Assembly: GCA_963700635.1 (NCBI GenBank) | Contig: CAVOYH010000003.1 | Coordinates: 1,792,001-1,856,000 of the forward strand | DNA length: 64,000 bases | From: an uncultured Bacteroidota bacterium | Lineage (GTDB): Bacteria > Bacteroidota > Ignavibacteria > UBA10030 > UBA6906 | Direction: 5' to 3' | Shown: positions 1-64,000 of the stretch, piece by piece | Layout of the letters: the number at the start of each line of letters is the position of its first letter | How positions within the stretch are numbered: position 1 is the stretch's first letter | Notes under the pieces: generated by a model | Seen by the model: the letters and a program-made list of their open reading frames with translations, nothing else | Database searches by the model: none | Told to the model about the DNA's origin: nothing | Made by a program: the position numbers and the translations under genes

Positions 1-624
1 TGTGTCCAGTTCGGACTGCCACTCGGGAGCCCGGGGATCGTTCACCTGCGGCCCTTCCATGTGCCCGACGCGCGCATGGATGTATCCGGCGTGAGCGACA
101 GCGAGTGCGAGTGTCTCCTGCTGGTCCTGAAGGAGGGACTCGTGAACACAGCACCAGTGAGAAAAATCGGCATTGAGCTGAAGCGATGGAAGTGCCTCGA
201 GCAGGGCGCGCGTGGAAAGCGTGCTGAACGTGGCCCGTCCCCGGTGCGTTTCGTGACAGATCGGAACGCCGCTCTCTTCGCTCAGGACGAGACTCGTGCG
301 GAAGATCTTCAGGTTGTCGTCAAGGGAAAAGATGTCTCGTCCGGTGTGACAGTTGATGAGAATCGGTTTGTATTGGATCGCAGCAGCGAACCGTTCTTCG
401 AGGGAGGCACAGTGCTCGTCGGCGGTACGCCCCTCGGTGGTTATCATGGCAACGAATTTCAATTCGAGCGCCTCATGACGCTCGATGCATTCCTGCGGTG
501 ATGCATGGAGCGAAGGGAGATGGATCTCGGATCCATCAAAGCCCCACCCATACACCTTTTCCAGGAATTGCTCCAATGGGAGTGCATCGAGGTCCCATTT
601 CGATCGAATCACGAGAAGCTCCAT
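1..624 (-). CDS. Sugar phosphate isomerase/epimerase, xylose isomerase-like TIM barrel (3' end runs off the window)
   Basis: Not in the ORF track. Manual translation from ATG 624 gives MELLVIRSKWDLD...GFDGSEI...HTGRD...CHETHRGR...NADFSHWCCVHESLL...YIHARVG...GPQVNDPRAPEW, open to position 1. The E/D/H pattern fits AP-endonuclease-2-like barrels. Confidence 0.8.
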   Translation of the reverse strand, partial: MELLVIRSKWDLDALPLEQFLEKVYGWGFDGSEIHLPSLHASPQECIERHEALELKFVAMITTEGRTADEHCASLEERFAAAIQYKPILINCHTGRDIFSLDDNLKIFRTSLVLSEESGVPICHETHRGRATFSTLSTRALLEALPSLQLNADFSHWCCVHESLLQDQQETLALAVAHAGYIHARVGHMEGPQVNDPRAPEWQSELDT

Positions 625-679
625 CAGGTCATCCGTGCTGGTGGGAGAGTATGGATGGGGGCCGGACCGACTGCGCCCC

Positions 680-3316
680 TCATGTATAGTTGAGTACAAG
701 CGTTGTTTCGCGGCCGGCGGGTAGGCGGAAAAGGAGACGGGCAGGGTGCCCGGGAAGTGACGTTGGTGGAAGGTTGACGTTCTCCCGCGCATCAACATCA
801 AGGTCTGCTTCGCAGCCGGCCGGGATACGGACGGTCAGTTGCCTGTTCCCCTTCTCGCCTTCCGTCTGGAAAAACAGTTCTCCCCGGGGAGTTGGTACCG
901 CGAGCGTCACTGTCGTAAGATCGGCAGGCTGGGGTCTGATGCGACAACGTGCGAAGCCCGGAGCCGTGGGGGTGATCCCCGCAACTCCCATGAACAGGAG
1001 ATAGAGCGGTACAACCGCGCAATGGCTCCAGAGGTCGCTGCTGTCCGGTTTTGCGTCCCAGACCTCTGCGATCGTGTTGTTCAGAATGACGGAATCCATC
1101 CGGGCCCACCGGTTCCTGAATTCGTTGAGGATCACGTCAGTCCGGCCTCCCCGCGCCAGTGCCCAGTAGCGCCAGCATGCATTGGCGGGGTAGGAGAGTC
1201 CCATCTGGGGGGGAGGGTCGGCGAGCGACTCCAGCGATGGTCCGGTTCGACCTTCCGGGCAGAAATCAAAAAGGAGAGCGGTTGCGGTTGAGCGGTCGCA
1301 GAGGCGAGGCTGTTTCTGTTCTCCGAGCCAGGGGAGGTTGATGATGAACCTGCCTTCGTCATCACTCCAGAATGCGCGCACGGCGGCGTGATGGATGTCA
1401 TCGCTCATCTGTTCTGCAAACTCCGCCCATCGGCTTTCGCCGTACGCGCGTGCGAGCGGGGCGAATGCATGGCGGAGCATTGCCGCAGCGTAGAGATTGA
1501 ACGCACACTGCTTGTGTTCCTGATGTCCGCGGGCATAGGCATAGTGATCCATCCAGACGTTCGGCAGTCCGAGTCCTGTGACCGGAAGGAGCCCGTCGCC
1601 GGCGCGGATCCGATGGAGGTAGTCGACGAATCGCTGATACCGGGTCCACGGCTCCCGCACGGCGACCAGATCGCCCGTGTAGAGATAGTGGTGATAACAA
1701 TCGAAACCGAATCCGATGCTGTGGTCGAGCAGGGGTCCCCAGATCGTCATGTCGATCTGCCGCTCCATGGTGCGGGCGAGACGATCGTAGGCCGGCCAGC
1801 AATCGAAGAAGTAGCCATCGAGCATGAGGCCCTGGCTGAACGTGGAGAGGAATCGGGCCGGGAGCCGCCGTTCGCCGAAGGCCAGATACACTGCGTGGAG
1901 CTGGTGCGAACCGTCCCCGCTGTACTGCTGACGCTCGCGTCCCATACCGTCGACCGCAGTTTCCTGGGCGGAATTCAATAGAGTGTTGACAGAGGCGTCC
2001 ATGAGTCGCTGTAAGGCTGGTTCGTTCACCCGGACAACGGGCGTGACGGGCCAGGGGAAGACTCTGCGAAGGACGCCCACGTTGCGGATGCTGACGGGGC
2101 CGCGTGTCCCGCGGCAATGGATCTGGAGCCAGCGACAGCTCTCAAAATCGAACGTCTGGAAGGTTTCTCCCCCTCCCGCGCAGATGAATCGGGCCCACGA
2201 ATGGAAATGCGTATTCAGAAGAGGCGGCCCCCCTATCGTATGCCCTTCCTGCACCATGACTTCTATAATGGTGCCCGGCGGGGCTTCGATGGAGAAGAAG
2301 GGGAAACCGACGATCTGCTCGTCAAGTTCAAAGGTCAGTGCCACGGAGGAAATGCCATCGAGATCGAAATCCCAGCGGTTGGGTTCAGGCGCCCGGACAT
2401 CCGTTGCCGAGGTCTGGAACGCATCGGGAGCCAGCACATCAAAGTACTCGTCCGCCGGACGGAGCCAGGTAATGGCATGCGCTTCGGAAAGTTGCCGCAC
2501 GAGGACCGGGTGTTCGTCCAGCATTGGAATGCTGCGTGGGACAAGTGCAGATATTGTCCGGTCTGCGCGCGTATCGAGGAGATCGTCCGGGTGCGTGGAA
2601 CAGGAAGGCGGCAGGTTTGCGGGACACTGCAGGGTGAGCGGAGGCAGCCAGTCACTGTCAGGTGAGAACGCCGGCAGTTCCCATCCCCGGGGATGGCGTC
2701 GCGCGTCGAAGATCTCTTGAAAAGAGCGAACGTACCAGCGTTTGTACTGGCCGGGTTTCCAGGCCCGCGAAAGGTGGCACAGCCATTGCCGGTCGCTGGC
2801 GATGCTCTGTTTCGAACCATCTGTGCACTGCACATCGAGCGAAAAGATGAATCCCGGTTTTCCGATCGGGTGTGTGCCGTCGCCATGGCCATAGTACAGC
2901 ACGGTAACGCCGATCGTATGAGTTCCGGGAGCAAGAAAGGCCGTTACACTGATGGGATCGATTTCCATGCGGCGGGGGTCGGACGGCGCCGGTCCCCATT
3001 GCACTCGCTGTCCGTCAATGGTGAGGAGGTAGCGGCTGTCGGCGGCGATCCACCCGGTGGCATGTGTTACGGGTGAGGTGATGACGATATTCCGGCGGAA
3101 CAGGACGACCGTATTCGGTAGTGTCCGCCAGGACGGATACCAGAGCCATTCGGCGGGCGAGAGATCCAGGGTCATGGTCGCGTCTGCGTGCGGAATCGGT
3201 GCTGGTCTGGGAGGGTGCACGGATGAAACCTGTGACGGGTGAATGGTCCCCGGGAGGAGACTGAGCAGTGCGCCTCCGCTGGCGGCATGTTTCAGGAATG
3301 AACGTCGGTTGGACAT
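680..3316 (-). CDS. Alpha-L-rhamnosidase-like glycoside hydrolase (GH78-like) with Tat signal
   Basis: Start moved to MSNRRSFLK (twin-arginine motif, ATG 3316), just downstream of a promoter. N-terminal motifs ADSRYLL and EIFDAR; catalytic-region motifs DGMGRERQQYSGD, TIAEVW and LWSHCA; C-terminal RIRPQP...VPTPRGE. Confidence 0.85.
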   Translation of the reverse strand: MSNRRSFLKHAASGGALLSLLPGTIHPSQVSSVHPPRPAPIPHADATMTLDLSPAEWLWYPSWRTLPNTVVLFRRNIVITSPVTHATGWIAADSRYLLTIDGQRVQWGPAPSDPRRMEIDPISVTAFLAPGTHTIGVTVLYYGHGDGTHPIGKPGFIFSLDVQCTDGSKQSIASDRQWLCHLSRAWKPGQYKRWYVRSFQEIFDARRHPRGWELPAFSPDSDWLPPLTLQCPANLPPSCSTHPDDLLDTRADRTISALVPRSIPMLDEHPVLVRQLSEAHAITWLRPADEYFDVLAPDAFQTSATDVRAPEPNRWDFDLDGISSVALTFELDEQIVGFPFFSIEAPPGTIIEVMVQEGHTIGGPPLLNTHFHSWARFICAGGGETFQTFDFESCRWLQIHCRGTRGPVSIRNVGVLRRVFPWPVTPVVRVNEPALQRLMDASVNTLLNSAQETAVDGMGRERQQYSGDGSHQLHAVYLAFGERRLPARFLSTFSQGLMLDGYFFDCWPAYDRLARTMERQIDMTIWGPLLDHSIGFGFDCYHHYLYTGDLVAVREPWTRYQRFVDYLHRIRAGDGLLPVTGLGLPNVWMDHYAYARGHQEHKQCAFNLYAAAMLRHAFAPLARAYGESRWAEFAEQMSDDIHHAAVRAFWSDDEGRFIINLPWLGEQKQPRLCDRSTATALLFDFCPEGRTGPSLESLADPPPQMGLSYPANACWRYWALARGGRTDVILNEFRNRWARMDSVILNNTIAEVWDAKPDSSDLWSHCAVVPLYLLFMGVAGITPTAPGFARCRIRPQPADLTTVTLAVPTPRGELFFQTEGEKGNRQLTVRIPAGCEADLDVDARENVNLPPTSLPGHPARLLFRLPAGRETTLVLNYT

Positions 3317-3337
3317 AGATGGACGGGGATAGGACGC

Positions 3338-3366
3338 AGTATGGGAGAAATCGGGGAGAATGTCAA
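3338..3366 (-). promoter_or_regulatory. Sigma70-type promoter for the leftward arm
   Basis: Minus-strand TTGACA (3366-3361), 17-nt spacer, CATACT (3343-3338), 22 nt upstream of ATG 3316. Confidence 0.7.
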
Positions 3367-3398
3367 GACTGCGCAAATCTTCTTTTGGTGAAAAGGAC

Positions 3399-3427
3399 TT
3401 GACAATGCAGGAACATTCCCTTATACT
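3399..3427 (+). promoter_or_regulatory. Sigma70-type promoter for the TonB receptor operon
   Basis: TTGACA (3399-3404), 17-nt spacer, TATACT (3422-3427); near consensus. Confidence 0.8.
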
Positions 3428-3432
3428 TCAAC

Positions 3433-3460
3433 TGTAAAACACTGTTCTGTTAGTGAAACA
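3433..3460. promoter_or_regulatory. Candidate IclR-family operator, copy 1
   Basis: TGTAAAACACTGTTCTGTTAGTGAAACA just after the -10 box. It aligns without gaps to 25933-25960 (TAAAAC-NN-TGTT-N9-AAACA). Confidence 0.55.
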
Positions 3461-3704
3461 AAATGCCGGGTGGGATACCACCTTCCTCGCGATGAGGGCC
3501 TTCTGGCGGTTGTGTACGGTGTTTTCCAACTTCTCCGCACATCTTGTTCATACGCAATTCTCCAACAGGCTTGATCGCATCCGTGCTCCGATACACTTCA
3601 TGTGAACCGGTTGAACACAGGGTACAATTCACCAACGGATTGGTGCACGCAGTACTGTCCTCGCACGCATTCCAACACAAACAACACTCATAAGGAGGAA
3701 CGAC

Positions 3705-6700
3705 ATGAGGCAACCATGGTACAAGTTCCCGTTGTGTCTCCTGCTGGCCCTGTTCGTGGCCATACCCGCATTTGCAGGGAACGGGAAGATCAGCGGTGTC
3801 GTCAAAGGTGCCGATGGCCAGGCGGTCGTCGGTGCCAACGTGACTGTCGAAGGGACGACACTTGGTGCTTCGGTTAATGTGGAGGGGAACTACTTTATTC
3901 TGAACGTCCCTCCAGGGACCTACCGGTTGCGGACGTCCGCGGTCGGCTTCACGCCCAAAGTGGTCGCGGGTGTGCAAGTCGGTCAGGACCAGATCGTAAC
4001 CATCGACGTCACGATGCAAAGTGAAGCCGTCGGCCTTGAGGAAGTTGTGGTTCAGGCCGACCGGCCGGTCGTCGACAAAAGTCAGACATCGTCGAAATCC
4101 ACCCTGCGCAATGATGAAATTGAAAGCCTCCCCGTCCGTTCGGCGGTGGGACTTGTGGCCACTTCGGCCAGCGCTTTCAACGGCTTCATCCGCGGCGGGC
4201 GTGTGACCGAGACCAAGACGATTGTGGACGGTGTGGACATCACCGACTCGTACTACGCGTATGAGGGGGACAACTATCACACGCCGTTCAAGAGATACAA
4301 CAGCGTTCCGCGCTATCAGGGTGCCGAGCTGAGCAATATCGGCGGACTGAACTTCTCCTCGGTAGAGCAGATGAACATCAACACGGGCGCCGTTGGTGCA
4401 GAGTACTCCTCGGCGACGGCAGGCGTCATCAACTACTCGCTGGCCGAAGGCCGCGGAGCCCTCAAGGGCAACCTGCTGGCCCGCGTGAGCCAGTTTGGCG
4501 GTCTGTCCTACGGAGGTCCGGACGTGTACTGGGACGGCTACGTTTATGACGCAGAAAAATATACGCTGAACCGGAGAGTCGACTCCCTTCGCAGCCTTCG
4601 CTCGGGTGGAGCTGCGGGCTCGGCCTATCAGACCCTCGTGTCCGACAGCGCTCGTCTGGATCGCTACACTTGGACCAAGGACAAATACATCAAGGAGAGC
4701 CCACAGCTGGAATTTGAGGGTTCGTTGAGTGGCAACCTCGCGGAAAACTGGGGCTTCTTCTTCACGGGCAAGTACTTCAACTCTTATGGCCGGCTCCCGA
4801 ACGAGTTCAACCGGCAGATCAACCTCACGTTGAAGACCAACTACAGCATCAGCGGCGACATGAAGCTGTCGGCCTTTGGTATCCTCACAGATCGCGGCGA
4901 GATCTTTGGCTGGAAGAACCGCGGCTACCAGGAGGGCTCACGCTTCTTCCTGGACGGCACGCCGAAGAACAATGGTGCCGATATTATCGGAAGCCTGAAG
5001 TGGACGCATGTGCTTGACCCTTCATCGTACTATGAGATTCAGGCAAGCATCGTTAACAGCAACACCGGGACCGGCTATTCCGATGACAACGGCGACGGGA
5101 TCTGTACCATCGCCGAAGACGGCGACTTCCTCACGATGGCGACCCTTGCGGAAGCCAACAAGTACATCTCCAACACCGATCTGACAAAGTTCTTCCGGAA
5201 TCAGGACGAGCAGGCCAGCTCCACCAGCTATCAGTTCCAGGCTGGCGGCACGACAGCCCGTCTGAGCCGCCCGGCGTTCTTCTATGAGAAGTTCAAAAAC
5301 CGGGTGATGTCGTTCAAAGGTGACTACACCAACCAGGTCACGGACAATCACCGTCTCCAGGCTGGTGCCCAGGTTCGCATGACCGAACTGGACATGACCC
5401 GCCGGGCGTCGTTCCTTGGCGCGCTGGATGCCAAGAAGCAGTTCTACAATGAAGTCTGGAACGTCAAACCGATGGAGATGGGCTTCTACCTGCAGGACCG
5501 GATGGAATATGCGGGCCTGATCATCAACGTCGGTGCCCGCCTCGACATGTGGGACCCGGATGCGAACGACTTCACGAACTACTTCGCCCCGTATCTGGAT
5601 CAGACCGTAAACTATGACACGCTCCCCGGCGTGGCGACAACGATCAAGGAACGTGTGACGCAACGTGAGCGGAAAGTGGACCCCTACTGGTTCTTCTCTC
5701 CACGCGTCGGTGTGTCGCACCCGATTTCCGACGTTGCCGCGATGTACTTCTCGTACTCGCGCAACTTCACGCCGCCGCCGTACTCCCGTATGTTCTCCAG
5801 CTACGACAATTTTGGCAACCTCTCGCTGCCGAACGATCCCAGCGTGCGCCAGGAGCCCTACCGCTCCAACAACTATGAAATCGGCGTGCAGTGGGAATTT
5901 CTGCCGAAGTTCGGGCTGAATTTCACCGCGTATCTGCGTGACATTGAGAACTACGGCTACAGCGGTTTTACCGTCATACCGCGCTCTGGTCCCACCGGAA
6001 CTACCTATGGTCTGGGGTTCTCGTCCGGATATGCTGATTCCCGTGGAGTGGAAATCACTCTGACGGCCCAGCGCCATCAGCTGGCCGATTTTGTGACCTT
6101 GACAGGTCAGGCTGCGTATTCGTACACCTACATCAAGGCGTCCGGGTTTGTGGGCAATGACAAGCTACATCAGACCACCTTCAGCACGTCGAACGGCGAC
6201 AGTGCCCGCCTCGCAGGGGACCTTCCGTTCGATGATACGAAGTTCTACAACAAGGTCCAGAACAACATCGTTGGCGGCTCCAGCACGCTCACGGGCGGAT
6301 TCGACCGCACGCACCGGATCACCTATCAGTTCGTGCTTGCGTTCCCCGAAGACATCACGCTGGCGTCGGTCGGCACGTTCCAGAGCGGCTTCTTCTACGC
6401 TCTCCAGAGCGTCGATCCACGCAGCAAAGGGCGCGAGCTCGCAGAAGGTCCCTGGAACAAGAACGTGAGCCTGCGTCTGGAGAAGGGATTCTCATTCAGC
6501 GGCATTCATGTTGCAGTGTTTGCGGATGTTGAGAACCTCTTCAACTGGCAGAACATCATCGGTTACGACAACACCACGACTGGTGCGACTCTCTGGGAGG
6601 ATACCAACGCTGGAAAGGCGAAGGATCCTGTGACTAATGAAGTGCTCGGACCCGATCCGACCGGCTCCAAGAGGCGTCCGGTGGGTGAAGACGGTACATA

Positions 6701-6752
6701 CTTCTACGGGTTCCCGCGGGAGTTCTACTTCGGCGTCCGGGTGAACTTCTAA
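3705..6752 (+). CDS. TonB-dependent outer-membrane receptor with N-terminal carboxypeptidase-regulatory-like domain
   Basis: 1015 aa; RBS AGGAGG; Sec signal; GKISGVV...GNYFILNVPPGTY domain; EEVVV TonB-box-like segment; plug motifs IRGGR...IVDGVDI and GAEYSSATAGVIN; barrel motifs SPRVGVSHPI and NYEIG; C-terminal Phe (GVRVNF). Confidence 0.92.
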   Translation: MRQPWYKFPLCLLLALFVAIPAFAGNGKISGVVKGADGQAVVGANVTVEGTTLGASVNVEGNYFILNVPPGTYRLRTSAVGFTPKVVAGVQVGQDQIVTIDVTMQSEAVGLEEVVVQADRPVVDKSQTSSKSTLRNDEIESLPVRSAVGLVATSASAFNGFIRGGRVTETKTIVDGVDITDSYYAYEGDNYHTPFKRYNSVPRYQGAELSNIGGLNFSSVEQMNINTGAVGAEYSSATAGVINYSLAEGRGALKGNLLARVSQFGGLSYGGPDVYWDGYVYDAEKYTLNRRVDSLRSLRSGGAAGSAYQTLVSDSARLDRYTWTKDKYIKESPQLEFEGSLSGNLAENWGFFFTGKYFNSYGRLPNEFNRQINLTLKTNYSISGDMKLSAFGILTDRGEIFGWKNRGYQEGSRFFLDGTPKNNGADIIGSLKWTHVLDPSSYYEIQASIVNSNTGTGYSDDNGDGICTIAEDGDFLTMATLAEANKYISNTDLTKFFRNQDEQASSTSYQFQAGGTTARLSRPAFFYEKFKNRVMSFKGDYTNQVTDNHRLQAGAQVRMTELDMTRRASFLGALDAKKQFYNEVWNVKPMEMGFYLQDRMEYAGLIINVGARLDMWDPDANDFTNYFAPYLDQTVNYDTLPGVATTIKERVTQRERKVDPYWFFSPRVGVSHPISDVAAMYFSYSRNFTPPPYSRMFSSYDNFGNLSLPNDPSVRQEPYRSNNYEIGVQWEFLPKFGLNFTAYLRDIENYGYSGFTVIPRSGPTGTTYGLGFSSGYADSRGVEITLTAQRHQLADFVTLTGQAAYSYTYIKASGFVGNDKLHQTTFSTSNGDSARLAGDLPFDDTKFYNKVQNNIVGGSSTLTGGFDRTHRITYQFVLAFPEDITLASVGTFQSGFFYALQSVDPRSKGRELAEGPWNKNVSLRLEKGFSFSGIHVAVFADVENLFNWQNIIGYDNTTTGATLWEDTNAGKAKDPVTNEVLGPDPTGSKRRPVGEDGTYFYGFPREFYFGVRVNF

Positions 6753-6794
6753 GCCCGACCACGAATCGCGAATACTGATCAAAGGAGTATAAGC

Positions 6795-9291
6795 ATGAAA
6801 CGTCATAGTAATCGTGCACTTGGGCTGATCGTTGTGCTGCTTGCGGTCTGTCCGGTGCTTGTCCTTGCGCAGACTGCACCCGCCACCAGTGTGAACGGCT
6901 ACCCGGGTGCAGGCGCGTTGCAGGCCGGAGACCTCTGGGAATCCTTCCTGCCGCAGGCCTTCGGCCCATACTACGGTGAGGGCGGAACAGCGGCAACAGA
7001 GGGCCTTCGCCAATTCATCCGCATGGGGAACTTCGACCGTGGCTGGACCACACCCAACGGCCACTGGCCCAGGGCATTCCCCTGGACGATGTACTGGTCG
7101 CACTACATGGTGGCAATGGCCTACGACCCTGACACCACATTCAATCCGACCAAGAAAGGCGTTGCGGCGCCGGCCACAGGAAACTGGGGTCAGGTAACGT
7201 ACAAATCCACGCTCCCCGGAGCATCGGATCCGGCACGCTACTACAGCCGCGACCCGTATTTTGTGGACTCGCGCCGCCAGCATGTCGTCTATGAAGCAGG
7301 CTGGCCGACCAACATCGGCTGCGACGTGAAGATGCGCGCCCATGCCTGGGGGGGCCCGAACTGGGGCCACTTCAACGATTTCGTGATCGTTGAAATTGAG
7401 TTCAAGAATACCGGCAACCTTGATATGAACCTGGACGGCACCATCGACAAGTCCGGCAACAACATCAAGGCGCTTGCCATGAACATGGCCGGCGAAATCT
7501 TTATGTCCATCAGCAGCTACAATGGAGGTGGCCGGAATGTCAATTCCATCTCCACAGGGTTCACCCGCATGGGTGGCATGATCATGGACCCCGATCCTGA
7601 TGGGAACCCCTGGGCATTCAGCGCCTACTTTCCAGGCACGAAGAATCAGACCCCAGCGGCCGGCGAATTCAACATGGGGTTTAATGCCCCGACACTCGGC
7701 CAGTACACGGACACCTGGAACGGCTGGGTATGGCTCGGCATCAAAGACGGCGGCCTGCCTGCAACACCGGACGTATCGACCAGCACCCTGCCCACGAAGA
7801 ACACCATCTTCGGGACAGACCCGGTCGGTGTCGGCACGCAGCGCGGCTGGTACGTCTCCGCGGGCTCGGGCGGCGGTCTTGGCCAGAGCTTCAGCAACCC
7901 GAAACAGATGTTCCGCATCAGCACGGGCGTCTTCCACAAGGACGGCGGACGTTCACGCAGCATCGCCGGTCTTGATGATTCACCGAACCCCGATTTCTTC
8001 GCCTCCGGGACCCCCGGCGACGTGACGACGTGGGTGGCGAAAGCTACCCCCGCGCAGCCGAGCGGTGACCAGAAGGGGACCGGATTCACCGCGGGTCCGT
8101 GGGAAGATGGTAAGGCCGATGCGACCACCAACTATCCGACAGGATGGGGCAAGTGGTCACAGGGGTATGTGTTCAATCACGACTTCAACGGCGACAACAA
8201 CAGTGGTGTCGGGCCGGTCGCCATCAACAACGGCTCGTCCGTGACATTCGTGATCGCGCTCGTCGGCGGGTACCGTCTGGAAGGGATCCAGAAGGCAGTC
8301 CGCGCGGCGCGCTATACGTACGCCAACAACTTTGTCGTACCGGTGCTTCCTGCGGTCCCGGAAATGAAAGTCACGAATACTCTGACCAAGTCCGTCGCTG
8401 TCGAATGGAATAACGCTGCCGAAGCGGATGCCGAGTTCCAGGGCTACAAAATCTGGAAGGCAAGCCAGTTCAAGAAATTCAAGTGGCTTGAGAATGGTAT
8501 CCGTCTGGCTGACCGGTATCAGGAGCAAATGACGCCAGGCGGAGACATGACGTCCTACAAGAAACCGGTCAACCCGAAGTTCGATGCATTTGCAGAAGTG
8601 AACAGCGGTTCCCTGAAGGGTGAGTATCAGCCCGACACATGGGGAACGTGGGAACTTGTCGCTGTGATTCCGAAGGCACAACTCGCGCAGTACGCAGGTG
8701 CGACGCCGGGTTACAACTACACGTATGAGGACAAAGACGTTGTGCTCGGGTTCTCGTACTGGTACTATGTGTCCGCGTACAAGGAAGGCACATACACCGG
8801 TCCGGGCGGCGAAACCACAAACCGGATTGAGACGACCGGGCTCAACATGAACGGAGCCGACGGTCTCTGGCACAAAACATTCCCGTTTGCGTATGTGAAC
8901 TGCCAACTTCCCGAAAGACGTGGCGGGCAAGAAAGCGATCGGCAATGTGCAGGTGGTGTATTCAGCCCTTGCACCGGCGGGCGACGTCGCAAATGTCGGT
9001 GTGCGGCCGAATCCGTATAAGCGCGCAGCGCTGCACGACAATTATTCCAACGTGTATGACCACAAGCTTCTGTTCTACAATCTGCCGCCGGACTGCAAAG
9101 TCACAATCCTGGATGTCTCCGGCCAGATTATCGATCAGATCAACTTCAGCTCCAGCGACCCGAACCTGGGGAGCGTTTTCTGGGATATGTTCTCGAAGGA
9201 CGGCATCGAAGTGGCGAGCGGTCTGTATGTCTATGTCGTCGAATCGCCGACAGGTGGCAAAAAGACCGGCTACTTCTCCATTCTCCGATAA
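6795..9291 (+). CDS. Large secreted protein with T9SS-like (FlgD/Ig) C-terminal sorting domain, split by a +1 frameshift near 8901
   Basis: ORFs 6795..9020 and 8920..9291 join when one base is removed in GTGAAC-T-GCCAAC (...FAYVN/ANFPKDVAG...), giving about 831 aa. Sec signal; Fn3-like segment (FQGYKIWK...YWYYVSAY); C-terminus VRPNPY...FYNLP...ILDVSG...WD...VASGLYVYVV...TGYFSILR. Confidence 0.8.
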
Positions 9292-9318
9292 AGTCTCACT
9301 TAACACAGAGGACACGAA

Positions 9319-10344
9319 ATGAAACGTATAACCGTTCTTCTGGCGCTCCTGCTGGCGGTGAGTCTCCTTGTCGCGGAGACGGCGAGCGCTCAGAACCGGA
9401 AGGCAGGCCTTAATGCCGCCTCCTTCCTGAAAATTGGCGTCGGCGCACGGCAGGTGGGTCTCGGGTCTGCAGTGACCTCACTGTCGGGCGACGTCACCAA
9501 CATGTACTGGAACCCGGCAGGCATTGCGCTCAACGGAGACCAGAACCTTCAGGCGTCGTTTACCTATAACAAGTGGTTTGCCGATCTGAAACAGAATGCC
9601 TTCGCTGCCTCCTATCGGTTCGAAGACATCGGAACCATCGCGATCGGCGTCATGACGTTCGGTCTGTCAGGGATCAAAGCGGACCGGGATGTGTATCCCG
9701 GAAATGCCGCCCTGCAGGCTCTACAGATCGATCAAATGACGACGGATACCTACGACTACATGGACATTCTGGCAACGATCTCCTACGCACGGTACGTCAC
9801 GGACCGGTTGGCCCTTGGCGTGTCTGCAAAGTACATCAGCGAGAAGATCGATGATCAGACTGCCACCGGCGTTGCGTTCGATGTCGGCTCCGTCTATCAT
9901 ATCGGCGTGCTCGGCTGGAGCATCGGCGCCCGCATCAGCAATCTGGGAAGCGACATCAAGTTCTACGAATACGCCTCCCCGATTCCGTTGACGTTCAGCA
10001 TCGGGACTTCGATGACGCCGTATGCAGACGACATGGGCAAACTGCTCATCTCCGTGGACGCGGTGAAACCGCAGGACGGCCTCCAGTATTATTTTGCCGG
10101 CGGCGAGTTCACGTTCATGGATATGGTGTCGGTCCGCGGCGGCTACAAATTCAACTACTCCGGCGTGGATGATGGCGGTAACAGCTTTGCTGATGCCATC
10201 AACACAAGCGTCGAGGGGTTCACTCTCGGTGCGGGCTTCAAGACGAAGTTCAGCGATTACGGTATCGGCGTGGACTATGCCTTTACCAAGATGGACCTCG
10301 TTGACGCAGTCCACCGCGTCACGCTGTCGTTCAACATGAAATAA
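9319..10344 (+). CDS. PorV/PorQ-family (FadL-like) outer-membrane beta-barrel
   Basis: 341 aa; signal peptide followed by FLKIGVGARQVGLG and MYWNPAGIA; alternating strands such as VAFDVG, ISNLG and VRGGY; ends HRVTLSF. Confidence 0.85.
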   Translation: MKRITVLLALLLAVSLLVAETASAQNRKAGLNAASFLKIGVGARQVGLGSAVTSLSGDVTNMYWNPAGIALNGDQNLQASFTYNKWFADLKQNAFAASYRFEDIGTIAIGVMTFGLSGIKADRDVYPGNAALQALQIDQMTTDTYDYMDILATISYARYVTDRLALGVSAKYISEKIDDQTATGVAFDVGSVYHIGVLGWSIGARISNLGSDIKFYEYASPIPLTFSIGTSMTPYADDMGKLLISVDAVKPQDGLQYYFAGGEFTFMDMVSVRGGYKFNYSGVDDGGNSFADAINTSVEGFTLGAGFKTKFSDYGIGVDYAFTKMDLVDAVHRVTLSFNMK

Positions 10345-10406
10345 CCACTCGTCGCAAAATGGACATGACGATGGTAGTGCTCTAACGTACCCCTGAAAAC
10401 AGGGCT

Positions 10407-10455
10407 GGGGTAGTCTCCAGGTGCAACAGCCGTAGGGGACTACCCCTTTTCTTTT
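10407..10455 (+). terminator. Intrinsic terminator after the receptor-cargo-PorV unit
   Basis: Stem GGGGTAGTCTCC (10407-10418) pairs with GGGGACTACCCC (10435-10446) with one G-U pair; 16-nt loop; followed by TTTTCTTTT. Confidence 0.75.
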
Positions 10456-10465
10456 GAAAGAGATG

Positions 10466-10495
10466 ATTATGAATTGGCAATTGTCAGTTCATAAT
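10466..10495. promoter_or_regulatory. AT-rich 30-bp imperfect palindrome upstream of the MetE-like gene
   Basis: ATTATGAATTGGCAA-TTGTCAGTTCATAAT; 13 of 15 arm positions are complementary. It overlaps a possible TTATGA-N17-CATAAT promoter. Confidence 0.45.
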
Positions 10496-10526
10496 TCGCA
10501 CTTGTCTGGATATCGCGGGAGCCGGA

Positions 10527-11555
10527 ATGCCTTTTCCTCTTCTTCCAACCACCGTCATCGGCAGCTACTCATTCCCGTCCTGGCTCGACCGAGTCCGCAC
10601 CCTTGGCAGGGAAGGCGTACTTTCCCCCGCCGAGGTGCAGGGTGCCCATGACGCCGCGGTCTGCTCGGCCATCCTCGACCAGGAGGTTGCGGGCGTGGAT
10701 ATCATCACCGACGGTGAGCTGCGCCGCGAGACGATGGTGAATTTTTTCTCCATGCGCATCCATGGCTTCGACATGGCAGGGAAGATGAAAGCCATCGGCA
10801 ACCTGGATCCCTCCATCCAGATGCTGGATCCAGTTGTCCGGGAAAAAGTCCGGCGCAAGGACGGCCTGGGCATGGACGAGCACTACCGGTTTCTGAAGGC
10901 CAACGCGCGTCATGCCACAAAGGTCTGTGTGACCGGGCCCCAGATGCTCGCCAAGCGTGCCACCAACGAGTTCTATCCGTCTGACAAGGAGTTGATCTTC
11001 GACCTGAGCGACATTCTCAATGTGGAGCTCAAAGGCCTTGTGGCGGCAGGATGCAAGTTCATCCAGATCGACGAACCGGTGTGGGTGGGGTATCCGCAGG
11101 ACATGCCCTGGCTCGTTGAGTCGTTCAACCGGCTCGTGGCAGGCGTCGATGCAACAATCACCCTCCATGTCTGCTACGGCAACTACCAGTTGAAGAAGCT
11201 GTTCACGGGGCAGTATGCGGAACTCTTCCCGGAAATCCTGAATACGCATGCGCACCAGATCAGTCTCGAGTTCGCCGTTTCAGATGGCGTCGGCCTGGAA
11301 TTGTTTACGCAGTACGCAACCGACAAAGAAGTTGTTGTCGGCGTGATCGATGTCAAAGATGAGTCTGTCGAAACCTCGGACATCGTTGCCCGCCGTATCC
11401 GTCAGGCGCTCAAACACATTCGTGCGGAGAAGATGATCGTCAGTCCGGACTGCGGCATGAAGTTCATGCCACGCGACCGTGCTTTTGGAAAACTGAAAGC
11501 CCTGGTCGAAGGAACTCGAATCGTCCGTGCCGAACTCACGGGCACGAAATCATAA
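10527..11555 (+). CDS. Cobalamin-independent methionine synthase II family protein (single-barrel MetE-like Zn enzyme)
   Basis: PTTVIGSY, DQEVAGVDIITDGELRR, IQIDEP; Zn ligands in LHVCYGN, LEFA and SPDCGM; 342 aa. Confidence 0.88.
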   Translation: MPFPLLPTTVIGSYSFPSWLDRVRTLGREGVLSPAEVQGAHDAAVCSAILDQEVAGVDIITDGELRRETMVNFFSMRIHGFDMAGKMKAIGNLDPSIQMLDPVVREKVRRKDGLGMDEHYRFLKANARHATKVCVTGPQMLAKRATNEFYPSDKELIFDLSDILNVELKGLVAAGCKFIQIDEPVWVGYPQDMPWLVESFNRLVAGVDATITLHVCYGNYQLKKLFTGQYAELFPEILNTHAHQISLEFAVSDGVGLELFTQYATDKEVVVGVIDVKDESVETSDIVARRIRQALKHIRAEKMIVSPDCGMKFMPRDRAFGKLKALVEGTRIVRAELTGTKS

Positions 11556-11612
11556 ACCCGTTGTTCTCTGTGGTGACCCAACGTCCCGGGCCCCAGACCC
11601 TGTCGATACCCC

Positions 11613-12458
11613 ATGCTCCTCGGCCTCGACACATACAGCCATCATCACGCGTTCGGACGACGCGGCGGCCATCACCCGGTGCAGGCCATGGATCTGTTTG
11701 CGTTCATGGACAAGGTGGTGGAGTACGGCCTCCGCGGGGTCCAGATCGATCCTCTTCATCTGCCCCAGGGGGACGACGAGTACCTCGATGTGCTCCGTGA
11801 CGAAGCCGGTGAGCGAAACCTCTTCCTTGGCTACGGCATTGAAGGCGTTGCGCCGGAATCGGTCCTCGAAGGGATCCGGGTCAGCCGGAAGATCAAAAGC
11901 CGCACATTGAGGGCGACGATCGGGTTCGTGCGGTTTGCGCAGGGAACAGACCTTCGCGCGAACATCGTGAAGACGGAACAGCATATCAGGGCCAGCGTCC
12001 ATGCATTGGAAGATGCGGACGTCCGGCTTGCACTCTGCAGCCACGCGGCCCTGCGCAGTGACGAGCTCGTCTCCCTTGTGGAGACCATTGGCAGTACGCA
12101 CGTCGGCATCTGCCTGGATCTGGGGAGCAGTCTCTGCATACTCGAAGACACGATCGATGCCGCGAAGCGTCTCGTCCCGTTTGCGGTTACGGCACAGATC
12201 AGGGACTACAGTATCGTACCGAACGCCAGCGGCTGCACCATCGAGGGCGCACCTCTCGGGCAGGGAGTGCTTCCGCTTCCGGAGCTGTACCGTATCTTCG
12301 TGGAAGAGGGGACCGTTGAACGCCTGATCCTGGAAGTCCCCATCGATGCCGGCCGTGGAGAGAAACATGCAGTCGAGCACGAGGAGGCTGCCATCAGGTC
12401 AAGCGTCGACTATTGCCGTACGGTCCTCGGCGTAGGCGCTTCGGAGCCCGGATGGTGA
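11613..12458 (+). CDS. Sugar phosphate isomerase/epimerase family TIM-barrel protein
   Basis: 281 aa; LGLDTYS start, GLRGVQI, VGICLDLGS, PLGQGVLPL, LILEV. Several usual metal ligands look substituted (ALCSH for xENH, AQIRD for xHxKD). Confidence 0.75.
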   Translation: MLLGLDTYSHHHAFGRRGGHHPVQAMDLFAFMDKVVEYGLRGVQIDPLHLPQGDDEYLDVLRDEAGERNLFLGYGIEGVAPESVLEGIRVSRKIKSRTLRATIGFVRFAQGTDLRANIVKTEQHIRASVHALEDADVRLALCSHAALRSDELVSLVETIGSTHVGICLDLGSSLCILEDTIDAAKRLVPFAVTAQIRDYSIVPNASGCTIEGAPLGQGVLPLPELYRIFVEEGTVERLILEVPIDAGRGEKHAVEHEEAAIRSSVDYCRTVLGVGASEPGW

Positions 12459-14659
12459 CGAGCATGGGCGAAACGGTGCAGGAAGCTCTGCAGTTGACGC
12501 AGGCGGTCGCCGTCACTCCCCATGGTCATGAGGTTGAGCGGACCGTCGCGCGCGCCTGGTGCGAACTTGCCGGACGTGCGATCCCCATCGTCAACGCCGG
12601 AGTCCCGGCGAAGCCGGGCGACCGTACGTTTCGCATTGCCACAGGACCGGGGGATGCTCAACCACCGGCCATGTCGTTCCGGCTCGACGCCGACGGAACC
12701 GGAGAGTTGCACGCGAGCCATCCCCACTGGCTGTATCACGCCTTCAGCACCGTGCGTGCGGATCTCCCTGATCTGACTCTCGCACAGACCGCAGCCGGCC
12801 GCACGTATACCCCCGCCTTTCCATGGATGCGCAACCTCAGCGATTTTCTGGTCGGCAGCCTCCGGACGGCACGAGGGTTCGATCCGCATGCGTATGTCGA
12901 ACAGGTCGCGGGCCAGGGATTCACGCATATCACCGTCAACGCCCTCGGCGTTCCCCGCCCCTTCGAATCCGGTCCGCCGGGTGATGTCTATTCCTGGTTT
13001 TATGACTACAGCCCCGACCTCGACCAGTTTGTCGACAGCGAATTACTGCGTGGATACTATCCGCCGGACTATCTGAGTGCGAACCTGCGGGCCCTGAAAG
13101 AACGGGCTGCGCAGGCACGACGGTACGGACTCGTGCCGGGACTCCATGTCAACTCCCCCCGCTCTATGCCGGAAGACTTCTGGAACACATACGGATTCCT
13201 GCGGGGTGCACGTGTCGATCATCCACGGGAGACCTTCCGGCCCCGCTATACGCTGGCCATGGCACACCCGCGAGTTCAGGAACACTACCGCGTCCTTGTC
13301 CAGAAGATCATGGAGGAAGTCCCCGACCTGGGGTTCATGCATGTCTGGACCAACGACAGCGGGTCGGGGTTCGAATTCGTGTCATCCCTCTACGCCGGCC
13401 GGAACGGCGGGCCGTACCTTCTCCGCGAGTGGAAAGGTCACGATGAAATTGCCCGGAAAGCGGCCGCCAACGTTCTGACGTATTATCGCCTTCTCCGCGA
13501 CGAAGCGCGACGGGTGAATCCCCGGTTCCGTGTGATCTGCGATCTCGGCCCCTTCTATGACGAACGCCGCTATATCGTGCCGGCCCTGGGCGATGGCATC
13601 GACGCGGGGAGCTTCGCCTTTTTCTCCGACCCTGGCGATGGTTCCTCCCGTGAGCCGGCGCTTCCCCCCGGAACTATGGTCCACCGCAAACTCGTTATCT
13701 GCGACAATAACCTCCCCGGGATGCCCTTCCCCGGGCTCGTCTATGAACGGCTCATGGAGGCGCGGCGGGAGGGAAGCGAAGCCGTTCTCTGCGGAACAAC
13801 GCCACACTCGGTTGCCCCCTTTGACGTAAATGGGGAGGTCGTGCGTTCTCTCCAGTCGTCACCGGAGAAGCCGCTCGGGCAGATTCTGGCGGCGACGGCA
13901 GAACGCTGGGCAGGGACCGCCCATGCACAACTCCTTGTGACTCTCTGGATGGGTGCCGACGAAGCAGTACGGAACTTCCCGGCCGATGTGCCTATGAGCA
14001 CGTTCGGATTCCCATGGTTCCGACTCTGGGTGCGGCCGTTCGTCCCCGATATCGATGCGGTATCCCCCGTCGAGCGGCGCTACTATGAGGATTTCCTGCT
14101 CGCGACCTTCAACAATCCTGCAAGGGTTGACCTCAACAACGACATGATGTGGGATTTCCTGAGCGTGAGTCAGGCCGGCGAGCGAAAGGAAATCATCGAT
14201 CGAAAAGTTCTGCCCCCTCTTGACCGGGCCCTCGATCGCCTGGCAAGGGCGCTGGCGACGCTCGGAGAGCACGAGCCTGCAGTAAAGGTGCTTGCTGATC
14301 TGCATGACCGCCTTCTGGCGGCACGATGCTATTTCACGACCATGCGGAACACGATGGCCTGGACGGAATCCGTCCACGGGTATATCGAAGCGACGACGCA
14401 GAGCGAACGTGAACGGTATCGCGGCATGTGTTGCGCGATGGTGGAGAACGAGCTCGGCAATACGCACCGCCTGCTGACGCTCTGGAATGAAACCGATGTG
14501 GACATCATACCTCTCTCTGCCGTTTCCGAATCGCTGCATATCTACGGGGAGAACTTCGGACGGCTTCTCGCACGGAAGATCGCGCTCATGGAGCGCCATC
14601 GGGAAGACCAGCCACGGATAGATCCGGAGTACATGTGGAGGATGAAGGGTGAGCAGTGA
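12452..14659 (+). CDS. Uncharacterised ~735-aa protein (family A), paralog of 54741..57077; possible glycoside hydrolase-like barrel
   Basis: Long ORF with no signal peptide. It shares LDQFV, LRGARVDHP, FRPRY, WxNDSGxGFE, LYxGRNGG and YYEDFLLAT with 54741..57077. Start is ATG 12452 or 12464. Confidence 0.75.
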   Translation: MVTSMGETVQEALQLTQAVAVTPHGHEVERTVARAWCELAGRAIPIVNAGVPAKPGDRTFRIATGPGDAQPPAMSFRLDADGTGELHASHPHWLYHAFSTVRADLPDLTLAQTAAGRTYTPAFPWMRNLSDFLVGSLRTARGFDPHAYVEQVAGQGFTHITVNALGVPRPFESGPPGDVYSWFYDYSPDLDQFVDSELLRGYYPPDYLSANLRALKERAAQARRYGLVPGLHVNSPRSMPEDFWNTYGFLRGARVDHPRETFRPRYTLAMAHPRVQEHYRVLVQKIMEEVPDLGFMHVWTNDSGSGFEFVSSLYAGRNGGPYLLREWKGHDEIARKAAANVLTYYRLLRDEARRVNPRFRVICDLGPFYDERRYIVPALGDGIDAGSFAFFSDPGDGSSREPALPPGTMVHRKLVICDNNLPGMPFPGLVYERLMEARREGSEAVLCGTTPHSVAPFDVNGEVVRSLQSSPEKPLGQILAATAERWAGTAHAQLLVTLWMGADEAVRNFPADVPMSTFGFPWFRLWVRPFVPDIDAVSPVERRYYEDFLLATFNNPARVDLNNDMMWDFLSVSQAGERKEIIDRKVLPPLDRALDRLARALATLGEHEPAVKVLADLHDRLLAARCYFTTMRNTMAWTESVHGYIEATTQSERERYRGMCCAMVENELGNTHRLLTLWNETDVDIIPLSAVSESLHIYGENFGRLLARKIALMERHREDQPRIDPEYMWRMKGEQ

Positions 14660-14743
14660 TGGGAGAAGTGGGAGTGGAGCACCGTGAAGAGTCACATGAG
14701 AAGAGCGGGGGAAGTACCAGGAACGCACATCAAGGAGGGAGTT

Positions 14744-15550
14744 ATGTACGGTGGCCGGTATGAGGTGACAGAAGAGCAGGTGACGTTCTATGAAGAGAAC
14801 GGATACATCCAGCTGCATAACGTGCTCACCGCGGAGGAAGTCGCTGTCCTTCGGGCGGCAGTGGATGTTGCGGTGGAAGACCGGAAACGACTCCAGCAGA
14901 ACTGGGGGCCACGGTCTGACGAAGGGTACGCGAAGGTCTTCCTGCAGATGGTGAATGTGTGGGAGCGCTATCCGGCGATTGAAGAGTACGTGATGAGCCG
15001 GCGCGTCGGTGGTATCGCCCGACAGCTCACACGGGCACCCTTCGTCCGGCTCTGGCACGATCAGGCACTGATCAAATTCCCCAAAGACAGCAAAGCAACC
15101 GCCTGGCATCAGGACAAAGTCTACTGGCCGATGAAGGAGAACGGCGCCCTGTCATGCTGGATGGCCCTGGACGACGTGACGGTGGACAACGGCTGCATGT
15201 CGTTCCTTCCCGGTTCGCACAAGCTGGGTCCGCTCGATCCCATTGATCTGGGCGCGGCGGGCGATGCCGACCTCCTGGAGCTCCTCCCCATCGGCCAGCG
15301 CGAAGGTGTCCGGCCCGCAGTGATGGAAATGAAAGCCGGCAGCTGCACGTTTCATAACGGATTGACGTTTCACTACGCCGGTCCCAACGTAACGGACGGA
15401 CCGAGGCGCGCAATGGTGACCATTTTCATGCCTGCAGGGACCCATTTCGTCACACAAGAACACATCGTGGGGGACAGGGGCAAGCTGACCGAAGGGGAGG
15501 AATTCCACGGTCCCCTCTTTCCTGTCGTGAGCCGGAAGGGCGCGGAATGA
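14744..15550 (+). CDS. Phytanoyl-CoA dioxygenase (PhyH) family Fe(II)/2-oxoglutarate enzyme
   Basis: RBS AAGGAGG before ATG 14744; FYEENGY, WHQD, WMALDD...NGCM..LPGSH, FHNGLTFHYAGPN...RRA. Confidence 0.9.
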   Translation: MYGGRYEVTEEQVTFYEENGYIQLHNVLTAEEVAVLRAAVDVAVEDRKRLQQNWGPRSDEGYAKVFLQMVNVWERYPAIEEYVMSRRVGGIARQLTRAPFVRLWHDQALIKFPKDSKATAWHQDKVYWPMKENGALSCWMALDDVTVDNGCMSFLPGSHKLGPLDPIDLGAAGDADLLELLPIGQREGVRPAVMEMKAGSCTFHNGLTFHYAGPNVTDGPRRAMVTIFMPAGTHFVTQEHIVGDRGKLTEGEEFHGPLFPVVSRKGAE

Positions 15551-17148
15551 AGGCCGGATCTTCCGCCGTCGCCGAAACCCGTATCACATGTCACGACCCG
15601 CGCATCGATGCATTACTTCCCCGCATCCGCCGGTTCATGGATCAGGATGTCAGCGAGATCACCGTCATGGGCTCGTTCGTCCGCGGATATCATTCGCCGG
15701 ATACCCCCAGTCTCTGGTTGCGCGATCATTCGGACATGATGCGGGGCGCCCGGTACTGGGAACGGGACATGGTCAGCATGGTCGAGTACTTTGCAGAGAC
15801 CCAGACAAAGCGGGGGTGGATCTTTGACTATGTCACGCTCGTTCCCGATAAACTCCCGTGCGAACGGGAGAACTGGGCAAAACATGTGCGCGTCCCCGTG
15901 GAAGCGGACGTGGAGTACCGGTTTGTCAACGGGGTCTATCTGGCCTGGCAGGCCACGGGCGATGATGTCTGGATGAAACGCATGCTTCCGCACTGCGAAC
16001 GTGCGATTGCCTACATTCTGAATGATCCCTGGCGGTGGGACAAGAAGCTCGGACTCGTCAAACGTGCATTCACGATCGACACGTGGGATTTCGATTACAC
16101 GGCCGGGCGGAACGAGTGGCTGAACTTCCAGATCACCGATGACACATTCTGGGGGATCATGCACGGCGACAACTCCGGGTATTATCAGGCGTTTCTTCAG
16201 CTTGCGGCGATGCAGGCCCACCTGCGGCAGCATACGCGGGCCGCGTCCTGGCGCCGGTTCGCGGCGGCGTTCCGCAAACGTGCCAACGCCGTCTGCTTCA
16301 ACGGCAGATTCTACACCCATCAGGTCCATCTCGTACCGGTGACGATACCGGGAGTGGACGAGAGCGCCCAGCTCAGCCTCAGCAATCCCATGGACATCAA
16401 CAGGGGAATGGCCACGCACGCGATGGCCGTGTCCATTCTGGACGAATACCGCCGGCGGGGTGAATCCACCGGCGCCTTCGCTCCCTGGTTCAGTATCGAC
16501 CCCCCCTTCCCGGACGGTATCTACGGCGACGAAAAACTCGTGGGCGGGGCCTATTGCAACGGCGGCATCATGCCTCTTGTGGGAGGCGAGCTCGCCCGCG
16601 CCGCACTGGAACATGGATGGGAGTCCTTCGGCGTCGACCAACTACTCCGCTATGAGCACCTCACGGGCAACGACGAAACGTATCTCTGGTATTTCCCCGG
16701 CGGAAGCCATGCGACAAAGGAAACCAGTACGAGCCCGGAAGCCTATCCGACGGATGGATGGGGAGCCTCCTCGATGCTCTACGCTCTCGTTGAAGGACTG
16801 GCAGGTGTCGTCGACGAGGCATCCCTCTTCCGGCAGGTGCGCCTTTCGCCACGATGGATGGCAGCGGGGACAGACGAAGCGCATGTGACGTGCGCCTATG
16901 GAGCTTCAGGAGCAAGCATTGCCTACGAATATGCCCATGACGCAGCGCGCCGGTCTCTTTCGATTGCGGTCCACGGTCGATGCACCCTTCGCCTTCATGC
17001 TCTCCTCCCTGCCGGAACACGCGCGAAACGGGTCCGGGTCAATGGGAGAACAGTTCCGTCAAAGACGGCCATCATTGAAACCAGTTCCTATGCCGATGCC
17101 TCCTGTCGGGTCAATGGAAAGGCTCTGATAGAAATACTCTATTCTTGA
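15547..17148 (+). CDS. Six-hairpin glycosidase-like protein of unknown specificity
   Basis: ATGA overlap with PhyH; LWLRDH, EADVEY...YLAWQATGD, DTWDF, YCNGGIMP, GWGASSM..ALVEGLAGV; C-terminal beta-rich domain; no signal peptide. Confidence 0.65.
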   Translation: MKAGSSAVAETRITCHDPRIDALLPRIRRFMDQDVSEITVMGSFVRGYHSPDTPSLWLRDHSDMMRGARYWERDMVSMVEYFAETQTKRGWIFDYVTLVPDKLPCERENWAKHVRVPVEADVEYRFVNGVYLAWQATGDDVWMKRMLPHCERAIAYILNDPWRWDKKLGLVKRAFTIDTWDFDYTAGRNEWLNFQITDDTFWGIMHGDNSGYYQAFLQLAAMQAHLRQHTRAASWRRFAAAFRKRANAVCFNGRFYTHQVHLVPVTIPGVDESAQLSLSNPMDINRGMATHAMAVSILDEYRRRGESTGAFAPWFSIDPPFPDGIYGDEKLVGGAYCNGGIMPLVGGELARAALEHGWESFGVDQLLRYEHLTGNDETYLWYFPGGSHATKETSTSPEAYPTDGWGASSMLYALVEGLAGVVDEASLFRQVRLSPRWMAAGTDEAHVTCAYGASGASIAYEYAHDAARRSLSIAVHGRCTLRLHALLPAGTRAKRVRVNGRTVPSKTAIIETSSYADASCRVNGKALIEILYS

Positions 17149-17164
17149 TGAGAGGGTCCGAATC

Positions 17165-19414
17165 ATGAAACGTCGACAGTTTCTGAAAACACCTGCTGTG
17201 ACGCTGCTCCTGCCCGCCGCCGGAAGTCTTGCCGCATTTGAGTCCATGTCTGCCATGGAGTCCTTCGCTGCAGGCGAACAGTCTGCACCCTCCCCCGGTG
17301 CGATCGAACAGCGGATTCACCCCGACTTCGTTACGTATCGGTCCGGAATCGAGTACTTCTTTCTGGGAAATGGTGACATGCAGGCGGCGGTCCAGTATGC
17401 TCCTGACCGGTCTGATGCCCATCCGCCGTCATTCGTCGGATTGACGCTGATGGATGCGGAGCACTTCTCGCGCAAATGGAGCACCTATCTGTTCCATCCG
17501 GAGCGGGGGTATGAGAACTCGGCGCTCGCCGTCGCGTACGCCGGGAAGGGGTATTCTGTGAAACCGGAAAACCTCGGCGGGGTGGCGTGGACCCTCCTCG
17601 AAAACGTCCCGGTGGTGCGCATCACCTGGAAAGCAGGTGCGCTTGATGTTACGGAAGAATTGTATGTCCCCGACCAGGGAGGATATCTGATCCGCCAGGT
17701 CAGGATTCACAATACCGGTCCTGCCGTCGACGATCTCCGCGTGAGTCTTCCCCTTGTCCCAAATTTTGCCATATTCGACGACATCGGAACCGAGGCGTCG
17801 ACGGGTACGGTCTTCGGACGGGGGTATACCGAGGTTACGCTGCGATGCCTCGACGGGGAAGTCGAAACTGCAGGGAGATATGTACTCAACGTCCGGCCGG
17901 GTGCGCTGTCGGCTCAGGGCGATGCACTCGTCCGGTTCGTCTACACCATCCGCCCCGGCACGCCTCCGCTGCGTGCGCGCGATATGCAGGGTGTATGGAA
18001 GAAGACGGTCGCCTACTGGCGCGACAAACCGGTCCTTCGCACGGGGGATGAGGTGATCGACCGGCTCGCAATGCTTGCGCGAACCGGTTTGAAGTCGCAA
18101 CTCGGCCGTAGCGGAAAACGCGACAGCGGCTACTGGATGTACAATATGGAATGGGTGCGTGACGATGTCATGATGCTCCAGGCCATGGCAATGGCGGGAT
18201 TTCAGGATGAGGCCCGGACGGTTCTCGTCAAGATCCTCGACAAAGCGGTCGGCCCTGACGGCTGTGCGATCGAATCCAGCCGGTGGTCAGGGTACGACTA
18301 CACCGAACTGGACCAGAACGGACAAATTCTTTTCGCGGCGTGGACGTACGCCTCCTGGACAGGCGATATGGATCTCATCCGGAAATTCTGGAAGAAAATC
18401 GTGCTCGCCGGCGATTTCCCGCTTATGGACGTGTTCAGGGACCCGACCACACGGCTTCTCCGGAACAAGAGGGAATTCTGGGAGAGGGATGACAGGTTCG
18501 GGGTGGAAGACGGCTATGAACTCGTCTATCAGTTCTGGGTGGCATACGGTCTCGAACTCGGGAGTTCACTCGCACGCGCCGTGGGCGACACCAGGACGGC
18601 AGAACGCTGGTCACGCGCCTCTGCCGAGCTCAAAGAGATCATGACGAATCATCCGACACTCCGGTTCGTGGAGAATGGGCATCTCATCAAACGGCGGACA
18701 CGGAAAGGGGAATGGCAGCGGTACTTTGTTCCCCCCGACCGCGCCCACATGCCGCCGGGGTCGCCCATTGCCACCATCGAAAAGCCGGAGTGTGATCCGG
18801 ACACCGGTACGCTCTTCCCGATTATCTTCGGATATGTTGATCCCCGCGGGCCCGTCGCGGCCGCGACGCTTCGCTATATGGAAACGCTGTGGAACCAGCG
18901 GTGGGACTTTGGCGGGTATTCGCGCTACAACACCGACAGCGAACCGGATCCTCCCGGGCCGTGGCCAATCACTTCGATACTGGTGGCACGGGCTGCGATC
19001 GAAGCGGGGGACTCTGATCGTGTCTGGCGCGCCCTTCGATGGGTCGCCGGGATCCACGGCGGAAAGTCCGGCGGATGGTTTGAGCGGTATGGTGCGAGCA
19101 TCACTCCGCCCGCCCCTCCAGTCTCGGTTGTGGGCTGGAACTGGGCGGAAATCACGGTTTTTGCCATCCAGCACCTGATGGGATTCCGCCCCGATCTGGA
19201 CGGGATTGAGCTCCGGCCCATGCTCCTGCCCGGCCTCACCTCGATGACCACGCGGTTCTCCGTGCGGGGTGCGTATGTCGACATGACGGTCCGGCGTGGT
19301 GCGCCTGCCGGGGCCACGGCAAACGGTGCCGGGATCGCATGGGCGGACGGAAAAGGCCGTCTCCCGTATCCCGGTAAAGGAAAGACTGTCAAGGTCGAAA
19401 TCACGACTCCCTGA
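17165..19414 (+). CDS. Tat-exported GH15-like six-hairpin glycosidase
   Basis: MKRRQFLK Tat motif; YNMEWVRDD, ELDQNG, EFWERDD...DGY, GGYSRY..D....GPWP and GWFE resemble GH15 glucoamylase-like barrels. Confidence 0.7.
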   Translation: MKRRQFLKTPAVTLLLPAAGSLAAFESMSAMESFAAGEQSAPSPGAIEQRIHPDFVTYRSGIEYFFLGNGDMQAAVQYAPDRSDAHPPSFVGLTLMDAEHFSRKWSTYLFHPERGYENSALAVAYAGKGYSVKPENLGGVAWTLLENVPVVRITWKAGALDVTEELYVPDQGGYLIRQVRIHNTGPAVDDLRVSLPLVPNFAIFDDIGTEASTGTVFGRGYTEVTLRCLDGEVETAGRYVLNVRPGALSAQGDALVRFVYTIRPGTPPLRARDMQGVWKKTVAYWRDKPVLRTGDEVIDRLAMLARTGLKSQLGRSGKRDSGYWMYNMEWVRDDVMMLQAMAMAGFQDEARTVLVKILDKAVGPDGCAIESSRWSGYDYTELDQNGQILFAAWTYASWTGDMDLIRKFWKKIVLAGDFPLMDVFRDPTTRLLRNKREFWERDDRFGVEDGYELVYQFWVAYGLELGSSLARAVGDTRTAERWSRASAELKEIMTNHPTLRFVENGHLIKRRTRKGEWQRYFVPPDRAHMPPGSPIATIEKPECDPDTGTLFPIIFGYVDPRGPVAAATLRYMETLWNQRWDFGGYSRYNTDSEPDPPGPWPITSILVARAAIEAGDSDRVWRALRWVAGIHGGKSGGWFERYGASITPPAPPVSVVGWNWAEITVFAIQHLMGFRPDLDGIELRPMLLPGLTSMTTRFSVRGAYVDMTVRRGAPAGATANGAGIAWADGKGRLPYPGKGKTVKVEITTP

Positions 19415-19464
19415 TATCAGGCAGGGTTGGTTTTTCACGCACCAAGGAAAGTGTTGGGCTGACG

Positions 19465-20752
19465 ATGAGACGATCAACATTTCTGAAAACTGTGGTTTCC
19501 GGCGCTGCAGGGAGCCTGCTGCTGCCCGCACATGAACAGCGCACAGGCATCTCCCGTACTCTCCCCACCCTGGCCTCCGTTCACACCCGATGATGATCGC
19601 TTCTGGAAATTCCTGCGCGAGCAGTTTCCTCTGACTCAGGAACGGGCATATCTGAACACCGGAGGGCTCGGTGCGTCCCCGTATGCGGTGATTGACACGG
19701 TCAAGGCCACGATGGACGAACTCGAGAAGATATCGGAGACGGGCCACAACGAGGAACTCTGGAACACCGTGAAGAACGACGCGGCAGCACTGCTGGGCTG
19801 TGATGCGGGAGAGCTGGCCTTCACGCGGAACACGACGGAAGGTATCAACATCGTTGCAAACGGTTTCCCTCTCAAAGCGGGCGACGAGGTAATCCTGACC
19901 ACCCATGAGCATGTCGGAAACGCGCTACCATGGGTTGCTCTCGCACAGAGCAGGGGAGTTGTTCTCCGCCTTTTTGAACCGTCGACCGCTTCGGCGGAGG
20001 AAAATGTCAACCGTATCACGAAACTGCTGGGCAGACGGACCCGCCTGATCAGCATACCTCACGCCGTGACTACTACCGGGCTGATTCTTCCCGTGAAAGC
20101 GATCTGCGACCTGGCGCACTCCCGCGGCATGTGGTGTTTTCTCGACGGAGCACAGACCGCCGGGATGACCCCGTTCGATCTCCATGACATCGGCTGTGAT
20201 GCATACGCGACCAGCGGCCACAAGTGGCTCCTGGGCCCCAAGGAGACAGGATTGTTGTATGTGCGGAAAGAGATGCTCGACACTATTACACCCCGGTTTG
20301 TCGGCGCATATTCCTCCGGCGAGTACGATTTCCTGAAAGGGACGATGACGTTTCATCCCGAAGCGCAGCGATACGAATACGGGACCGTGAGCGTGCCCCT
20401 GCGGGCGGGTCTGGGTGCTGCCATTGCGTTCATCCGGCGGATCGGTATCGACAGGGTCTGGGCATATGACCTCTCCCTTGCGAACCGTCTGAGTGACGGC
20501 CTTCGCGGGATACCGGGCGTGCAGGTGCTCTCGCCGTCCGATCCGGCACTCCGTTCAGCGATGACAACATTCATGCATGACCGTATCCCTCATCTGGAAC
20601 TCCAGGAGCATTTGAACACGTTCGACCTCCGCACACGGAGTGTAACTGAAGGTGGCCTTGCGGCATTGCGGGTGTCGACGCACGTGTACAATTCTGTCGA
20701 TGAAGTCGATCGTGTCCTTGACGGAGTTCGCACCGCCAAACCCAGGTCCTAG
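19465..20752 (+). CDS. Class V PLP-dependent enzyme (isopenicillin-N epimerase/cysteine lyase-like) with Tat signal; +1 frameshift near 19530
   Basis: ORF 19532..20752 has YLNTGGLG, TRNTTEG, HEH, DGAQ, SGHKW (PLP Lys) and RVSTHVYN. Upstream ATG 19465 encodes MRRSTFLKTVVSGAAGSLLLP one base out of frame. Confidence 0.85.
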
Positions 20753-20781
20753 ACCCCTTACTCCACAGCCTCGACCCCACA

Positions 20782-22662
20782 ATGAAATCTGTCAATATTT
20801 ACGACTACATCGTTATCGGCGCATACTTTCTGTTCATGCTCGGAATCGGTGTCTACTTCATGCGCATCAACAAGGGGGGAAGGGAGTACTTTGCCGGCGG
20901 CAGCATGATTCCCTGGTGGGTTTCCGGGATGACACTGTACATGGCCAATTTCAGCGCATGGTCATTCACGGGGGCTGCCGGATTCATCTACACCACGGGG
21001 TGGTTCCCGCTATTCTGGTTCGGCAGCGGTGCGTTCGCATATGTCGCCGGCACGCTTCTGACCGCAAAGCGGTGGCGGAGGACGCGGGCGATTTCACCGG
21101 TCGAGTACACCTACACGCGGTACAACGTGCCGACGCAGCAGTTCTTCAGCTGGGTCATCTCCATCAACTTCACGCTGTCGGCCGGCGTGCAGCTTGCGTC
21201 CACCTGCAAGCTGCTTGCGCCGATCATCGGGATGGAAATCGTGACGGTTACGCTGGTGACCGGTGTGGTGATTCTCCTGTACACGTTCCTGGGCGGGATC
21301 TGGGCCGTCTCTGTGACGGATGTGGTCCAGGGGGTCATCCTCCTGGCCACTGTCGCCGTCATCGTTCCGCTGAGCCTGTATCAGGTCGGAGGGTTTGAGA
21401 CGCTGGTGGAAAAGCTTCCGCCGCTCTCGTTCGAGCATGTGTACAACGGTGTGGTCTACAATGAGCACTGGCTCATCGCCATGTTTTTCATCGCTACCAT
21501 CGGGTTTGCCGGGGGTGCAGGTCAGCGGTTCTATTCCGTGAAGGACGAACGGTCAGCGGTGAAGGTCGGACTTCTCGCAGGCGGGCTCTCGCTGCTCGGG
21601 CCGTTGATGCTTGGCGTTCCTCCCCTCGTTGCCCGTGTCATGTGGCCGGATCTGAGCACGGTCGACTTCTTCAAGCCCTATCTGGGGAACAACCCGCAGG
21701 ATCTCGTGTATGTGGCACTCTGCCTGAAGTTTCTTCCCAACGGCCTCATCGGCGTGTTCGTAGCTGCCATGCTCGCGGCAACAATGAGCACCCTGAGTGC
21801 GGTGTACAACATGGTCTCGGCAATATTCGCACGGGACATGTACCAGGGGTTGTTCAAGCGGTCGACGCGCGATGAGGATCTCCTGCGGATCGGACGAAAG
21901 GCGTCGATCGTGATCGGGTTGATCGTGACCGGTCTGGCGGTGGCCTTCGTAACCAGTCAGTTCGGCATCTTCAATCTTATGCAGGTGTTTTTCACGCTCT
22001 TCAATATTCCCGTGGCTATTCCGCTGGCATTCGGGCTTCTCTTCCGCAGGATACCGAAGTGGTCGGCGGTGGGGGGCATCAGCTGGGGACTGCTGGCGGG
22101 TCTGGCGGGGAGATATCTGCTCGGGTGGACGATCGGGCCGCAGGTGTACCTGTCGATCGTCATGACCTTCAGCATCTTCGCCTCGTCGGTCTGGACTGCC
22201 GAGCTGTACCGCCGGAACAAGGTGGCACTCGGAGTCCTCAGTGCTGCGGTGGCCATCATCATTGGCATGTTCTTCGAGTACACTGTTGCGGTTCCACTGA
22301 CAGGGACGATACAAGGGCTGATCTGGGCGTGTGCGGCGGCATACGGCCTGAGTCTCCCGGGCTTTGCGCGGCTCTTCACGCTTGAAACAGACGAGACCCG
22401 TAGAATCGTGGCGGAGTTTTTCAAGAAACTGGACACCCCTGTGGACGTGCAGGTGGAGGTGTTCGGCGCCGGGCGCAAGCAGGTTTCCGTTTTTCCGCTC
22501 GTGGGTGGAACCACCATTATTATGGGTGCCCTGCTCAGCCTTGTGTTCCTGACGCCGCTGACGCCGGGCGAGGGGCGGGTCCTCGGCATTATTATCGGCA
22601 TCCTGATCATGTTCGGGACGGGCATGTGGTACTTTGGCAAGAAAGCAGAAATACGCGGTTGA
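20782..22662 (+). CDS. Sodium:solute symporter (SSS) family transporter 1
   Basis: 626 aa, highly hydrophobic; EYFAGG..IPWW, FSAWSFTGAAG, YTFLGG.WAVS.TD.VQ, QRFYS, AAMLAATMST. Confidence 0.92.
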   Translation: MKSVNIYDYIVIGAYFLFMLGIGVYFMRINKGGREYFAGGSMIPWWVSGMTLYMANFSAWSFTGAAGFIYTTGWFPLFWFGSGAFAYVAGTLLTAKRWRRTRAISPVEYTYTRYNVPTQQFFSWVISINFTLSAGVQLASTCKLLAPIIGMEIVTVTLVTGVVILLYTFLGGIWAVSVTDVVQGVILLATVAVIVPLSLYQVGGFETLVEKLPPLSFEHVYNGVVYNEHWLIAMFFIATIGFAGGAGQRFYSVKDERSAVKVGLLAGGLSLLGPLMLGVPPLVARVMWPDLSTVDFFKPYLGNNPQDLVYVALCLKFLPNGLIGVFVAAMLAATMSTLSAVYNMVSAIFARDMYQGLFKRSTRDEDLLRIGRKASIVIGLIVTGLAVAFVTSQFGIFNLMQVFFTLFNIPVAIPLAFGLLFRRIPKWSAVGGISWGLLAGLAGRYLLGWTIGPQVYLSIVMTFSIFASSVWTAELYRRNKVALGVLSAAVAIIIGMFFEYTVAVPLTGTIQGLIWACAAAYGLSLPGFARLFTLETDETRRIVAEFFKKLDTPVDVQVEVFGAGRKQVSVFPLVGGTTIIMGALLSLVFLTPLTPGEGRVLGIIIGILIMFGTGMWYFGKKAEIRG

Positions 22663-22684
22663 ATCGGAGAACGACGAAGGAGCT

Positions 22685-24613
22685 ATGATGAAAGCTGTCA
22701 ACATCTATGACTATATCGTCATTGGCGCCTATTTTTTCTTCATGCTTGGGATCGGGGTGTACTTCATGAAGATCAACAAAGGAGCCAAGGAATACTTCGC
22801 CGGTGGCAGCATGATCCCCTGGTGGGTGTCGGGCATGACACTCTACATGGCCAACTTCAGTGCCTGGACGTTTACCGGGGCCGCGGGATTTGCCTATGCC
22901 ACAGGGTGGTTTGCGATTCTGTATTTCGGAACCTGGTCGCTCTCGTATTTTGTGGGGTCCCAGATCACGGCCGCCAAATGGCGGCGTACCCGGTCGATCT
23001 CTCCGGTGGAATACACTTACACGCGGTTCAACTTCACCACCCAGCAGTTTCTCAGCATGGTGATCTCCTTGAACTTCACCCTGTCGGCGGGGGTGCAGCT
23101 GGCTGCAACGTGTAAACTGCTGGCGCCCGTGATGGATCTGGATATTGTGGCAGTCACGGTCGTGACGGGTGTGGTCATTCTTCTGTACACGTTCATGGGG
23201 GGGCTCTGGGCCGTCTCCATCACCGATGTGGTCCAGGGAGTGATTCTCCTGAGCATTACCTTTATCGTCATGCCGCTCGCGTTGAACCTCGTCGGCGGTC
23301 CGGGGATGTTGCTCCGGTCCGTACCCCCTCTGTCGTTCGACCACGTGTACAACGGCGTGCACTATACCGAGCACTGGCTAGTGTCGATTTTCCTGATCAT
23401 GTGTCTGGGAACTGCGGCCGGCGCCGCACAGCGGTTCTACAGCGTCAAGGACGAACGTGACGCGAAGCGGGTCGGCAAACTGGCAGGCGGTCTTTTTCTG
23501 ACCGTGCCGTTCGTGTTCGGCATCCCGCCGCTGGTCGCCCGGGTGATCTGGCCGGATCTGTCACAGATCGACTTCTTCAAGCCATACATCGGAAGTAATC
23601 CTCAGGACCTCGTGTTCATTGCGCTCTGCCTCAAGTTGTTACCCAATGGCCTGATCGGAGTTTTTCTCGCCGCTATGCTCGCGGCGACCATGAGCACGCT
23701 CAGCTCGGTCTACAATATGGTTTCGTCCATTCTGTCGCGGGACATCTATCAGGGATGGATCCGCCCCGACACCACTGACGAACGGTTGCTCACTGTGGGC
23801 CGGGTGTTTTCCCTGGCCATCGGCCTCCTCGTTGTCGTCCTGGCTGTGTTCTTTGTGACGAGCCAGTTCGGCATCTTCAACCTCATGCAGGCGTTCTTCA
23901 CGTTGCTCAACATCCCGGTTGTTGTGCCTGTCGCATTCGGTCTGATCTTCCGTCGCGTGCCGAAGTGGGCGGCGGTGGGCTCGATCGCCTGGGGTCTTGT
24001 GGTCGGCGTCACGACCAGGTATGCCCTTGGCTGGGACATCGGTCCGCAGGTCTATCTCGCGTTTGTAAGTTCATTTGGGATCTTCGTGGCGTCCTGGTGG
24101 ACAGGAAAGCTGTTCAGCGCGAGCAAAGCGGCGTTGACGCTGCTGTGCGCTGGCGTCGCGGCGGCGTTTGTCGGCGTCTACCTCTTTTCGCTTCCGGCAG
24201 GTGCCGCGGAATGGCAGCAGTGGACAGCCGCCGCAAGCGCGGTGGTTCTGGGCGCAAGTCTGTTTGGCTTCTCAAAGCTCTTTGCATCCGAGACAGCCGA
24301 ACAACGCGCTATCGTGGCCGAGTTTTTCAAGAAGCTCGACACGCCGGTCGATGTCGCCCGCGAGGTGTTCGGGGCGGGACGCAAACAGATTTCCACGTTC
24401 CCGCTGGTCGGAGGAACAACCATCGTCATGGGCGGCCTCATGAGCCTGATCTTTTTCACGGACATTTCGCCTCAGGAGCGGACCATCCTGGGCGTGATGG
24501 TCGTGATCATGGTCGTCTTCGGTGCGTTGATGTGGTTCTTCGGAAAGAAGTCGGAAATCCGCAGCGCCTCGCAGTATGAAAAGTCGACTCACCAGGACGG
24601 ACCCGGCTCATGA
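22685..24613 (+). CDS. Sodium:solute symporter (SSS) family transporter 2
   Basis: RBS AAGGAG before ATG 22685/22688; same motifs as transporter 1 and collinear with it. Confidence 0.92.
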   Translation: MMKAVNIYDYIVIGAYFFFMLGIGVYFMKINKGAKEYFAGGSMIPWWVSGMTLYMANFSAWTFTGAAGFAYATGWFAILYFGTWSLSYFVGSQITAAKWRRTRSISPVEYTYTRFNFTTQQFLSMVISLNFTLSAGVQLAATCKLLAPVMDLDIVAVTVVTGVVILLYTFMGGLWAVSITDVVQGVILLSITFIVMPLALNLVGGPGMLLRSVPPLSFDHVYNGVHYTEHWLVSIFLIMCLGTAAGAAQRFYSVKDERDAKRVGKLAGGLFLTVPFVFGIPPLVARVIWPDLSQIDFFKPYIGSNPQDLVFIALCLKLLPNGLIGVFLAAMLAATMSTLSSVYNMVSSILSRDIYQGWIRPDTTDERLLTVGRVFSLAIGLLVVVLAVFFVTSQFGIFNLMQAFFTLLNIPVVVPVAFGLIFRRVPKWAAVGSIAWGLVVGVTTRYALGWDIGPQVYLAFVSSFGIFVASWWTGKLFSASKAALTLLCAGVAAAFVGVYLFSLPAGAAEWQQWTAAASAVVLGASLFGFSKLFASETAEQRAIVAEFFKKLDTPVDVAREVFGAGRKQISTFPLVGGTTIVMGGLMSLIFFTDISPQERTILGVMVVIMVVFGALMWFFGKKSEIRSASQYEKSTHQDGPGS

Positions 24614-25887
24614 ACGTGCATCTGGCGTACGGCAGGGCCGGGTTGGATGTCGACATTCCCGACCGGAATCTTCTCGGGGTTCTGACTATGCCGCATACGG
24701 ACCCCGTGGATGATCCGGTGAAGATCCTGCATGCGCTTCTGGAGACCCCGATGGGGGGGCACCCTCTGGCTGTCGTGGCACGGGGAGCGCGGTCGGCGTG
24801 TATCGTTGTGTGCGACATCACGCGTCCGGTGCCAAACAGTGTGCTGTTGCCTCCCGTTCTCAGTGTGCTGCAGCAGGCCGGCGTCCCGCAAGAGCGTACG
24901 ACGATTCTCATTGCCACGGGTCTGCATCGCCCGAGTTCACCCGAGGAACGTGTGCAGCTCCTGGGGGAGGGGATCGCCCGCTCCACCAGGATCGTCGACC
25001 ATCATGCGCGTGTCCCGGAGGAGCAGAGGTCACTCGGGACAACACGGCGTGGCACGCCCGTCTTTGTGGATGAAGCCTACTGTGCGGCCGACGTGAAGAT
25101 CACCACCGGTTTCATCGAACCGCACCTCATGGCCGGGTTTTCGGGCGGCCGGAAGCTCATCGCGCCGGGCTGTGCGGGCGAGGAAACCATCAAAGCCCTG
25201 CACAGCCCTACGTTCATCGAGCATCCCCTCTGCCGCGAAGGGAGCCTCGAGGGAAACCCCCTTCACGAGGAACTTCTTGCCATCGCCCGGATGGCAGGGC
25301 ATGATTTCATGGTGAACGTGGCTCTGGATGCCGACCGGAGGATAACCGGGTTGTTTGTCGGTGATCCACTGGAAGCGCATGAGCGCGGTGTGATTCACGT
25401 CCGCCGGGCGGTGAGTGCGACGCTCCCCGAGCCTGCGGACATCGTGGTGACGACAAGCGCCGGATACCCGCTGGACCTGACGCTCTACCAGGCCGTGAAG
25501 GGGATGACCGCTGCAGCCCCGGTCCTCAAACGGGGGGGCACGATGGTGATCGCTGCGGAGTGCGCGGAGGGAATGGGGAGCCGGGAATTCACGTCGATGG
25601 CGACCGGGTACCCCTCCGCCCGACATTTTCTGGACAGCCTGCAGCACACGCCCGTCCGGATCGATCAATGGCAGCTCGAGGAATGCGCCAAGGTCGCACT
25701 GGACCGCGAGGTCATCCTGGTTGCCCGGGGGATTCCGGCCGCAGATCGGAAAAAGCTCTTTATCGACAGCGCAGACAGTGTGGAGGAGGGGCTCCGGATG
25801 GCGCTGCGGCGGCATGGCGACGATGCCCGTGTCGCAGTGATCCCCAGGGGGCCCTACACACTCGTTGGTGTACCTTCTCCGGAGTGA
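24610..25887 (+). CDS. larA: LarA-family nickel-pincer-dependent racemase/epimerase
   Basis: DITRP, IATGLHR, VDHH, GFIEPHLMAGFSGGRK, KALH, GYPLD.TLYQAVKG, AECAEG, DQWQ; ATGA overlap with the symporter. The symbol denotes the family; the substrate is unknown. Confidence 0.9.
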   Translation: MNVHLAYGRAGLDVDIPDRNLLGVLTMPHTDPVDDPVKILHALLETPMGGHPLAVVARGARSACIVVCDITRPVPNSVLLPPVLSVLQQAGVPQERTTILIATGLHRPSSPEERVQLLGEGIARSTRIVDHHARVPEEQRSLGTTRRGTPVFVDEAYCAADVKITTGFIEPHLMAGFSGGRKLIAPGCAGEETIKALHSPTFIEHPLCREGSLEGNPLHEELLAIARMAGHDFMVNVALDADRRITGLFVGDPLEAHERGVIHVRRAVSATLPEPADIVVTTSAGYPLDLTLYQAVKGMTAAAPVLKRGGTMVIAAECAEGMGSREFTSMATGYPSARHFLDSLQHTPVRIDQWQLEECAKVALDREVILVARGIPAADRKKLFIDSADSVEEGLRMALRRHGDDARVAVIPRGPYTLVGVPSPE

Positions 25888-25897
25888 TGTTTTTTCC

Positions 25898-25928
25898 TTG
25901 TTCTTCCAGTGGCATTGTGTTATCTTTG
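25898..25928 (+). promoter_or_regulatory. Putative promoter of the IclR-led operon
   Basis: TTGTTC (25898-25903), 17-nt spacer ending TGT, TATCTT (25921-25926). TATCTTTG also fits the Bacteroidota TAnnTTTG element. Confidence 0.55.
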
Positions 25929-25932
25929 CACT

Positions 25933-25960
25933 AATAAAACGTTGTTTAATTGAATAAACA
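25933..25960. promoter_or_regulatory. Candidate IclR-family operator, copy 2 (autoregulatory)
   Basis: Imperfect palindrome AATAAAACGTTGTTTAATT (25933-25951) plus GAATAAACA, between the -10 box and the IclR start codon. Confidence 0.6.
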
Positions 25961-25969
25961 GCGCTGACC

Positions 25970-26752
25970 ATGGCAAACGAATACACCGTTCCCGCGGTCT
26001 ATCGGGCTGTTCAGGTGCTGGAGATCCTTGCAGGGGCGCACACCGGCTTCTCGCTTGCCGACCTCTCCCGACAGACTGGCATCCCCAAGAGTTCATTGTT
26101 CCGTATCCTTCTCACCCTTGAGAAGTCCTCGATCGTGCAGCTCGACCGTGACCGCAACGTGTTCAATCTCGGTGTGAAGCTGATTGACTGGGGAAATCGG
26201 GCCCTGGACAAGATCGACCTGAAAACCATCACCCACCCGCATCTTATGCGGATGGCTCATGAGACCCGCGAGAGTTACTACGTTGCCGTGCTTGACGAGT
26301 ATGAGGTGATCATCATTGACCGGGCCGACACGCCGGAAATCTGGCGCATGGTGGCACGGCTCGGCCAACGCTCTCCCGTCCACGCAACCGCATCGGGCCA
26401 GATTCTCATTGCGGAGGCCGGCGAGGAGGTGTTGGATGCGGTGGTAGCCCGCTCGGCGCTCAAGAAGTTCACGCCCCGCACGCTCACCACCGTCTCCCGT
26501 ATCAAAGACCGGCTGCGCGAGATCCGGCGCAGCGGCTATGTTGTTGCGGACGCAGAATACAAGCTGGACCTGTGCGTCATCGCCGTGCCCATCAGGGACC
26601 ACCACGGCAAGGTCGTCGCCGCCCTGATGACGGCGCTTCCATCGGAACGGCTGAAACGCAACCGTCTCCTCTCACATCAGATTGTGGAAATCCTCAAACG
26701 GGAGGGTTTTGTGATCTCCCGTGAAATTGGATATCAGGGATCGCCCGCATGA
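25970..26752 (+). CDS. IclR-family transcriptional regulator
   Basis: VPAVYRAVQVLE, HTH LADLSRQTGIPKSSLFRIL, G.RSPVHATASGQ, FTPRTL, IAVPIRD. Confidence 0.93.
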   Translation: MANEYTVPAVYRAVQVLEILAGAHTGFSLADLSRQTGIPKSSLFRILLTLEKSSIVQLDRDRNVFNLGVKLIDWGNRALDKIDLKTITHPHLMRMAHETRESYYVAVLDEYEVIIIDRADTPEIWRMVARLGQRSPVHATASGQILIAEAGEEVLDAVVARSALKKFTPRTLTTVSRIKDRLREIRRSGYVVADAEYKLDLCVIAVPIRDHHGKVVAALMTALPSERLKRNRLLSHQIVEILKREGFVISREIGYQGSPA

Positions 26753-27576
26753 ACAAACCCGAACCTCTTGCGCTGGGCATTGTCAGCGATGAAATCACCA
26801 ACGATTTCGGCGAAGCGCTCCGCCATGCGCTCTCCTGGGGCATCCATCGGTTTGAACTTCGCTGCCTGAGCACCGGGCGTGTCCCCCGTGTGAGCGGCGA
26901 AGAACTCCGCACGGTTGCGTCGCTGGTGCGCGAGCACGGCGTCCAGATTACGGCGTTGTCCCCGGGCATCTTCAAGGCGCATCTTTCGAAAACGGATGAG
27001 CTCGATGAAGAACTCCGTTCGGTCCTGCCCGCCACCATCGACCTTGCCCAACAGTTTTCCTGTCCGCTGATCATCGCGTTTGGATTTCAACGTGAGGATG
27101 GGGAGCCGGGGGACCGCTATCAGCGGGCGGTGGAGTACATGCGCCGGGCGGCGGAGCTGGCCGGAGCGGCGGGAATCCGGATCGCGATCGAAAATGAACC
27201 GGGGTTCTGGTGCGATACGGGGGTCAATACAGCCCGGTTGATCCGCGACGTCAATTCGCCTTCCCTCGGCGCAAACTGGGACCCGGGAAACGCCTACGGG
27301 ACCGCCGAAAAGCCCTACCCGGAAGGATACGAGGCCCTGAAGAAGAGTATCATCAATGTTCATGCAAAAGACACTGCTGTCGGCTCGCTGATCCGTTGCA
27401 TTCCCATCGGCGAAGGGGCCATCGACTGGAAGGGCCAGGTGGGGGCTCTGCTGCGCGACCGGCCTGTTGAGCATATCACGATCGAAACGCATTGTCATCC
27501 CCTCGTCGAAAACTCGCGGCGCAATGTTGAAGTCCTGCAGCAGATGATGGAACGTGCCCTGCGCGGGCACACGTAG
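26749..27576 (+). CDS. Sugar phosphate isomerase/epimerase family TIM-barrel protein
   Basis: IVSDEI, IAIENE, NWDPGN, VHAKD, IGEGAIDW, TIETH; full E-D-H-E metal set. Confidence 0.88.
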   Translation: MNKPEPLALGIVSDEITNDFGEALRHALSWGIHRFELRCLSTGRVPRVSGEELRTVASLVREHGVQITALSPGIFKAHLSKTDELDEELRSVLPATIDLAQQFSCPLIIAFGFQREDGEPGDRYQRAVEYMRRAAELAGAAGIRIAIENEPGFWCDTGVNTARLIRDVNSPSLGANWDPGNAYGTAEKPYPEGYEALKKSIINVHAKDTAVGSLIRCIPIGEGAIDWKGQVGALLRDRPVEHITIETHCHPLVENSRRNVEVLQQMMERALRGHT

Positions 27577-27628
27577 GCCGGCTCGACATACACACACTAC
27601 CAGCGCACAGGGAAGGAATCACAACCGC

Positions 27629-29647
27629 ATGTCTCCGACACGGAGGTCATTCTTGAAAGCGGGCGCGATGACGGCGGCCGGGCTTTCTCTCGCACCGCCT
27701 CTCATCCACTCCTTCCCCGCAGACCCTCTCCAGAAACCGAAAGCCGCGCACGGATTGCTGTTTGACCCGGCAGACCTTCCCCGCATCCGCTCGACGGTTC
27801 GCCTCCCCCGGTTTGCTCCCTTCTGGCAGTCGCTGCGCGATGCCGACCTGGCCGCCGACCGGAAATTCCTCTCGGAGGAACTGCGGCTGAACAACCATGT
27901 ACGGGACATGCTGCGCGCCAGGCAGATCCTCGAGCGCACCGCGTTTGTCTATGCCCTGACAGAAGACCGCCCGCAGCGTGAAGTGGCCGGGCTGGCGATC
28001 GAACGGCTTCTCCAGTACAAACGGTGGGACTATTTCCTGGAAGGCGGGGAGGAAACAATCGGCCTCCAGCGCGCCCCCGAGGCGACGATCGCAATGGTGT
28101 GTGCCCTGGAGTGGCTCGGTTCCGCATTGCCGGCGGACCTCCGCACGGAGATGGAGCATCAGATCGCAGAGAAAGGGGCCCCGGCCTGCTACCGGACCCT
28201 GTATGGCATGAAATATCCCGAGAGGGTCCGGGGATGGGGATTCGACCCGGAGAGCGACTACGCCTACCGTTTTGATCTTCGCCGCTGGCCGTTGATCTTG
28301 AACTCAACAAACCTCAAGGTGATTCCCATTGCCGGCCTTATGCTCGCCGGCTGCCTGCTCCAGAACAAGCATCCACAGGCGTCACGGTGGGTTGATCTTG
28401 CCCTGCAGAGCGCAACCGCCTTCTCGACCATGTACGGCCCCGATGGAAGTTACGATGAAGGCGTCGGGTACTGGGGGTATACCACGCTTCATCTCGCACT
28501 TGCACTGGACGTGTGTTACCGTGCGCTCGGTCAGGACCATCGCCGGTTGATCAATTTCCCCGGAACCGTCCGCTATGCGCTCGCCATGGCGATGCCCACC
28601 GGCGGCCGCCCGCAGGACTGTGTGAACTTCGGTGACGCCTGGAACATGGGCGACATCTCCGTGGCCGCATGGACCGCCCACCTGCACAACGATCCGGTTG
28701 CGCAGTACGTGGCAACCCATATCGGCCTGATTCAGAGTCCGTTTGCGATCCTCTGGTATGACCCTGCAATTCCAGTCAAGCCCCCTCCGAAAAAACTTCA
28801 CACGGTCCGGCTCGCGAACGATCTGGTCATCACGCGGACCGGCTGGGACGAACGGAGCACGGTGGTGGCGTTGCGAAGCGGCGGACCGGCCAATCATGAA
28901 CACGCCGACCGGAACAGCGTTGTTTTTGCAGCCTACGGTGAGCGCCTCTTTCATGATCCCTTCAAGGCGGCCTATTCGTATACGGATCCGCTCTGGCTTC
29001 TCCGTCTGACGAAGGCCCATACCGCGGTGTTGATCAACGGAAAGGGTCACCAGTATCACGATGGACACGAGGGGACGAATGCATCCTGGGCCGAAGCCCG
29101 CATCGTATCGTATCGCCCGGGGACAGCATCGCTTGTGGCGACCAGCGATGCAACCGATGCGTACCGGCTTGTCGATCCGGCCGTGGCGTACGTGGCCCGC
29201 ACACTTGTGGTGCTGAAGCCGGACGTCCTCGTGCTGGTCGATACAATCCGGCTCCATGACCCCCCGCTGCCGGTTCAACTCCGCTTTCAGGTCGACAATT
29301 CGGATGGTGGCGGTTCCGCTGCCATGGAGGGGACCACGTTTCGTATCCTCCGTCCCGGAGCCACCCTTGCTGCGTCCGTTCATGGCGGCACCGACCTCAG
29401 GCTGCGTACGGGAACTCTCCCTCTCTCACCCGACCATGGAAGCCATCCGTTTGTCGAGGTAGAGTCCGGTCCGTCCGTTGAGCACTCGATCGTAACGGTG
29501 TGTACCGCACAGGAGCGCGGACGGGAGCACGGGACGTTGACCGTCGAACGCACGGGCACCCTGCTAACGATCCGTGGCAGGCACAACGCGCAGATGGTGG
29601 ATCTCCGTCTTGACCTTCACAACGATATTCCCGGGGTAACCCTATGA
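27629..29647 (+). CDS. Tat-exported heparinase II/III-like protein (polysaccharide lyase-like)
   Basis: MSPTRRSFLKAG Tat motif; DGSYDEGVGYWGY, VNFGD, RTGW, NHEHADRNS, TKAHTAVLING. Confidence 0.85.
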   Translation: MSPTRRSFLKAGAMTAAGLSLAPPLIHSFPADPLQKPKAAHGLLFDPADLPRIRSTVRLPRFAPFWQSLRDADLAADRKFLSEELRLNNHVRDMLRARQILERTAFVYALTEDRPQREVAGLAIERLLQYKRWDYFLEGGEETIGLQRAPEATIAMVCALEWLGSALPADLRTEMEHQIAEKGAPACYRTLYGMKYPERVRGWGFDPESDYAYRFDLRRWPLILNSTNLKVIPIAGLMLAGCLLQNKHPQASRWVDLALQSATAFSTMYGPDGSYDEGVGYWGYTTLHLALALDVCYRALGQDHRRLINFPGTVRYALAMAMPTGGRPQDCVNFGDAWNMGDISVAAWTAHLHNDPVAQYVATHIGLIQSPFAILWYDPAIPVKPPPKKLHTVRLANDLVITRTGWDERSTVVALRSGGPANHEHADRNSVVFAAYGERLFHDPFKAAYSYTDPLWLLRLTKAHTAVLINGKGHQYHDGHEGTNASWAEARIVSYRPGTASLVATSDATDAYRLVDPAVAYVARTLVVLKPDVLVLVDTIRLHDPPLPVQLRFQVDNSDGGGSAAMEGTTFRILRPGATLAASVHGGTDLRLRTGTLPLSPDHGSHPFVEVESGPSVEHSIVTVCTAQERGREHGTLTVERTGTLLTIRGRHNAQMVDLRLDLHNDIPGVTL

Positions 29648-30891
29648 AACCTTCCGACAAGCGATTTCAAGACGCACTACAGCTCATTCCCTGGGGGACG
29701 CAGACCAATGCGAAGCGCCCGTATCCCCCGTTTGAGGAGACGATGCCCAAGTTCATTGTGCGCGGCAAAGGATGCCGGCTGTGGGACATGGAGGGGAAGG
29801 AGTATATCGATTTCCGGCTTGCGCTTGGCCCGGTGACGCTGGGGTACTGCAACGACGAAGTGGATGCCGCGGTCCGTGCGCAACTGGCAAACGGCGTGCT
29901 GTTCAGCATGGCCAGCCCGATCGAACTCGATCTCGCCCGGCTCATCCACGACATGGTCCCGAATGCCGAGATGGTTCGCTTCATGAAAACAGGGGAAGAC
30001 GCGAACATGTGCAACGTCCGCATTGCCCGGGCGTTCACGAAGCGGGACATGATTCTGACCAGCGGGTATCACGGGTACCCTGACTGGTTTTCGACGGAGG
30101 GGATTCCCGACAACGGCGTCCCCCCGATCCTGAAAGAGTACGTCAAGGTGATACCGTGGGGGAACTGCGAAGAAGCGGAACGGTTGATCACGTTGTACGG
30201 CGAGCGGATTGCCTGTGTGATCTCCGTCGCCTATGATTTCAACGAGGATACGAGCGGCGACTACATCCGGTTTCTCCGCGAGCTGACGCGGAAACACGGT
30301 ATCCTGCTCGTGCTCGATGAAATCCTGACCGGTTTCCGGCTTGCACCCGGCGGGGCGCAGGAATATTTCGGCGTCGATGCGGATCTTGCGGGGTACGCCA
30401 AAGCCCTCGCCAACGGATTCCCTCTGTCCACGTATGTCGGACGCAAAGAGTACATGGAGATGTTGTATTCCTTCAAGATAACGACGACGTATGCCGGTGA
30501 GACGCTTTCGATGGCCGCAGCCATTGCGACGCTGACGATCATGAAGCGCGAGCGTGTTCACGAACATATCTGGGCCATGGGAAAGCGGCTGATGGAAGGA
30601 TTGTCCTCCGTGGCACGAGACGTCGGCGTCGAGGCGCAGCCGGCGGGGCTTCCTCCAGCACCATTTTTGAAGTTTATCCATCCCGACCCCCGGTTCCACG
30701 AGCGGCTGGAATTCCTCTGGCAACGTGAACTGTATCGGGAGGGGATTTTCGCGCATCCTCGCTGGTTCATCTCCTATGCCCACCAGCCGGCGGATATCGA
30801 TGAAGCGTTGGATAAAGCACGCCGCGCGCTCAAGCGGGCTGTCGAGGCCGAACCCCGGGAACGGGATACCATACAACCATTCTGGTGGTGA
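29644..30891 (+). CDS. Class III PLP aminotransferase (glutamate-1-semialdehyde aminomutase-like)
   Basis: GKGCRLWD.EGKEYID, RFMKTGEDA, GYHG, LDEILTGFR, YAKALANG (PLP Lys), TTYAGE. Confidence 0.88.
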   Translation: MKPSDKRFQDALQLIPWGTQTNAKRPYPPFEETMPKFIVRGKGCRLWDMEGKEYIDFRLALGPVTLGYCNDEVDAAVRAQLANGVLFSMASPIELDLARLIHDMVPNAEMVRFMKTGEDANMCNVRIARAFTKRDMILTSGYHGYPDWFSTEGIPDNGVPPILKEYVKVIPWGNCEEAERLITLYGERIACVISVAYDFNEDTSGDYIRFLRELTRKHGILLVLDEILTGFRLAPGGAQEYFGVDADLAGYAKALANGFPLSTYVGRKEYMEMLYSFKITTTYAGETLSMAAAIATLTIMKRERVHEHIWAMGKRLMEGLSSVARDVGVEAQPAGLPPAPFLKFIHPDPRFHERLEFLWQRELYREGIFAHPRWFISYAHQPADIDEALDKARRALKRAVEAEPRERDTIQPFWW

Positions 30892-30893
30892 TC

Positions 30894-32516
30894 ATGAACG
30901 AACGCATCTACATCGACAGTAATGTCATGGTCGGCCGACGGGGTCCGAAAGACGTCGAGACCCCGGTCGATACTGAAGTCCTCCTTGACGAGATGGCATG
31001 GTGTGGTATCCATGGTGCGCTCATCGGGCACTGGCTCGGAAAAGAGTACGATTCCACCTATGGGAACCGGAAACTCCTGCGCGAACTGGCCAAAAGCCCC
31101 CGGCTCTACGGCGTCTGGTCGGTCATGCCGCATCACACCGGTGAGATGCCCCCGCCGCGAGATGTTCTGCAGGAGATGCGGGACAACAACATTCGTGCGG
31201 CAAAAATGTACCCGCGGTCCCAGCACTACTTTTTCAACGAGAAAGAATGCGGAGACTTGCTGGCAACGCTCGAGGACCAGGAAACCCTCCTGATTCTGGA
31301 GGGCGGGGGAATGTATGCACCGGATATCTTCGATCCCGCGAACCAGGTCCTTCTGGCCGATCTCGACGTCATCCTTGGCACGTACCCACGCCTCCGGGTT
31401 CTGCTGCAGAATGCCCGGTGGGATGCGACACGGTATCTCCACACCCTGATGAGGAACCACGCGAATCTCTACCTCGAGTTTTCCAACCACCAGGGCAACC
31501 GCGCGCTGGAGGTATTTGCGGAATGGTTTGGAGCAGAGCGGCTGCTCTTCGGGTCCGGTGCGCTCGACAAGTCGCCCGGTGCAGCCAAGGCATTTGTCGA
31601 TTATTGCACACTATCGGAAGAGCAGAAGCATCTGGTGGCTGGGGGCAATCTCGCGCGCCTGCTGAAGCTCGAGACTCTCCCCCCGCCGTATCGGGCGAAG
31701 AAGATCTCCGATCCCATCCTCGCCGCAGCCCGCGAGGGAAAGCCGTTGCGGGACACGCTGGTCATCGATGCCCATGCACACATCGCTCACAATGACGCGG
31801 TCGGCGTGGGCTTCATGTTCCAACCATACTCCGATGCTGCCGGGATGGCTGAACGCGCGAAGCTCATGGGGATGTCGCAGATGCATATCAGTTCCTGGGT
31901 CGGCATCTGGGCTGACTACGAGGATGGGAACGCCATCGTGTACGATGCCATGAAGAGGTTCCCGCGGTTCTACCGCGGCTATGCCACGCTGCAGCCTCAA
32001 TATGTGAAGGACTGGAAGCGGGAGATCGCGAAAGTCCACGGGAGGTATCACATGGGCGGGCTCAAACCGTACCATCCCCGCACCGACATCCCGTACAACG
32101 ATGCTGCCTGGGCGCCATGGTTTGAGTACGGCAACCGGCACCGGTGCTACATCCTCCTCCATCAGTCGCCCAATTTCAATGCAGAGCTGATGGACCTCGT
32201 CCCGCGGTATCCCGACATGAGTTTCATCCTTGCGCATCAGGGGGCTTCATTCGCGCAGGCACGCAAAGGGATTGAGATCGCACAGAAGTTCCCCAACGTC
32301 TATCTGGAGATCACCCTCACGGCCGTCACCTATCGCGTCATCGAATTCATGGTGCGGCACGTCGGTGCCGACCGTGTCCTGTTCGGCACGGACCAGCCCA
32401 TGAGGGATCCGACTCCACAATTCGGGTGGATGGCCTACAGTCACTGTACACCGGACCAGAAACGGAAGATGTTCGGACTGAATATGAAGAAGATTGTTCA
32501 GCGGGTGCGATGGTAG
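30894..32516 (+). CDS. Two-domain amidohydrolase family protein
   Basis: Two tandem barrels: IDSNVM...NLYLE...RLLFGS...GGNLARLL and IDAHAH...GLKPYH...LAHQG...NVYLE...RVLFGTD.P. Confidence 0.85.
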   Translation: MNERIYIDSNVMVGRRGPKDVETPVDTEVLLDEMAWCGIHGALIGHWLGKEYDSTYGNRKLLRELAKSPRLYGVWSVMPHHTGEMPPPRDVLQEMRDNNIRAAKMYPRSQHYFFNEKECGDLLATLEDQETLLILEGGGMYAPDIFDPANQVLLADLDVILGTYPRLRVLLQNARWDATRYLHTLMRNHANLYLEFSNHQGNRALEVFAEWFGAERLLFGSGALDKSPGAAKAFVDYCTLSEEQKHLVAGGNLARLLKLETLPPPYRAKKISDPILAAAREGKPLRDTLVIDAHAHIAHNDAVGVGFMFQPYSDAAGMAERAKLMGMSQMHISSWVGIWADYEDGNAIVYDAMKRFPRFYRGYATLQPQYVKDWKREIAKVHGRYHMGGLKPYHPRTDIPYNDAAWAPWFEYGNRHRCYILLHQSPNFNAELMDLVPRYPDMSFILAHQGASFAQARKGIEIAQKFPNVYLEITLTAVTYRVIEFMVRHVGADRVLFGTDQPMRDPTPQFGWMAYSHCTPDQKRKMFGLNMKKIVQRVRW

Positions 32517-34898
32517 ATGGAACGGCTCCCACACGCCCTTGCTCTGCTTGCACTGCTCTTTGCCCTTCAGGAGTCTGACGGAACCGTGGCCGCGCAAACT
32601 TCCGATCGCGCCGTCCTTTCCAATGCACGCGTGCAGGTCGAGCTTGTGCAACGGGGGGGTCGATGGAGCGAACGCTATTCCGCACTCTCGGCGCAGGGCT
32701 GGCTCCCATTACTCGTTTCTGGACATCCCCTTCGTCCCGATCCCTCCTGGAGACGGGATGCGCGGCTCGTGTCCGGCGGGTATGACGAGCTCGCCGTGCA
32801 TCCCCCGGCTTCCGGTGTCCAGAGTGCCGACCTGATCCTGCATGACGGGCCGCACACCATTACGAAACGGATTGAACTCCGCGACGATGATCCGTTCGTC
32901 CATGTGACGCTTTCCGTCGATGTTCACGGGAAGACGGCGATGGAGTTCCTGCTCGGGACGTACTCCTCGCTGGTCGTGCCCGAGGCAGACACGGCTGTTC
33001 ATCGCCCCGAGTTCGTCTTTTCCCCCCAGTTGCGGCCGGAGGCGGATGACGTCATCGGCGACCACGTGTTCCGATCACCCGTCCTGATGGTCCAGCATGG
33101 ATCCCATGTTGCCGCGCTTGTTCCAGACCCCGACCTCATGAATGGCCGCAACCCGCGGATCAGGACAAGTGCTGATCTCCGGACCGACGCGGGCCCGCGG
33201 GCGCTCCTCGCCTATGGCGTGATGCCCTGGGAGAAACGGGCGCACGTCTACTACCGGCACACCGACAGCATGACTGTTGCCGTCCGCGACTCCACCGTAT
33301 CCTGCGGATACTACCTCTACGTGCGAGCGGACGCCCCTCCACGTGAGGGATACCGCGACGCCGTGCGCTTTCTCTGGGAACGGTTCGGCCGGCGCGCTTT
33401 TGATGATCCGCGCGGACCCCAGTCGGAGCCATTCCGTTCGTATGTGCACAAAGCATGGGACGAATTCGTTCCGCGCGTTGCGCTCGAGACCACGTATGAG
33501 GGTCAGCCCGTCACCCTGCTGCGACAGGCCCGGCTGGCATGGAGCAATGCTCTGGATACATCGGCGAACAACGATGCATGGTTCAATGTCTGGTTCAACT
33601 CCCTGCGGACTGCATACGGTATGGCGCTTCATGCCCGTGCGACGGGGAATGCGGAGTTGAAGCGTCAGGCCGAGGGGGTGTTGAACCTTGCTCTTCTCGC
33701 GCCCCAGCATGACGGCATCGCTCCATCGATCTTCACCCTCGACGGCAGTGGCGGGCACTGGGTTGCTGACCATGCGTGGGGAGGGATCCGCAAAGGGACC
33801 TTCTATTCCATGTTTCACAATGCATGGACCTGCACCTGGCTTCTCTTCTGGGCCGACCTGTTTCCCTCCCGCCGGCAGGAGATTATGGAGTTCACGGGCC
33901 GATTCGCCCGTTTCTTGATTTCGCGACAGCACGACAACGGCGTAATCTCATCCTGGTACGCGCCGGTCACTCTGGAACCTGCGGAAGAATTCCGGGACGA
34001 AAATGCTGAAACCGCCGGCGCAGCCCTTTTCCTGGCCGAGTATGCCGGGAGGACAGGCGATCCCGAGGCCCTCCGCGCCTCACGGCTGGCCATGAACTAC
34101 ATTGTTTCCGCCATACTGCCGGAGCAGAAGTGGTTCGATTTTGAAACGTTCTTTTCGTGTTCACGGAAGCCACTCGGCTTTTTCGACAGGTACACCGGAC
34201 AGCACCCGCAGAACACCCTTTCCATGCACCAGGCCGCTGAGGCCTTGCTTACGCTCTCCCGGGTTACAAAGGACGACGCGTATCGTCGCAACGGCGAAGC
34301 AATCCTCGATTACCTGAGTCTGTACCAGCAGGTATGGAGTCCACGCTGGCTCTCCTGTGAGCTCTTCGGGGGGTTCGGGGTCCAGAATACCGACGGGGAG
34401 TGGAGTGATTCGCGCCAGGGATACTTTGCCGTGACATACTTCAACTATTTCGCCGTCACCGGACGGCGCGAATACTTCGAGCGTGGTGTTGCAGCGTTGC
34501 GGGCCATGTTCTCGCTCTTTGAATCCCCCGACTCTCCACGCACGGCCGAGAACTACGCGCATGCCTCCTCTGATCAGCTGGCGGGCGTGACCGGACTCCA
34601 TTGGGGCACCGGAAGCTCCGTCGTTTCCATTCATGTCATCACGGAGCGTTATGGCGACGCATATGTCCACCTCCCGGGTTCCTGGGGAGGCGGAGTCGAC
34701 GGATGCCGGGTGAACGGCGTTCGGGTTGCCGCAGATACCGTTACGGTCTCGGTCGCCGATGCCGTCAGTTCCCCGCGCACGATCCGTCTGGTCTTCGGGG
34801 AGCCGGACGGCCATCCGTACACCGTCATCGTCAACGGGAAAAACCTGGGGCGCTTCGATCCAGCCGCTTTGCAGAAGGGAGTCCGCTGTGAACTCTGA
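32517..34898 (+). CDS. Secreted uncharacterised protein, probably beta-sandwich plus (alpha/alpha) barrel
   Basis: 793 aa; Sec-like signal; helical C-terminal half with ENAETAGAALFL, WFDFETFFSCS and GGFGVQNTDGEWSDSRQ. The fold is inferred. Confidence 0.65.
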   Translation: MERLPHALALLALLFALQESDGTVAAQTSDRAVLSNARVQVELVQRGGRWSERYSALSAQGWLPLLVSGHPLRPDPSWRRDARLVSGGYDELAVHPPASGVQSADLILHDGPHTITKRIELRDDDPFVHVTLSVDVHGKTAMEFLLGTYSSLVVPEADTAVHRPEFVFSPQLRPEADDVIGDHVFRSPVLMVQHGSHVAALVPDPDLMNGRNPRIRTSADLRTDAGPRALLAYGVMPWEKRAHVYYRHTDSMTVAVRDSTVSCGYYLYVRADAPPREGYRDAVRFLWERFGRRAFDDPRGPQSEPFRSYVHKAWDEFVPRVALETTYEGQPVTLLRQARLAWSNALDTSANNDAWFNVWFNSLRTAYGMALHARATGNAELKRQAEGVLNLALLAPQHDGIAPSIFTLDGSGGHWVADHAWGGIRKGTFYSMFHNAWTCTWLLFWADLFPSRRQEIMEFTGRFARFLISRQHDNGVISSWYAPVTLEPAEEFRDENAETAGAALFLAEYAGRTGDPEALRASRLAMNYIVSAILPEQKWFDFETFFSCSRKPLGFFDRYTGQHPQNTLSMHQAAEALLTLSRVTKDDAYRRNGEAILDYLSLYQQVWSPRWLSCELFGGFGVQNTDGEWSDSRQGYFAVTYFNYFAVTGRREYFERGVAALRAMFSLFESPDSPRTAENYAHASSDQLAGVTGLHWGTGSSVVSIHVITERYGDAYVHLPGSWGGGVDGCRVNGVRVAADTVTVSVADAVSSPRTIRLVFGEPDGHPYTVIVNGKNLGRFDPAALQKGVRCEL

Positions 34899-35904
34899 CC
34901 GGGGATCAATGGATCGTTGTTTGGGACGATGTATTCTCCTGCTGATCCTCATGCTTGCCGCGGGAGGTCCGGCGGTCGCGCAACAGGACACGGTGTACAT
35001 GTCGGTCCTCAATTCGCGCCGCCATGCCTGGGGCCGGAGCGATAACCCGACCATCGGACTGTTCGTGAGTACGGACGCGGGCCGAACATGGCATCACCGG
35101 GGCTGGCGCGAGTATATCCGGATGTTCTTCACCACCGCAGGTCCCGACGGCTCGCTCTGGTCGGCCTGTGGCAACGGCATCCTGTGTTCCGTCGACCAGG
35201 GTGCGACGTGGAAGATTACGACCGGGTGGGAAATCACCGAGGTCCTCAAGGTCGCGATCGACCCCCGGCATCCCTCAACCGTTGCTGCGGCAACAGCATA
35301 TGGCCCTGTTCTGAGCACTGATGCCGGCGCCACATGGAGGTATCTCCGGAACGGTCTGCCTCGCCCCTTCGTGTCAGACATCTGTATCGACCGCACGACC
35401 GGTTCGCTGCTGGTCCCGACCGAGCTCGGCATATTCAGGACAGACGGCGTGGACTCTCTCTGGCAGCCCACGTCACTGCGCGGCATCGATACCAGGACGG
35501 TTGTCCAGCATCCCGGGAATCCCGGGATCTTCTGGGCGGGAACGGAAGACGAGGGAGTGTGGATGTCGGCGGATGGCGGGAAGACCTGGACTGCGAAAAA
35601 CAACGGTTTGGACCACCGTACCGTGTATGCCATTGCCTTCGGGTACTCCCCGGCTCCAGTGATCTTTGTCGGTACTCACGGCGGGGGGGTGTACCGGTCA
35701 TCGGACAATGGAACAACATGGCGACAGGTTGGGGCCGGACTCACAAATCTCGACATTCATACGATTGTCGCGCTCCGTTCGCGTCCGCGGACGATCCTTG
35801 CCGGTTCGCTCAACGGGGGGTTGTTCGAAAGCACGGATAACGGGGAGACCTGGCGGTTCAACAGCCAGGAGGACTCGCAGGTGTGGGGGTTGTCGGTACA
35901 ATAA
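34888..35904 (+). CDS. Secreted BNR/Asp-box beta-propeller protein 1
   Basis: Start GTG 34888 or ATG 34909; signal peptide; Asp boxes STDAGRTW, SVDQGATW, STDAGATW, SADGGKTW, SSDNGTTW, STDNGETW. Confidence 0.82.
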   Translation: MNSDRGSMDRCLGRCILLLILMLAAGGPAVAQQDTVYMSVLNSRRHAWGRSDNPTIGLFVSTDAGRTWHHRGWREYIRMFFTTAGPDGSLWSACGNGILCSVDQGATWKITTGWEITEVLKVAIDPRHPSTVAAATAYGPVLSTDAGATWRYLRNGLPRPFVSDICIDRTTGSLLVPTELGIFRTDGVDSLWQPTSLRGIDTRTVVQHPGNPGIFWAGTEDEGVWMSADGGKTWTAKNNGLDHRTVYAIAFGYSPAPVIFVGTHGGGVYRSSDNGTTWRQVGAGLTNLDIHTIVALRSRPRTILAGSLNGGLFESTDNGETWRFNSQEDSQVWGLSVQ

Positions 35905-35935
35905 ATACTGATACGCTACGGAAGAGGGTGACTGT

Positions 35936-37264
35936 GTGAACACGTCCGACAACGAGCGCAGCCGGTTGAAGGAGCGGTGGGAGAATGCGGACACGATGAT
36001 CCGGACGTGGTGGGACGCGGATACCCGGCGGGCCAGCGAGGCCGAAGTCCGCGATCCTGCCGCCAACGCGGTCTGGTTCACGGATGATGACCACCGCGCC
36101 ATGGAGGAAACCGGACCAGCCAGGGACGAACACACCCTGCTGTTTCTCCCGTTTCCCTACATTTCTGCCGGCGGGAGCGAAGCAGCGTTTCCGGAGATGT
36201 ACTGCTGGGATATTCATTTCATCAACATGGCCCTGCTGCTGCACGACCGGCGCGACCTCATTCGTAATCACATTCTCAACCATCTCTTCCAGATCGAGCG
36301 CTTCGGCATGGTTCTGACCGGAAACCGGACGTACTATCGCACCCGTTCACAGACACCGCTCCTGGCCGACAGCATACGTCTGTACTGTGAGGACCAGATC
36401 GATGTCGACCTGGTGATGACTTCGTACCCGAGGCTGGTGAAGGAGTACCGTGAATACTGGAATGCCCCGCATCATCAGACACCCACCGGGTTGGCGACCA
36501 ACCGTGATCTGGGGGACCCCCGGCTCCGTCCGGAACTTGCTGCTGAGGCAGAGTCGCTCGATTTCACACCCTGCTACGGCGGGGATATTCGTTCCTGCGT
36601 CCCCCTGCAACTCAACTGTGCCCTGGTCCGTTATGCCGACAACCTCGCATGGATGGCAGAAGTTCTGCGGCTTCCGGATGAGGCCGAGGTCTGGACGCGG
36701 CTCGCAGCACGGAGACGGGAGCTGATCCGGGAGCTTTGCTGGGATAGCAGGGAAGGATTTTTCTTCGAATACCAGTTTGTCCGCGGCGAACGGCTTCCGT
36801 ATTGGTCTCTGGGAGCATACTGGACGCTGTGGGCGGGTGTCGCGACGCAGTCGCAGGCGGCGCAGCTCGCCAGGCATCGCACGCGCTTCCTGCACCAGGG
36901 CGGTCTCGCGCAAACTGACGTTGCCTATCCCAGTCCCCATCCGGAATTCACCTGGCTCCAATGGGGGTATCCGTCTGCCTGGCCCCCGAGCCAGATGATC
37001 GTCGTCGAGGGACTTGACCGGTACGGGTTCCGTGCGGAAGCGGAAGATGTTGCGCTCCGGTATCTGAACTGCATGCTCACGGAGTATGACCGGACTGGGA
37101 AGTTCTGGGAGAAGTATAATGCTGTTGAGGGGACATCGTCTCTCCCACGCGAACGCACGCCCTGTGTGCCACTTCACGGGTGGACGACTGCATCGGCCGT
37201 ATGGCTTGGCCATCGCCTGTACAACACACCCGCACCGTCTCTCGCCAAGGGAGGAGAAGCATGA
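35936..37264 (+). CDS. Trehalase-family (GH37-like) glycosidase, no signal peptide
   Basis: FPEMYCWD, GNRTYYRTRSQTP, AEAESLDFT, LNCAL, QWGYPSAWPP, FWEKYN, HGWT. Confidence 0.85.
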   Translation: MNTSDNERSRLKERWENADTMIRTWWDADTRRASEAEVRDPAANAVWFTDDDHRAMEETGPARDEHTLLFLPFPYISAGGSEAAFPEMYCWDIHFINMALLLHDRRDLIRNHILNHLFQIERFGMVLTGNRTYYRTRSQTPLLADSIRLYCEDQIDVDLVMTSYPRLVKEYREYWNAPHHQTPTGLATNRDLGDPRLRPELAAEAESLDFTPCYGGDIRSCVPLQLNCALVRYADNLAWMAEVLRLPDEAEVWTRLAARRRELIRELCWDSREGFFFEYQFVRGERLPYWSLGAYWTLWAGVATQSQAAQLARHRTRFLHQGGLAQTDVAYPSPHPEFTWLQWGYPSAWPPSQMIVVEGLDRYGFRAEAEDVALRYLNCMLTEYDRTGKFWEKYNAVEGTSSLPRERTPCVPLHGWTTASAVWLGHRLYNTPAPSLAKGGEA

Positions 37265-39052
37265 ACGGAGTCACATGTCTTCTTTCGTTGTTCCTCATTG
37301 CAGGAGCGGCGCTCGCGGCTCCGCCGGACACCCCGGCATCGGGGTTTGCCGAACGGCGGGCCAGAATTCTGGAGGTGGCCGCAGCAGAGTCGGAGTACAA
37401 CATTATGACCATTCTGGCGAAGCTGCACACACGTCGTGATCTTCCTCATGCATATACCATGCTTGATTCGATGACCCGGGATCAGGCCATGGGTGGGATG
37501 TTCTTCGCGTACAGCATGATCGGTCTGTACCTGCACACGCGCGACATCCTGCCCGACTCACTGCACAGGAGCATCCGGGAGGCTTACCGCGTTCGTACAA
37601 TGTACCGCGGCGATACGGAGAACCACTGGGTGATGTATTACATCGGTCTCTACCTTGCAGCCCAGACTTGGCCAGGGGAGGACGGGACGCGGTGGTTCAA
37701 CGGAAAGAGCTCCGACGAGAACTTTGCCGAGGCTGATGGATGGCTCCGGCACTGGATCACCCAGACGACGACCGCCGGCCAGGGCGAATTCGACTCCCCG
37801 ACATACATGACGGTTTTCCTCTGCCCCGTCATCCTTCTGCAGCAGTTCGCCGCCGACAGCTCGATGCGGACGCTGGCACAGATGATGACGGATCTCCTTT
37901 TGGCCGACTTCGCTGCTGAACACCTTGAAGGAAACTACGGGGGAGGGCACAGCCGGGACTATCCTGACGACATCGTGAATCCCCTCTCGGCACCCAGCAC
38001 CATGTGGGCATGGCTGTACTTCGGCTATCCAAAGTTTGAGCTCTGGGACCAGGTCCGCTACCGGCCGCGGCACCGGGGTTCGTGGGAGTCCGTGTTCGGG
38101 GCGGTCAGCTCCTATCGCCTCCCCGACATCATCCATACCATGGCCGTCAAGCGGGACTCCCCGTATGTACACAGGGAATTGAAACGGGTACGGAATATCA
38201 TCCGGTTCGGTGATGTGATGAACCCGCCGGTGTACAAGTACACCTTCATGACCCGGCGCTATGTTCTCGGATCGCTCCAGGGCGGCATCCTGCAGCCCAT
38301 CCAGCAGCACACCTGGGATGTGACCTACCCGTCTCCGCGGACGCACAACACGCTCTTCTCACTGCATCCGTTTTCTTCCGGCCGCGAGCTCGCGATGTTT
38401 TTCCCCGAAGAACAAAAGTTCCTTGCGGCAGAAGTGGACCGATACCATCTTGTTTACACCAATCCGGATAAGTGGAATTCCAGTTCGCCGTACGAACAGA
38501 CATTTCAACACAGGGATGCAATTGTCGTGCTCTACGACATTGCACCGGGTGTGCGCCACTCTCACGCCGACGCCTTCTTTCCGAAAACCCTCGACGAACG
38601 CCGGACTGATTCATCCGGGTGGATCTTCTGTCAGGAATGAGAACGTCTACATCGGCGTATTTCCACTGGGGCCGGGAACCTGGATCGAAGAGGACGTATG
38701 CTGGCGCTGGCGGAGTTCTTCGCTCCGCACAGGCGTGGTCGTCGAGGTGGCATCGGACGACGATTATGCTTCGTTCGCTGCCTTCCAGGACGACCTGCGC
38801 CGGAGGGTTCCTGACACAACCCGGTTCACCCGGACTGCCGCCGTCGCATTTGTGACGAGGGCGGGCGACACGATGGAGTTTGCGTATGGCGGTGAGAGGA
38901 TTCTGAATGGACATCCGGTCGATGGTAAGGGTTATCCGTTGTTCGATGGTCCCTGGATTCAGAGCGTTGCGGGGAGCGGAGTGATCCGGCTGACGGATGG
39001 AAGCCATGAACGGATCCTGGATTTCAGGACCATCACGATGGAGGACCGCTGA
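37261..39052 (+). CDS. Secreted uncharacterised protein (family B), paralog of 41107..42930; +1 frameshift near 38638
   Basis: RBS GGAGGAG, ATG 37261, signal peptide. Removing one base in CAGGAA-T-GAGAAC gives GWIFCQEENVYIGVFPL, matching the paralog GWILCKAGNTYVGWYPL; about 596 aa. Confidence 0.78.
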
Positions 39053-40067
39053 ATGTTCGTGTGCCGCTCATCCCTGCAATCAGTCGCGATGATTCTGCTG
39101 GGCCTGCAGGCGGCTGCTTGTGCCGGCCAGCCGCGCCCTGCGGATTCGACACGTCTCCACGCCGCCGTGTACATGGTCCGCGGGAGCGTCTCCGGTTCCA
39201 ATGTCGGCACGTTCGGGCCGTTTGTCCTCGGAGCGGACAGCGCCTGGCGACGTCTGTCCCTCTCGAATGTCATCTCGTGCGGACTTGATATGGACAGGGC
39301 GGGAACGGGAAAGCGGCTGTATCTGGCTGCGGGAAACGGCGTGCACCGGTCGACGGATGGTGGATCGACATGGCGGGTTCTGACGGGGTGGAGGACAATG
39401 GAAATCCTGACCGTGCTGCCGGACATGGTCGATTCGGCGACCATCTACGCGTCGACGCCGTGGGGAGTGTTCAAGAGCCAGGATGACGGGGTTACATGGA
39501 ACGAACGATCGACCGGTTTCCGGCACTGGTATGTCAAACACCTTGGCTTTGATACCCGATCCACATCACGGCTCTATGCCACCGCGGAAGATGACCTGTA
39601 TGTCTCGGACGATGGAGCGGAGCACTGGCGTCCGATGGGTGTCGGGGGAGGGAGCGTTCTCGCGTTTTTCCAACATCCGGTGAACCCGATGGTGCTCGTC
39701 GCCAGTACGGAAGATCGGGGCATCTTCCGGTCCACCAATCGGGGGGAGACATGGACGCCTGCAACCAGCCCCGGCCATTCGCCGATCTATGTGTTCGCAG
39801 GCTCACCGGACGGGCGTGCGCTCTACGCTTCCGGCTGGGAGACAGGAATCTGGCAGAGCACCGATGATGGAGCGACCTGGGAAACGCTCTGGAACTCCCC
39901 CGGGATCCAGGCAATCTTCTGTCTGCTCGTCGATCCGCCGCAATCCGGATTTCCTGTATGCGGGGACGGATGGGAATGGCGTGTTCGCTTCGTCGGACCG
40001 TGGTGCGACGTGGCGCTGTATCGGGTTACAGGGGGGAAAGATCAAACAGCTGCTGTTCTATCCATAA
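39053..40067 (+). CDS. Secreted BNR/Asp-box beta-propeller protein 2; +1 frameshift near 39938
   Basis: Asp boxes STDGGSTW, SQDDGVTW, SDDGAEHW, STNRGETW, STDDGATW. The frame switches at GATCCG-C-CGCAAT to RNPDFLYAGTDGNGVFASSDRGATW; stop at 40067. Confidence 0.8.
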
Positions 40068-40079
40068 CGAGATCGCTCT

Positions 40080-41092
40080 ATGAAACTACTCTCCAGACCG
40101 GGCCTCCCTCTGCTGCTGGCAGCGGCGCTGCTGCTGCCTGCATCCCTGGGAGCGCAGGAATCCACCATCTATCTGGCAGTCGTCGCGACAAAAATGTTTG
40201 TCGTCGGTGCCGCCAACCCGCAGACAGGGATCCACTTCCAGCATCCCTCGGCGGACACCACGTGGGATCACACGGGACCCGAACAATACTCGCGCGTTCG
40301 GTGTGGCTGTTCATCCCGGATCCGACCAGAAGGTTCTGTACATCGCGTCGGGAAACGGACTCCAACGATCGGGTGACGGCGGCAAGACCTGGAAGGTCAC
40401 AACCGGATGGAATATCACGGAAGTGCTTGGCGTGACACCCGATCCGCACTCGCCCACCACCGTGTATATTGCCACAGCCTATGGTGTTTACCGCACGACC
40501 GACGGCTGTGCATCCTGGAAGGAGTGCAACGCGGGGCTCGGCTCAACGTTTGTTCCGAGTGTCATTGCCGATCATCAGAAGGCCGGTGTCCTGTATTGCG
40601 CCACGGAAGACGGAGCGTACAGGAGTACGGACCGGGGGGATTCCTGGCGACGCATGGGGCTCAGCGTCGGTGGTGTGCGAGTGATTGTCCAGCATCCGAC
40701 CAACCCGGACGTCCTTGCCGTCGGAACGGAAGACTTCGGCATCTACATGACCGCCAACGGAGGGAAGTGGTGGACACGCTGCGAAGCGGGGATCGATCAC
40801 CGGACCTTCTACACGATTGCCTTTGACCCGACGGGTCCTGACACCATGTACGCCGGAGGGTACGTGACCGGCGTGTACAAGTCGATTGATGGAGGAAAGC
40901 GGTGGCGGCGCGTCAACAACGGACTCGGTGTCCTCACCTTTCACGCTGTGGCCGTGGACCCGCGGGACAGCGCGTCGGGTGTACGCCGGGGCGTACTGGG
41001 GAGGCGTGTACAGGTCCGATGATGCAGGAGAGTCCTGGAGACAGGTCGGGCTTTCCGATTCACAGGTGTGGACACTCTTCATTCATCCGTAG
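40080..41092 (+). CDS. Secreted BNR/Asp-box beta-propeller protein 3; +1 frameshifts near 40281 and 40972
   Basis: Three consecutive frames rebuild one ~336-aa protein: MKLLSRPG signal...WDHTGP / NNTRAFG...SGDGGKTW...SIDGGKRW...DPRDS / RRVYAGAYWGGVYRSDDAGESW...TLFIHP. Confidence 0.8.
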
Positions 41093-41106
41093 GACATGAG
41101 GACGTT

Positions 41107-42930
41107 ATGACAATTCGAGTGGAAATAATCGTTGCCGTACTCACGCTGTGGTGTATCGGTGCGGTCTCACAAACGCGCGATGAGTATCTGAAAGCATACG
41201 AACAGCGTGCACGGTTCATGACGGAGGTCTATGACACCTCACACGCCGTGTCGACCTCGGTTATCGCGGCGCGCTATGCGCACAACCGTGACATTCCTCT
41301 GGCAGACAGCCTTTTTCGAGAAGCGCTGCGGGAGCCACGGGGCGACATGTTCTGGATGTTTCCCGTGATCGGTGCCTATCTCCATGGAAAAGACAAGATG
41401 TCGCCGGCAACCCGTGCGACCGTGCGGAACGCCTGGAAAACGTACGCGCCATACCGCGGCGATACGGAAAATCACTGGGCCATGTACCACGCATCGCTCT
41501 ATCTGGCGGCAGAACAATGGCCGGACCTTCCCGGGTCGGAATGGTTCAATGGAAAGAGTTCCCGGGAAAACCTCGAAGACACGAAGGAGTATCTCATCCA
41601 CTGGATGAAGATCACGACCACCATCGGCCAGGGTGAGTTCGATTCCCCCGACTACTTCGCGGAATATGCGATTTCCATGAGCCTGCTGGCTGATTTCGCC
41701 CAGGACCCTGCGATGAAGAAACGCGGGACCATGATGATGGACTTCATCATGGCGGATTTCGCGGCAGAGCATCTTGACGGCCAGTACCTCGGCGGGTTCA
41801 GTCGCATTTACCAGCCAGCCGTCTTCAAACCGCTGCTCTCAAATGCTTCCGCGTTTGCCTATCTCTATTTCGGAACAGGCGAACCGGCGGCCGCGGGATG
41901 GGCCCTGCTGCCCGCCCTCGGAGCGTACCGCCTGCCCGAGATACTCTACCACATTGCGACAGACCGTTCGCGTCCGTACGTCCACAAAGAACGCAAGCGT
42001 GTGCGCAACGTGATCCGTTTCGGCCCGGAGAAAAACCCTCCGGTCTACAAGCAGACCTACGTCACGAAAGATTATGGCATCGGATCACTGCAGGGCGGGA
42101 TCCTGCAGCCCATTCAACAGCATACATGGGGCGTTCGCTATACCTACGGCCGCCCGTACACCACCATCTTCGGCCTGCACCCGTACTGGTCGAGCTATGA
42201 GCTCGGGATGTTCTTCCCCGAAGAAATCAAGCCGCTCATTGCGGATGTGGTTGCCTCGAAAGGGACGTACAACAATCCGGACAAGTGGACCGGCGGGTCG
42301 CCGTTTGAACGCACCTTTCAGGAGAAGAACACGCTCCTCGTCCTCTATGATATCGCCCCTGGCACGATGACGGAACATATCGACGGGTTCTTCCCGCGCA
42401 ATCTGGAACAACGGATCGTCGATCCGAGCGGCTGGATCCTCTGCAAGGCGGGAAACACGTATGTCGGCTGGTATCCGCTCCAGGAGTATGAGTGGATCGA
42501 AGAACGTGAAACGACGGGCCAGGAGAAGAACGCGATCGGACGTCCGGAGGACCTCCCCCGGGCGCAGGAAACCGGCAACTGGCGTCTGCGGAGCCACAAG
42601 CTGCAGAACGGGTATGTCATCGAAGTCCGTTCGGAATCGGAGGTGGGATCATTCGAGAAATTCAGCGCCGCCCTCCGGAAACATGTTCCGAAGGCGACGC
42701 TGGTTCCGGGGAATGTTACGGTGAGCTACACCGCGCTCGGGGGCGACCGCATGACGTTCGGCTTCCCCGACCGGCGCACGCTGAACGGGGTTGCCGTAGA
42801 CCTCGCGAAGACCAGGCTTTTCGAAGGACCTTTCCTGAACGCGGATGTGGGAAGCGAGAAACTTGTGATGACCTACAAGACGAGAACCCGTACTCTCGAT
42901 TTCAAGAACCTGACGATTACGGAGCGCTGA
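41107..42930 (+). CDS. Secreted uncharacterised protein (family B), intact paralog
   Basis: ATG 41107, signal peptide; YRGDTENHW, WFNGKSS, GQGEFDSPDY, ADFAAEHL, GSLQGGILQPIQQHTW and MFFPEE shared with 37261..39052. Confidence 0.8.
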   Translation: MTIRVEIIVAVLTLWCIGAVSQTRDEYLKAYEQRARFMTEVYDTSHAVSTSVIAARYAHNRDIPLADSLFREALREPRGDMFWMFPVIGAYLHGKDKMSPATRATVRNAWKTYAPYRGDTENHWAMYHASLYLAAEQWPDLPGSEWFNGKSSRENLEDTKEYLIHWMKITTTIGQGEFDSPDYFAEYAISMSLLADFAQDPAMKKRGTMMMDFIMADFAAEHLDGQYLGGFSRIYQPAVFKPLLSNASAFAYLYFGTGEPAAAGWALLPALGAYRLPEILYHIATDRSRPYVHKERKRVRNVIRFGPEKNPPVYKQTYVTKDYGIGSLQGGILQPIQQHTWGVRYTYGRPYTTIFGLHPYWSSYELGMFFPEEIKPLIADVVASKGTYNNPDKWTGGSPFERTFQEKNTLLVLYDIAPGTMTEHIDGFFPRNLEQRIVDPSGWILCKAGNTYVGWYPLQEYEWIEERETTGQEKNAIGRPEDLPRAQETGNWRLRSHKLQNGYVIEVRSESEVGSFEKFSAALRKHVPKATLVPGNVTVSYTALGGDRMTFGFPDRRTLNGVAVDLAKTRLFEGPFLNADVGSEKLVMTYKTRTRTLDFKNLTITER

Positions 42931-43871
42931 TGAAACGTTCGGCCCGGCCCGATGTCGTTCTTGCCGGCCTGGCAGTGGTAGACGTGATCGGACGTCCGGT
43001 CGATCTCGCACGCCTGCCGCGTGCGGGCGGGCTCCAGCTTCTCCAGTCGGTTACCCTGACGACGGGTGGAAACGTTTCGAACTGCGGGATCGACCTGGCC
43101 AAACTCGGTTTCCATGTCGCGGCGATTACCCGCATTGGAGACGATACTCTCGGCGAATTTGTGCGAAGAGAGTACATCCGCCACACGGTAGACACCGCCG
43201 GCGTGGTCATCGACCGCCGCGACCAGACGTCCGCGACGCTGGTGGCCGTCGACGGGACCGGCGAGCGCACCTTCCTCCACACAAGGGGATGTCTGCGCAA
43301 CTTCAGGGTAGCGGATGTTCTCGCAAATCTTCCACTGATCCGGCGCTCGCGCCTGTTCGCATTCGGCTACCTGGGGCTCCTGCCCGAAAGTGAACCCCAT
43401 CTTCCACGTCTGTTCCGGACGATCAAGCAGTCGACGCGCGTGACGACGCTTCTTGACACGGGAGGGAACCCCCGGCGGCAGCCGGCCCTGCTTCGAACAC
43501 TCCTGCCGTTCGTTGATATCTTCATCCCCAGTCTGGAAGAGGCGAAAACGATCACTGGTGCGCGAACGCCGGAGGCCATCGTGCGACGACTCCGCGACTG
43601 GGGTGCGCCCGGAGTTCTCGGCGTCAAACTGGGTGCAGAGGGATGTTACGTGAGCGACGGAACCGTCGCAGCGTATGTCCCTCCGGTCAAGGTCCGCACC
43701 GTGGTGGACGCAACAGGCGCGGGAGATGCGTTCGTGGCTGGTTTCATTGCAGCGACGCTGAAAGGATATGCTCCTCGTGCGGCGGCCCGTCTCGCCAATG
43801 CGGTTGCTTCCAGCTGTGTCACGGCCGTGGGTGCATCCACCGCGATTCAATCATTCAGGCACTACCAATGA
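42930..43871 (+). CDS. PfkB-family carbohydrate kinase
   Basis: GGNVSN...LAKLG, IGDD.LG, GERTF, PSLEEA, VKLGAEG, VVDATGAGDAFVAG. Confidence 0.92.
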   Translation: MKRSARPDVVLAGLAVVDVIGRPVDLARLPRAGGLQLLQSVTLTTGGNVSNCGIDLAKLGFHVAAITRIGDDTLGEFVRREYIRHTVDTAGVVIDRRDQTSATLVAVDGTGERTFLHTRGCLRNFRVADVLANLPLIRRSRLFAFGYLGLLPESEPHLPRLFRTIKQSTRVTTLLDTGGNPRRQPALLRTLLPFVDIFIPSLEEAKTITGARTPEAIVRRLRDWGAPGVLGVKLGAEGCYVSDGTVAAYVPPVKVRTVVDATGAGDAFVAGFIAATLKGYAPRAAARLANAVASSCVTAVGASTAIQSFRHYQ

Positions 43872-46555
43872 CACCGACCTACCATATCGTCTCGCATTCG
43901 CACTGGGACAGGGAGTGGTACAAGACGTTCGAGCAGTTCCGTCCCATGCTCGTCAATATGGTGGACGATCTTATCGACCTTCTCCAGCGTGATCCGACGT
44001 ACCGCTGTTTCACGCTCGACGGGCAGACGGTGATTCTGGAGGACTATCTGGCCGTACGCCCGGAACGGGAAGCACAACTCCGGTCGCTGGTGCGGGAGGG
44101 GAGGCTGGTCATCGGACCGTGGTACATCCTGCCGGACGAATTTCTCGTCAGCGGGGAGGCAACCGTCCGCAATCTCCTGCACGGGCAGGAGGATTCGCGA
44201 CGGTTCGGTGCGAGCATGGATGTCGGATACATCCCTGACAGCTTCGGGCACATTGCGATGATGCCTGCCATCCTGAAGGGGTTCGGCATACCAACGGCAC
44301 TGGTGTACAGGGGATTCGGCGGCGAGCCGGATCAACGATCTTCCGAATATCGGTGGCACGCGCCCGACGGGACGACCTGTCTCATGGTTCACCTGTTCCG
44401 TCACGGTTACAGCGCGGGGTATTTTCATCAGGAGAGCGACGAGGAGATCATTGCACGGTTTCGCGGGCTGAAGGAGGAGGTGGACGGACGGGCTGTGACA
44501 TCGCACCGTCTTATCATGAACGGGGGCGACCACCACTGGCCCGATCCACGCCTTCCTCAGACCCTGGACCTGTTGCGAAAGCACTATGACGGACAGTTCG
44601 TCCACAGCACCGTGCCCGCATACGTCGAGGCCGTACGCAGGGAAGCCGGAGACGTTACTGAGGTCCATGGCGAACTCCGTTTCGGGTACCGATATGCCTT
44701 TGCCGTTCTGGGAGGCGTCTATTCAAGCCGGATGTATCTGAAGCAGGCAAACTGGCGCACGCAATTGCTGCTCCAGCGCTATGCGGAACCGCTCAACTGT
44801 CTGGGGGTCCTGTCCGGCATGCGCAGCCAGCTTCCCCTGGTCCATCATGCATGGCGCACGCTTCTGAAGAACCATCCACACGACAGCATATGTGGCTGCA
44901 GTATCGACCCGGTACATCGCGAAATGATGACGCGTTTCAAGGCCGTGGAAGATATCGGCGCCGGCGTGATCGACGCGGGACTCGAGCAGTTGATACCGCT
45001 TGATGACCGCGAGGCCGGTGACGACCGTCACCTCTATTTTTTCAATCCGTCCGCTTTTGAGCGCACGGAAACGGCTTCCGCCCTGGCGCACTTCTACCTT
45101 CAGGATATTGTCGTGGGTCTCAATCCCGACGTGACGGTCGCCCCCAAACGCAAGCCCGTGAAGGGTTTCGGGTTGTATGACGACAAAGGGGCAGAAGTGC
45201 CCGTGCAGGTGATATCGCGCGCCGAAGAGTATGATATCACGTACTCGAAATACAACTACCCCAGGCAGACCTATGCGGAACGGTTTTCGGTTCTCGTGGA
45301 TGCCAGTGGTATACCACCGATGGGCTACCGGGGGTTTACCGTCAGGAAGAAACCCGCCTTCACGAAATTCCCGAGTCGGCTGAAGAGCAGCCCTCGCTCG
45401 ATCGAGAACGATTTCCTGCGCGTTGCTGTGACGTCACACGGCGAACTTGTGATCACCGATACGTCCATCGGTCGTCAGATCCGCGGCCTTCACGTCTTCG
45501 AGGACACCGGCGATGTCGGTGACGAGTACAACTACTCGTATCCCCGGCGGGACCGGCGGGTGGTTTCGACCAGGGGAAGCGTACGCGTGACCCGTGTCGA
45601 GCGGGGTCCGCTCCGTGTCGCCCTGAAAATCCGGATGGTCATGCGAGTCCCGCGCGAGTGCACGCCGGACCGCCGGGGAAGGTCCACGACACTCGTGGAT
45701 CTGCCAATCACCACTGTTGTCTCCCTGACCGCTTCTTCTCGTGCTGTCTCCTGTGAGACGACGGTGGAAAACACCGCCCGGGATCACCGGCTTCGCGTGC
45801 TCTTTGCGTCCGGCATCAGAACAGAATCAGTCATGGCCGATTCGCCCTTCAGCGTGGTGCGGCGGACGCAGAAGAAGCACAATACCCGTGCATTCACAAT
45901 CGAACATCCCGCTGCAGTCGCACCGATGCAGCGGTTTGTCGCGGTTGCCGACGACCGGACGTCGTTCACGCTTCTGACAGAAGGGCTTCCGGAGTACGAA
46001 CTGCTGCCAGGAGGCAAAGGGACACTTGCCCTTACGCTGCTGCGGTGTGTCGGACTGCTGGCAGGCGAGGATTTGATCACCCGGCCCGGGGGAAAGGCAG
46101 GCTGGCACAATGAGACTCCCGACGCGCAATGCCCGGGAACGCACGTGTTCCGCTATGCACTCCTTCCGATCCCGGCAGAAGAGTTTACAGCCGGCGAGAC
46201 GCTCCTCCGGGAATGTGAACGGTTTCATGTCCCGCTGCTTCCGGTGCGGAGGAAGAACGCCGTACCGGTTCCTCCGGCGGACTCTTTCTTTTCCTGTTCG
46301 AACGAAGCACTCGCCCTCAGTGCGTTCAAGGAAGCGGAAGACGGCCGCGGTGTTATCCTTCGCTTCTCCAACACGTGTGAGAGGCCTCTGGAGGCGCGGG
46401 TCCGGTTCCGCAGGCCGGTGGCCAGCGCAGCGCTTGCCCGGCTCGACGAAACGCCGCAGTCGCCCCTGGACATCGAGGGTGGGACGGCGATAGTCCTCTC
46501 AGCAAAACCGTCAGGAATTGTGACGGTGCGACTTACATTCAAGGATACTCCGTGA
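43868..46555 (+). CDS. GH38 alpha-mannosidase family protein (MngB-like), no signal peptide
   Basis: Start ATG 43868 (ATGA overlap); HSHWDREWY, LDGQ, GPWY.LPDE, PDSFGH, NGGDH, SSRMYLK, HPHDSICGCSID, D.GDEYNY, LTLLRCVG. Confidence 0.93.
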   Translation: MTPTYHIVSHSHWDREWYKTFEQFRPMLVNMVDDLIDLLQRDPTYRCFTLDGQTVILEDYLAVRPEREAQLRSLVREGRLVIGPWYILPDEFLVSGEATVRNLLHGQEDSRRFGASMDVGYIPDSFGHIAMMPAILKGFGIPTALVYRGFGGEPDQRSSEYRWHAPDGTTCLMVHLFRHGYSAGYFHQESDEEIIARFRGLKEEVDGRAVTSHRLIMNGGDHHWPDPRLPQTLDLLRKHYDGQFVHSTVPAYVEAVRREAGDVTEVHGELRFGYRYAFAVLGGVYSSRMYLKQANWRTQLLLQRYAEPLNCLGVLSGMRSQLPLVHHAWRTLLKNHPHDSICGCSIDPVHREMMTRFKAVEDIGAGVIDAGLEQLIPLDDREAGDDRHLYFFNPSAFERTETASALAHFYLQDIVVGLNPDVTVAPKRKPVKGFGLYDDKGAEVPVQVISRAEEYDITYSKYNYPRQTYAERFSVLVDASGIPPMGYRGFTVRKKPAFTKFPSRLKSSPRSIENDFLRVAVTSHGELVITDTSIGRQIRGLHVFEDTGDVGDEYNYSYPRRDRRVVSTRGSVRVTRVERGPLRVALKIRMVMRVPRECTPDRRGRSTTLVDLPITTVVSLTASSRAVSCETTVENTARDHRLRVLFASGIRTESVMADSPFSVVRRTQKKHNTRAFTIEHPAAVAPMQRFVAVADDRTSFTLLTEGLPEYELLPGGKGTLALTLLRCVGLLAGEDLITRPGGKAGWHNETPDAQCPGTHVFRYALLPIPAEEFTAGETLLRECERFHVPLLPVRRKNAVPVPPADSFFSCSNEALALSAFKEAEDGRGVILRFSNTCERPLEARVRFRRPVASAALARLDETPQSPLDIEGGTAIVLSAKPSGIVTVRLTFKDTP

Positions 46556-46577
46556 TGAGCGGAAGGGAGACGACGTC

Positions 46578-47474
46578 ATGAGAATAGCACAGATGCAGGA
46601 TGAGTGGGGCTTTCTGGTCGGCATCGAACTCGGAGGGAAGTGGATCAATTACAGCAAAGCCAGTGCCGCATATTATCTGATGGAGCGGAACATCACGCTG
46701 CTGCCCCGCCCGACAATCGGTGTCCTGCTCGAACGCGGCCAGTTCCATCACGAGGAGTTTGCCGCTGTTGCCCGGTTCGTCCGCACACACCGTCTCCAGA
46801 AATATCTGACCGTATCCCGGGAAGCGGTCCTTCGCGCGCCGATTCCGCGTCCGGGGAAGATCGTCGCTCTGGGCCTCAACTATGCGCTCCATGTCAAGGA
46901 AAGTTCGTTGAGCAAGCCGAAGGAACCGGTCATCTTCATGAAGGCCGGTTCATCGGTGATCGGTCCGGATGAACCAATCCGTATCCCCAGGGGGCTCGGA
47001 CGGATGGATCATGAAGTAGAACTCGCGGTCGTGATAGGAAAGCGGGCTACCGCCGTTTCGAAGCGGAACGCGTACGACTATATTGCCGGGTACACCATAT
47101 GCAATGATGTCACCGCCCGGAGTCTTCAGACACAGGACATCAACAACCGGTATCCCTGGTTCCGGACGAAAAGTTTCGACACATTCACGCCCCTTGGCCC
47201 GTATATCGTGACCCCTGATGAGATCCGCCCGCCGGTCCGGCTGAATGTGGAGTGCCGTGTAAACGGAAAGCTGAGGCAGAAATCCAATACGCGTCATCTC
47301 CTGTTCGATATCCCGACCATTATTGAATATGTGAGCCGCACGATCACGCTGGAACCGGGAGACATTATTTCGACGGGAACACCGGAGGGGATCGGGCGCA
47401 TCACGCATGGCGATCGTGTGGTGTGCCGCGTGGATCGGATCGGCGAATTGAAAAACCCCGTGCGGTACCGATGA
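46578..47474 (+). CDS. Fumarylacetoacetate hydrolase family protein
   Basis: KIVALGLNY..H, PVIFMK, DHEVELAVVIG, NDVTAR, KSFDTF.P.GP, GDIISTGTPEG. Confidence 0.92.
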   Translation: MRIAQMQDEWGFLVGIELGGKWINYSKASAAYYLMERNITLLPRPTIGVLLERGQFHHEEFAAVARFVRTHRLQKYLTVSREAVLRAPIPRPGKIVALGLNYALHVKESSLSKPKEPVIFMKAGSSVIGPDEPIRIPRGLGRMDHEVELAVVIGKRATAVSKRNAYDYIAGYTICNDVTARSLQTQDINNRYPWFRTKSFDTFTPLGPYIVTPDEIRPPVRLNVECRVNGKLRQKSNTRHLLFDIPTIIEYVSRTITLEPGDIISTGTPEGIGRITHGDRVVCRVDRIGELKNPVRYR

Positions 47475-48607
47475 TACCCGAGCGTCGTGCAATGGTCAAC
47501 CTCCTGGCCGATCTGGTGCGGATTCCCAGTATCAATCCCATGGGACGCGCAGCGAGTGGTACGGGATACTGTGAGGGAGAGATTGCCGCGTATGTCGCTT
47601 CCTATCTGCAGGCGCACGGAGTGGATGTAACGATGACCGAGGTTTCGCCCGGCAGGCCCAACGTGATCGGGTTCGTGGATGCGGGCGCTCCCCGCACGCT
47701 CCTGCTCGAAGCGCATCTTGATACCGTCCATGCGGACGGAATGAGTATCCCTCCTTTCGCGGCTGAGGTGCGGGACAATTGCCTGTACGGTCGCGGTGCG
47801 TGCGATACCAAAGGATCGCTTGCTGCGTTTCTCTACGCTGTGTGCGCCCTGCTCGATGAACGCCGGACCCTGAAGCATAACGTCATTCTGGCCGCTGTAG
47901 CTGATGAAGAGTATCAGTTCACCGGCGCACGCCATGCCGTGCAGCAGGGATTGCGGGCGGATTTCGGGATAGCGGGGGAGCCGACCAATCTGGCGATCGT
48001 CCGGGCGCACAAAGGGGTCGTTCGCTGGCGTCTGAGCACGACGGGCACGTCGGCCCATTCGGCGTACCCGGACCGCGGGACCAATGCCATCTACCGGATG
48101 GGGCGTGTCCTTGTGCGGCTCGAAGCGTATGCGGATTCTCTCCAACGGCTGCAGCCGCATCCGTTGCTCGGGACTCCAACGCTGAGTGTGGGTGTCATTG
48201 AAGGGGGGCAGGCGGTCAATGTCGTTCCGTCTCGATGTACGATCGAACTCGACCGGCGAGTCCTTCCCGGTGAAACCGCCGGGAGCGCCGTGAACGAGGT
48301 GGCGGCGTTGCTGGACGATCTCCAGGGGTGGACCATGGCCGATCCCCACCTCGCCGTACAAGGGATGGACATTGATGAAAGTGCACCCATCGTTGCACTC
48401 CTGGCGGATGCCGTGTCACATGTGACCGGGTCCGCCCGGGTCGAAGGTGCATACTACGCGACTGACGCCGGCATTTACAGCGCAGGCGGGATTCCGACTG
48501 TGGTCTTCGGTCCGGGAGATATCGCTCTCGCCCACACGGCGGAGGAGCATCTCTCCCTGGATCAGTATGCGCACGCGATCAGCATCGTTCAGGCATTGCT
48601 GCAATGA
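47471..48607 (+). CDS. M20 family metallopeptidase/deacylase (ArgE/DapE-like)
   Basis: LVRIPS.NP, AHLDTV, YGRGACDTKG, ADEE, GEPT, HKG, AHSA.P, TDA, GPG....AHT.EE. Confidence 0.9.
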   Translation: MIPERRAMVNLLADLVRIPSINPMGRAASGTGYCEGEIAAYVASYLQAHGVDVTMTEVSPGRPNVIGFVDAGAPRTLLLEAHLDTVHADGMSIPPFAAEVRDNCLYGRGACDTKGSLAAFLYAVCALLDERRTLKHNVILAAVADEEYQFTGARHAVQQGLRADFGIAGEPTNLAIVRAHKGVVRWRLSTTGTSAHSAYPDRGTNAIYRMGRVLVRLEAYADSLQRLQPHPLLGTPTLSVGVIEGGQAVNVVPSRCTIELDRRVLPGETAGSAVNEVAALLDDLQGWTMADPHLAVQGMDIDESAPIVALLADAVSHVTGSARVEGAYYATDAGIYSAGGIPTVVFGPGDIALAHTAEEHLSLDQYAHAISIVQALLQ

Positions 48608-49536
48608 GCGATCACGTCATACTTGGCCTGGATATCGGTGGAACAAAAACGGCGGCAGTGCTTGGAACCTCCCGGGGTGACATTCGCATGCGCGAGGAGA
48701 TCCGTACCGGCGCTGCCAGGGGTTTTGCCGCCGTCTTTGCAGATATTTCCCGACTCGCCGAGACTGTCTTGCATCGCGTCTCCGGATGTGAGGCGATCAG
48801 TGTTTCTATCGGGGGGCCGCTCGACGTAGAACGGGGCATCATACTCTCTCCCCCCAACCTGCCGGGCTGGGACCGGATAGAGTTGAAGCGGTTGCTTGCC
48901 GAACGATTCCGGCTTCCCGTGTATGTTGAGCATGACGGCAACGCGGGAGCTCTCGCAGAGTGGTACTTCGGCGCAGGCCGTGGAGCCCGGACCCTTATTT
49001 TCCTGACGATGGGTACGGGATTCGGCGCGGGTCTGATTCTCGATGGCAGATTGTTCCGTGGTGCAAGCGATGTTGCGGGGGAGATAGGACATGTCCGCAT
49101 AGCCGAGGAAGGGCCGGACTGCTACGGGAAAGCAGGCTCCCTCGAGGGGTATGCAAGCGGCACAGGCATCGTCCGTCTTGCCGGGATGATGGCTCCCGGC
49201 AGGTGGTCGCCTGGATTCACCGTCAAGCACCTCGCAGATGAAGCCCGTGCGGGCGATGCTGAGGCCCGCGCCGTTTTTGACCGTGCGGCTCTGTACCTGG
49301 GCCGAGGCTTTGCGATGCTGATCGATACACTGAACCCCGAGAAGATCATCGTGGGGGGGATCGGTATGCGGCTGACGGACATTCTGCTGACCCCCGCATG
49401 CCGCGTGGCGGAGGCGGAGGCCCTCCCCGCAGCCTGGAATGTCTGTTCCATCGTTCCGGCAGGGTTGGGAGAGGGGATCGGCGATATCGCCGCACTCTGC
49501 GGCGCACTGAATCAAGGAGAACTCTTTCAAAACTGA
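48604..49536 (+). CDS. ROK-family sugar kinase
   Basis: GLDIGGTK, PPNLPGW, EHDGNAGALAE, GTGFGAG, GEIGH, GSLEGYASG; no HTH domain. Confidence 0.92.
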   Translation: MSDHVILGLDIGGTKTAAVLGTSRGDIRMREEIRTGAARGFAAVFADISRLAETVLHRVSGCEAISVSIGGPLDVERGIILSPPNLPGWDRIELKRLLAERFRLPVYVEHDGNAGALAEWYFGAGRGARTLIFLTMGTGFGAGLILDGRLFRGASDVAGEIGHVRIAEEGPDCYGKAGSLEGYASGTGIVRLAGMMAPGRWSPGFTVKHLADEARAGDAEARAVFDRAALYLGRGFAMLIDTLNPEKIIVGGIGMRLTDILLTPACRVAEAEALPAAWNVCSIVPAGLGEGIGDIAALCGALNQGELFQN

Positions 49537-49537
49537 T

Positions 49538-50641
49538 ATGGCACATACCTTCCCTCATATACCGCTCACGAAGGCTGCTCCCGACGCGGATTTGTTTGTC
49601 CGTACGCTGATGGGAAAGGCCCAAACCCATCGGGCACCACTCATTGAATACATCGTGGACGATGTGGTCATGAGGCCCATTGTCGAGCAACTCCTCGGTC
49701 GCGCCTGGGCTCCCTCCGGCCCGGGGCGCGCAGAGCAGACAGCCTTCCTCGACAACACGATTCATTTCTGGAAAGGGATGGGGTACGATTTCGTCCGCTT
49801 CGAAGAGAGTCTGGCGTTGCCCGAACGGAAGAACCTGATCCCCGATGCGGCCCCCGGATCTCTCAAAGACAGGGCCTGGCCCGATGAGCACGAGGGCGTA
49901 ATCACAGGGTGGGAGGATTTCGAGCGGTATCCCTGGCCCCGCGTCGAAGAATTTGACTTCTTCCCGTTCGAGTATTTGAACGCGCACCTCCCCGACGGGA
50001 TGGGGCTCATCAGTTCCCACGGGGGAGGAGTGTTCGAGCACCTCTCCTGGATCATGTCCTTTGAGGGGCTCTGCAATGCGCTCTACGAAAATCCAGAGCT
50101 TGTCAAAGCCGTCGCGGACCGTCTCGGTGAACTGATGAAGGGGTTTTACAGACACCTGCTGGATCTCGACCGGCTTGTCGCCGTGTTTCCGGGGGACGAT
50201 ATGGGATACCGGACTGCCACCATGATATCCCCCCGGGATTTGCGTACATACATACTCCCCTGGCACAAACAGTTTGCCGGGATGGCTCACGAGCGGGGGG
50301 TCCCGTATTTCCTCCACTCGTGCGGCAACATCCTTGCCATCATGGAGGATCTTCTCACCGATGTCGGCATCGATGGCAAGCACTCGTACGAGGATGCCAT
50401 TATTCCGGCCGATGCCTTCCAGCAGCGGTACCATAACCGGGTGGCGGTGTTGGGAGGTGTGGACCTCAATATTCTGTCGGGGAAGAGCCCTGAGGAGGTC
50501 CGGGCGAGGGTCCGCGAGCTGATTCTCCTGTGCGGACCGGGGGGGCGTTATGCCATCGGTTCGGGGAATTCGGTCCCCAGTTATGTACCCGTAGACAACT
50601 ATCTCTCAATGATTGACGAGTCCTATGCGACCCACTACTAG
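49538..50641 (+). CDS. Uroporphyrinogen decarboxylase / MtaA-CmuA-like TIM-barrel family protein
   Basis: GVFEH...MSFE, GDDMG...MISP, FLHSCGN, GIDG, LGGVD, GSGNSVP. Confidence 0.85.
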   Translation: MAHTFPHIPLTKAAPDADLFVRTLMGKAQTHRAPLIEYIVDDVVMRPIVEQLLGRAWAPSGPGRAEQTAFLDNTIHFWKGMGYDFVRFEESLALPERKNLIPDAAPGSLKDRAWPDEHEGVITGWEDFERYPWPRVEEFDFFPFEYLNAHLPDGMGLISSHGGGVFEHLSWIMSFEGLCNALYENPELVKAVADRLGELMKGFYRHLLDLDRLVAVFPGDDMGYRTATMISPRDLRTYILPWHKQFAGMAHERGVPYFLHSCGNILAIMEDLLTDVGIDGKHSYEDAIIPADAFQQRYHNRVAVLGGVDLNILSGKSPEEVRARVRELILLCGPGGRYAIGSGNSVPSYVPVDNYLSMIDESYATHY

Positions 50642-52865
50642 GTTTGGTGTACTCACCGTTCTTTTGCTGACAGCCGTCCTGCAGGGAGCCGCGCAAAAGC
50701 AGCTCTACATGAATGAGATCCTCAAGTCGGCCGAGAAATCATGGGCCGAGTTGCCGGCGATACTTGAACAGTGGAAGACAAATCCACAGCACAGTGTTCT
50801 CTGGGGGTACAACTCCCCCCCGCACCCGTTGTATCTTGCGGGCGTGTACGGTTTCCTGTACACAGAGACCGGCGAACGGCGTTATGCGGAGCGGGTGGCT
50901 TCGTTGCTCTCCACTTACGGGAGCTTGCGGGATGTCCTGCCGCCCGATTTCGCGTCGCATCGGGCCGAATATGAGGCAGGTGTGCCGGCTGTGTCGAATT
51001 TCTTCTACCTTCCACCCTTCGCCCGGGCCTACCTGGCTATCCGCGGGAGCGGTGTGCTCACCGACGCGACCCGTAAGACGATTGAGGCAGATCTGGCGGG
51101 AAGCATCGACTTCATTTTCAGATTTCCCGAATGGGGCGCGCACAACCGGGCCATGCTCAGGGCGGAAGCATTCCTTGCTGCAGCTCAGGCCCTCCCGGAC
51201 CACCCTCATGCACGCCGGTGGAAGCAGATGGCATCAGCCGTTGCCGCGGACAACGTCCGGCACTGGGAGATCGAAGACGCGACAGTCTATCATCCGGTGT
51301 GGCTCCACGCCCTTCTCTCCTACGCCGAAACTGCAGGGCGTACCGAGGTCCGCTCCTCTGCCATGATGCGGTACTACGCAGAATATTTCACCAGGCTAAT
51401 GGCTCCCTCCGGGCTGATACCGGATTTTGGCGACGCATACTGGGACTCCGCCCTGGAAGGATCGCGCATGGTGGCAATCATGGAAGGGATGGCGGCGGCC
51501 TTCCATGATCCCACGATGAAATGGACTGCCCGCGAACTCTTCCGGAAGGCACGGCGAAGGGTCGATACCCTCGGGTTCGGCGACGCGTACTACCTTTGCG
51601 ATGCGTACCGCTGGGCCGACGAAACGATCGGTGCCCGACCCCCGTCAGGGGGAAGTGAAGAAGTCCTGGATGACCTCATCGGAAAAAAAGTGGTCTTCCG
51701 GAACGGGTGGGACTCCACAAGCACGTATCTTTTGCTCAATTACCGCGATGAGGGGGAAGCGGGGTGGATGGGTCGTCGTTACCTCCGCAACACGATTTCC
51801 GTCGAAGAAGAGAAAATGCACCATGGCCACGCGGACGAGAACAGCATCGCATTGTTGATGGACGGCGGCTCGGTTCTCCTGCATGATGCCGGATACCGGG
51901 ACGATCTGCCCAGCGGTCCGTACGGTGCCTGGCGTCAGGATTATTTCCATAACAGGCTCGTGGCTCGTCTCGGCAAGCGCGACCAACGGCAGTCTGTTCT
52001 CTCCTATGTACACAACTCCGGAGCATACCGGGCGGTCAACACAAAGAAAATCGACTTCCTCCAACTGCGTGACGTGGACATGAGCCGGACCAGAGTCACG
52101 GACGACAAGATGGGCTACGAGTGGGACCGGATTATTGTCTATGTCCGTTCGGCGGGTCTGTTCGTCGTGGTCGACGGGGTCCAGGCCTTGCGCCCTGACT
52201 ATTTCACATTCACGAATTTCTGGCATGCAGGTACGGTTCTCGATTCGTTCCAGCATGGCTACCGGATCGGCGTGGACTCTGTCGGAGATCTGCCTGTCTC
52301 TCGCCGGCGGGCGATGAAACTCCTGTTTCTCGAACACACGGCAAAAACCGAAGGGCGTGAGCCGATCAGCCGCCATCGCCGGACCGAACAGGCGCTGTAC
52401 CAGAGCATCTCCAGCCAGTATAATACCGGTGACCGGGAGATGTTTGTGACCGTGCTGATCCCGGAAGATCGCAACGCCCGCGCGAGCGATGCTCCCCGCG
52501 TGGAACTGGTGCCGACATCCCACCCCATGCAGGCTGTGGGGGTCCGGATTGAGCAGGGAGGAACCCGGACTACCGTGGGTATCAAGATGGATCTCGACAT
52601 GGAAATTGCGAGGGAAAATATCCGGCCGCGGTACCCGTATGACCTTGGCAAGGTGACGTACGGTGACGTGGAGACCGACGCACATTTCTTTGCCCTCAGG
52701 GAGTCCGGGAAGACGGCAGCGTTTTCCGCAGCGAATGTACTCCGATTCGTCTATCGTGGTGCGACCCGTATGTCTGCATTACCGAATACCCACAGCCTTC
52801 AGCTGGATGGGAGCGGCGAGCGGGTGGGATACTCGAAGTGGAGGATCTTTGAAAGTGAAGAGTGA
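50625..52865 (+). CDS. Secreted heparinase II/III-like protein, divergent
   Basis: ATG 50625, signal peptide; WGAHNRA, EDATVY, IPDFGD, FRNGW, HHGHADENSI, DAGY and YFHNRL occur in the order expected for heparinase II/III-like folds. Confidence 0.7.
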   Translation: MRPTTRFGVLTVLLLTAVLQGAAQKQLYMNEILKSAEKSWAELPAILEQWKTNPQHSVLWGYNSPPHPLYLAGVYGFLYTETGERRYAERVASLLSTYGSLRDVLPPDFASHRAEYEAGVPAVSNFFYLPPFARAYLAIRGSGVLTDATRKTIEADLAGSIDFIFRFPEWGAHNRAMLRAEAFLAAAQALPDHPHARRWKQMASAVAADNVRHWEIEDATVYHPVWLHALLSYAETAGRTEVRSSAMMRYYAEYFTRLMAPSGLIPDFGDAYWDSALEGSRMVAIMEGMAAAFHDPTMKWTARELFRKARRRVDTLGFGDAYYLCDAYRWADETIGARPPSGGSEEVLDDLIGKKVVFRNGWDSTSTYLLLNYRDEGEAGWMGRRYLRNTISVEEEKMHHGHADENSIALLMDGGSVLLHDAGYRDDLPSGPYGAWRQDYFHNRLVARLGKRDQRQSVLSYVHNSGAYRAVNTKKIDFLQLRDVDMSRTRVTDDKMGYEWDRIIVYVRSAGLFVVVDGVQALRPDYFTFTNFWHAGTVLDSFQHGYRIGVDSVGDLPVSRRRAMKLLFLEHTAKTEGREPISRHRRTEQALYQSISSQYNTGDREMFVTVLIPEDRNARASDAPRVELVPTSHPMQAVGVRIEQGGTRTTVGIKMDLDMEIARENIRPRYPYDLGKVTYGDVETDAHFFALRESGKTAAFSAANVLRFVYRGATRMSALPNTHSLQLDGSGERVGYSKWRIFESEE

Positions 52866-52948
52866 CTCTGCACGGAGAGGAGTGAGGGGCGGAGAGCAGG
52901 AACACGGAGGACGCCTGAAAAAAGTCCAGCAGTGAAAGAAGGAGAGCG

Positions 52949-53776
52949 ATGGTAACAGGAAAAGAAGTGCGGATACAGCGTATCTGGAAACACCGGCGGG
53001 CCGTTCTGGTCCCGTTCGATCACGGAGGGTTCAGCGGTCCCCATCCGGGGATCGAAGACCTTGTACGGTTGACCGAAAGGCTTTCGCGCACACGGGTCGA
53101 CGGGATTCTGGTGTCGGCCGGGATGATCCAGCATATTGCTCCGGCTGTCGGGCAGCTGGCCATTCTGGCCAGGCTGGATGGCGGGTTTACGCGGTTTGCG
53201 ACTGCTCCGGCCGACTACGAACAACTCTGGTCGGTGCGGGATGTCGTAACCCTGGGGGCCGATGCAGCGATTGTCTTCACATTTGTCGGCACGGCGATGG
53301 AAGCCGGTTCCATGAAGAGACTGGGTGCCGCAGCGGCAGAGGCCCATGCGTATGGCCTCCCCCTTGCTTCGGAGATCATTCCCCCGAGCCTCCTGAACAA
53401 TCATTTCGGGATGACCGTGTTCCCCCGTGCGCCGAAGCAGGCCAATGTCGATGAGGAGATCCGCCAGACAATCCGGATCGGGGCGGAATGCGGAGCGGAT
53501 ATCATCAAGACCAGGTTCAGCGGCGATATCGCACGCTTCAGGCAATCCGTCCGTTCCGCAGGCGCAAAGGTGATTGTTGCGGGGGGACCTCTCGGGAGCG
53601 GCTCGGACGAAGCCGTTCTGCAGCTGGCGCATGACTGCGTTCAGGCCGAGGCAGACGGCATCATTTTCGGGCGAACAGTGTGGCAGCACCCGCGCATGGA
53701 AAAAATCCTGGCGGCGTTATGTGCGATCGTGCATGAAGAAGAAACCGTCGCGCAGGCCCGAAAGCTGCTGCGATGA
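52949..53776 (+). CDS. Class I aldolase, DhnA/FbaB/LsrF family
   Basis: RBS AAGGAG; VPFDHG, LGADA, YGLPL, GAECGADIIKT (Schiff-base Lys), VAGG, GIIFGRTVWQ. Confidence 0.88.
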   Translation: MVTGKEVRIQRIWKHRRAVLVPFDHGGFSGPHPGIEDLVRLTERLSRTRVDGILVSAGMIQHIAPAVGQLAILARLDGGFTRFATAPADYEQLWSVRDVVTLGADAAIVFTFVGTAMEAGSMKRLGAAAAEAHAYGLPLASEIIPPSLLNNHFGMTVFPRAPKQANVDEEIRQTIRIGAECGADIIKTRFSGDIARFRQSVRSAGAKVIVAGGPLGSGSDEAVLQLAHDCVQAEADGIIFGRTVWQHPRMEKILAALCAIVHEEETVAQARKLLR

Positions 53777-54705
53777 TTACAACGGTCACGCTCAACCCCA
53801 TGCTCGACAAAACGGTCTACGTCGATGCAGTCCGTCATGGCGAGATTACACGAGCGCGACGGATCGAAACCATCGTCGGTGGAAAGGGTGTGAATGTCTC
53901 CCGGCAACTCCGCTGTCTGGGCACCGCGACGACGGTGGTCTGGTTTTGCGGGGGAGAAATCGGTACTATGCTGGCGCGGATGCTGGACGACGAACAGTTG
54001 CAGCATGAAGGGATTGCGGTCGATGGCATAACCCGCGAAGGCGTGACCTACCTCGACAGTGAAGGGGTAGCCACCTCGGTGTTTGAGCCCCCGCACGCTG
54101 TTTCGGCGGGCGACGTACAACGGCTGGTGTCGGCGTGTGATCACCTGATTACCACGAGCTCCTGGATGGTGTGTTGCGGGAGTTCCCCTGCGGCAATTGC
54201 GGATGGGGCGTACCGGGATATTTTGACCCGGGCGAAGGGCAGGGGGATCCGTACCGCCGTCGATTCGTACGGGCTGGCACTGCGGAATGCGCTGGAAGCC
54301 GCCCCCGAGGTCGTGAAGATGAATCGCAATGAGTACGAGACCACCCTGGAACGCACCCTCGCGAATGACACTGACGTTCTGCAGGCGCTTCAGATGTTTC
54401 TGGACAGGGGGGCATCGCTCGCCGTTCTGACCGACGGAGAGCGGCCGGCCTTTGCAGCGAGCCCGGAGGGACGATGGCGCCTCTTTCCGCCCCCCATCAC
54501 CTGCGTCAATGCCACCGGATCCGGTGACTGCATGCTTGCAGGAATCCTCTTCGGACTGGTAGAGGGATGGGATGTGCCATCGAGCCTCCGATTCGGCGCG
54601 GCGGCAGGTGCTGCCAATGCCGGACGATGGGAAGTTGCAGTCTCGTCTCGTGGGGAGGTCGACGCGTTTCTTCCGCACGTGCGTGTGGAACAGATCGTTT
54701 CTTGA
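53773..54705 (+). CDS. 1-phosphofructokinase/tagatose-6-phosphate kinase family hexose kinase
   Basis: MITTVTLNPMLD, GGKGVNVSR, VDSYG.AL, KMNRNE, NATGSGDCMLAG. Confidence 0.9.
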   Translation: MITTVTLNPMLDKTVYVDAVRHGEITRARRIETIVGGKGVNVSRQLRCLGTATTVVWFCGGEIGTMLARMLDDEQLQHEGIAVDGITREGVTYLDSEGVATSVFEPPHAVSAGDVQRLVSACDHLITTSSWMVCCGSSPAAIADGAYRDILTRAKGRGIRTAVDSYGLALRNALEAAPEVVKMNRNEYETTLERTLANDTDVLQALQMFLDRGASLAVLTDGERPAFAASPEGRWRLFPPPITCVNATGSGDCMLAGILFGLVEGWDVPSSLRFGAAAGAANAGRWEVAVSSRGEVDAFLPHVRVEQIVS

Positions 54706-54740
54706 TATCAAATAATCGTTCATTCTGAAAGGTATTCGCT

Positions 54741-57077
54741 ATGCCCGCGCTTCGCGAGTCATTGAAACGTCTCACAATCCTTGAGTGCACCCCCGGAGGC
54801 CCGGAGGTGGAAGCCACCATCGCGGCTGAGTTTCAGGAACAGGTGAACCGTGCCGCGGCTGTCCGGCAGTCACCGGGGCTCTCGGCCTCCTCGCAGAGCA
54901 TGCGGATTGCCGTGGTCCCGGGCGCAGCGGATGCACGCAGTGTGCATCCGGCCCTCGCGGGTCGGGAACGCTGGATGATGGTGCGCTGGCGGGAGCAGGG
55001 CGGTCCTGAACTTCTGGCCTCTCATCCGCACCTCCTGTATCAGCTCTGGACGCTGGTCACCGCGGAGTGGGCGGGGACCGACATTGCGGCCTTCCGCGAG
55101 GGGAAAATTGTCGTCCCGACATTTCCCGATCTCCGGCCGGTGTACGACATTTTTCTCACCCAGGTTGCGCGTACCGCGCGCTGGTTTGACCGGGACGAAC
55201 ACTTCCGGACGATGGCCCGCCTGGGTTCGTCGTACGCGGAGGTCAACGGCCTCGCATTCTCCGTTCCGTTTGAAACTGGCCCCAAAGGCGAACTGCTGCA
55301 CCGGTTCTACACCTACTGTCCTGCGCTGGATCAGTTTGTGACAAGCAAGCTGAACAAGGGGTACTATGACAACGACTACCTGCAGGCGAATCTCAACAAT
55401 CTGAAAACCAACGCTGCTCTGGCCCGGAAATACGGTCTTGTCCCCGGGATCGTCTGTTTCGAACCACGGTCCGTTCCAGACGAACTCCTGCAACGCTATC
55501 CGGTTCTCAGGGGGGCGCGCGTCGACCATCCCATGCGGAGTTTCCGTCCCCGCTACAATCTGTCGGTGGCCCATCCGGTCGTCCTCGATCACTATGCCGA
55601 GATGATGGAGAATCTGATGCATGAGGTCCCGTCGCTTGCGTACATGTCGATCTGGTCAAACGACAGCGGGGCCGGATTCGAGTACACCAATTCGCTCTAC
55701 GTTGGCCGTAACGGTGGAGGATACCTGGTTCGGGAATGGCTTGCGGCGAAGGATATCGCCGCTGCAGCCGCGGTGAATCTTGTGCGGTACATGAAGACGC
55801 TCCGCGATGCGGGCCGCAAAGTGAACCCCGCCTTCCGGACGTTGATCCGGCTTGAACCGTTCTGGGAGGAGCACGATCATATCTGGGCCCAGCTGGAAGA
55901 CGGTCTGGACATCGAAGTTTCGTCGTTGCTGACCAAGGGATGGGATCTGGCCTACAAGCACCCGCGGTACAAGGAAGTCCCGCAAATCCACGGCACCGCG
56001 CTGTACGCGACATTCGTAGAGAAGGAACGGGCGATCCTTGACGATCTGGAGGCGAAAGGGTCCAGGGCGGATGTGTATTTCGTTCCCGGTATTCTCGGCA
56101 ATCATGAGCCACTGATCGGTATCCCGTTTCCCGGTCTCGTCCACCAGAAACTTGCGGAGATGGCGGACCGCGGGGTTACCACCGCCGCATACCAGGGCGG
56201 TGTGGCACAATCGTCGTTTGCACCGTACAATATCAATCAGGACGTCATTCGCGCATTCCAGTTCGACCGGACTCTCGACCTGCCGGCCTTTGTGCGGATG
56301 AAGGCCGCCGAATGGATCGGCGAGGATCTTGCGGATGATCTTGTGACACTCTGGAAATTGTCCGAAGAGACCTATACGGCATTCCCGATCCCTATCTGGA
56401 TCTACTCCGGCTGGGGAGTCTGGTACCGGCTCTTTGTGCGCCCGATCGTCCCGAATATCGAAGCGATTCCTGAACAGGATCGCACCTACTATGAGGACTT
56501 CCTCCTTGCCACGACCCACAACAGGACACGGGTGGATTTCCGTTACGATGTCGGGTTTGATCTGTGCGAACCCGAACGCGCCTGGCAGGCGATCGGGCAT
56601 ATGGATGAGGATCTTTTCCCCGCCATGAAGAGAGCGATCACTCTCGCGGAGTCGATTCAGCAACGCGCTTCAACGGATTCCGCAAAGGCCTGTGCGCAGG
56701 ACCAGCTCGACCGGATGCGGGCGCTGCTCTCCTGGTACAGAACCCAGTACGCGGTCACCGCCTGGGTCGCGGGAGTGCATACCTACATCGGGACAACAGA
56801 CCAGAAGAAACGCAAAGAGTGCCGCGATCTGCTCAAGAAAGTGGTTCTCGATGAAATCCAGAACGCGAAAGATCTCCTTCATCTGTGGGAGACCTCCAGG
56901 ACGAACTGGATGGTTGTGTCGGATGTCGGCGAGACAACGTTCATCTACTATCGCAACCTCGGCGAGCTGCTGAAGCGAAAGATAGCGCTCATGACCGGAC
57001 ATGAGAACGATGAGCCATACGTGGATCCGGACTTCCAGTGGCGCGTGCCGGGGTTCACGCAGGAGGTGAAAGCATAG
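54741..57077 (+). CDS. Uncharacterised 778-aa protein (family A), paralog of 12452..14659
   Basis: Collinear shared motifs from ASHPH through LRGARVDHP and WSNDSGAGFE to the C-terminal RKIALM...P..DP...WR. Confidence 0.8.
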   Translation: MPALRESLKRLTILECTPGGPEVEATIAAEFQEQVNRAAAVRQSPGLSASSQSMRIAVVPGAADARSVHPALAGRERWMMVRWREQGGPELLASHPHLLYQLWTLVTAEWAGTDIAAFREGKIVVPTFPDLRPVYDIFLTQVARTARWFDRDEHFRTMARLGSSYAEVNGLAFSVPFETGPKGELLHRFYTYCPALDQFVTSKLNKGYYDNDYLQANLNNLKTNAALARKYGLVPGIVCFEPRSVPDELLQRYPVLRGARVDHPMRSFRPRYNLSVAHPVVLDHYAEMMENLMHEVPSLAYMSIWSNDSGAGFEYTNSLYVGRNGGGYLVREWLAAKDIAAAAAVNLVRYMKTLRDAGRKVNPAFRTLIRLEPFWEEHDHIWAQLEDGLDIEVSSLLTKGWDLAYKHPRYKEVPQIHGTALYATFVEKERAILDDLEAKGSRADVYFVPGILGNHEPLIGIPFPGLVHQKLAEMADRGVTTAAYQGGVAQSSFAPYNINQDVIRAFQFDRTLDLPAFVRMKAAEWIGEDLADDLVTLWKLSEETYTAFPIPIWIYSGWGVWYRLFVRPIVPNIEAIPEQDRTYYEDFLLATTHNRTRVDFRYDVGFDLCEPERAWQAIGHMDEDLFPAMKRAITLAESIQQRASTDSAKACAQDQLDRMRALLSWYRTQYAVTAWVAGVHTYIGTTDQKKRKECRDLLKKVVLDEIQNAKDLLHLWETSRTNWMVVSDVGETTFIYYRNLGELLKRKIALMTGHENDEPYVDPDFQWRVPGFTQEVKA

Positions 57078-57091
57078 GGCCCGGAGAAACG

Positions 57092-58249
57092 CTGACAATT
57101 CTCATCGCGCCAGATTCCTTCAAAGGATCGCTGCGCGCCGAGGAAGCCGCCACCGCGATGGCGTCCGGTGTGAACGACGCATGCCCCGGAGCGCGGACGC
57201 TTCTGCATCCGGTGGCCGACGGGGGCGAAGGATTGGTCGACCTCCTGGTCCCCGCCCTGGATGGCGTCATGGCCGTCACCAGAGTTCACGGTCCTCTTCC
57301 GGGACAGCATGTCGATGCCCGTTGGGGATATGTCGGCAGCCGCCGTCTCGCGATCATTGAAATGGCGCAGGCCGCGGGATTGAACCTGGTTCCCGGTGCA
57401 GAGCGCGACCCACGGCTCACGACGACGCTCGGAGTCGGGGAACTCATGCTGGCTGCCCTTGATCGTGGCGCGCATGAAATCCTCATGGGGATCGGGGGAA
57501 GCGCAACAAACGATGGCGGCGCCGGCATGGCTACCGCGCTCGGCGTCCGCTTTCTCGACCGGGAAGGACGTCCGCTCGCCCCCGGTGGCGCAGCTCTCCG
57601 GAACCTGGTACGGATCGACCGCTCCTCCTGCGATCCCCGCCTGTCTGCGCTGGCGGTTACGGTTGCGTGTGACGTGCAGAATCCGTTGACAGGGCCGGAG
57701 GGCGCCTCAATCGTCTATGGTCCGCAGAAAGGTGCGACCACTGCGATTGCCCTGGAACTCGATCAGTCTCTCCGGCAGTATGCAGCCAGGATTCGTGACG
57801 GTCTCGGGATTGATGTCGAATTGATGCCCGGTTCCGGAGCGGCAGGCGGTCTGGGGGCGGGTCTGGCGGCGTTCTGCTCCGCCCGGCTTCGTTCGGGAAT
57901 CGATATTGTGCTCGATGCCACCGGCTTCGACGAAAAGCTCGGGCAGGCAGACCTTGTGCTGACCGGCGAGGGAATGATTGACGCTCAGACGACATTCGGC
58001 AAAGCCCTTGCCGGTGTTGTGAAAAGGGCGCAGAAAGCCCACCGACCCGTCGTCGCAATTGCCGGGAACATTCAGGGTGACCGGTCAACGCTTCTTCGGT
58101 CTGATGCGTTCCGGTTTGTTGCATCGCTGGTAGATGACGTCACGACAGTGGAGGTGGCAATGACGCGTGCGGGAGAGCTGTTGCGGGCAAAGACTGCCGA
58201 AGTCATGCGGACTGTTGTTCTCCGTGATGACGGTACACAAACGCGATGA
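57092..58249 (+). CDS. glxK: Glycerate kinase (GlxK/GarK family)
   Basis: ILIAPDSFKGSL, PVADGGEG, IEMAQAAGL, GIGGSATNDGG, CDV.NPL.G, YGPQKG, GAAGGLG, TGEG.ID.QT.FGK. The likely start is CTG 57092; the start is uncertain. Confidence 0.92.
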   Translation: MTILIAPDSFKGSLRAEEAATAMASGVNDACPGARTLLHPVADGGEGLVDLLVPALDGVMAVTRVHGPLPGQHVDARWGYVGSRRLAIIEMAQAAGLNLVPGAERDPRLTTTLGVGELMLAALDRGAHEILMGIGGSATNDGGAGMATALGVRFLDREGRPLAPGGAALRNLVRIDRSSCDPRLSALAVTVACDVQNPLTGPEGASIVYGPQKGATTAIALELDQSLRQYAARIRDGLGIDVELMPGSGAAGGLGAGLAAFCSARLRSGIDIVLDATGFDEKLGQADLVLTGEGMIDAQTTFGKALAGVVKRAQKAHRPVVAIAGNIQGDRSTLLRSDAFRFVASLVDDVTTVEVAMTRAGELLRAKTAEVMRTVVLRDDGTQTR

Positions 58250-60126
58250 TCGACCTGCACTCGACACGGCGGCAATGGCTCTTTGCCATGGCCCGGGAAG
58301 CGGGGGACCGCCACTTCGATCCTGCCACGGGACTCTGTCTCATCCCCCGGGACACGCTCTGGTATGCCACCGCTCTTCTCTTCGATCCTTCCGAGGAACG
58401 CAGGGCGATCGGTAAGGCTCTGTGCGAGACACTGCCGGCAGGTGACGGGACGCATACTCCTGCGTCAATGATCGCGCTCCTTAATACAGTGAGCGAACAT
58501 CTGTCGCCGGTGGGACTCGACCATCTTCACGAAGCAATCGCCGGCGATCTCGGTATGGCCGCCGGGGTGGTCTGGCGCGACGGGAACGTGAACCATCCGC
58601 TGGGTGCCTATGCAACGCTGGTTCTCGGCGGAGAATGTGCCGGCCAGTCCTGGGCGACAGACCTGGGAAAACGTCGTCTGCTGGAATTCCAACGCATAAC
58701 AGGCGACCGGCGGCACCGGGTTCACCGTCAGGCGGAAATGTCGGAGTACATGAGTCTGACCTATACCGCACTCGACCTGGTGTTCCTGTCTCTGATCGGC
58801 GAATTCGCGCATGATAGCGAAGCACGAGCACTCGGCCGGTGGCTGGAAGAGCGACTCTGGCTCGATGTGGCGTTGCACTTCCACGCGCCGAGCGAGCAGT
58901 TTGCGGGTCCGCATTCGCGATCGTATCAGGAGGATTCCACCGGCGGATTCTCCGCATTGCACGCAGTGGTTCACGCAGCATCAGAGCGTACGCTCTTCAT
59001 GAACCCCGCGCTTTCCGTCCGGTTCGATCATCCCTCGACCCTTCTCCAGTCGGCGCTTGCGGCCATAGCGCCCCTGCATTTTCCGCCTGCCGCACAGCGG
59101 CTGATGTGGGAAAAGCCGCTTCCGTTTCTGATGCGCAAGTCAACATACTGCGAGCAGTACCATGAGAATGCTGCAGATGCTCCCGGACCGTTTGACGATG
59201 AGGTCGTTCCAGGGGGATGGCGGGAATTGTCGACGTATATGACGGAGGAATTTGCGCTTGGCTCCGCATCCCTGCCGTATGTGAATGCGGGTCATGCCGA
59301 CAGCCTGGTCCTCCGCATTCGCCGTTCTCCAGAGATCGGTGCCATGAAAGACTTTCGCTCGCTCTACACCCGCGGCGTGTTCAACGGGTCGATGGTCGGA
59401 CGGGCAAACCGGTGTCATGTGACCGGCGGCCTGATTGACGCAAGCTATCTTTATGAAGAAAGCCGGTGCGCGGTCTACCAGCACCGCGATCGGGCGATCG
59501 TCTTTGCGACACCAAAACGGACCGGACACACGGACATCACGGAATTCCGGCTCGATGTTCTTGCGGGGTGGTATGAACCGTTCGATGCAATGGCGCTGGG
59601 AGGCCGGCCTGTCGATCGGCTTCCTGTGGAGGCAGGTCCTTCTGCACGGTTCTGTTTCCATGACTATCGCACCTATGGCGTGATTATCCCTCTGGAGTTG
59701 TCGCCTGCCTCCGATTCCGCTCCCATCCGGCTCCACACATTCGGTGAGCATCTGATGCTGTCTCTGGTCAATTATTCCGGACCTGTCACCAGCGTCAGCC
59801 GCGACGAGGTGAATGGCTGGCGGAACGGCTTCTTCATCCACCTGATGGCAGCCGAAGAGTTTGCGTCCTTTGAGGAGTTCGTCCGGTGGGCCGGGGAGGT
59901 GAACGTTTCGGAAACTCTGCTCCCGGGGTTCATACGCCAGGTCGTTGTGGAATCTCCGGACGGGCCGATGTGTGCCCGGTATGATCCCTTCCGTGAGCTT
60001 TTTCTGTCACGAACGTTTCGCGGTGAGGAGGACGTGACGGACCATTTATCCATCGAGGCGGGCGTCGCGGGTGAATCGCTCCTGTCTCCGCTTACGCTGT
60101 TTGGATCGGAGGCGAGGCCTGCATGA
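58246..60126 (+). CDS. Uncharacterised 626-aa protein, possible distant family B member without signal peptide
   Basis: NVNH, SEYMSLTY, FAGPHSRSY and STYMTEEFALGS parallel TENH, GEFDSPTY, YGGGHSRDY and YTFMTRRYVLGS of 37261..39052; ATGA overlaps at both ends. Confidence 0.7.
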   Translation: MIDLHSTRRQWLFAMAREAGDRHFDPATGLCLIPRDTLWYATALLFDPSEERRAIGKALCETLPAGDGTHTPASMIALLNTVSEHLSPVGLDHLHEAIAGDLGMAAGVVWRDGNVNHPLGAYATLVLGGECAGQSWATDLGKRRLLEFQRITGDRRHRVHRQAEMSEYMSLTYTALDLVFLSLIGEFAHDSEARALGRWLEERLWLDVALHFHAPSEQFAGPHSRSYQEDSTGGFSALHAVVHAASERTLFMNPALSVRFDHPSTLLQSALAAIAPLHFPPAAQRLMWEKPLPFLMRKSTYCEQYHENAADAPGPFDDEVVPGGWRELSTYMTEEFALGSASLPYVNAGHADSLVLRIRRSPEIGAMKDFRSLYTRGVFNGSMVGRANRCHVTGGLIDASYLYEESRCAVYQHRDRAIVFATPKRTGHTDITEFRLDVLAGWYEPFDAMALGGRPVDRLPVEAGPSARFCFHDYRTYGVIIPLELSPASDSAPIRLHTFGEHLMLSLVNYSGPVTSVSRDEVNGWRNGFFIHLMAAEEFASFEEFVRWAGEVNVSETLLPGFIRQVVVESPDGPMCARYDPFRELFLSRTFRGEEDVTDHLSIEAGVAGESLLSPLTLFGSEARPA

Positions 60127-61040
60127 AGTCGAACTCCGGTTCCTTCCGGAGCAATGCCTCCGGTTATCTGTTCATTGCGCCGTGGTTGCTGGGATTCTTT
60201 CTCCTGACGGCGGGACCGATGGTTGCGTCGCTGTATATCAGTACAACATCCTGGACCATGCTCTCGCCGCCGGTGTCGGTGGGACTTGCCAACTACGAAC
60301 GGATCCTCACGGATGATCCCCTCTTTCTGAAGAGCCTGGAGAACACTCTTTATTATGTAGTGTTCTCGGTGCCGCTGGGAATCGTCATTGCGCTCCTTCT
60401 TGCGCTTCTGCTCCATCAGCGGGCGCGCGGGATGGGTGCCTTCCGGACGTCGTTTTTTCTCCCCTCGATAACCAACATGGTCGCGGTCTCGATGCTCTGG
60501 CTCTGGGTTTTCAATCCTGAATTCGGGCTCTTGAACGGGCTTCTCAGGCTGTTTGGTGTCGAAGGGCCGTTCTGGCTCCAGAGCGAAGTCTGGGCAAAAC
60601 CGGCGCTCATCCTGATGTCGCTGTGGGGGGTGGGGGGAACGATGATCATTTTCCTTGCCGCCCTCCAGGGGATTCCCCAGGAGTTGTACGAGGCCGCCGA
60701 ACTGGATGGTGCCGGGCCATCGCGGCGCTTTTTCCATATCACGCTGCCCATGATCTCGCCGGCGATGCTCTTCAACATCATCATCGGCATTATCGGCAGC
60801 TTCCAGGTGTTCACCCAGGCCTATGTGATGACCGGGACTGCGCAGCCCGGGAGCGAGGGCGGCCCGAATAACGCCACGCTGTTTGTCGTGCTCTATCTCT
60901 ACAAGAAGGCGTTTCAGGAGTTCCGGATGGGGTATGCCTCGGCGCTTGCCTGGATTCTGTTCTGCATTATCCTGGCGGCCACCATTGTCCAGATGCGGCT
61001 CTCACGCCGGTGGGTTCACTATGAAGGAGGGGGACAGTGA
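60123..61040 (+). CDS. Carbohydrate ABC transporter permease 1
   Basis: YLFIAPW, VGLANY, FRTSFFLP, LAALQGIPQELYEAAELDGA (EAA loop), GYASALAW. Confidence 0.93.
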   Translation: MKSNSGSFRSNASGYLFIAPWLLGFFLLTAGPMVASLYISTTSWTMLSPPVSVGLANYERILTDDPLFLKSLENTLYYVVFSVPLGIVIALLLALLLHQRARGMGAFRTSFFLPSITNMVAVSMLWLWVFNPEFGLLNGLLRLFGVEGPFWLQSEVWAKPALILMSLWGVGGTMIIFLAALQGIPQELYEAAELDGAGPSRRFFHITLPMISPAMLFNIIIGIIGSFQVFTQAYVMTGTAQPGSEGGPNNATLFVVLYLYKKAFQEFRMGYASALAWILFCIILAATIVQMRLSRRWVHYEGGGQ

Positions 61041-61906
61041 GTCTTTCCCCGCCCGCCGGTCGATCGTTCGGAGTGACGCTCACGCGCACCGTACCGCTGT
61101 ATGCGGCTCTGGTCCTGCTGGGGTCACTGTTTGCACTCCCTCTGCTCTGGATGGTGTCGGTTTCGCTCCAGGATATCGGAGGAGTCTTTGCACGACCGTA
61201 TCAGTGGGTCCCGGAGGTGCTGCACTGGGAAAACTATCGGGATGCGGTGACGTTGTTTCCCTTCGGCCGCTATCTCTTCAATACGTCGGTGATCACCATT
61301 TCGGTTGTTGTTCTCACGCTGCTCTCGTCGTCGCTGGTCGCATTCGGCTTCTCCCGCCTGAACTTTCGCGGGCGCAACATGTTATTTGCGGTCTGCCTGT
61401 CGACCATGATGCTCCCCGGTCAGGTCACGATGATCCCCCTCTATGTTGCGTTTGCGAAGATGGGGTGGGTGGATTCGTACCTTCCGTTAATCGTCCCTTC
61501 GCTCTTTGGATCTCCGTTTTACATCTTTCTCCTTCGCCAGTTCTTCCTGACGATCCCACGCGAATACGACGAGGCCGCCGTGCTCGATGGAGCCGGCCGG
61601 CTACGCATCTACTGGAGCATCGTTCTGCCCCTTGCGCGGCCTGCGCTTGCGACCGTCGCGCTGTTCAGCTTTGTCGGGACCTGGAACGATTTTTTCGGGC
61701 CGCTGATTTATATCAACTCCCCGGAGAAAGCGACACTCACGCTGGGGTTGCAGATGCTGAAAGCGCAGATCATCGGAACGGGCACTGTGGAATGGCATCT
61801 TCTCATGGCTGCCGCACTTCTTGTCATGGTCCCGAACATTGTGGTTTTCTTTCTTGCGCAGAAGCACTTCATCAAAGGGCTCCAGATGGGAGGGTTGCGG
61901 GGATGA
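61037..61906 (+). CDS. Carbohydrate ABC transporter permease 2
   Basis: WENY, FNT, F.GRN, MMLPGQVTMIP, FLLRQFF.TIP.EYDEAAVLDGA, WNDFFGP, AQKHFIKG. Confidence 0.93.
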   Translation: MSLSPPAGRSFGVTLTRTVPLYAALVLLGSLFALPLLWMVSVSLQDIGGVFARPYQWVPEVLHWENYRDAVTLFPFGRYLFNTSVITISVVVLTLLSSSLVAFGFSRLNFRGRNMLFAVCLSTMMLPGQVTMIPLYVAFAKMGWVDSYLPLIVPSLFGSPFYIFLLRQFFLTIPREYDEAAVLDGAGRLRIYWSIVLPLARPALATVALFSFVGTWNDFFGPLIYINSPEKATLTLGLQMLKAQIIGTGTVEWHLLMAAALLVMVPNIVVFFLAQKHFIKGLQMGGLRG

Positions 61907-63246
61907 AATACGCTGGATCATGTCTCGTGGTGCTTATCCTTGCGATGCCGGGTTGCGGAGGGGGGACGCAGTCGCCCGGGATAGCCGTTGTGTACAACTG
62001 CCCCGCCAATGCCGCGGAAATAGCCGTGCTTCAACGTGAGATCCCCGTGTTCGCGGAAAGTTCAGGTGTCAGGATCACTCTGAATCCGTTCACGGGACAG
62101 GAAAAACTGTACGCCATGATGGCGGCGGGGAAGGCACCGGACATCTTCTACACCAATGCGACCATGCGCGATCAGCTTGCAGCCGAGGGACGTATTCTGG
62201 ACCTGCGGAGCGTAAGCACAGGGGATCCGTTCGTGGACCGTCTCTGGCCACATGTCATCAGGAACGGCACGGCCGTAGATGGAGGGTGGTACAGCGTCGG
62301 GAACTGGGAGTTCACCTGCGGGGTCTACTACCGGAAGGATCTTTTTGATGCCGCCGGACTTTCCTATCCTGAGAGCTCCTGGGTGTGGGAGGATTTTGTT
62401 GCCACAGCGCGAGCCCTGACTGTCCGTCCCGCCGACGGCGGTACTCCCACCCGGTACGGGGTCTTTATCGGGAGTCATTTTGTCGAGATGCTTGAGCTCA
62501 TGAACGGGGGCGTGTTCCCCCGGGATGAGCTCTTCGTGTCCATCCCCGAAACATCGCTCGAGGTGTATCGACGGTATCGTGCGCTGATGGATGAAGGACT
62601 CATGCCGGACCTCCGGCGCATGCAGGCGCTTGGCATGCAGGCACCACAGTTGCTCCAGAGTGGTCGCGTCGCGATGCTTGTCGAAGCCGTTCCCCATCAG
62701 ACCCTGATTGAAGGACTCACCTCTCCCTGGGGGGTGGCGCCCCTTCCCGGGTTTCGGGGAAAACAACGATCGTACTTCCGGTCATCGAGTGGTGGCCTTT
62801 CTCTTTCTTCATCCACCCATGATCCTGTGGCCGCCTGGAAAGCGCTCGTCTGGATTATCGCGGGGGCGAGCATCTACCAGCCCAACCCGGTTCTGCGCGA
62901 TGTCGATTTCGTCGGGGGATGGGAGAGGAGGTTCCCGCATCTCAGGGAGAGCGGGTTCAGGGAGGTATGGGATCTGAGCCTTCAGCACAACGGCGGCGAC
63001 CCGAGGTATTTTGTCCGGTACTCCAGCGTGGTGTCCGGTCCGATTATGGAACAACTGCAGCCGCTGCTCGACAGGCTCTGGGCCAGGGAGCTCTCCGTTT
63101 CAGACCTTGCGGCAGCCGTTCCGGGGATCAACGAACGGATCCGTGCGGAACTGAGCCGTGCGGTGAAGAATCGTTCATTGCCGGCCCCCGTGCTCGAAAA
63201 GGTCCGCACAGCCCTGGATGAAAGTCATGACGCAACTGCGCGTTGA
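61903..63246 (+). CDS. Carbohydrate ABC transporter substrate-binding lipoprotein
   Basis: Start ATG 61903 (ATGA overlap); MKYAGSCLVVLILAMPG-C lipobox-like signal; AAGKAPDIFY, YYRKDLFDAAGL..P...W.WEDF, SGRVAM, WGVAPLP. Confidence 0.88.
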   Translation: MKYAGSCLVVLILAMPGCGGGTQSPGIAVVYNCPANAAEIAVLQREIPVFAESSGVRITLNPFTGQEKLYAMMAAGKAPDIFYTNATMRDQLAAEGRILDLRSVSTGDPFVDRLWPHVIRNGTAVDGGWYSVGNWEFTCGVYYRKDLFDAAGLSYPESSWVWEDFVATARALTVRPADGGTPTRYGVFIGSHFVEMLELMNGGVFPRDELFVSIPETSLEVYRRYRALMDEGLMPDLRRMQALGMQAPQLLQSGRVAMLVEAVPHQTLIEGLTSPWGVAPLPGFRGKQRSYFRSSSGGLSLSSSTHDPVAAWKALVWIIAGASIYQPNPVLRDVDFVGGWERRFPHLRESGFREVWDLSLQHNGGDPRYFVRYSSVVSGPIMEQLQPLLDRLWARELSVSDLAAAVPGINERIRAELSRAVKNRSLPAPVLEKVRTALDESHDATAR

Positions 63247-64000
63247 GCAAAACGGACCGGCAGGGTGCACCGTGTGGGCAGAGAGAGCCCTCGTTGCCGA
63301 GGTGCGGGATCTCCGGCTCACAACCCTTGTGCTCCGGTCCGGAACGGGTTCTGTTCTTGACGAACACGTGCCGCTGCCGCTGTACTGGCAGCAATATGCA
63401 GACCACCAGCATCCGGAGCGCAATGCGTCATCGGGTGGGAGGCTGACGATCACGACCGCTGCGGGAGATGCTGTGTCAGTTGTGTGCGAAGGCGCTTCGG
63501 CGAGCGGTGCGCTCGCCAGCCGGTTTAGTGTGAGTCTCTCCCTCTCTCCTGACGGTGCCATTCGTGCAATGGTCAGCGCGGAATGTGGCGTCCGGAAAGG
63601 GTCAACATGGTCTGTCACGCCGAATCCTCAGCATGGTGAATTGGAGTTCTGCAACTTCTGGCCGGCAGAGTCCTTCGTGCTCCAGCCGGACGTCACCCGA
63701 TACTATCCCGAGCTCCATGTCCGGCAGAAAGAACGGATCACGCGTATTGCCCATCACCACCTTGAAACCAGCGACAAACGGAATATCGTCCTCGAGCCCG
63801 GAGACGCCCTGGGGTGGATTCGGAAAGGCCGTGCGATTGTGTTGGAGGTACACTCGGGCGCACATGTGCACGCAGGGGTCTGCGCCTACATGTGGGATGT
63901 CCATCTTGGCATCAAGGTCTGTCGTGAAGGGATGGCTACTCAGCTCCCTGGCGGCTTTCAGGAGGCCGTCTCGTTCGGCATCAGGGAGATGACCGGTGTG
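63227..64000 (+). CDS. Hypothetical protein, 3' end beyond the window
   Basis: Not in the ORF track. The frame is open from ATG 63218/63227 to 64000: MTQLRVEQNG...LPLYWQQYADH...HGELEFCNFWP...HHHLETSDK...CAYMWDVHLG. Confidence 0.65.
   Translation, partial: MTQLRVEQNGPAGCTVWAERALVAEVRDLRLTTLVLRSGTGSVLDEHVPLPLYWQQYADHQHPERNASSGGRLTITTAAGDAVSVVCEGASASGALASRFSVSLSLSPDGAIRAMVSAECGVRKGSTWSVTPNPQHGELEFCNFWPAESFVLQPDVTRYYPELHVRQKERITRIAHHHLETSDKRNIVLEPGDALGWIRKGRAIVLEVHSGAHVHAGVCAYMWDVHLGIKVCREGMATQLPGGFQEAVSFGIREMTGV

Follow-up and report, generated by a model that had tools for sequence, protein, structure and literature searches.

The 64,000-nucleotide stretch analysed here (the window), from an Ignavibacteria-type bacterium, carries most of an array of ~45 genes for sugar uptake and sugar breakdown, ~63 kb in size, which we judge moderately likely to work as a PUL-like, single-strand catabolic super-locus built without SusC/SusD, with capture led by a triad of a TBDR, a T9SS-exported protein and an outer-membrane barrel. 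The ORF map of the contig placed all genes from 3705 to ~66671 on the plus strand, and the single strand claimed from 3705 onward in an earlier, sequence-only reading thus extends past the window end at 64000. The genes are closely packed, and the stop of one often overlaps the start of the next. The longer ORFs of the minus strand, at 26734, 42873, 48589, 52799 and 53641, overlie plus-strand genes with Pfam matches and are shadows. A Pfam family was matched at E ≤ 1e-3 by 30/43 candidate window proteins, which makes the earlier statement that nearly every gene concerns sugar fair yet generous. Many members are not glycan-specific, among them the LarA, M20, MetE-like and URO-D-like proteins and the aminotransferases. 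By Pfam, the array is a CAZyme gene cluster in the wider sense, combining at least one CAZyme with a transporter and a regulator in co-directional genes.

SusD Pfam families were absent from the 43 window proteins, and neither PF07980 nor PF14322 had a match (0 each) anywhere in the genome, which is 97% complete; the Bacteroides thetaiotaomicron control was matched. The TBDR encoded at 3705 scored 67 bits against the SusC/RagA model TIGR04056 (cut-off 368), with only its N-terminal 130 positions matched, and none of the 28 genome-wide matches to this model exceeded the cut-off. These results confirm the absence of a SusC/SusD pair noted previously. SusD was found in only 4/41 relatives, and for gene clusters of Ignavibacteriales a published study describes susCD as “scarcely detected” (PMC10576277); the missing pair is therefore a lineage norm rather than a peculiarity of the locus. 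The earlier designation as a non-canonical PUL therefore stands insofar as this is a conserved, co-directional catabolic locus without SusC/SusD, but the absence is typical of the lineage and a capture triad is present. This triad heads the array:

3705..6752, plus strand: TBDR, first array gene, with N-terminal CarboxypepD_reg (Pfam TonB_dep_Rec_b-barrel 76.6 bits, CarboxypepD_reg 58 bits)
6795..9291, plus strand: U1, secreted beta-rich protein with a supersandwich and a T9SS-type C-terminal domain (CTD) (AF2 fold, CTD profile matches)
9319..10344, plus strand: PorV/PorQ-family outer-membrane beta-barrel (NF033709 PorV_fam 193 bits, cut-off 90)

U1 matched no Pfam family. Its AF2 model (pLDDT 79) resembles the N-domains of GH65, GH94, GH116 and GH15 (VIA Z 14–16.5), supporting its assignment, on modelled structure, as a galactose-mutarotase-like beta-supersandwich; because this is a fold of enzyme N-domains, glycan binding by U1 is putative. 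The CTD (window ORF 8920-9291) matched the C-terminus of PorZ with an E-value of 3.4e-5 (3.4e-5 to 6.7e-7 across the window and orthologues) and also that of PorU. Against TIGR04183 (cut-off 23 bits), the window CTD scored 18.3, below the cut-off, and its counterparts in loci L077 and L126 scored 21.9 and 28.2, the latter above it. The CTD ends 8–112 nt upstream of the barrel gene in 36/38 orthologous loci, a count that four genomes enter twice.

Complex prediction for the U1 CTD and the adjacent barrel gave a score of 0.92, versus 0.00 for the best control; this value was reached by 116/157 solved complexes and 2/215 mismatched pairs, counts that are only a rough guide here because our own alignments were used for the complex model. 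At least 90% of contacts were shared between the three runs, and the partner pLDDT was 75–76. The neighbouring barrel of the PorV/PorQ family is thus the predicted docking site of the U1 CTD; the pass may mirror likeness to known PorV–CTD pairs. A T9SS review states that the CTDs of PorZ and PorU are kept, bound to PorQ and PorV, and suggests cognate PorV-like barrels (PMC10202324). The combination of TBDR, CTD-protein and PorV-like barrel occurs ~12 times in the assembly, where 12/17 PorV-like genes come after a TBDR and a large protein; immediately before at least five PorV-like genes lies a gene whose product has an above-cut-off TIGR04183 CTD, and four of these cases are such triads. The genome contains 122 TIGR04183 matches, which, at the level of sequence, imply many T9SS cargoes.

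Downstream of the triad, and in one case divergent from the array, the window encodes enzymes, importers and a regulator with library matches:

680..3376, minus strand: GH78-family alpha-L-rhamnosidase-like protein, divergent from the array (Pfam Bac_rhamnosid_N, Bac_rhamnosid6H and Bac_rhamnosid_C, all above cut-offs), with the Tat-type signal RRSFLK at its N-terminus
10527-11555, plus strand: MetE-like Zn alkyl-transferase-fold protein, cytoplasmic (Pfam Meth_synt_2 147.9 bits)
11613-12458, plus strand: xylose-isomerase-like TIM protein, cytoplasmic (Pfam AP_endonuc_2 41 bits)
14684..15550, plus strand: PhyH-family Fe/2-oxoglutarate dioxygenase (Pfam PhyH 120 bits)
17165..19414, plus strand: Tat-exported protein, weakly GH15-like/glucoamylase-like (TIGR01577 E 2.3e-10, 39.7 bits, cut-off 820; Pfam GH15 E 0.071; signal RRQFLK)
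19532-20752, plus strand: class-V aminotransferase (Pfam Aminotran_5)
20782-22662 and 22685-24613, plus strand: tandem pair of SSS importers (Pfam SSF in both; 66% mutual identity)
24610-25887, plus strand: LarA-family Ni-pincer racemase/epimerase (Pfam Lar_N, LarA_C)
25970-26752, plus strand: IclR-family regulator, inside the array (Pfam IclR_C, HTH_IclR)
26749-27576, plus strand: second xylose-isomerase-like TIM protein (Pfam AP_endonuc_2 114 bits)
27629-29647, plus strand: heparinase II/III-like protein, Tat-exported (Pfam Hepar_II_III_C, TAT_signal)
29644-30891, plus strand: class-III aminotransferase (Pfam Aminotran_3)
30885-32516, plus strand: Amidohydro_2 protein (Pfam Amidohydro_2)
34909-35904, plus strand: BNR/Asp-box propeller 1, secreted (Pfam BNR, Sortilin-Vps10)
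35936-37264, plus strand: GH37 trehalase-family protein, cytoplasmic (Pfam Trehalase 203 bits)
39053 to ~40067, plus strand: BNR propeller 2, signal peptide (Pfam BNR, Sortilin-Vps10)
40080-41092, plus strand: BNR propeller 3, signal peptide (Pfam BNR, Sortilin-Vps10)
42930..50641, plus strand: cytoplasmic block of PfkB kinase, GH38 (start 43868), FAA-hydrolase family protein, M20 deacylase, ROK kinase and URO-D/MtaA-like protein (Pfam)
52949..58249, plus strand: DeoC/LacD-type aldolase, 1-PFK-type hexose kinase, U2b (54741-57077) and glycerate kinase (Pfam DeoC, PfkB, Gly_kinase 453 bits)
60123-61040, 61037-61906 and 61903-63246, plus strand: ABC importer, with permease 1, permease 2 and a lipoprotein-type solute-binding protein whose signal was read at the N-terminus (Pfam BPD_transp_1, SBP_bac_1)

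Glycan-active enzymes (GH78, GH37, GH38, heparinase II/III_C, BNR) thus co-localise with an IclR regulator, and signal peptides and Tat motifs distinguish exported from cytoplasmic members. The compartment logic suggested from the sequence (outer-membrane TBDR, Tat/Sec enzymes, SSS and ABC importers, cytoplasmic enzymes) agrees with these Pfam matches and signals. The 1-PFK-type hexose kinase exceeded its cut-off (TIGR03168, 237.6 bits). Below their cut-offs were the matches of the mannosylglycerate-hydrolase-like GH38 protein (NF007331, 536 bits vs 1138), of the FAA-hydrolase family protein to 2,4-didehydro-3-deoxy-L-rhamnonate hydrolase (NF053535, 204 bits vs 500) and of the three BNR/Asp-box proteins (starts 34888, 39053 and 40080) to the F510_1955 family. 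Within 34909..37264, NF045728 likewise stayed below its cut-off (112.8 bits vs 175).

The assignment of those three proteins as propellers reduces the ten large proteins left unnamed previously to seven (starts 12452, 15547, 32517, 37261, 41107, 54741 and 58246). None of the seven has a Pfam or NCBIfam family or any match at Pfam E ≤ 5, except that 12452 has a TPR_14 row at noise level (E 0.32). Two further proteins outside the original ten, at 6795 (U1) and 50613 (U7), are also family-less. Besides U1 and U2b, these proteins and the last two genes of the run are as follows:

12452..14659, plus strand: U2a, cytoplasmic, paralogue of U2b (54741; 38% sequence identity)
15547..17148, plus strand: U3, cytoplasmic, 533 aa, (alpha/alpha)6 barrel with a C-terminal beta-sandwich (AF2 model, Foldseek)
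32517..34898, plus strand: U5, secreted, 793 aa (signal peptide)
37261..39052, plus strand: U6a, secreted, frame-split in the window, paralogue of U6b (ORF 41068; 45% sequence identity over the N-part, 32% over the C-part in the other frame)
41107..42930, plus strand: U6b, secreted, 607 aa (no library family)
50625..52865, plus strand: U7, secreted, distantly heparinase II/III-like (Pfam Hepar_II_III_N E 0.14)
58246..60126, plus strand: U6′, cytoplasmic, distant U6 relative (hhalign A7 vs A10: probability 92%, E 5.3e-7, 418 columns)
63218..64000, continuing to 64594, plus strand: U8 (ORF map)
After U8, to 66671, plus strand: U9, last gene of the co-directional run (ORF map of the contig)

Modelled structure was most informative for U3 (pLDDT 89, pTM 0.92), for which GH78 structures filled Foldseek ranks 1–9 (top match 8iwf, E 1.4e-14, TMq 0.66). 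U3 is predicted to fold as a GH78-like six-hairpin protein, sharing with GH78 alpha-L-rhamnosidases the (alpha/alpha)6 barrel and the beta-sandwich that comes after it. Unlike these, it is cytoplasmic and smaller, lacks the N-terminal GH78 domains, shares 9–14% identity and has no Pfam match at E ≤ 5, hence none to the Bac_rhamnosid6H catalytic domain or other Bac_rhamnosid families. In a search of genome contigs, U3 matched 316 related stretches. U7 aligned with the family of the heparinase-like protein at 27629 (hhalign probability 23%, E 8.8e-4, 234 columns) and shares an HxHADxNS stretch with it, suggesting that it is distantly heparinase II/III-like. The U2 family has at least 1145 homologues; Pfam matched 0/21 members, a PDB profile search gave no relatives, and “hypothetical protein” was the only name among those given in the 120 matches listed. 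Its language-model look-alikes include GH115, GH67N and GH20b clusters (0.95–0.96), this score being its carbohydrate link. U5 showed no profile link to U3, and U6′ and U8 matched no Pfam family. For the U6b family, there were 0 relevant Pfam matches in 13 members, nothing real in a PDB profile search, and only “hypothetical” clusters for U6b in the ESM Atlas. The family-less proteins did not resolve into characterised non-carbohydrate families, the outcome named beforehand as telling against a glycan locus; those open to classification look carbohydrate-active, from the folds of U3 and U1, the U7 alignment and the U2 look-alikes.

Several reading frames are interrupted, with at least five one-base frameshifts in the window relative to intact orthologues. 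U1 is split at ~8905-8969 (compared with the 848-aa orthologue in copy 2, a close relative), and U6a, a single ORF in relatives G003 and G022, by a one-base insertion at ~38631, where the contigs of runs X1 and X6 have one letter fewer. Further insertions relative to orthologues lie in BNR2 (~39937) and BNR3 (~40281 and ~40972), and independent-run contigs have one letter fewer at each. The frameshifts are probably assembly errors. The window sits in a 425-kb contig end of foreign composition, which is probably chimeric.

The whole array is colinear in four relatives, with 42/43 (G003), 34/43 (G022), 34/43 (G019) and 27/43 (G031) query ORFs matched; the conservation reaches another family of the same taxonomic order in G031, where the locus runs off the contig end. 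Synteny with copy 2 says little about the locus, because it spans ~280 kb of the window's contig end, well past the array. A compact core (IclR, TBDR, U1, PorV-like, U3, ABC, aminotransferase, TIM-barrel, U6, BNR, PhyH and U2), of which U3 is the best-conserved marker, is found again in MAG loci with Rhodothermales titles and in genomes elsewhere in the phylum. The lack of conserved clustering, named beforehand as refuting a glycan locus, was thus not observed: order is kept within the four relatives and a core set in other classes. U3, U2, U6, BNR, class-V aminotransferase, AP_endonuc_2, PhyH, GH38 and class-III aminotransferase stand far apart in the window and are gathered in compact clusters in Rhodothermales-, Cytophagia- and Coneutiohabitans-titled loci. 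The TBDR–U1–PorV–U3 set occurs with U2, U6, BNR, PhyH and class-V aminotransferase in G074 and G162, and with class-V aminotransferase, ROK and U2 only in G343. Such clusters carry just ~1/3 of the window's families.

These patterns bear on a possible but clearly less probable explanation, that several independent operons for the catabolism of sugars and amino sugars, with different substrates, are strung together in the array (for example, rhamnoside/deoxy-sugar, mannosylglycerate/glycerate, tagatose-type or sulfo-sugar-type kinase/aldolase, and ABC units), with order kept mainly by shared ancestry. The members missing from G022, G019 and G031 differ between the three, so that module content varies by lineage, and the order shared with copy 2 carries little information. 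Sub-modules also look like self-contained pathways, such as the mannosylglycerate-hydrolase-like GH38 with glycerate kinase, or the FAA-hydrolase family protein, akin to hydrolases of the L-rhamnonate pathway, and the IclR gene is internal. Terminator-like hairpins at 10434 (the gap after the PorV-like gene) and 19409 (the end of the GH15-like gene) would divide the array into units, but promoter-like and terminator-like sites in the array are only as frequent as in shuffled sequence. The best sigma-70-like site (3399-3427, 11/12 positions matched) lies upstream of the TBDR gene. Close gene spacing with overlapping stops and starts, and the adjacency in compact clusters of other classes of families that are distant in the array, argue against independent operons. 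The clustering component of the earlier proposal of one PUL for one glycan is retained; a single substrate for the whole 63 kb is no more than possible, and modules differ between lineages.

From the observed gene order and the family and fold assignments, we infer an order of steps for the favoured triad-led super-locus, whose genes would be co-regulated. In the first step, the triad of TBDR, T9SS-exported U1 and cognate barrel would mediate capture and outer-membrane import, the barrel keeping U1 at the surface through its retained CTD; the triad would thereby take the place of the lipoprotein SusD or of other glycan binders at the cell surface. Imported oligosaccharide would next be trimmed in the periplasm by Tat/Sec-exported enzymes (GH78-like, GH15-like, two heparinase-like proteins, three BNR propellers, U5 and U6a/b), and two SSS symporters and the ABC system would take small products inward. 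Breakdown would be completed by the cytoplasmic glycosidase-like U3, U2a/b, GH37, GH38 and U6′, followed by tailoring and central-pathway enzymes (two aminotransferases, PhyH dioxygenase, M20 deacylase, a lactonase/amidase-type Amidohydro_2 enzyme, LarA, two xylose-isomerase-like TIM proteins, kinases, aldolase and glycerate kinase). This combination of enzymes suggests, as the putative substrate class, a decorated heteroglycan or glycoconjugate with deoxy, amino or acylated sugars.

The cytoplasmic location of U2a/b, U3, GH37, GH38 and U6′, which are most of the glycosidase-like proteins, fits a different and improbable function: import and breakdown of small glycosides or compatible solutes, or recycling of the cell's own envelope/EPS sugars, with the TBDR triad as an unrelated neighbour. 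SSS and ABC importers carry small molecules, and the GH38 and GH37/MGH1-like matches suggest mannosyl-/glucosyl-glycerate-type solutes. Against such a function stand the TBDR, the exported enzyme-like proteins, of which there are at least ten, and the position of the TBDR–U1–PorV triad directly 5′ of U3 in compact clusters of other classes.

The locus read as a triad-led super-locus resembles Sus-type PULs of Bacteroidia in that a TBDR with N-terminal CarboxypepD_reg heads a co-directional cluster in which glycan-active enzymes, some exported and some cytoplasmic, are joined by inner-membrane importers and a local regulator. Unlike those PULs, it lacks the SusD family and its TBDR falls far under the SusC/RagA cut-off; the TBDR partner is a beta-supersandwich with a T9SS CTD rather than a helical lipoprotein, a PorV-like barrel is the third member, and at ~63 kb the array is far larger than typical. 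Its regulator is of the IclR family, whereas PULs of Bacteroidia use hybrid two-component, SusR or ECF-type regulators. The TBDR-led CUT loci of Xanthomonas, outside Bacteroidia, likewise have no SusD and group a TBDR with CAZymes, inner-membrane transporters and a regulator; unlike the array, they are not known to have a T9SS-linked surface partner or a PorV-like barrel. With PorQ–PorZ and PorV–PorU of the T9SS attachment complex, the array shares a PorV/PorQ-family barrel and a PorZ/PorU-like CTD protein with predicted docking. In contrast to those pairs, the array's pair is encoded beside a TBDR in a catabolic locus and is multiplied ~12-fold in the assembly with differing middle proteins, and U1 is a carbohydrate-enzyme-type supersandwich, neither a sortase nor an LPS carrier.

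The locus is without a SusC/SusD pair, as the sequence-only reading had stated, yet it opens with a proposed capture triad that corrects the picture given there. Family scans detected no SusD-family protein in the window or in the whole genome, and the SusC model gave 28 matches in the genome, none of them over its cut-off. SusD was detected in 4 of 41 relatives and in none within the window's genus. According to two earlier studies, susCD are "scarcely detected" in Ignavibacteriales gene clusters (PMC10576277) and Melioribacter roseus has a single susCDE operon (PMC3534657). Three genes form the head of the locus: a TonB-dependent transporter (TBDR), the unnamed protein U1 and a PorV/PorQ-family barrel.

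Features at the head of the locus
3705 (start), + strand: TBDR
6795 (start): U1, with a T9SS-type C-terminal domain (CTD)
8920-9288: ORF holding the end of U1, out of frame
9319-10344, + strand: PorV/PorQ-family barrel

The barrel scored 193 bits against NF033709 (cut-off 90). The end of U1, which lies in another frame, resembles the C-termini of PorZ (E 3.4e-5) and PorU (E 3.1e-4); against the T9SS type A sorting domain (cut-off 23) it scored 18.3 bits, below the cut-off, and the corresponding domain of one orthologue scored 28.2 bits. Its alignment has the usual PNPY ... GxY ... ILR pattern. The CTD ends 8-112 nt upstream of the barrel gene in 36 of 38 orthologous loci, a set in which four genomes are counted twice and one exception is truncated by the locus edge. 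Prediction of the barrel-CTD complex for the pair from copy 2 (a second, colinear version of the locus in the assembly), using alignments made for this analysis, gave a score of 0.92, and the best control gave 0.00; 116 of 157 solved complexes and 2 of 215 mismatched pairs come up to 0.92, counts that are only a rough guide with such alignments. At least 90% of the contacts agreed between runs, with a partner pLDDT of 75-76. Because PorV-CTD pairs are already known, this result may show likeness only. According to a review (PMC10202324), PorU and PorZ keep their CTDs, which remain bound to PorV and PorQ; it suggests cognate PorV-like barrels for particular cargoes.

The arrangement recurs in the assembly: 12 of its 17 PorV-like genes are preceded by a TBDR and a large, variable protein (630-1283 aa), and one directly by a TBDR. 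Three of the twelve triads belong to copy 2 and correspond to others among the twelve. At least five PorV-like genes, four of them in triads, are directly preceded by a protein over the cut-off for the T9SS CTD model TIGR04183, which has 122 matches in the genome.

Examples of triads in the assembly (C3 is the contig of the window, C1 another contig)
C1:64970-71553
C1:420716-428365
C3:152748-160251
C3:163377-170839
C3:334123-339867
C3:1885670-1892973

From the absence of SusD, the pairing of CTD and barrel and the repetition of the triad, we therefore propose that the triad stands in for SusC/SusD in this lineage. U1 would be the binding partner, exported by the T9SS and then held by its own PorV-like barrel; its surface anchoring and its glycan binding are what we infer from these features. 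Full-text literature searches listed no paper on a triad of TBDR, CTD protein and PorV-like barrel in a glycan locus.

An AF2 model of U1 (pLDDT 79) had no Foldseek match at E<=1e-3, and a sequence search of the PDB gave only a chance-level row. In an exhaustive VIA search, ~240-275 residues from within positions 30-516 of the model aligned with beta-supersandwich domains (Z 14-16.5, rmsd 3.5-4.0), namely the N-domains of GH65, GH94, GH116 and GH15 enzymes and related proteins. As modelled, the fold of U1 is galactose-mutarotase-like; this supersandwich differs from SusD, which is helical.

Conservation was followed through U3, an unnamed protein starting at 15547. A search found 316 stretches encoding a relative, and the best 80 of these were analysed. 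Within the best 80, the closest loci (70-77% identity) come from MAGs titled Ignavibacteriota, Ignavibacteriae and "Bacteroidetes/Bacteroidota", and loci at 54-64% carry the titles Kryptoniota, Rhodothermales, KSB1, Gemmatimonadetes, Acidobacteriota and Cytophagia. With the window's own genome included in both counts, U3 was found in 16 of 41 relatives and, in a phylum-wide sample of 401 genomes, in 16, nine of them belonging to the window's order. Gene order from the TBDR onward is conserved in four relatives; in a further genome, G027, U3 lies in a different context.

Relatives with conserved gene order (queries matched, of 43)
G003, same genus: 42
G022, another genus: 34
G019, another genus: 34
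G031, another family: 27; partly rearranged, with the contig ending inside the locus

Genes within 10 kb of U3 in the best 80 of 316 loci (lower bounds, because many loci are short)
Class-V aminotransferase: at least 43
PorV-like: at least 37
U2: at least 37
GH15-like: at least 37
MetE-like: at least 35
SSS: at least 34
U1: at least 31
TBDR: at least 21
PhyH: at least 18

A compact cluster was found in three Rhodothermales-titled loci (L116, L121, L122) and in two closed, one-contig genomes (G074, G162). In G162 it reads IclR, TBDR, U1, PorV-like, U3, ABC permease, class-V aminotransferase, ABC permease and SBP, then AP_endonuc_2, GFO oxidoreductase, U6, BNR, PhyH, a weak GH88-like protein, GFO, SDR, PhyH and U2. 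Genome G343 has only a reduced set of TBDR, U1, PorV-like, U3, class-V aminotransferase, ROK and U2. In compact clusters, genes separated by as much as 40 kb in the window thus stand side by side, and this is the chief reason to regard at least the core as one functional system; the unity of the whole array is uncertain. The observation made from sequence, a >64-kb glycan-utilisation locus on one strand with unclassified enzymes, was confirmed as a whole. Its interpretation as a non-canonical polysaccharide utilisation locus (PUL) held in outline and fell short on the lineage context, on the capture triad, which it missed, on three BNR proteins and on the unity that it assumed.

Among 43 candidate proteins, 13 had no Pfam family and 16 no NCBIfam family at E<=1e-3. 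Ten proteins had been singled out beforehand as having no nameable function; seven of these indeed have no Pfam or NCBIfam family, and the other three are BNR/Asp-box propellers, which match the F510_1955 glycosylhydrolase model below its cut-off. For the seven, Pfam gave nothing at E<=5 except with 12452, whose TPR_14 row (E 0.32) is at noise level. The proteins at 6795 and 50613 are unknowns additional to the ten.

Starts of the ten proteins
12452 and 54741: U2a and U2b, paralogues, 38% identical
15547: U3
32517: U5
34888, 39053 and 40080: BNR1-3
37261 and 41107: U6a and U6b, paralogues, 45% identical
58246: U6', a distant U6 member (hhalign probability 92%, E 5.3e-7)

The AF2 model of U3, built from a 48-sequence alignment, is an (alpha/alpha)6 barrel with a C-terminal beta-sandwich (pLDDT 89, pTM 0.92). 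Its Foldseek list is led by GH78 rhamnosidases (8iwf, E 1.4e-14, TMq 0.66, 13% identity), followed by GH116, GH63, GH100 and GH94; by sequence, the PDB gave only a weak GH116 row (E 0.017). The unnamed protein U7 (50625) gave E 0.14 with the Pfam Hepar_II_III_N-domain, and aligned to the heparinase II/III-like protein at 27629 with an hhalign probability of 23% (E 8.8e-4) and an HxHADxNS stretch in common, a weak but consistent sign that the two may be linked. No relevant Pfam family was found for U2 (all 21 members scanned) or U6 (all 13), and neither has a PDB relative by sequence. U2 has at least 1145 homologues, and wherever one of the 120 listed carries a name, it is "hypothetical protein"; in the ESM Atlas, GH115, GH67N and GH20b clusters appear at 0.95-0.96, ranked behind unnamed clusters, and offer a lead only. 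U6 met only unnamed clusters there, and hhalign gave no link between U6 and the heparinase-like family. U5 had no Pfam or NCBIfam match and no hhalign link to U3. Some of the families unnamed in Pfam, NCBIfam and the PDB may belong to recent CAZy families.

Export signals were read from N-termini, together with a Pfam TAT match.

Predicted export signals
Tat: GH78-like (680), GH15-like (17165), heparinase-like (27629)
Sec: U1, PorV-like, U5, BNR1-3, U6a/b, U7, lipoprotein-type SBP
None: MetE-like, U2a/b, PhyH, U3 (N-terminus read), both aminotransferases, LarA, Amidohydro_2, GH37, GH38, kinases, aldolase, U6'

This distribution is consistent with a flow in four stages, which would start with import across the outer membrane and go on through trimming in the periplasm and uptake by SSS and ABC systems to final processing in the cytoplasm. 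Among the enzymes are rhamnosidase-like folds, a member of the FAA-hydrolase family that resembles the L-rhamnonate-pathway hydrolase, a lactonase-type Amidohydro_2, two aminotransferases, M20 and PhyH, with GFO and AP_endonuc_2 in the core cluster; the mix suggests a substrate with deoxy, amino or acylated sugars.

The locus would work much as a canonical PUL does, yet it falls outside that class on both of its defining membership tests. It is possible, if on balance doubtful, that the triad is a general means of SusD-independent glycan capture and that U2, U3, U5 and U6/U6' are, together with it, several new glycoside-hydrolase or lyase families. Such a triad would serve SusD-poor FCB lineages such as Ignavibacteria, Rhodothermales and Kryptoniota, with a dedicated barrel fixing the substrate-binding partner, its secretion signal kept, to the outer membrane. 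The new families, with the oxidoreductase, TIM-barrel, aminotransferase and dioxygenase genes, would dismantle a glycan decorated with amino or deoxy sugars by a hitherto undescribed route. Soils, sediments and bioreactors commonly harbour Ignavibacteria and their neighbours; to our knowledge their glycan uptake is poorly known, because they are largely without SusC/SusD. The value of the locus lies in its triad architecture and its conserved unnamed families. It offers a concrete, testable alternative capture module (TBDR, T9SS-delivered beta-sandwich protein and cognate PorV-like anchor), of which the assembly has about a dozen examples and which is shared between classes. Large conserved families unnamed in Pfam, NCBIfam and the PDB sit amid glycoside hydrolases and are good candidates for new carbohydrate-active enzyme families; once the substrate is found, an entire decorated-glycan pathway could be assigned at once.

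Compared with the intact single ORFs of relatives, the window changes frame at five places.

Frame changes
about 8905-8969: U1
about 38631: U6a
about 39937: BNR2
about 40281 and about 40972: BNR3

For the last four, the comparison was extended to independent contigs (85-99% alike) that come from four DNA metagenome runs in three studies, over a stretch that begins beyond the U1 site. The contigs have one letter fewer at 38631 (runs X1, X6), 39937 (X1, X2, X3), 40281 (X3, X6) and 40972 (X1, X2), so the window carries one-base insertions at these four sites. Close relatives have the frameshifted genes in intact form. The insertions most likely stem from assembly errors, and further indel errors probably exist elsewhere in the assembly.

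The assembly (6 contigs, 4.2 Mb) is 97% complete, with 6.7% contamination. All window genes recur, in colinear order and at 50-85% amino-acid identity, in a second copy that lies on contig C6 (reversed) and continues into contig C4. The starts of C6 (1-1959) and C4 (1-1957) overlap in reverse complement (1960 nt, 98.5% identity), so these contigs join there and the break falls inside copy 2. Colinearity is wider than the locus: C3:1.64-1.92 Mb corresponds to the whole of C6 plus C4:1-115,500 (~115 kb), and along this ~280-kb end of C3 identity is 50-90%, non-locus genes included. An ancient intragenomic duplication of 280 kb with nearly every gene retained is much less likely than the reading given below. 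Segmental duplication was set aside in favour of two co-assembled relatives because of this colinearity and of the composition and size of the end of C3. Its last ~425 kb (~1,490,000-1,924,013), which hold the window, have a GC of 0.59, against 0.55-0.57 elsewhere, and a tetranucleotide correlation of 0.95-0.965 with other parts, which correlate at >=0.986 among themselves; the size of this end agrees with the 6.7% contamination. The simplest reading, and the probable one, is that this end was joined on as a chimera or stems from a co-binned relative. In that case the window would come from the minority organism, and the majority organism would carry copy 2 as the orthologous locus. The sole 16S gene found (C3:1533719-1535260) falls in the minority part.

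The ORF listing and family scans give ~44 genes in the window, and Rfam gave no family at gathering score there. One gene precedes the TBDR on the other strand:

680-3376, - strand: GH78-family gene (family scan)

All family-matched genes from 3705 to the window end lie on the + strand, in agreement with the one-strand claim, and the contig ORF map extends this run to ~66671 in window coordinates. A greedy caller placed minus-strand ORFs at 26734, 42873, 48589, 52799 and 53641; these are shadows, not genes, because + strand genes with strong Pfam matches underlie them. Gene spacing is tight, the widest gaps being 9292-9318, 10345-10526, 19415-19531, 25888-25969 and 52866-52948. In consensus scans at chance level, the best promoter-like site is 3399-3427, upstream of the TBDR, and terminator-like hairpins lie at 10434 and 19409; promoter and terminator counts were no higher than in shuffles, and so the scans do not define operons. 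Family scans found sugar genes in both flanks.

Flanking genes
Upstream: GH47, GH51, MFS sugar porter, AGE-family epimerase, GFO oxidoreductase, ribose-type ABC system
Downstream: SSS, CN-hydrolase, SDR, URO-D-like and RACo proteins

A MetE-like protein (10527-11555) lies inside the sugar locus, and a URO-D/MtaA-like protein, one of several in and beside the locus, lies at 49538-50641; the set, which also includes a RACo-type corrinoid activator, extends into the downstream flank (L009:13430-15968 and L009:18270-19316). Such proteins may point to the handling of methyl groups, for instance by demethylation of O-methyl sugars. The first AP_endonuc_2-like gene (11613-12458) has its only counterpart in copy 2 (57% identity) and none in G003, G022, G019 or G031, in which the neighbours on either side are conserved. 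The tandem SSS symporter genes (20782-24613) are 66% identical to each other and may be a recent duplication, since each of these four relatives has a single matching locus at that position.

Follow-up and report, generated by a model that had tools for sequence, protein, structure and literature searches.

A recurrent triplet of TonB-dependent receptor, tailed cargo and PorV/PorQ-family barrel, a possible SusD-free nutrient-capture unit in an uncultured member of the Ignavibacteria

Introduction

The capture role for the transporter SusC is filled by SusD and by surface glycan-binding lipoproteins. In the T9SS (type IX secretion system), type B cargo with a PorP/SprF carrier (e.g. SprB/SprF of Flavobacterium johnsoniae) has a special tail class linked to its own carrier barrel just downstream, and we know of no linkage of such tail and carrier pairs to TonB-dependent receptors. 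Orphan type B cargoes are described as using a common PorP/SprF carrier (PMC12618676). In the T9SS attachment complex of Porphyromonas gingivalis, the tails of PorZ and PorU are retained and bound to PorQ and PorV, respectively, according to a review (PMC10202324), and PorV-tail complexes have been solved (PMC10994853). The BamG-BamA-BamH assembly contains a small, 14-stranded FadL/PorV-like barrel, BamG, docked to the back of a larger barrel, with extracellular loops that hold a surface protein (PMC12578637).

We analysed a stretch of 64,000 nt (the window) from an uncultured Bacteroidota bacterium (Ignavibacteria; UBA10030; UBA6906), namely positions 1,792,001-1,856,000 of contig CAVOYH010000003.1, forward strand (GCA_963700635.1), together with the genome it comes from, which is 97% complete. 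A first-pass annotation of the window had proposed that a TonB-dependent receptor, a T9SS cargo and a dedicated barrel may replace SusC/SusD, and knew of no functional description of such a unit; our literature search likewise found no description of a triplet of receptor, tailed cargo and barrel.

Results

Gene content of the locus

Three co-directional genes, as annotated in the first pass, are present on the forward strand. The features of the locus are as follows.

680..3376, minus strand: GH78-like gene (alpha-L-rhamnosidase family) with Bac_rhamnosid_N/6H/C and TAT_signal_seq domains and a Tat signal, divergent to the triplet
3399..3427, plus strand: sigma-70-like promoter candidate, TTGACA-17-TATACT, 11/12 consensus matches, in a 328-nt divergent intergenic region
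3705..6752, plus strand: TonB-dependent receptor, 1015 aa, with signal peptide, CarboxypepD_reg domain, plug region and barrel
6795..8898, plus strand: cargo body, 700 aa, with Sec signal peptide, predicted super-sandwich (~30-515) and Fn3-like beta domains (~519-700)
8896..8902, plus strand: one-base frameshift site, dividing the cargo body from the C-terminal domain in the assembly
8899..9291, plus strand: variant T9SS-like C-terminal domain (the tail), ~100 folded residues preceded by a linker, read in +1 with respect to the body
9319..10344, plus strand: PorV/PorQ-family barrel, 341 aa, a 14-strand-type outer-membrane barrel with signal peptide, proposed private carrier or anchor of the tail
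10407..10456, plus strand: intrinsic terminator, a 12-bp G+C-rich hairpin and then UUUUCUUUU, 63 nt past the barrel stop codon
10527..22662, plus strand: conserved downstream genes, by profile domains MetE-like, xylose-isomerase-like TIM barrel, unknown 748 aa, PhyH dioxygenase, unknown 533 aa, GH15-like 749 aa, class-V aminotransferase and Na+/solute symporter

A promoter and a terminator of its own had been ascribed to the triplet. The terminator, a hairpin with a U-run, stands, since the fold of positions 10398-10458 (-28.7 kcal/mol, z -4.08) was matched by 0/200 shuffles; the promoter is a candidate, a consensus match only, with five promoter-like sites in the intergenic region against 3.3 +/- 1.7 in shuffles and hence no excess.

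Upstream of the receptor, a GH78-like homologue lies in 7/74 orthologous loci, as far as the length of the flanks lets it be counted. Within the same limit, the downstream genes recur in these 74 loci as MetE-like (40), the 533-aa protein (33), the 748-aa protein (32), GH15-like (19), PhyH (13), aminotransferase (9) and symporter (3). The whole downstream set is duplicated elsewhere in this genome, at C6:13.6-35.5 kb, and a GH78-like paralogue occupies the same position in that copy of the locus.

The receptor matches PF00593 at 76.6 bits (cut-off 27), PF13620 at 58 bits and PF13715 at 57 bits. Like SusC/SusD (RagA/RagB) loci, the locus is headed by a CarboxypepD_reg TonB-dependent transporter with the gene of the putative surface partner directly next, and the unit is multiplied (14 copies here) beside differing sets of CAZyme and peptidase genes. 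Unlike them, it has an obligatory third gene, for a PorV/PorQ-family barrel; its receptor fails the SusC/RagA model TIGR04056 (67.1 bits versus a cut-off of 368, covering residues 28-166 only); and its cargo is not SusD or a lipoprotein, being predicted all-beta where SusD has a TPR-like helical fold, and ending in a T9SS-like tail.

The cargo body and its frameshift

The Sec signal peptide of the cargo ends at a conserved ..AQ cleavage site, and Cys at +1 is absent from the cargo and from 32 aligned homologues; the cargo is therefore not a lipoprotein, as had been noted. A Pfam/NCBIfam profile scan of the body gave no family match, and all 157 homologues are without a name. An AlphaFold model (pLDDT 87.4, pTM 0.90) is all-beta and predicts a galactose-mutarotase-like super-sandwich that has no (alpha/alpha)6 catalytic domain. 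VIA-align comparisons with GH15/GH65/GH94/GH116 enzymes gave Z 14-17 for their N-terminal super-sandwich, including 9ju0 (Z 16.8, rmsd 3.5, 264 residues) and a GH65 (Z 15.7). Foldseek gave weak matches only. From this predicted fold, the cargo may bind a glycan. Structure alignment places the same fold in aldose epimerases, lyase domains and YidC; because it also occurs in enzymes, the cargo may catalyse rather than bind.

The cargo gene is interrupted in the assembly, a point that the first-pass annotation missed: it had described a Sec protein with a T9SS-like tail, and both are present, with the tail in the +1 frame after a frameshift. Frame 0 from 6795 reads ...PFAYVN and then out-of-frame sequence up to a stop at 9020, and the +1 frame reads ANFPKDVAGKK..., matching homologues, which at 830-870 aa run uninterrupted across this position. 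Contigs of close relatives (public runs X1 and X4; relatives, not the strain of the window, with a best share of words among runs of 0.36) have one base fewer at 8902. Compared with its relatives, the window therefore has one inserted base, which stems from faulty assembly or from a frameshift of recent origin and, if real, may leave this copy of the cargo inactive.

The variant tail and its barrel

The tail falls below the thresholds for type A domains (TIGR04183 18.2 versus 23; FlgD_ig 21.9 versus 27), so that its secretion by the T9SS is putative. The type B model TIGR04131 was not among its matches at E <= 1, and CHU_C reached just 12.9 bits. Among known families it matches the tail of PorZ (E 4e-5) and that of PorU (E 2.6e-4) best, and the top solved match of its profile is the PorU tail 6za2 (E 2.2e-4). 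The tail is better conserved than its neighbours: mean column identity over 31 orthologues is 64%, with the body at 51% and the barrel at 59%, and two paralogues are 84% identical in the tail, 58% in the barrel and 50% in the receptor. Such conservation fits an interaction surface that the protein keeps, and not a signal that it discards.

The barrel reaches 193.3 bits with the PorV/PorQ subfamily model NF033709 (cut-off 90), bearing out its family assignment; the profile check thus succeeded for the barrel and failed for TIGR04183 on the tail. Among solved structures, its closest relative is PorV from F. johnsoniae (6h3i_F, E 1e-17). With the PorQ and PorV models it scores 90.3 (cut-off 220) and 73.8 (cut-off 250), slightly higher on PorQ. 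It is not the single housekeeping PorV, as the genome encodes a separate PorV beside PorU (NF033710, 256.5 bits, cut-off 250) and likewise a PorQ apart from the modules (NF033711, 231.3, cut-off 220); for the window barrel, and for 10 barrels scanned from other modules, the subfamily model is the only one passed.

Co-folding of tail and barrel, a check proposed at the outset, predicted an interface with ipSAE 0.92, 0.93 and 0.93, versus 0.00 for the best of three controls, with contacts that agree to at least 96% and partner pLDDT of at least 85. The mark used is reached by 116/157 solved complexes and 2/215 mismatched pairs, counts that are approximate because our own alignments were used. 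The pass may reflect likeness to PorV-tail structures already solved (PMC10994853), and since near relatives of a genuine partner pass as well, it does not show specificity over the housekeeping PorV.

Tail and barrel resemble PorQ-PorZ and PorV-PorU in that a family barrel is proposed to hold an uncleaved C-terminal domain, the tail matches those of PorZ and PorU best and a tail-barrel interface is predicted. They differ in that the barrel lies below both equivalog cut-offs in a genome that encodes PorQ and PorV at other places, the cargo has no relation to PorZ or PorU, and the two genes accompany one for a TonB-dependent receptor in nutrient loci, 14 times. The relation to BamG is weak in sequence (27-28 bits for three module barrels with the BamG model, cut-off 250); BamH, moreover, is a lipoprotein and not a T9SS cargo, and Bam functions in protein insertion and not in import.

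Recurrence in the genome and in orthologous loci

The genome contains 14 modules of receptor, tail-bearing protein and barrel, 13 of them besides the one described here and headed by paralogues of its receptor. This recurrence, with 45 of the 52 orthologous copies in which both flanks are readable, puts the gene order well beyond chance. The middle proteins of the other modules have 590-1283 aa and unrelated bodies, and Pfam at E <= 1e-4 recognised nothing in the 12 middle proteins scanned (whole or split). Two further modules, at C3:1651-1658 kb and C4:60-67 kb, are broken at several places each. The modules sit among genes for GH18, GH31, GH38, GH63-like, GH78-like, GHL10 and peptidases, which agrees with the CAZyme surroundings expected in the first pass. 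Receptor, tail and barrel distances, the three gene histories to be compared, are congruent over 11 modules (Mantel r 0.85-0.90, p 1e-4); this indicates inheritance as a unit and is not evidence of binding.

In this genome the variant tail is confined to the cargo proteins of the modules. With one adjacency hand-corrected from coordinates, 12 of its 13 ORFs genome-wide have a PorV-family barrel directly next, whereas 0/119 ORFs with ordinary type A tails do; around the thirteenth, the order of genes is cargo, two others, receptor, barrel. The variant tail is a distinct class, linked one-to-one with private barrels.

Orthologous copies elsewhere, counted after two fragmented loci were hand-merged, behave in the same way. 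Receptor and barrel are both present in 45 of the 52 copies with readable flanks and both absent from seven, and in none is just one found. Where the tail and downstream DNA are readable (65 copies), 54 have variant tail and barrel, seven have the variant tail without an adjacent barrel, none has a barrel with a non-variant tail, and four have neither, three of these carrying a canonical NYPNPF tail. Four of the seven barrel-less copies lie inside the same locus type, one of them (in locus L052) 7 kb downstream of a full triplet with its single barrel. These copies look like second cargoes using one common barrel, and here the triplet resembles the type B system with its orphan cargoes; it is unlike that system in that the barrel belongs to the NF033709 PorV/PorQ family and not to PorP/SprF, and the tail resembles type A, PorU and PorZ.

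As predicted, SusD was not found, with no PF07980 match anywhere in the genome. In some families of the same phylum, numerous PorV-family genes and SusD occur together (f27, with 3-12 and 1-10 matches, respectively); the two systems are thus not mutually exclusive. A T9SS is partly detected: SprA, PorU, PorV, PorQ and the 119 ordinary type A tails are present, and GldM (TIGR03517, PF12081) and GldK (TIGR03525) were not found in the genome with the four models used. The usual motor and ring are therefore either too divergent to detect or missing. The sole FGE-sulfatase domain of the genome sits in a glycan locus.

Discussion

The first-pass reading of the triplet is partly supported. Private barrel, predicted interface, CAZyme context and the failure to detect SusD speak for it, while the T9SS is only partly detected; the first-pass observations on genes, barrel, terminator and non-lipoprotein cargo held, and the frameshift was overlooked.

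The frameshift raises the alternative to which we give the most weight, although we doubt it: that the window copy is a decaying pseudogene, its cargo tailless and not exported, and that the paralogous locus at C6 does the work. The one-base insertion sets the gene apart from all homologues and from the contigs of two close relatives, it lies outside any long homopolymer, two other modules of the genome are multiply broken, and a complete paralogous locus exists. The break is, however, a single one between frames that are otherwise intact (closest homologue 68% for the body, 88% for the tail), with receptor, barrel and all downstream genes intact, and contigs of 1.9 Mb would be compatible with a long-read assembly, in which single-base indels are common. 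It is less likely still that the barrel is a dedicated shuttle only, which takes the tail at SprA and hands the cargo to PorU for cleavage, followed by release or lipid linking, the receptor being linked through co-regulation in a substrate-utilisation locus. PorV is such a shuttle, and type B tails need a cognate PorP/SprF, some common to orphan cargoes (PMC12618676, PMC10202324); one barrel seems common to several cargo copies here, PorU is present, and the co-fold speaks at most to binding and not to permanence. Against this, the tail is conserved above the mature body, its best matches are two tails reported as retained, the co-presence or co-absence of receptor and barrel in 52/52 evaluable copies is tighter than a mere secretion accessory would explain, and 119 ordinary type A cargoes get by with one PorV.

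With a similarly low probability, and in a way compatible with barrel anchoring, the cargo may belong to an undescribed enzyme family (glycoside hydrolase, lyase or epimerase) and, displayed on the surface, couple extracellular cleavage to import. Aldose 1-epimerases use the galactose-mutarotase-like fold for catalysis, and several lyases and hydrolases contain it (3mwx, Z 11.3; 5xq3, Z 11.7; 3a0o, Z 10.9), many Asp, Glu, Arg, Tyr and Trp columns are invariant, and other modules encode large middle proteins whose bodies are unrelated; yet the best structural matches are only to the non-catalytic N-terminal domain of GH15/65/94/116 enzymes, the model has neither an (alpha/alpha)6 nor a TIM catalytic domain, and no family or active-site motif was recognised in the cargo. 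It appears very improbable that the barrel works in parallel with the receptor as a FadL-type substrate channel, passing some small compound of hydrophobic or amphipathic nature, its PorV likeness only ancestral and the tail handled by the housekeeping PorV. PorV belongs to the FadL family (PMC12578637) and two module barrels have weak Toluene_X matches, but the window barrel scores at twice the PorV/PorQ subfamily cut-off, barrels directly follow variant and not ordinary tails (12/13 versus 0/119), and the tail-barrel interface is predicted with high confidence.

Our preferred reading, held with somewhat more belief than doubt, is that the triplet represents one of several copies of an outer-membrane unit for nutrient capture, modular and SusD-free, with the cargo anchored by the barrel beside the receptor. 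In such a unit, Sec would export the middle protein and the type IX translocon would carry it over the outer membrane by means of its distinct C-terminal domain. The tail would then be passed to the PorV/PorQ-type barrel encoded directly downstream, a cognate carrier that would probably act as a permanent non-covalent anchor, like PorQ for PorZ and PorV for PorU. Held in this way, the non-lipoprotein super-sandwich would stay at the cell surface beside the TonB-dependent receptor encoded directly upstream, and would capture a glycan, or fragments released by the secreted enzymes of the locus, for import. We infer both the permanence of anchoring on the barrel and a contact between receptor and cargo. 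The barrel-on-receptor architecture that this model needs has a structural precedent in BamG-BamA-BamH (PMC12578637). In function, the triplet probably corresponds to the SusC/SusD pair of gut Bacteroides.

Composition of the three-gene unit

Three co-directional genes occupy 3705–10344. They encode a TonB-dependent receptor, a middle protein (the cargo) in the position of SusD, and a PorV/PorQ-family barrel, and a terminator lies downstream of them:

3705–6752, + strand: TonB-dependent receptor, 1015 aa; Pfam PF00593, 76.6 bits against a cut-off of 27
8899–9291, + strand, +1 frame: C-terminal region (tail) of the cargo, 130 residues, resembling a T9SS sorting domain
9319–10344, + strand: barrel of the PorV/PorQ subfamily, 341 aa; NF033709, 193.3 bits against 90, residues 33–340
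63 nt past the stop codon of the third gene, + strand: terminator, a 12-bp hairpin followed by a U-run

The first-pass annotation placed a TonB receptor at the head of the unit, and the PF00593 match above the gathering threshold bears this out. The N-terminus of the receptor carries a CarboxypepD_reg domain (58 bits against 32.3). No Plug match at E 0.01 was obtained for this receptor, but the model matches nine of the scanned receptors of paralogous modules. The receptor falls outside the SusC/RagA family, as TIGR04056 scored 67.1 bits against 368 and covered residues 28–166 only, the N-terminal extension. The unit had also been credited with its own promoter and terminator, of which the terminator stood and the promoter is a candidate. 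The hairpin folds with −28.7 kcal/mol (z −4.08), a stability matched by 0 of 200 shuffles; the divergent intergenic region has a good sigma-70-like match at 3399–3427, although sites of this kind are not enriched over shuffles.

The middle gene and its reading frame

A Sec signal peptide is encoded at the start of the cargo gene (6795); the open reading frame called from there stops at 9020 after a Cys/Arg-rich nonsense stretch. All close homologues are 830–870 aa long and read ...PFAxxNANFPKxAAG... through the break point. Contigs of relatives from two public runs, belonging to different studies, both have one base fewer at 8902, so that the window carries a one-base insertion relative to them; one of these contigs covers all 1201 bases with 47 differences. 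The comparison is with relatives only, as no public run shared more than 0.36 of the sampled words. A cargo ending at 9020 as called was therefore rejected, given the read-through in homologues and the contigs without the extra base. That base may stem from the assembly or may mark a genuine inactivation of recent date. This frameshift was overlooked in the first reading. Metatranscriptome contigs that are 97–99% alike (public run X2) span 8994–9500, where they cover the tail, the cargo–barrel junction (9256–9500) and the beginning of the barrel gene; since contigs cannot show transcription, we regard them as a hint at most and kept them out of the evidence.

The cargo had been described as a Sec protein rather than a lipoprotein, and the signal peptide, with no lipobox Cys at its cleavage site, agrees with this. 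SusD/RagB membership was likewise not found: the protein has no match to the family, lacks the lipobox Cys at the conserved cleavage site and has an all-beta model. Its body (the protein without the tail) has no named family in Pfam, NCBIfam or the ESM Atlas, and every one of its 157 homologues at E ≤ 1e-3 is unnamed.

The 700-residue body, modelled from a 33-row alignment, gave a pLDDT of 87.4 and a pTM of 0.90. Foldseek against the PDB returned weak matches only (best E 7.5e-4, TMq ≤ 0.26). An exhaustive aligner matched residues ~30–515 to the N-terminal beta super-sandwich of several enzymes; the remainder of the model is Fn3-like.

Table. Solved super-sandwich domains matching the model of the cargo body.
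Dextran dextrinase, 9ju0: Z 16.8, rmsd 3.5, 264 residues aligned
Cyclic glucan synthase, 8rf9: Z 16.6
GH65, 7fe3: Z 15.7
Kojibiose phosphorylase, 3wiq: Z 15.6
Glucodextranase, 1ulv: Z 14.7

Further matches were galactose mutarotase-like proteins (Z ~11) and the YidC periplasmic domain (Z 12.2). The body model contains neither an (alpha/alpha)6 nor a TIM catalytic domain. The predicted fold fits a carbohydrate-binding role and does not prove it.

A tail class paired with PorV-family barrels

C-terminal domains were sorted with two profiles, one built from the tails of this class (variant tails) in the window's own genome and one from ten ordinary type A tails. In this genome 138 open reading frames have a C-terminal match: 13 variant (scoring 109 bits or more with the variant profile and 0–21 with the type A profile), 119 ordinary, 109 of them outside the training set, and 6 ambiguous. 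A PorV-family barrel directly follows 12 of the 13 variant frames, against none of the 119 ordinary and two of the six ambiguous ones. One of the 12 adjacencies was set by hand, its barrel frame having been over-extended. The two ambiguous tails followed by a barrel belong to PorU, before PorV, and to a BNR-repeat protein before two tandem barrels (contig C5).

Variant tails consist of a PNPY motif, an insert of 15–25 residues and then the usual beta strands. The mean column identity of the tail over 31 orthologues was 64%, compared with 59% for the barrel and 51% for the body. The first-pass annotation proposed a T9SS-like C-terminal domain, and this holds as far as resemblance goes: the best NCBIfam matches of the window's tail are the PorZ tail (E 4e-5) and the PorU tail (E 2.6e-4), and its best solved matches are PorU (6za2, E 2.2e-4) and PorZ (5m11, E 0.34). 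The tail does not qualify as a type A sorting domain, with TIGR04183 at 18.2 bits against 23 and PF18962 absent at E ≤ 1. Remote homology to T9SS sorting domains is nonetheless likely, judging by the match to the PorU tail at E 2.2e-4. PF18962 replaces the variant tail in 6 of the 120 homologues listed. According to a review, the tails of PorZ and PorU stay attached and are bound by PorQ and PorV; it also suggests that cognate PorV-like barrels shield a tail from cleavage (PMC10202324).

The barrel had been assigned to the PorV/PorQ family as a protein distinct from the housekeeping PorV, and both points were confirmed. It matches the subfamily model NF033709 and falls below the cut-off of each equivalog (PorQ NF033711, 90.3 against 220 bits; PorV NF033710, 73.8 against 250; PorV2, 81 against 325), and its best solved relative is PorV (6h3i_F, E 1e-17). 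Ten other module barrels that were scanned also reached the subfamily model only, at 146–225 bits. PorV is typically encoded beside porU. The housekeeping PorV of this genome is found at C2:143675–144793 (256.5 bits against 250), directly after PorU, and a PorQ equivalog at C1:348920–350059 (231.3 bits against 220); a PorV2-like barrel is present as well (223 bits against 325). Because the module barrels reach the subfamily model only and separate PorV and PorQ equivalogs exist, the identification of the window's barrel with either housekeeping protein was rejected.

Co-folding of barrel residues 25–341 with tail residues 18–130, each from a 31-row alignment, scored 0.92, 0.93 and 0.93, whereas each of the three controls scored 0.00; contact agreement between runs was at least 96% and the partner pLDDT at least 85. 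Of the solved complexes 116 of 157 reached the mark used, as did 2 of 215 mismatched pairs, which is a rough guide only, as the present co-fold used alignments made for this analysis. On the tail side the predicted interface comprises the PNPYK strand, the ILDVSGQII strand, the SKDGIEVASGL stretch and the C-terminal GYFSILR, and on the barrel side the N-terminus and loops ~86–90 and 114–126. By hand count, this interface takes in 12 of the 25 invariant columns of the tail (~9 expected) and 11 of the 48 of the barrel (~8 expected), an enrichment too weak to use. Solved PorV–tail complexes exist, among them cryo-EM structures in which type A tails sit on the extracellular loops of PorV (PMC10994853), and so the co-fold result may reflect likeness to them. 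The score likewise does not tell the window's barrel from the housekeeping PorV as the preferred partner of the modelled tail. With these bounds, the co-fold supports binding of the tail to the barrel but does not prove it.

Receptor–cargo–barrel modules in the genome

The window's genome (4.2 Mb in six contigs, 97% complete, 6.7% contamination) has 25 PorV_fam matches, 18 of them above the cut-off. Local BLAST and open reading frame maps identified 14 modules, in each of which a large protein accompanies a CarboxypepD_reg-type receptor and a PorV-family barrel. Eleven are contiguous, including the window's own and one with its receptor split into two frames; two are multiply broken (C3:1651–1658 kb and C4:60–67 kb); and one is rearranged (C3:404–415 kb), in the order cargo, two genes, receptor, barrel. 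The middle proteins are 590–1283 aa long, are alike in their tails only and match no Pfam family at E ≤ 1e-4.

In the two broken modules, C3:1651013–1658642 (L111) and C4:60512–67769 (L112), the receptor and cargo are split into several frames, as is the barrel in the latter. Their close paralogues, at C6:160–168 kb and C3:1885–1893 kb, are intact; the broken modules may be duplicates in decay, or the breaks may be errors in the assembly of repeated regions.

It had been predicted that such triplets would lie near carbohydrate-active enzymes, and glycoside hydrolase genes are indeed found beside the window's unit and other modules. Among the neighbouring genes, GH18 occurs with an M23 peptidase, GH38 with GxGYxYP, a GH63-like gene with an FGE-sulfatase-domain gene, and GH31 with LacI and MalK; others are an M14 peptidase, GHL10 with NlpC/P60, PIG-L and NHL-repeat genes, and histidine kinase/LytTR pairs. 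The window itself qualifies as a polysaccharide utilisation locus in the wide sense, as it holds GH78-like, GH15-like and SSF symporter genes.

PIG-L-domain (~790 aa) and NHL-repeat genes adjoin several PorV-family barrels (C6:157589–159964, C3:1658747–1661991, C3:403529–404626 and C3:813112–814212). The PorV2-like barrel at C3:814374 has an NHL-repeat gene in front of it, and the module barrel at C3:404626 has one immediately behind it; others are two genes downstream of two further module barrels. A separate arrangement at C5:195123–198587 (L114) consists of a gene for a 518-aa BNR-repeat protein with a PorU/PorZ-like tail (NF052228 25 bits, far below the cut-off), followed by tandem PorV-family barrels (PorV_fam 62.6 and 164.5 bits) and without a receptor. 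It may represent a divergent PorZ-like attachment pair.

Contig C6 holds the window's whole locus a second time, as a full paralogue of about 19 kb (C6:13599–35492; L100 and L101), with protein identities of roughly 50–58%. Its gene order is GH78-like, receptor, cargo, barrel, MetE-like, TIM barrel, 743 aa, PhyH, 510 aa, 688 aa, aminotransferase, symporter; its cargo is intact at 848 aa. Identity to the window is 49% in the receptor, 54% in the cargo body, 79–84% in the tail and 56–58% in the barrel. Given the 6.7% contamination, contig C6 (182 kb) might conceivably derive from a related organism.

Comparing the divergence of the three parts had been proposed as a check on the unit. Across 11 modules the distances among receptors, tails and barrels are congruent (Mantel r 0.85–0.90, p 1e-4, 9999 permutations; r 0.75–0.83 once the C6 paralogue is left out), which indicates that the parts duplicate and diverge as a unit; this speaks for joint inheritance only, not for binding.

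The T9SS background and SusD

The proposal presupposed a T9SS in a genome with triplets and no SusD. The genome encodes the T9SS core, namely the translocon SprA (802 bits), the sortase PorU (973 bits) and the carrier PorV, together with the PorQ equivalog, and PF07980 (SusD) has no match in the whole 97% complete genome. GldM gave no TIGR03517 or PF12081 match, the GldM model giving no match in any control genome either. For GldK, TIGR03525 produced only 23-bit matches on a gene of a polysaccharide utilisation locus, which also has the lone PF03781 match; the only FGE-sulfatase domain of the genome lies in a glycan locus. The genome has 119 ordinary type A tails as well as SprA, PorU, PorV and PorQ, yet GldM and GldK were not found; judged by these two, the motor and ring of the T9SS may have diverged strongly in this lineage or may be missing from it.

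Orthologous loci and distribution

A scan with one genome per species retrieved 74 orthologous loci from metagenome-assembled genomes labelled Bacteroidota, Ignavibacteriota/Ignavibacteriales, Kryptonia and the like. Receptor and barrel were scored with profiles from the paralogues in the window's genome, and two fragmented loci were merged by hand. Where both flanks could be read (52 copies), receptor and barrel were both present in 45, both missing in seven and never found singly. Where the tail and the downstream DNA could be read (65 copies), 54 had the variant tail followed by the barrel, seven had it without an adjacent barrel, and four had neither, three of these with a canonical NYPNPF type A tail and one unreadable. 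A barrel after a non-variant tail was seen in none of the 65.

Four of the seven barrel-less copies lie inside the same type of locus, directly upstream of a homologue of the window's 533-aa gene. All four are second cargo copies with a variant tail and without a receptor or barrel of their own:

L052:9001–11496 (copy L052b), 7 kb downstream of a full triplet
L080:5837–8341
L050:338–2866
L077:22–1650

From their position inside the locus, and in L052 their distance of 7 kb from the triplet, these look like second cargoes on the single barrel of the locus, which suggests that one barrel serves two cargoes. In this they resemble type B cargoes, of which orphan members make use of a common PorP/SprF shuttle (PMC12618676).

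Recurrent partners in the 74 loci, in counts limited by flank length, are the MetE-like gene, located after the barrel (40), the 533-aa gene (33), a 748-aa gene (32) and the GH15-like gene (19). The conserved 748-aa and 533-aa proteins have no Pfam or NCBIfam family. The MetE-like gene of the window is a Meth_synt_2, and its region, 10527–17148, also holds a PhyH dioxygenase. The conserved set of the locus (GH78-like, GH15-like, MetE-like, PhyH dioxygenase, TIM-barrel isomerase-like, class-V aminotransferase and Na+/solute symporter) is unusual for a glycan locus.

The wider distribution was surveyed in 151 genomes spread evenly over the phylum, with matches counted among the best ~13 scored candidates per genome; the figures are descriptive only, as related genomes are not independent. 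Among the 37 genomes sampled from the window's class, 30 have at least nine PorV_fam matches and seven have three to five, and SusD occurs in nine of the 37, with one or two matches each. SusD-rich families of the sample mostly have 2–6 PorV_fam matches. One family (f27) carries both PorV_fam (3–12 matches) and SusD (1–10), so the two systems are not exclusive.

A proposed mechanism and its significance

The signal peptide of the cargo shows that it is exported by Sec, and it would then pass SprA by means of its variant tail. The cognate barrel would capture the tail, as the co-fold and the one-to-one genetic link suggest, and the cargo would stay on the barrel at the cell surface, a step proposed because the tail is conserved and resembles those of PorU and PorZ. 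Cooperation of the cargo with the receptor is proposed from strict co-occurrence and gene order, and from nothing else. A solved precedent for this barrel/receptor/cargo architecture is BamG–BamA–BamH: the FadL/PorV-like barrel BamG docks on BamA and its loops hold the surface protein BamH (PMC12578637).

Taken together, these observations could describe a third type IX cargo–carrier class, in which a 'PNPY-insert' tail and a private PorQ-like barrel build SusD-free 'utilisomes'. By analogy with BamG on BamA, the small barrel would dock on the TonB-dependent transporter, and a T9SS-delivered, non-lipoprotein glycan-capture protein would be held above the transporter's mouth, with one barrel able to serve two cargoes of a locus. 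Ignavibacteria-like Bacteroidota, most of which lack SusD, would take up polymers mainly through such assemblies, possibly in cells with a T9SS that works without a recognisable GldKLMN motor. We offer this combined reading tentatively, and consider it somewhat doubtful as a whole.

SusC/SusD is the textbook model of glycan capture in Bacteroidota. The triplet belongs with known TonB-dependent utilisation loci and T9SS tail–carrier pairs. No description of a receptor–cargo–PorV-like-barrel operon was found in the full-text literature covered, which takes in few subscription journals. Added here are the in-genome census, which links the tail class with private barrels, and the separate housekeeping PorV and PorQ; the orthologue counts, in which receptor and barrel are present or absent together, and second cargoes that apparently share a barrel; and the super-sandwich fold predicted for the cargo family, the controlled tail–barrel co-fold and the frameshift. 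If the triplet does the work of SusC/SusD, the feeding of these degraders, abundant in soil, sediment and groundwater, would be explained. Type IX secretion would gain a new tail–carrier class, and such genomes' numerous PorV/PorQ paralogues without an explanation, like their large 'hypothetical' proteins, would acquire a role. The triplet would also provide a genomic marker which, like SusC/D pairs, could be used to predict substrate-utilisation loci beyond Bacteroidia.
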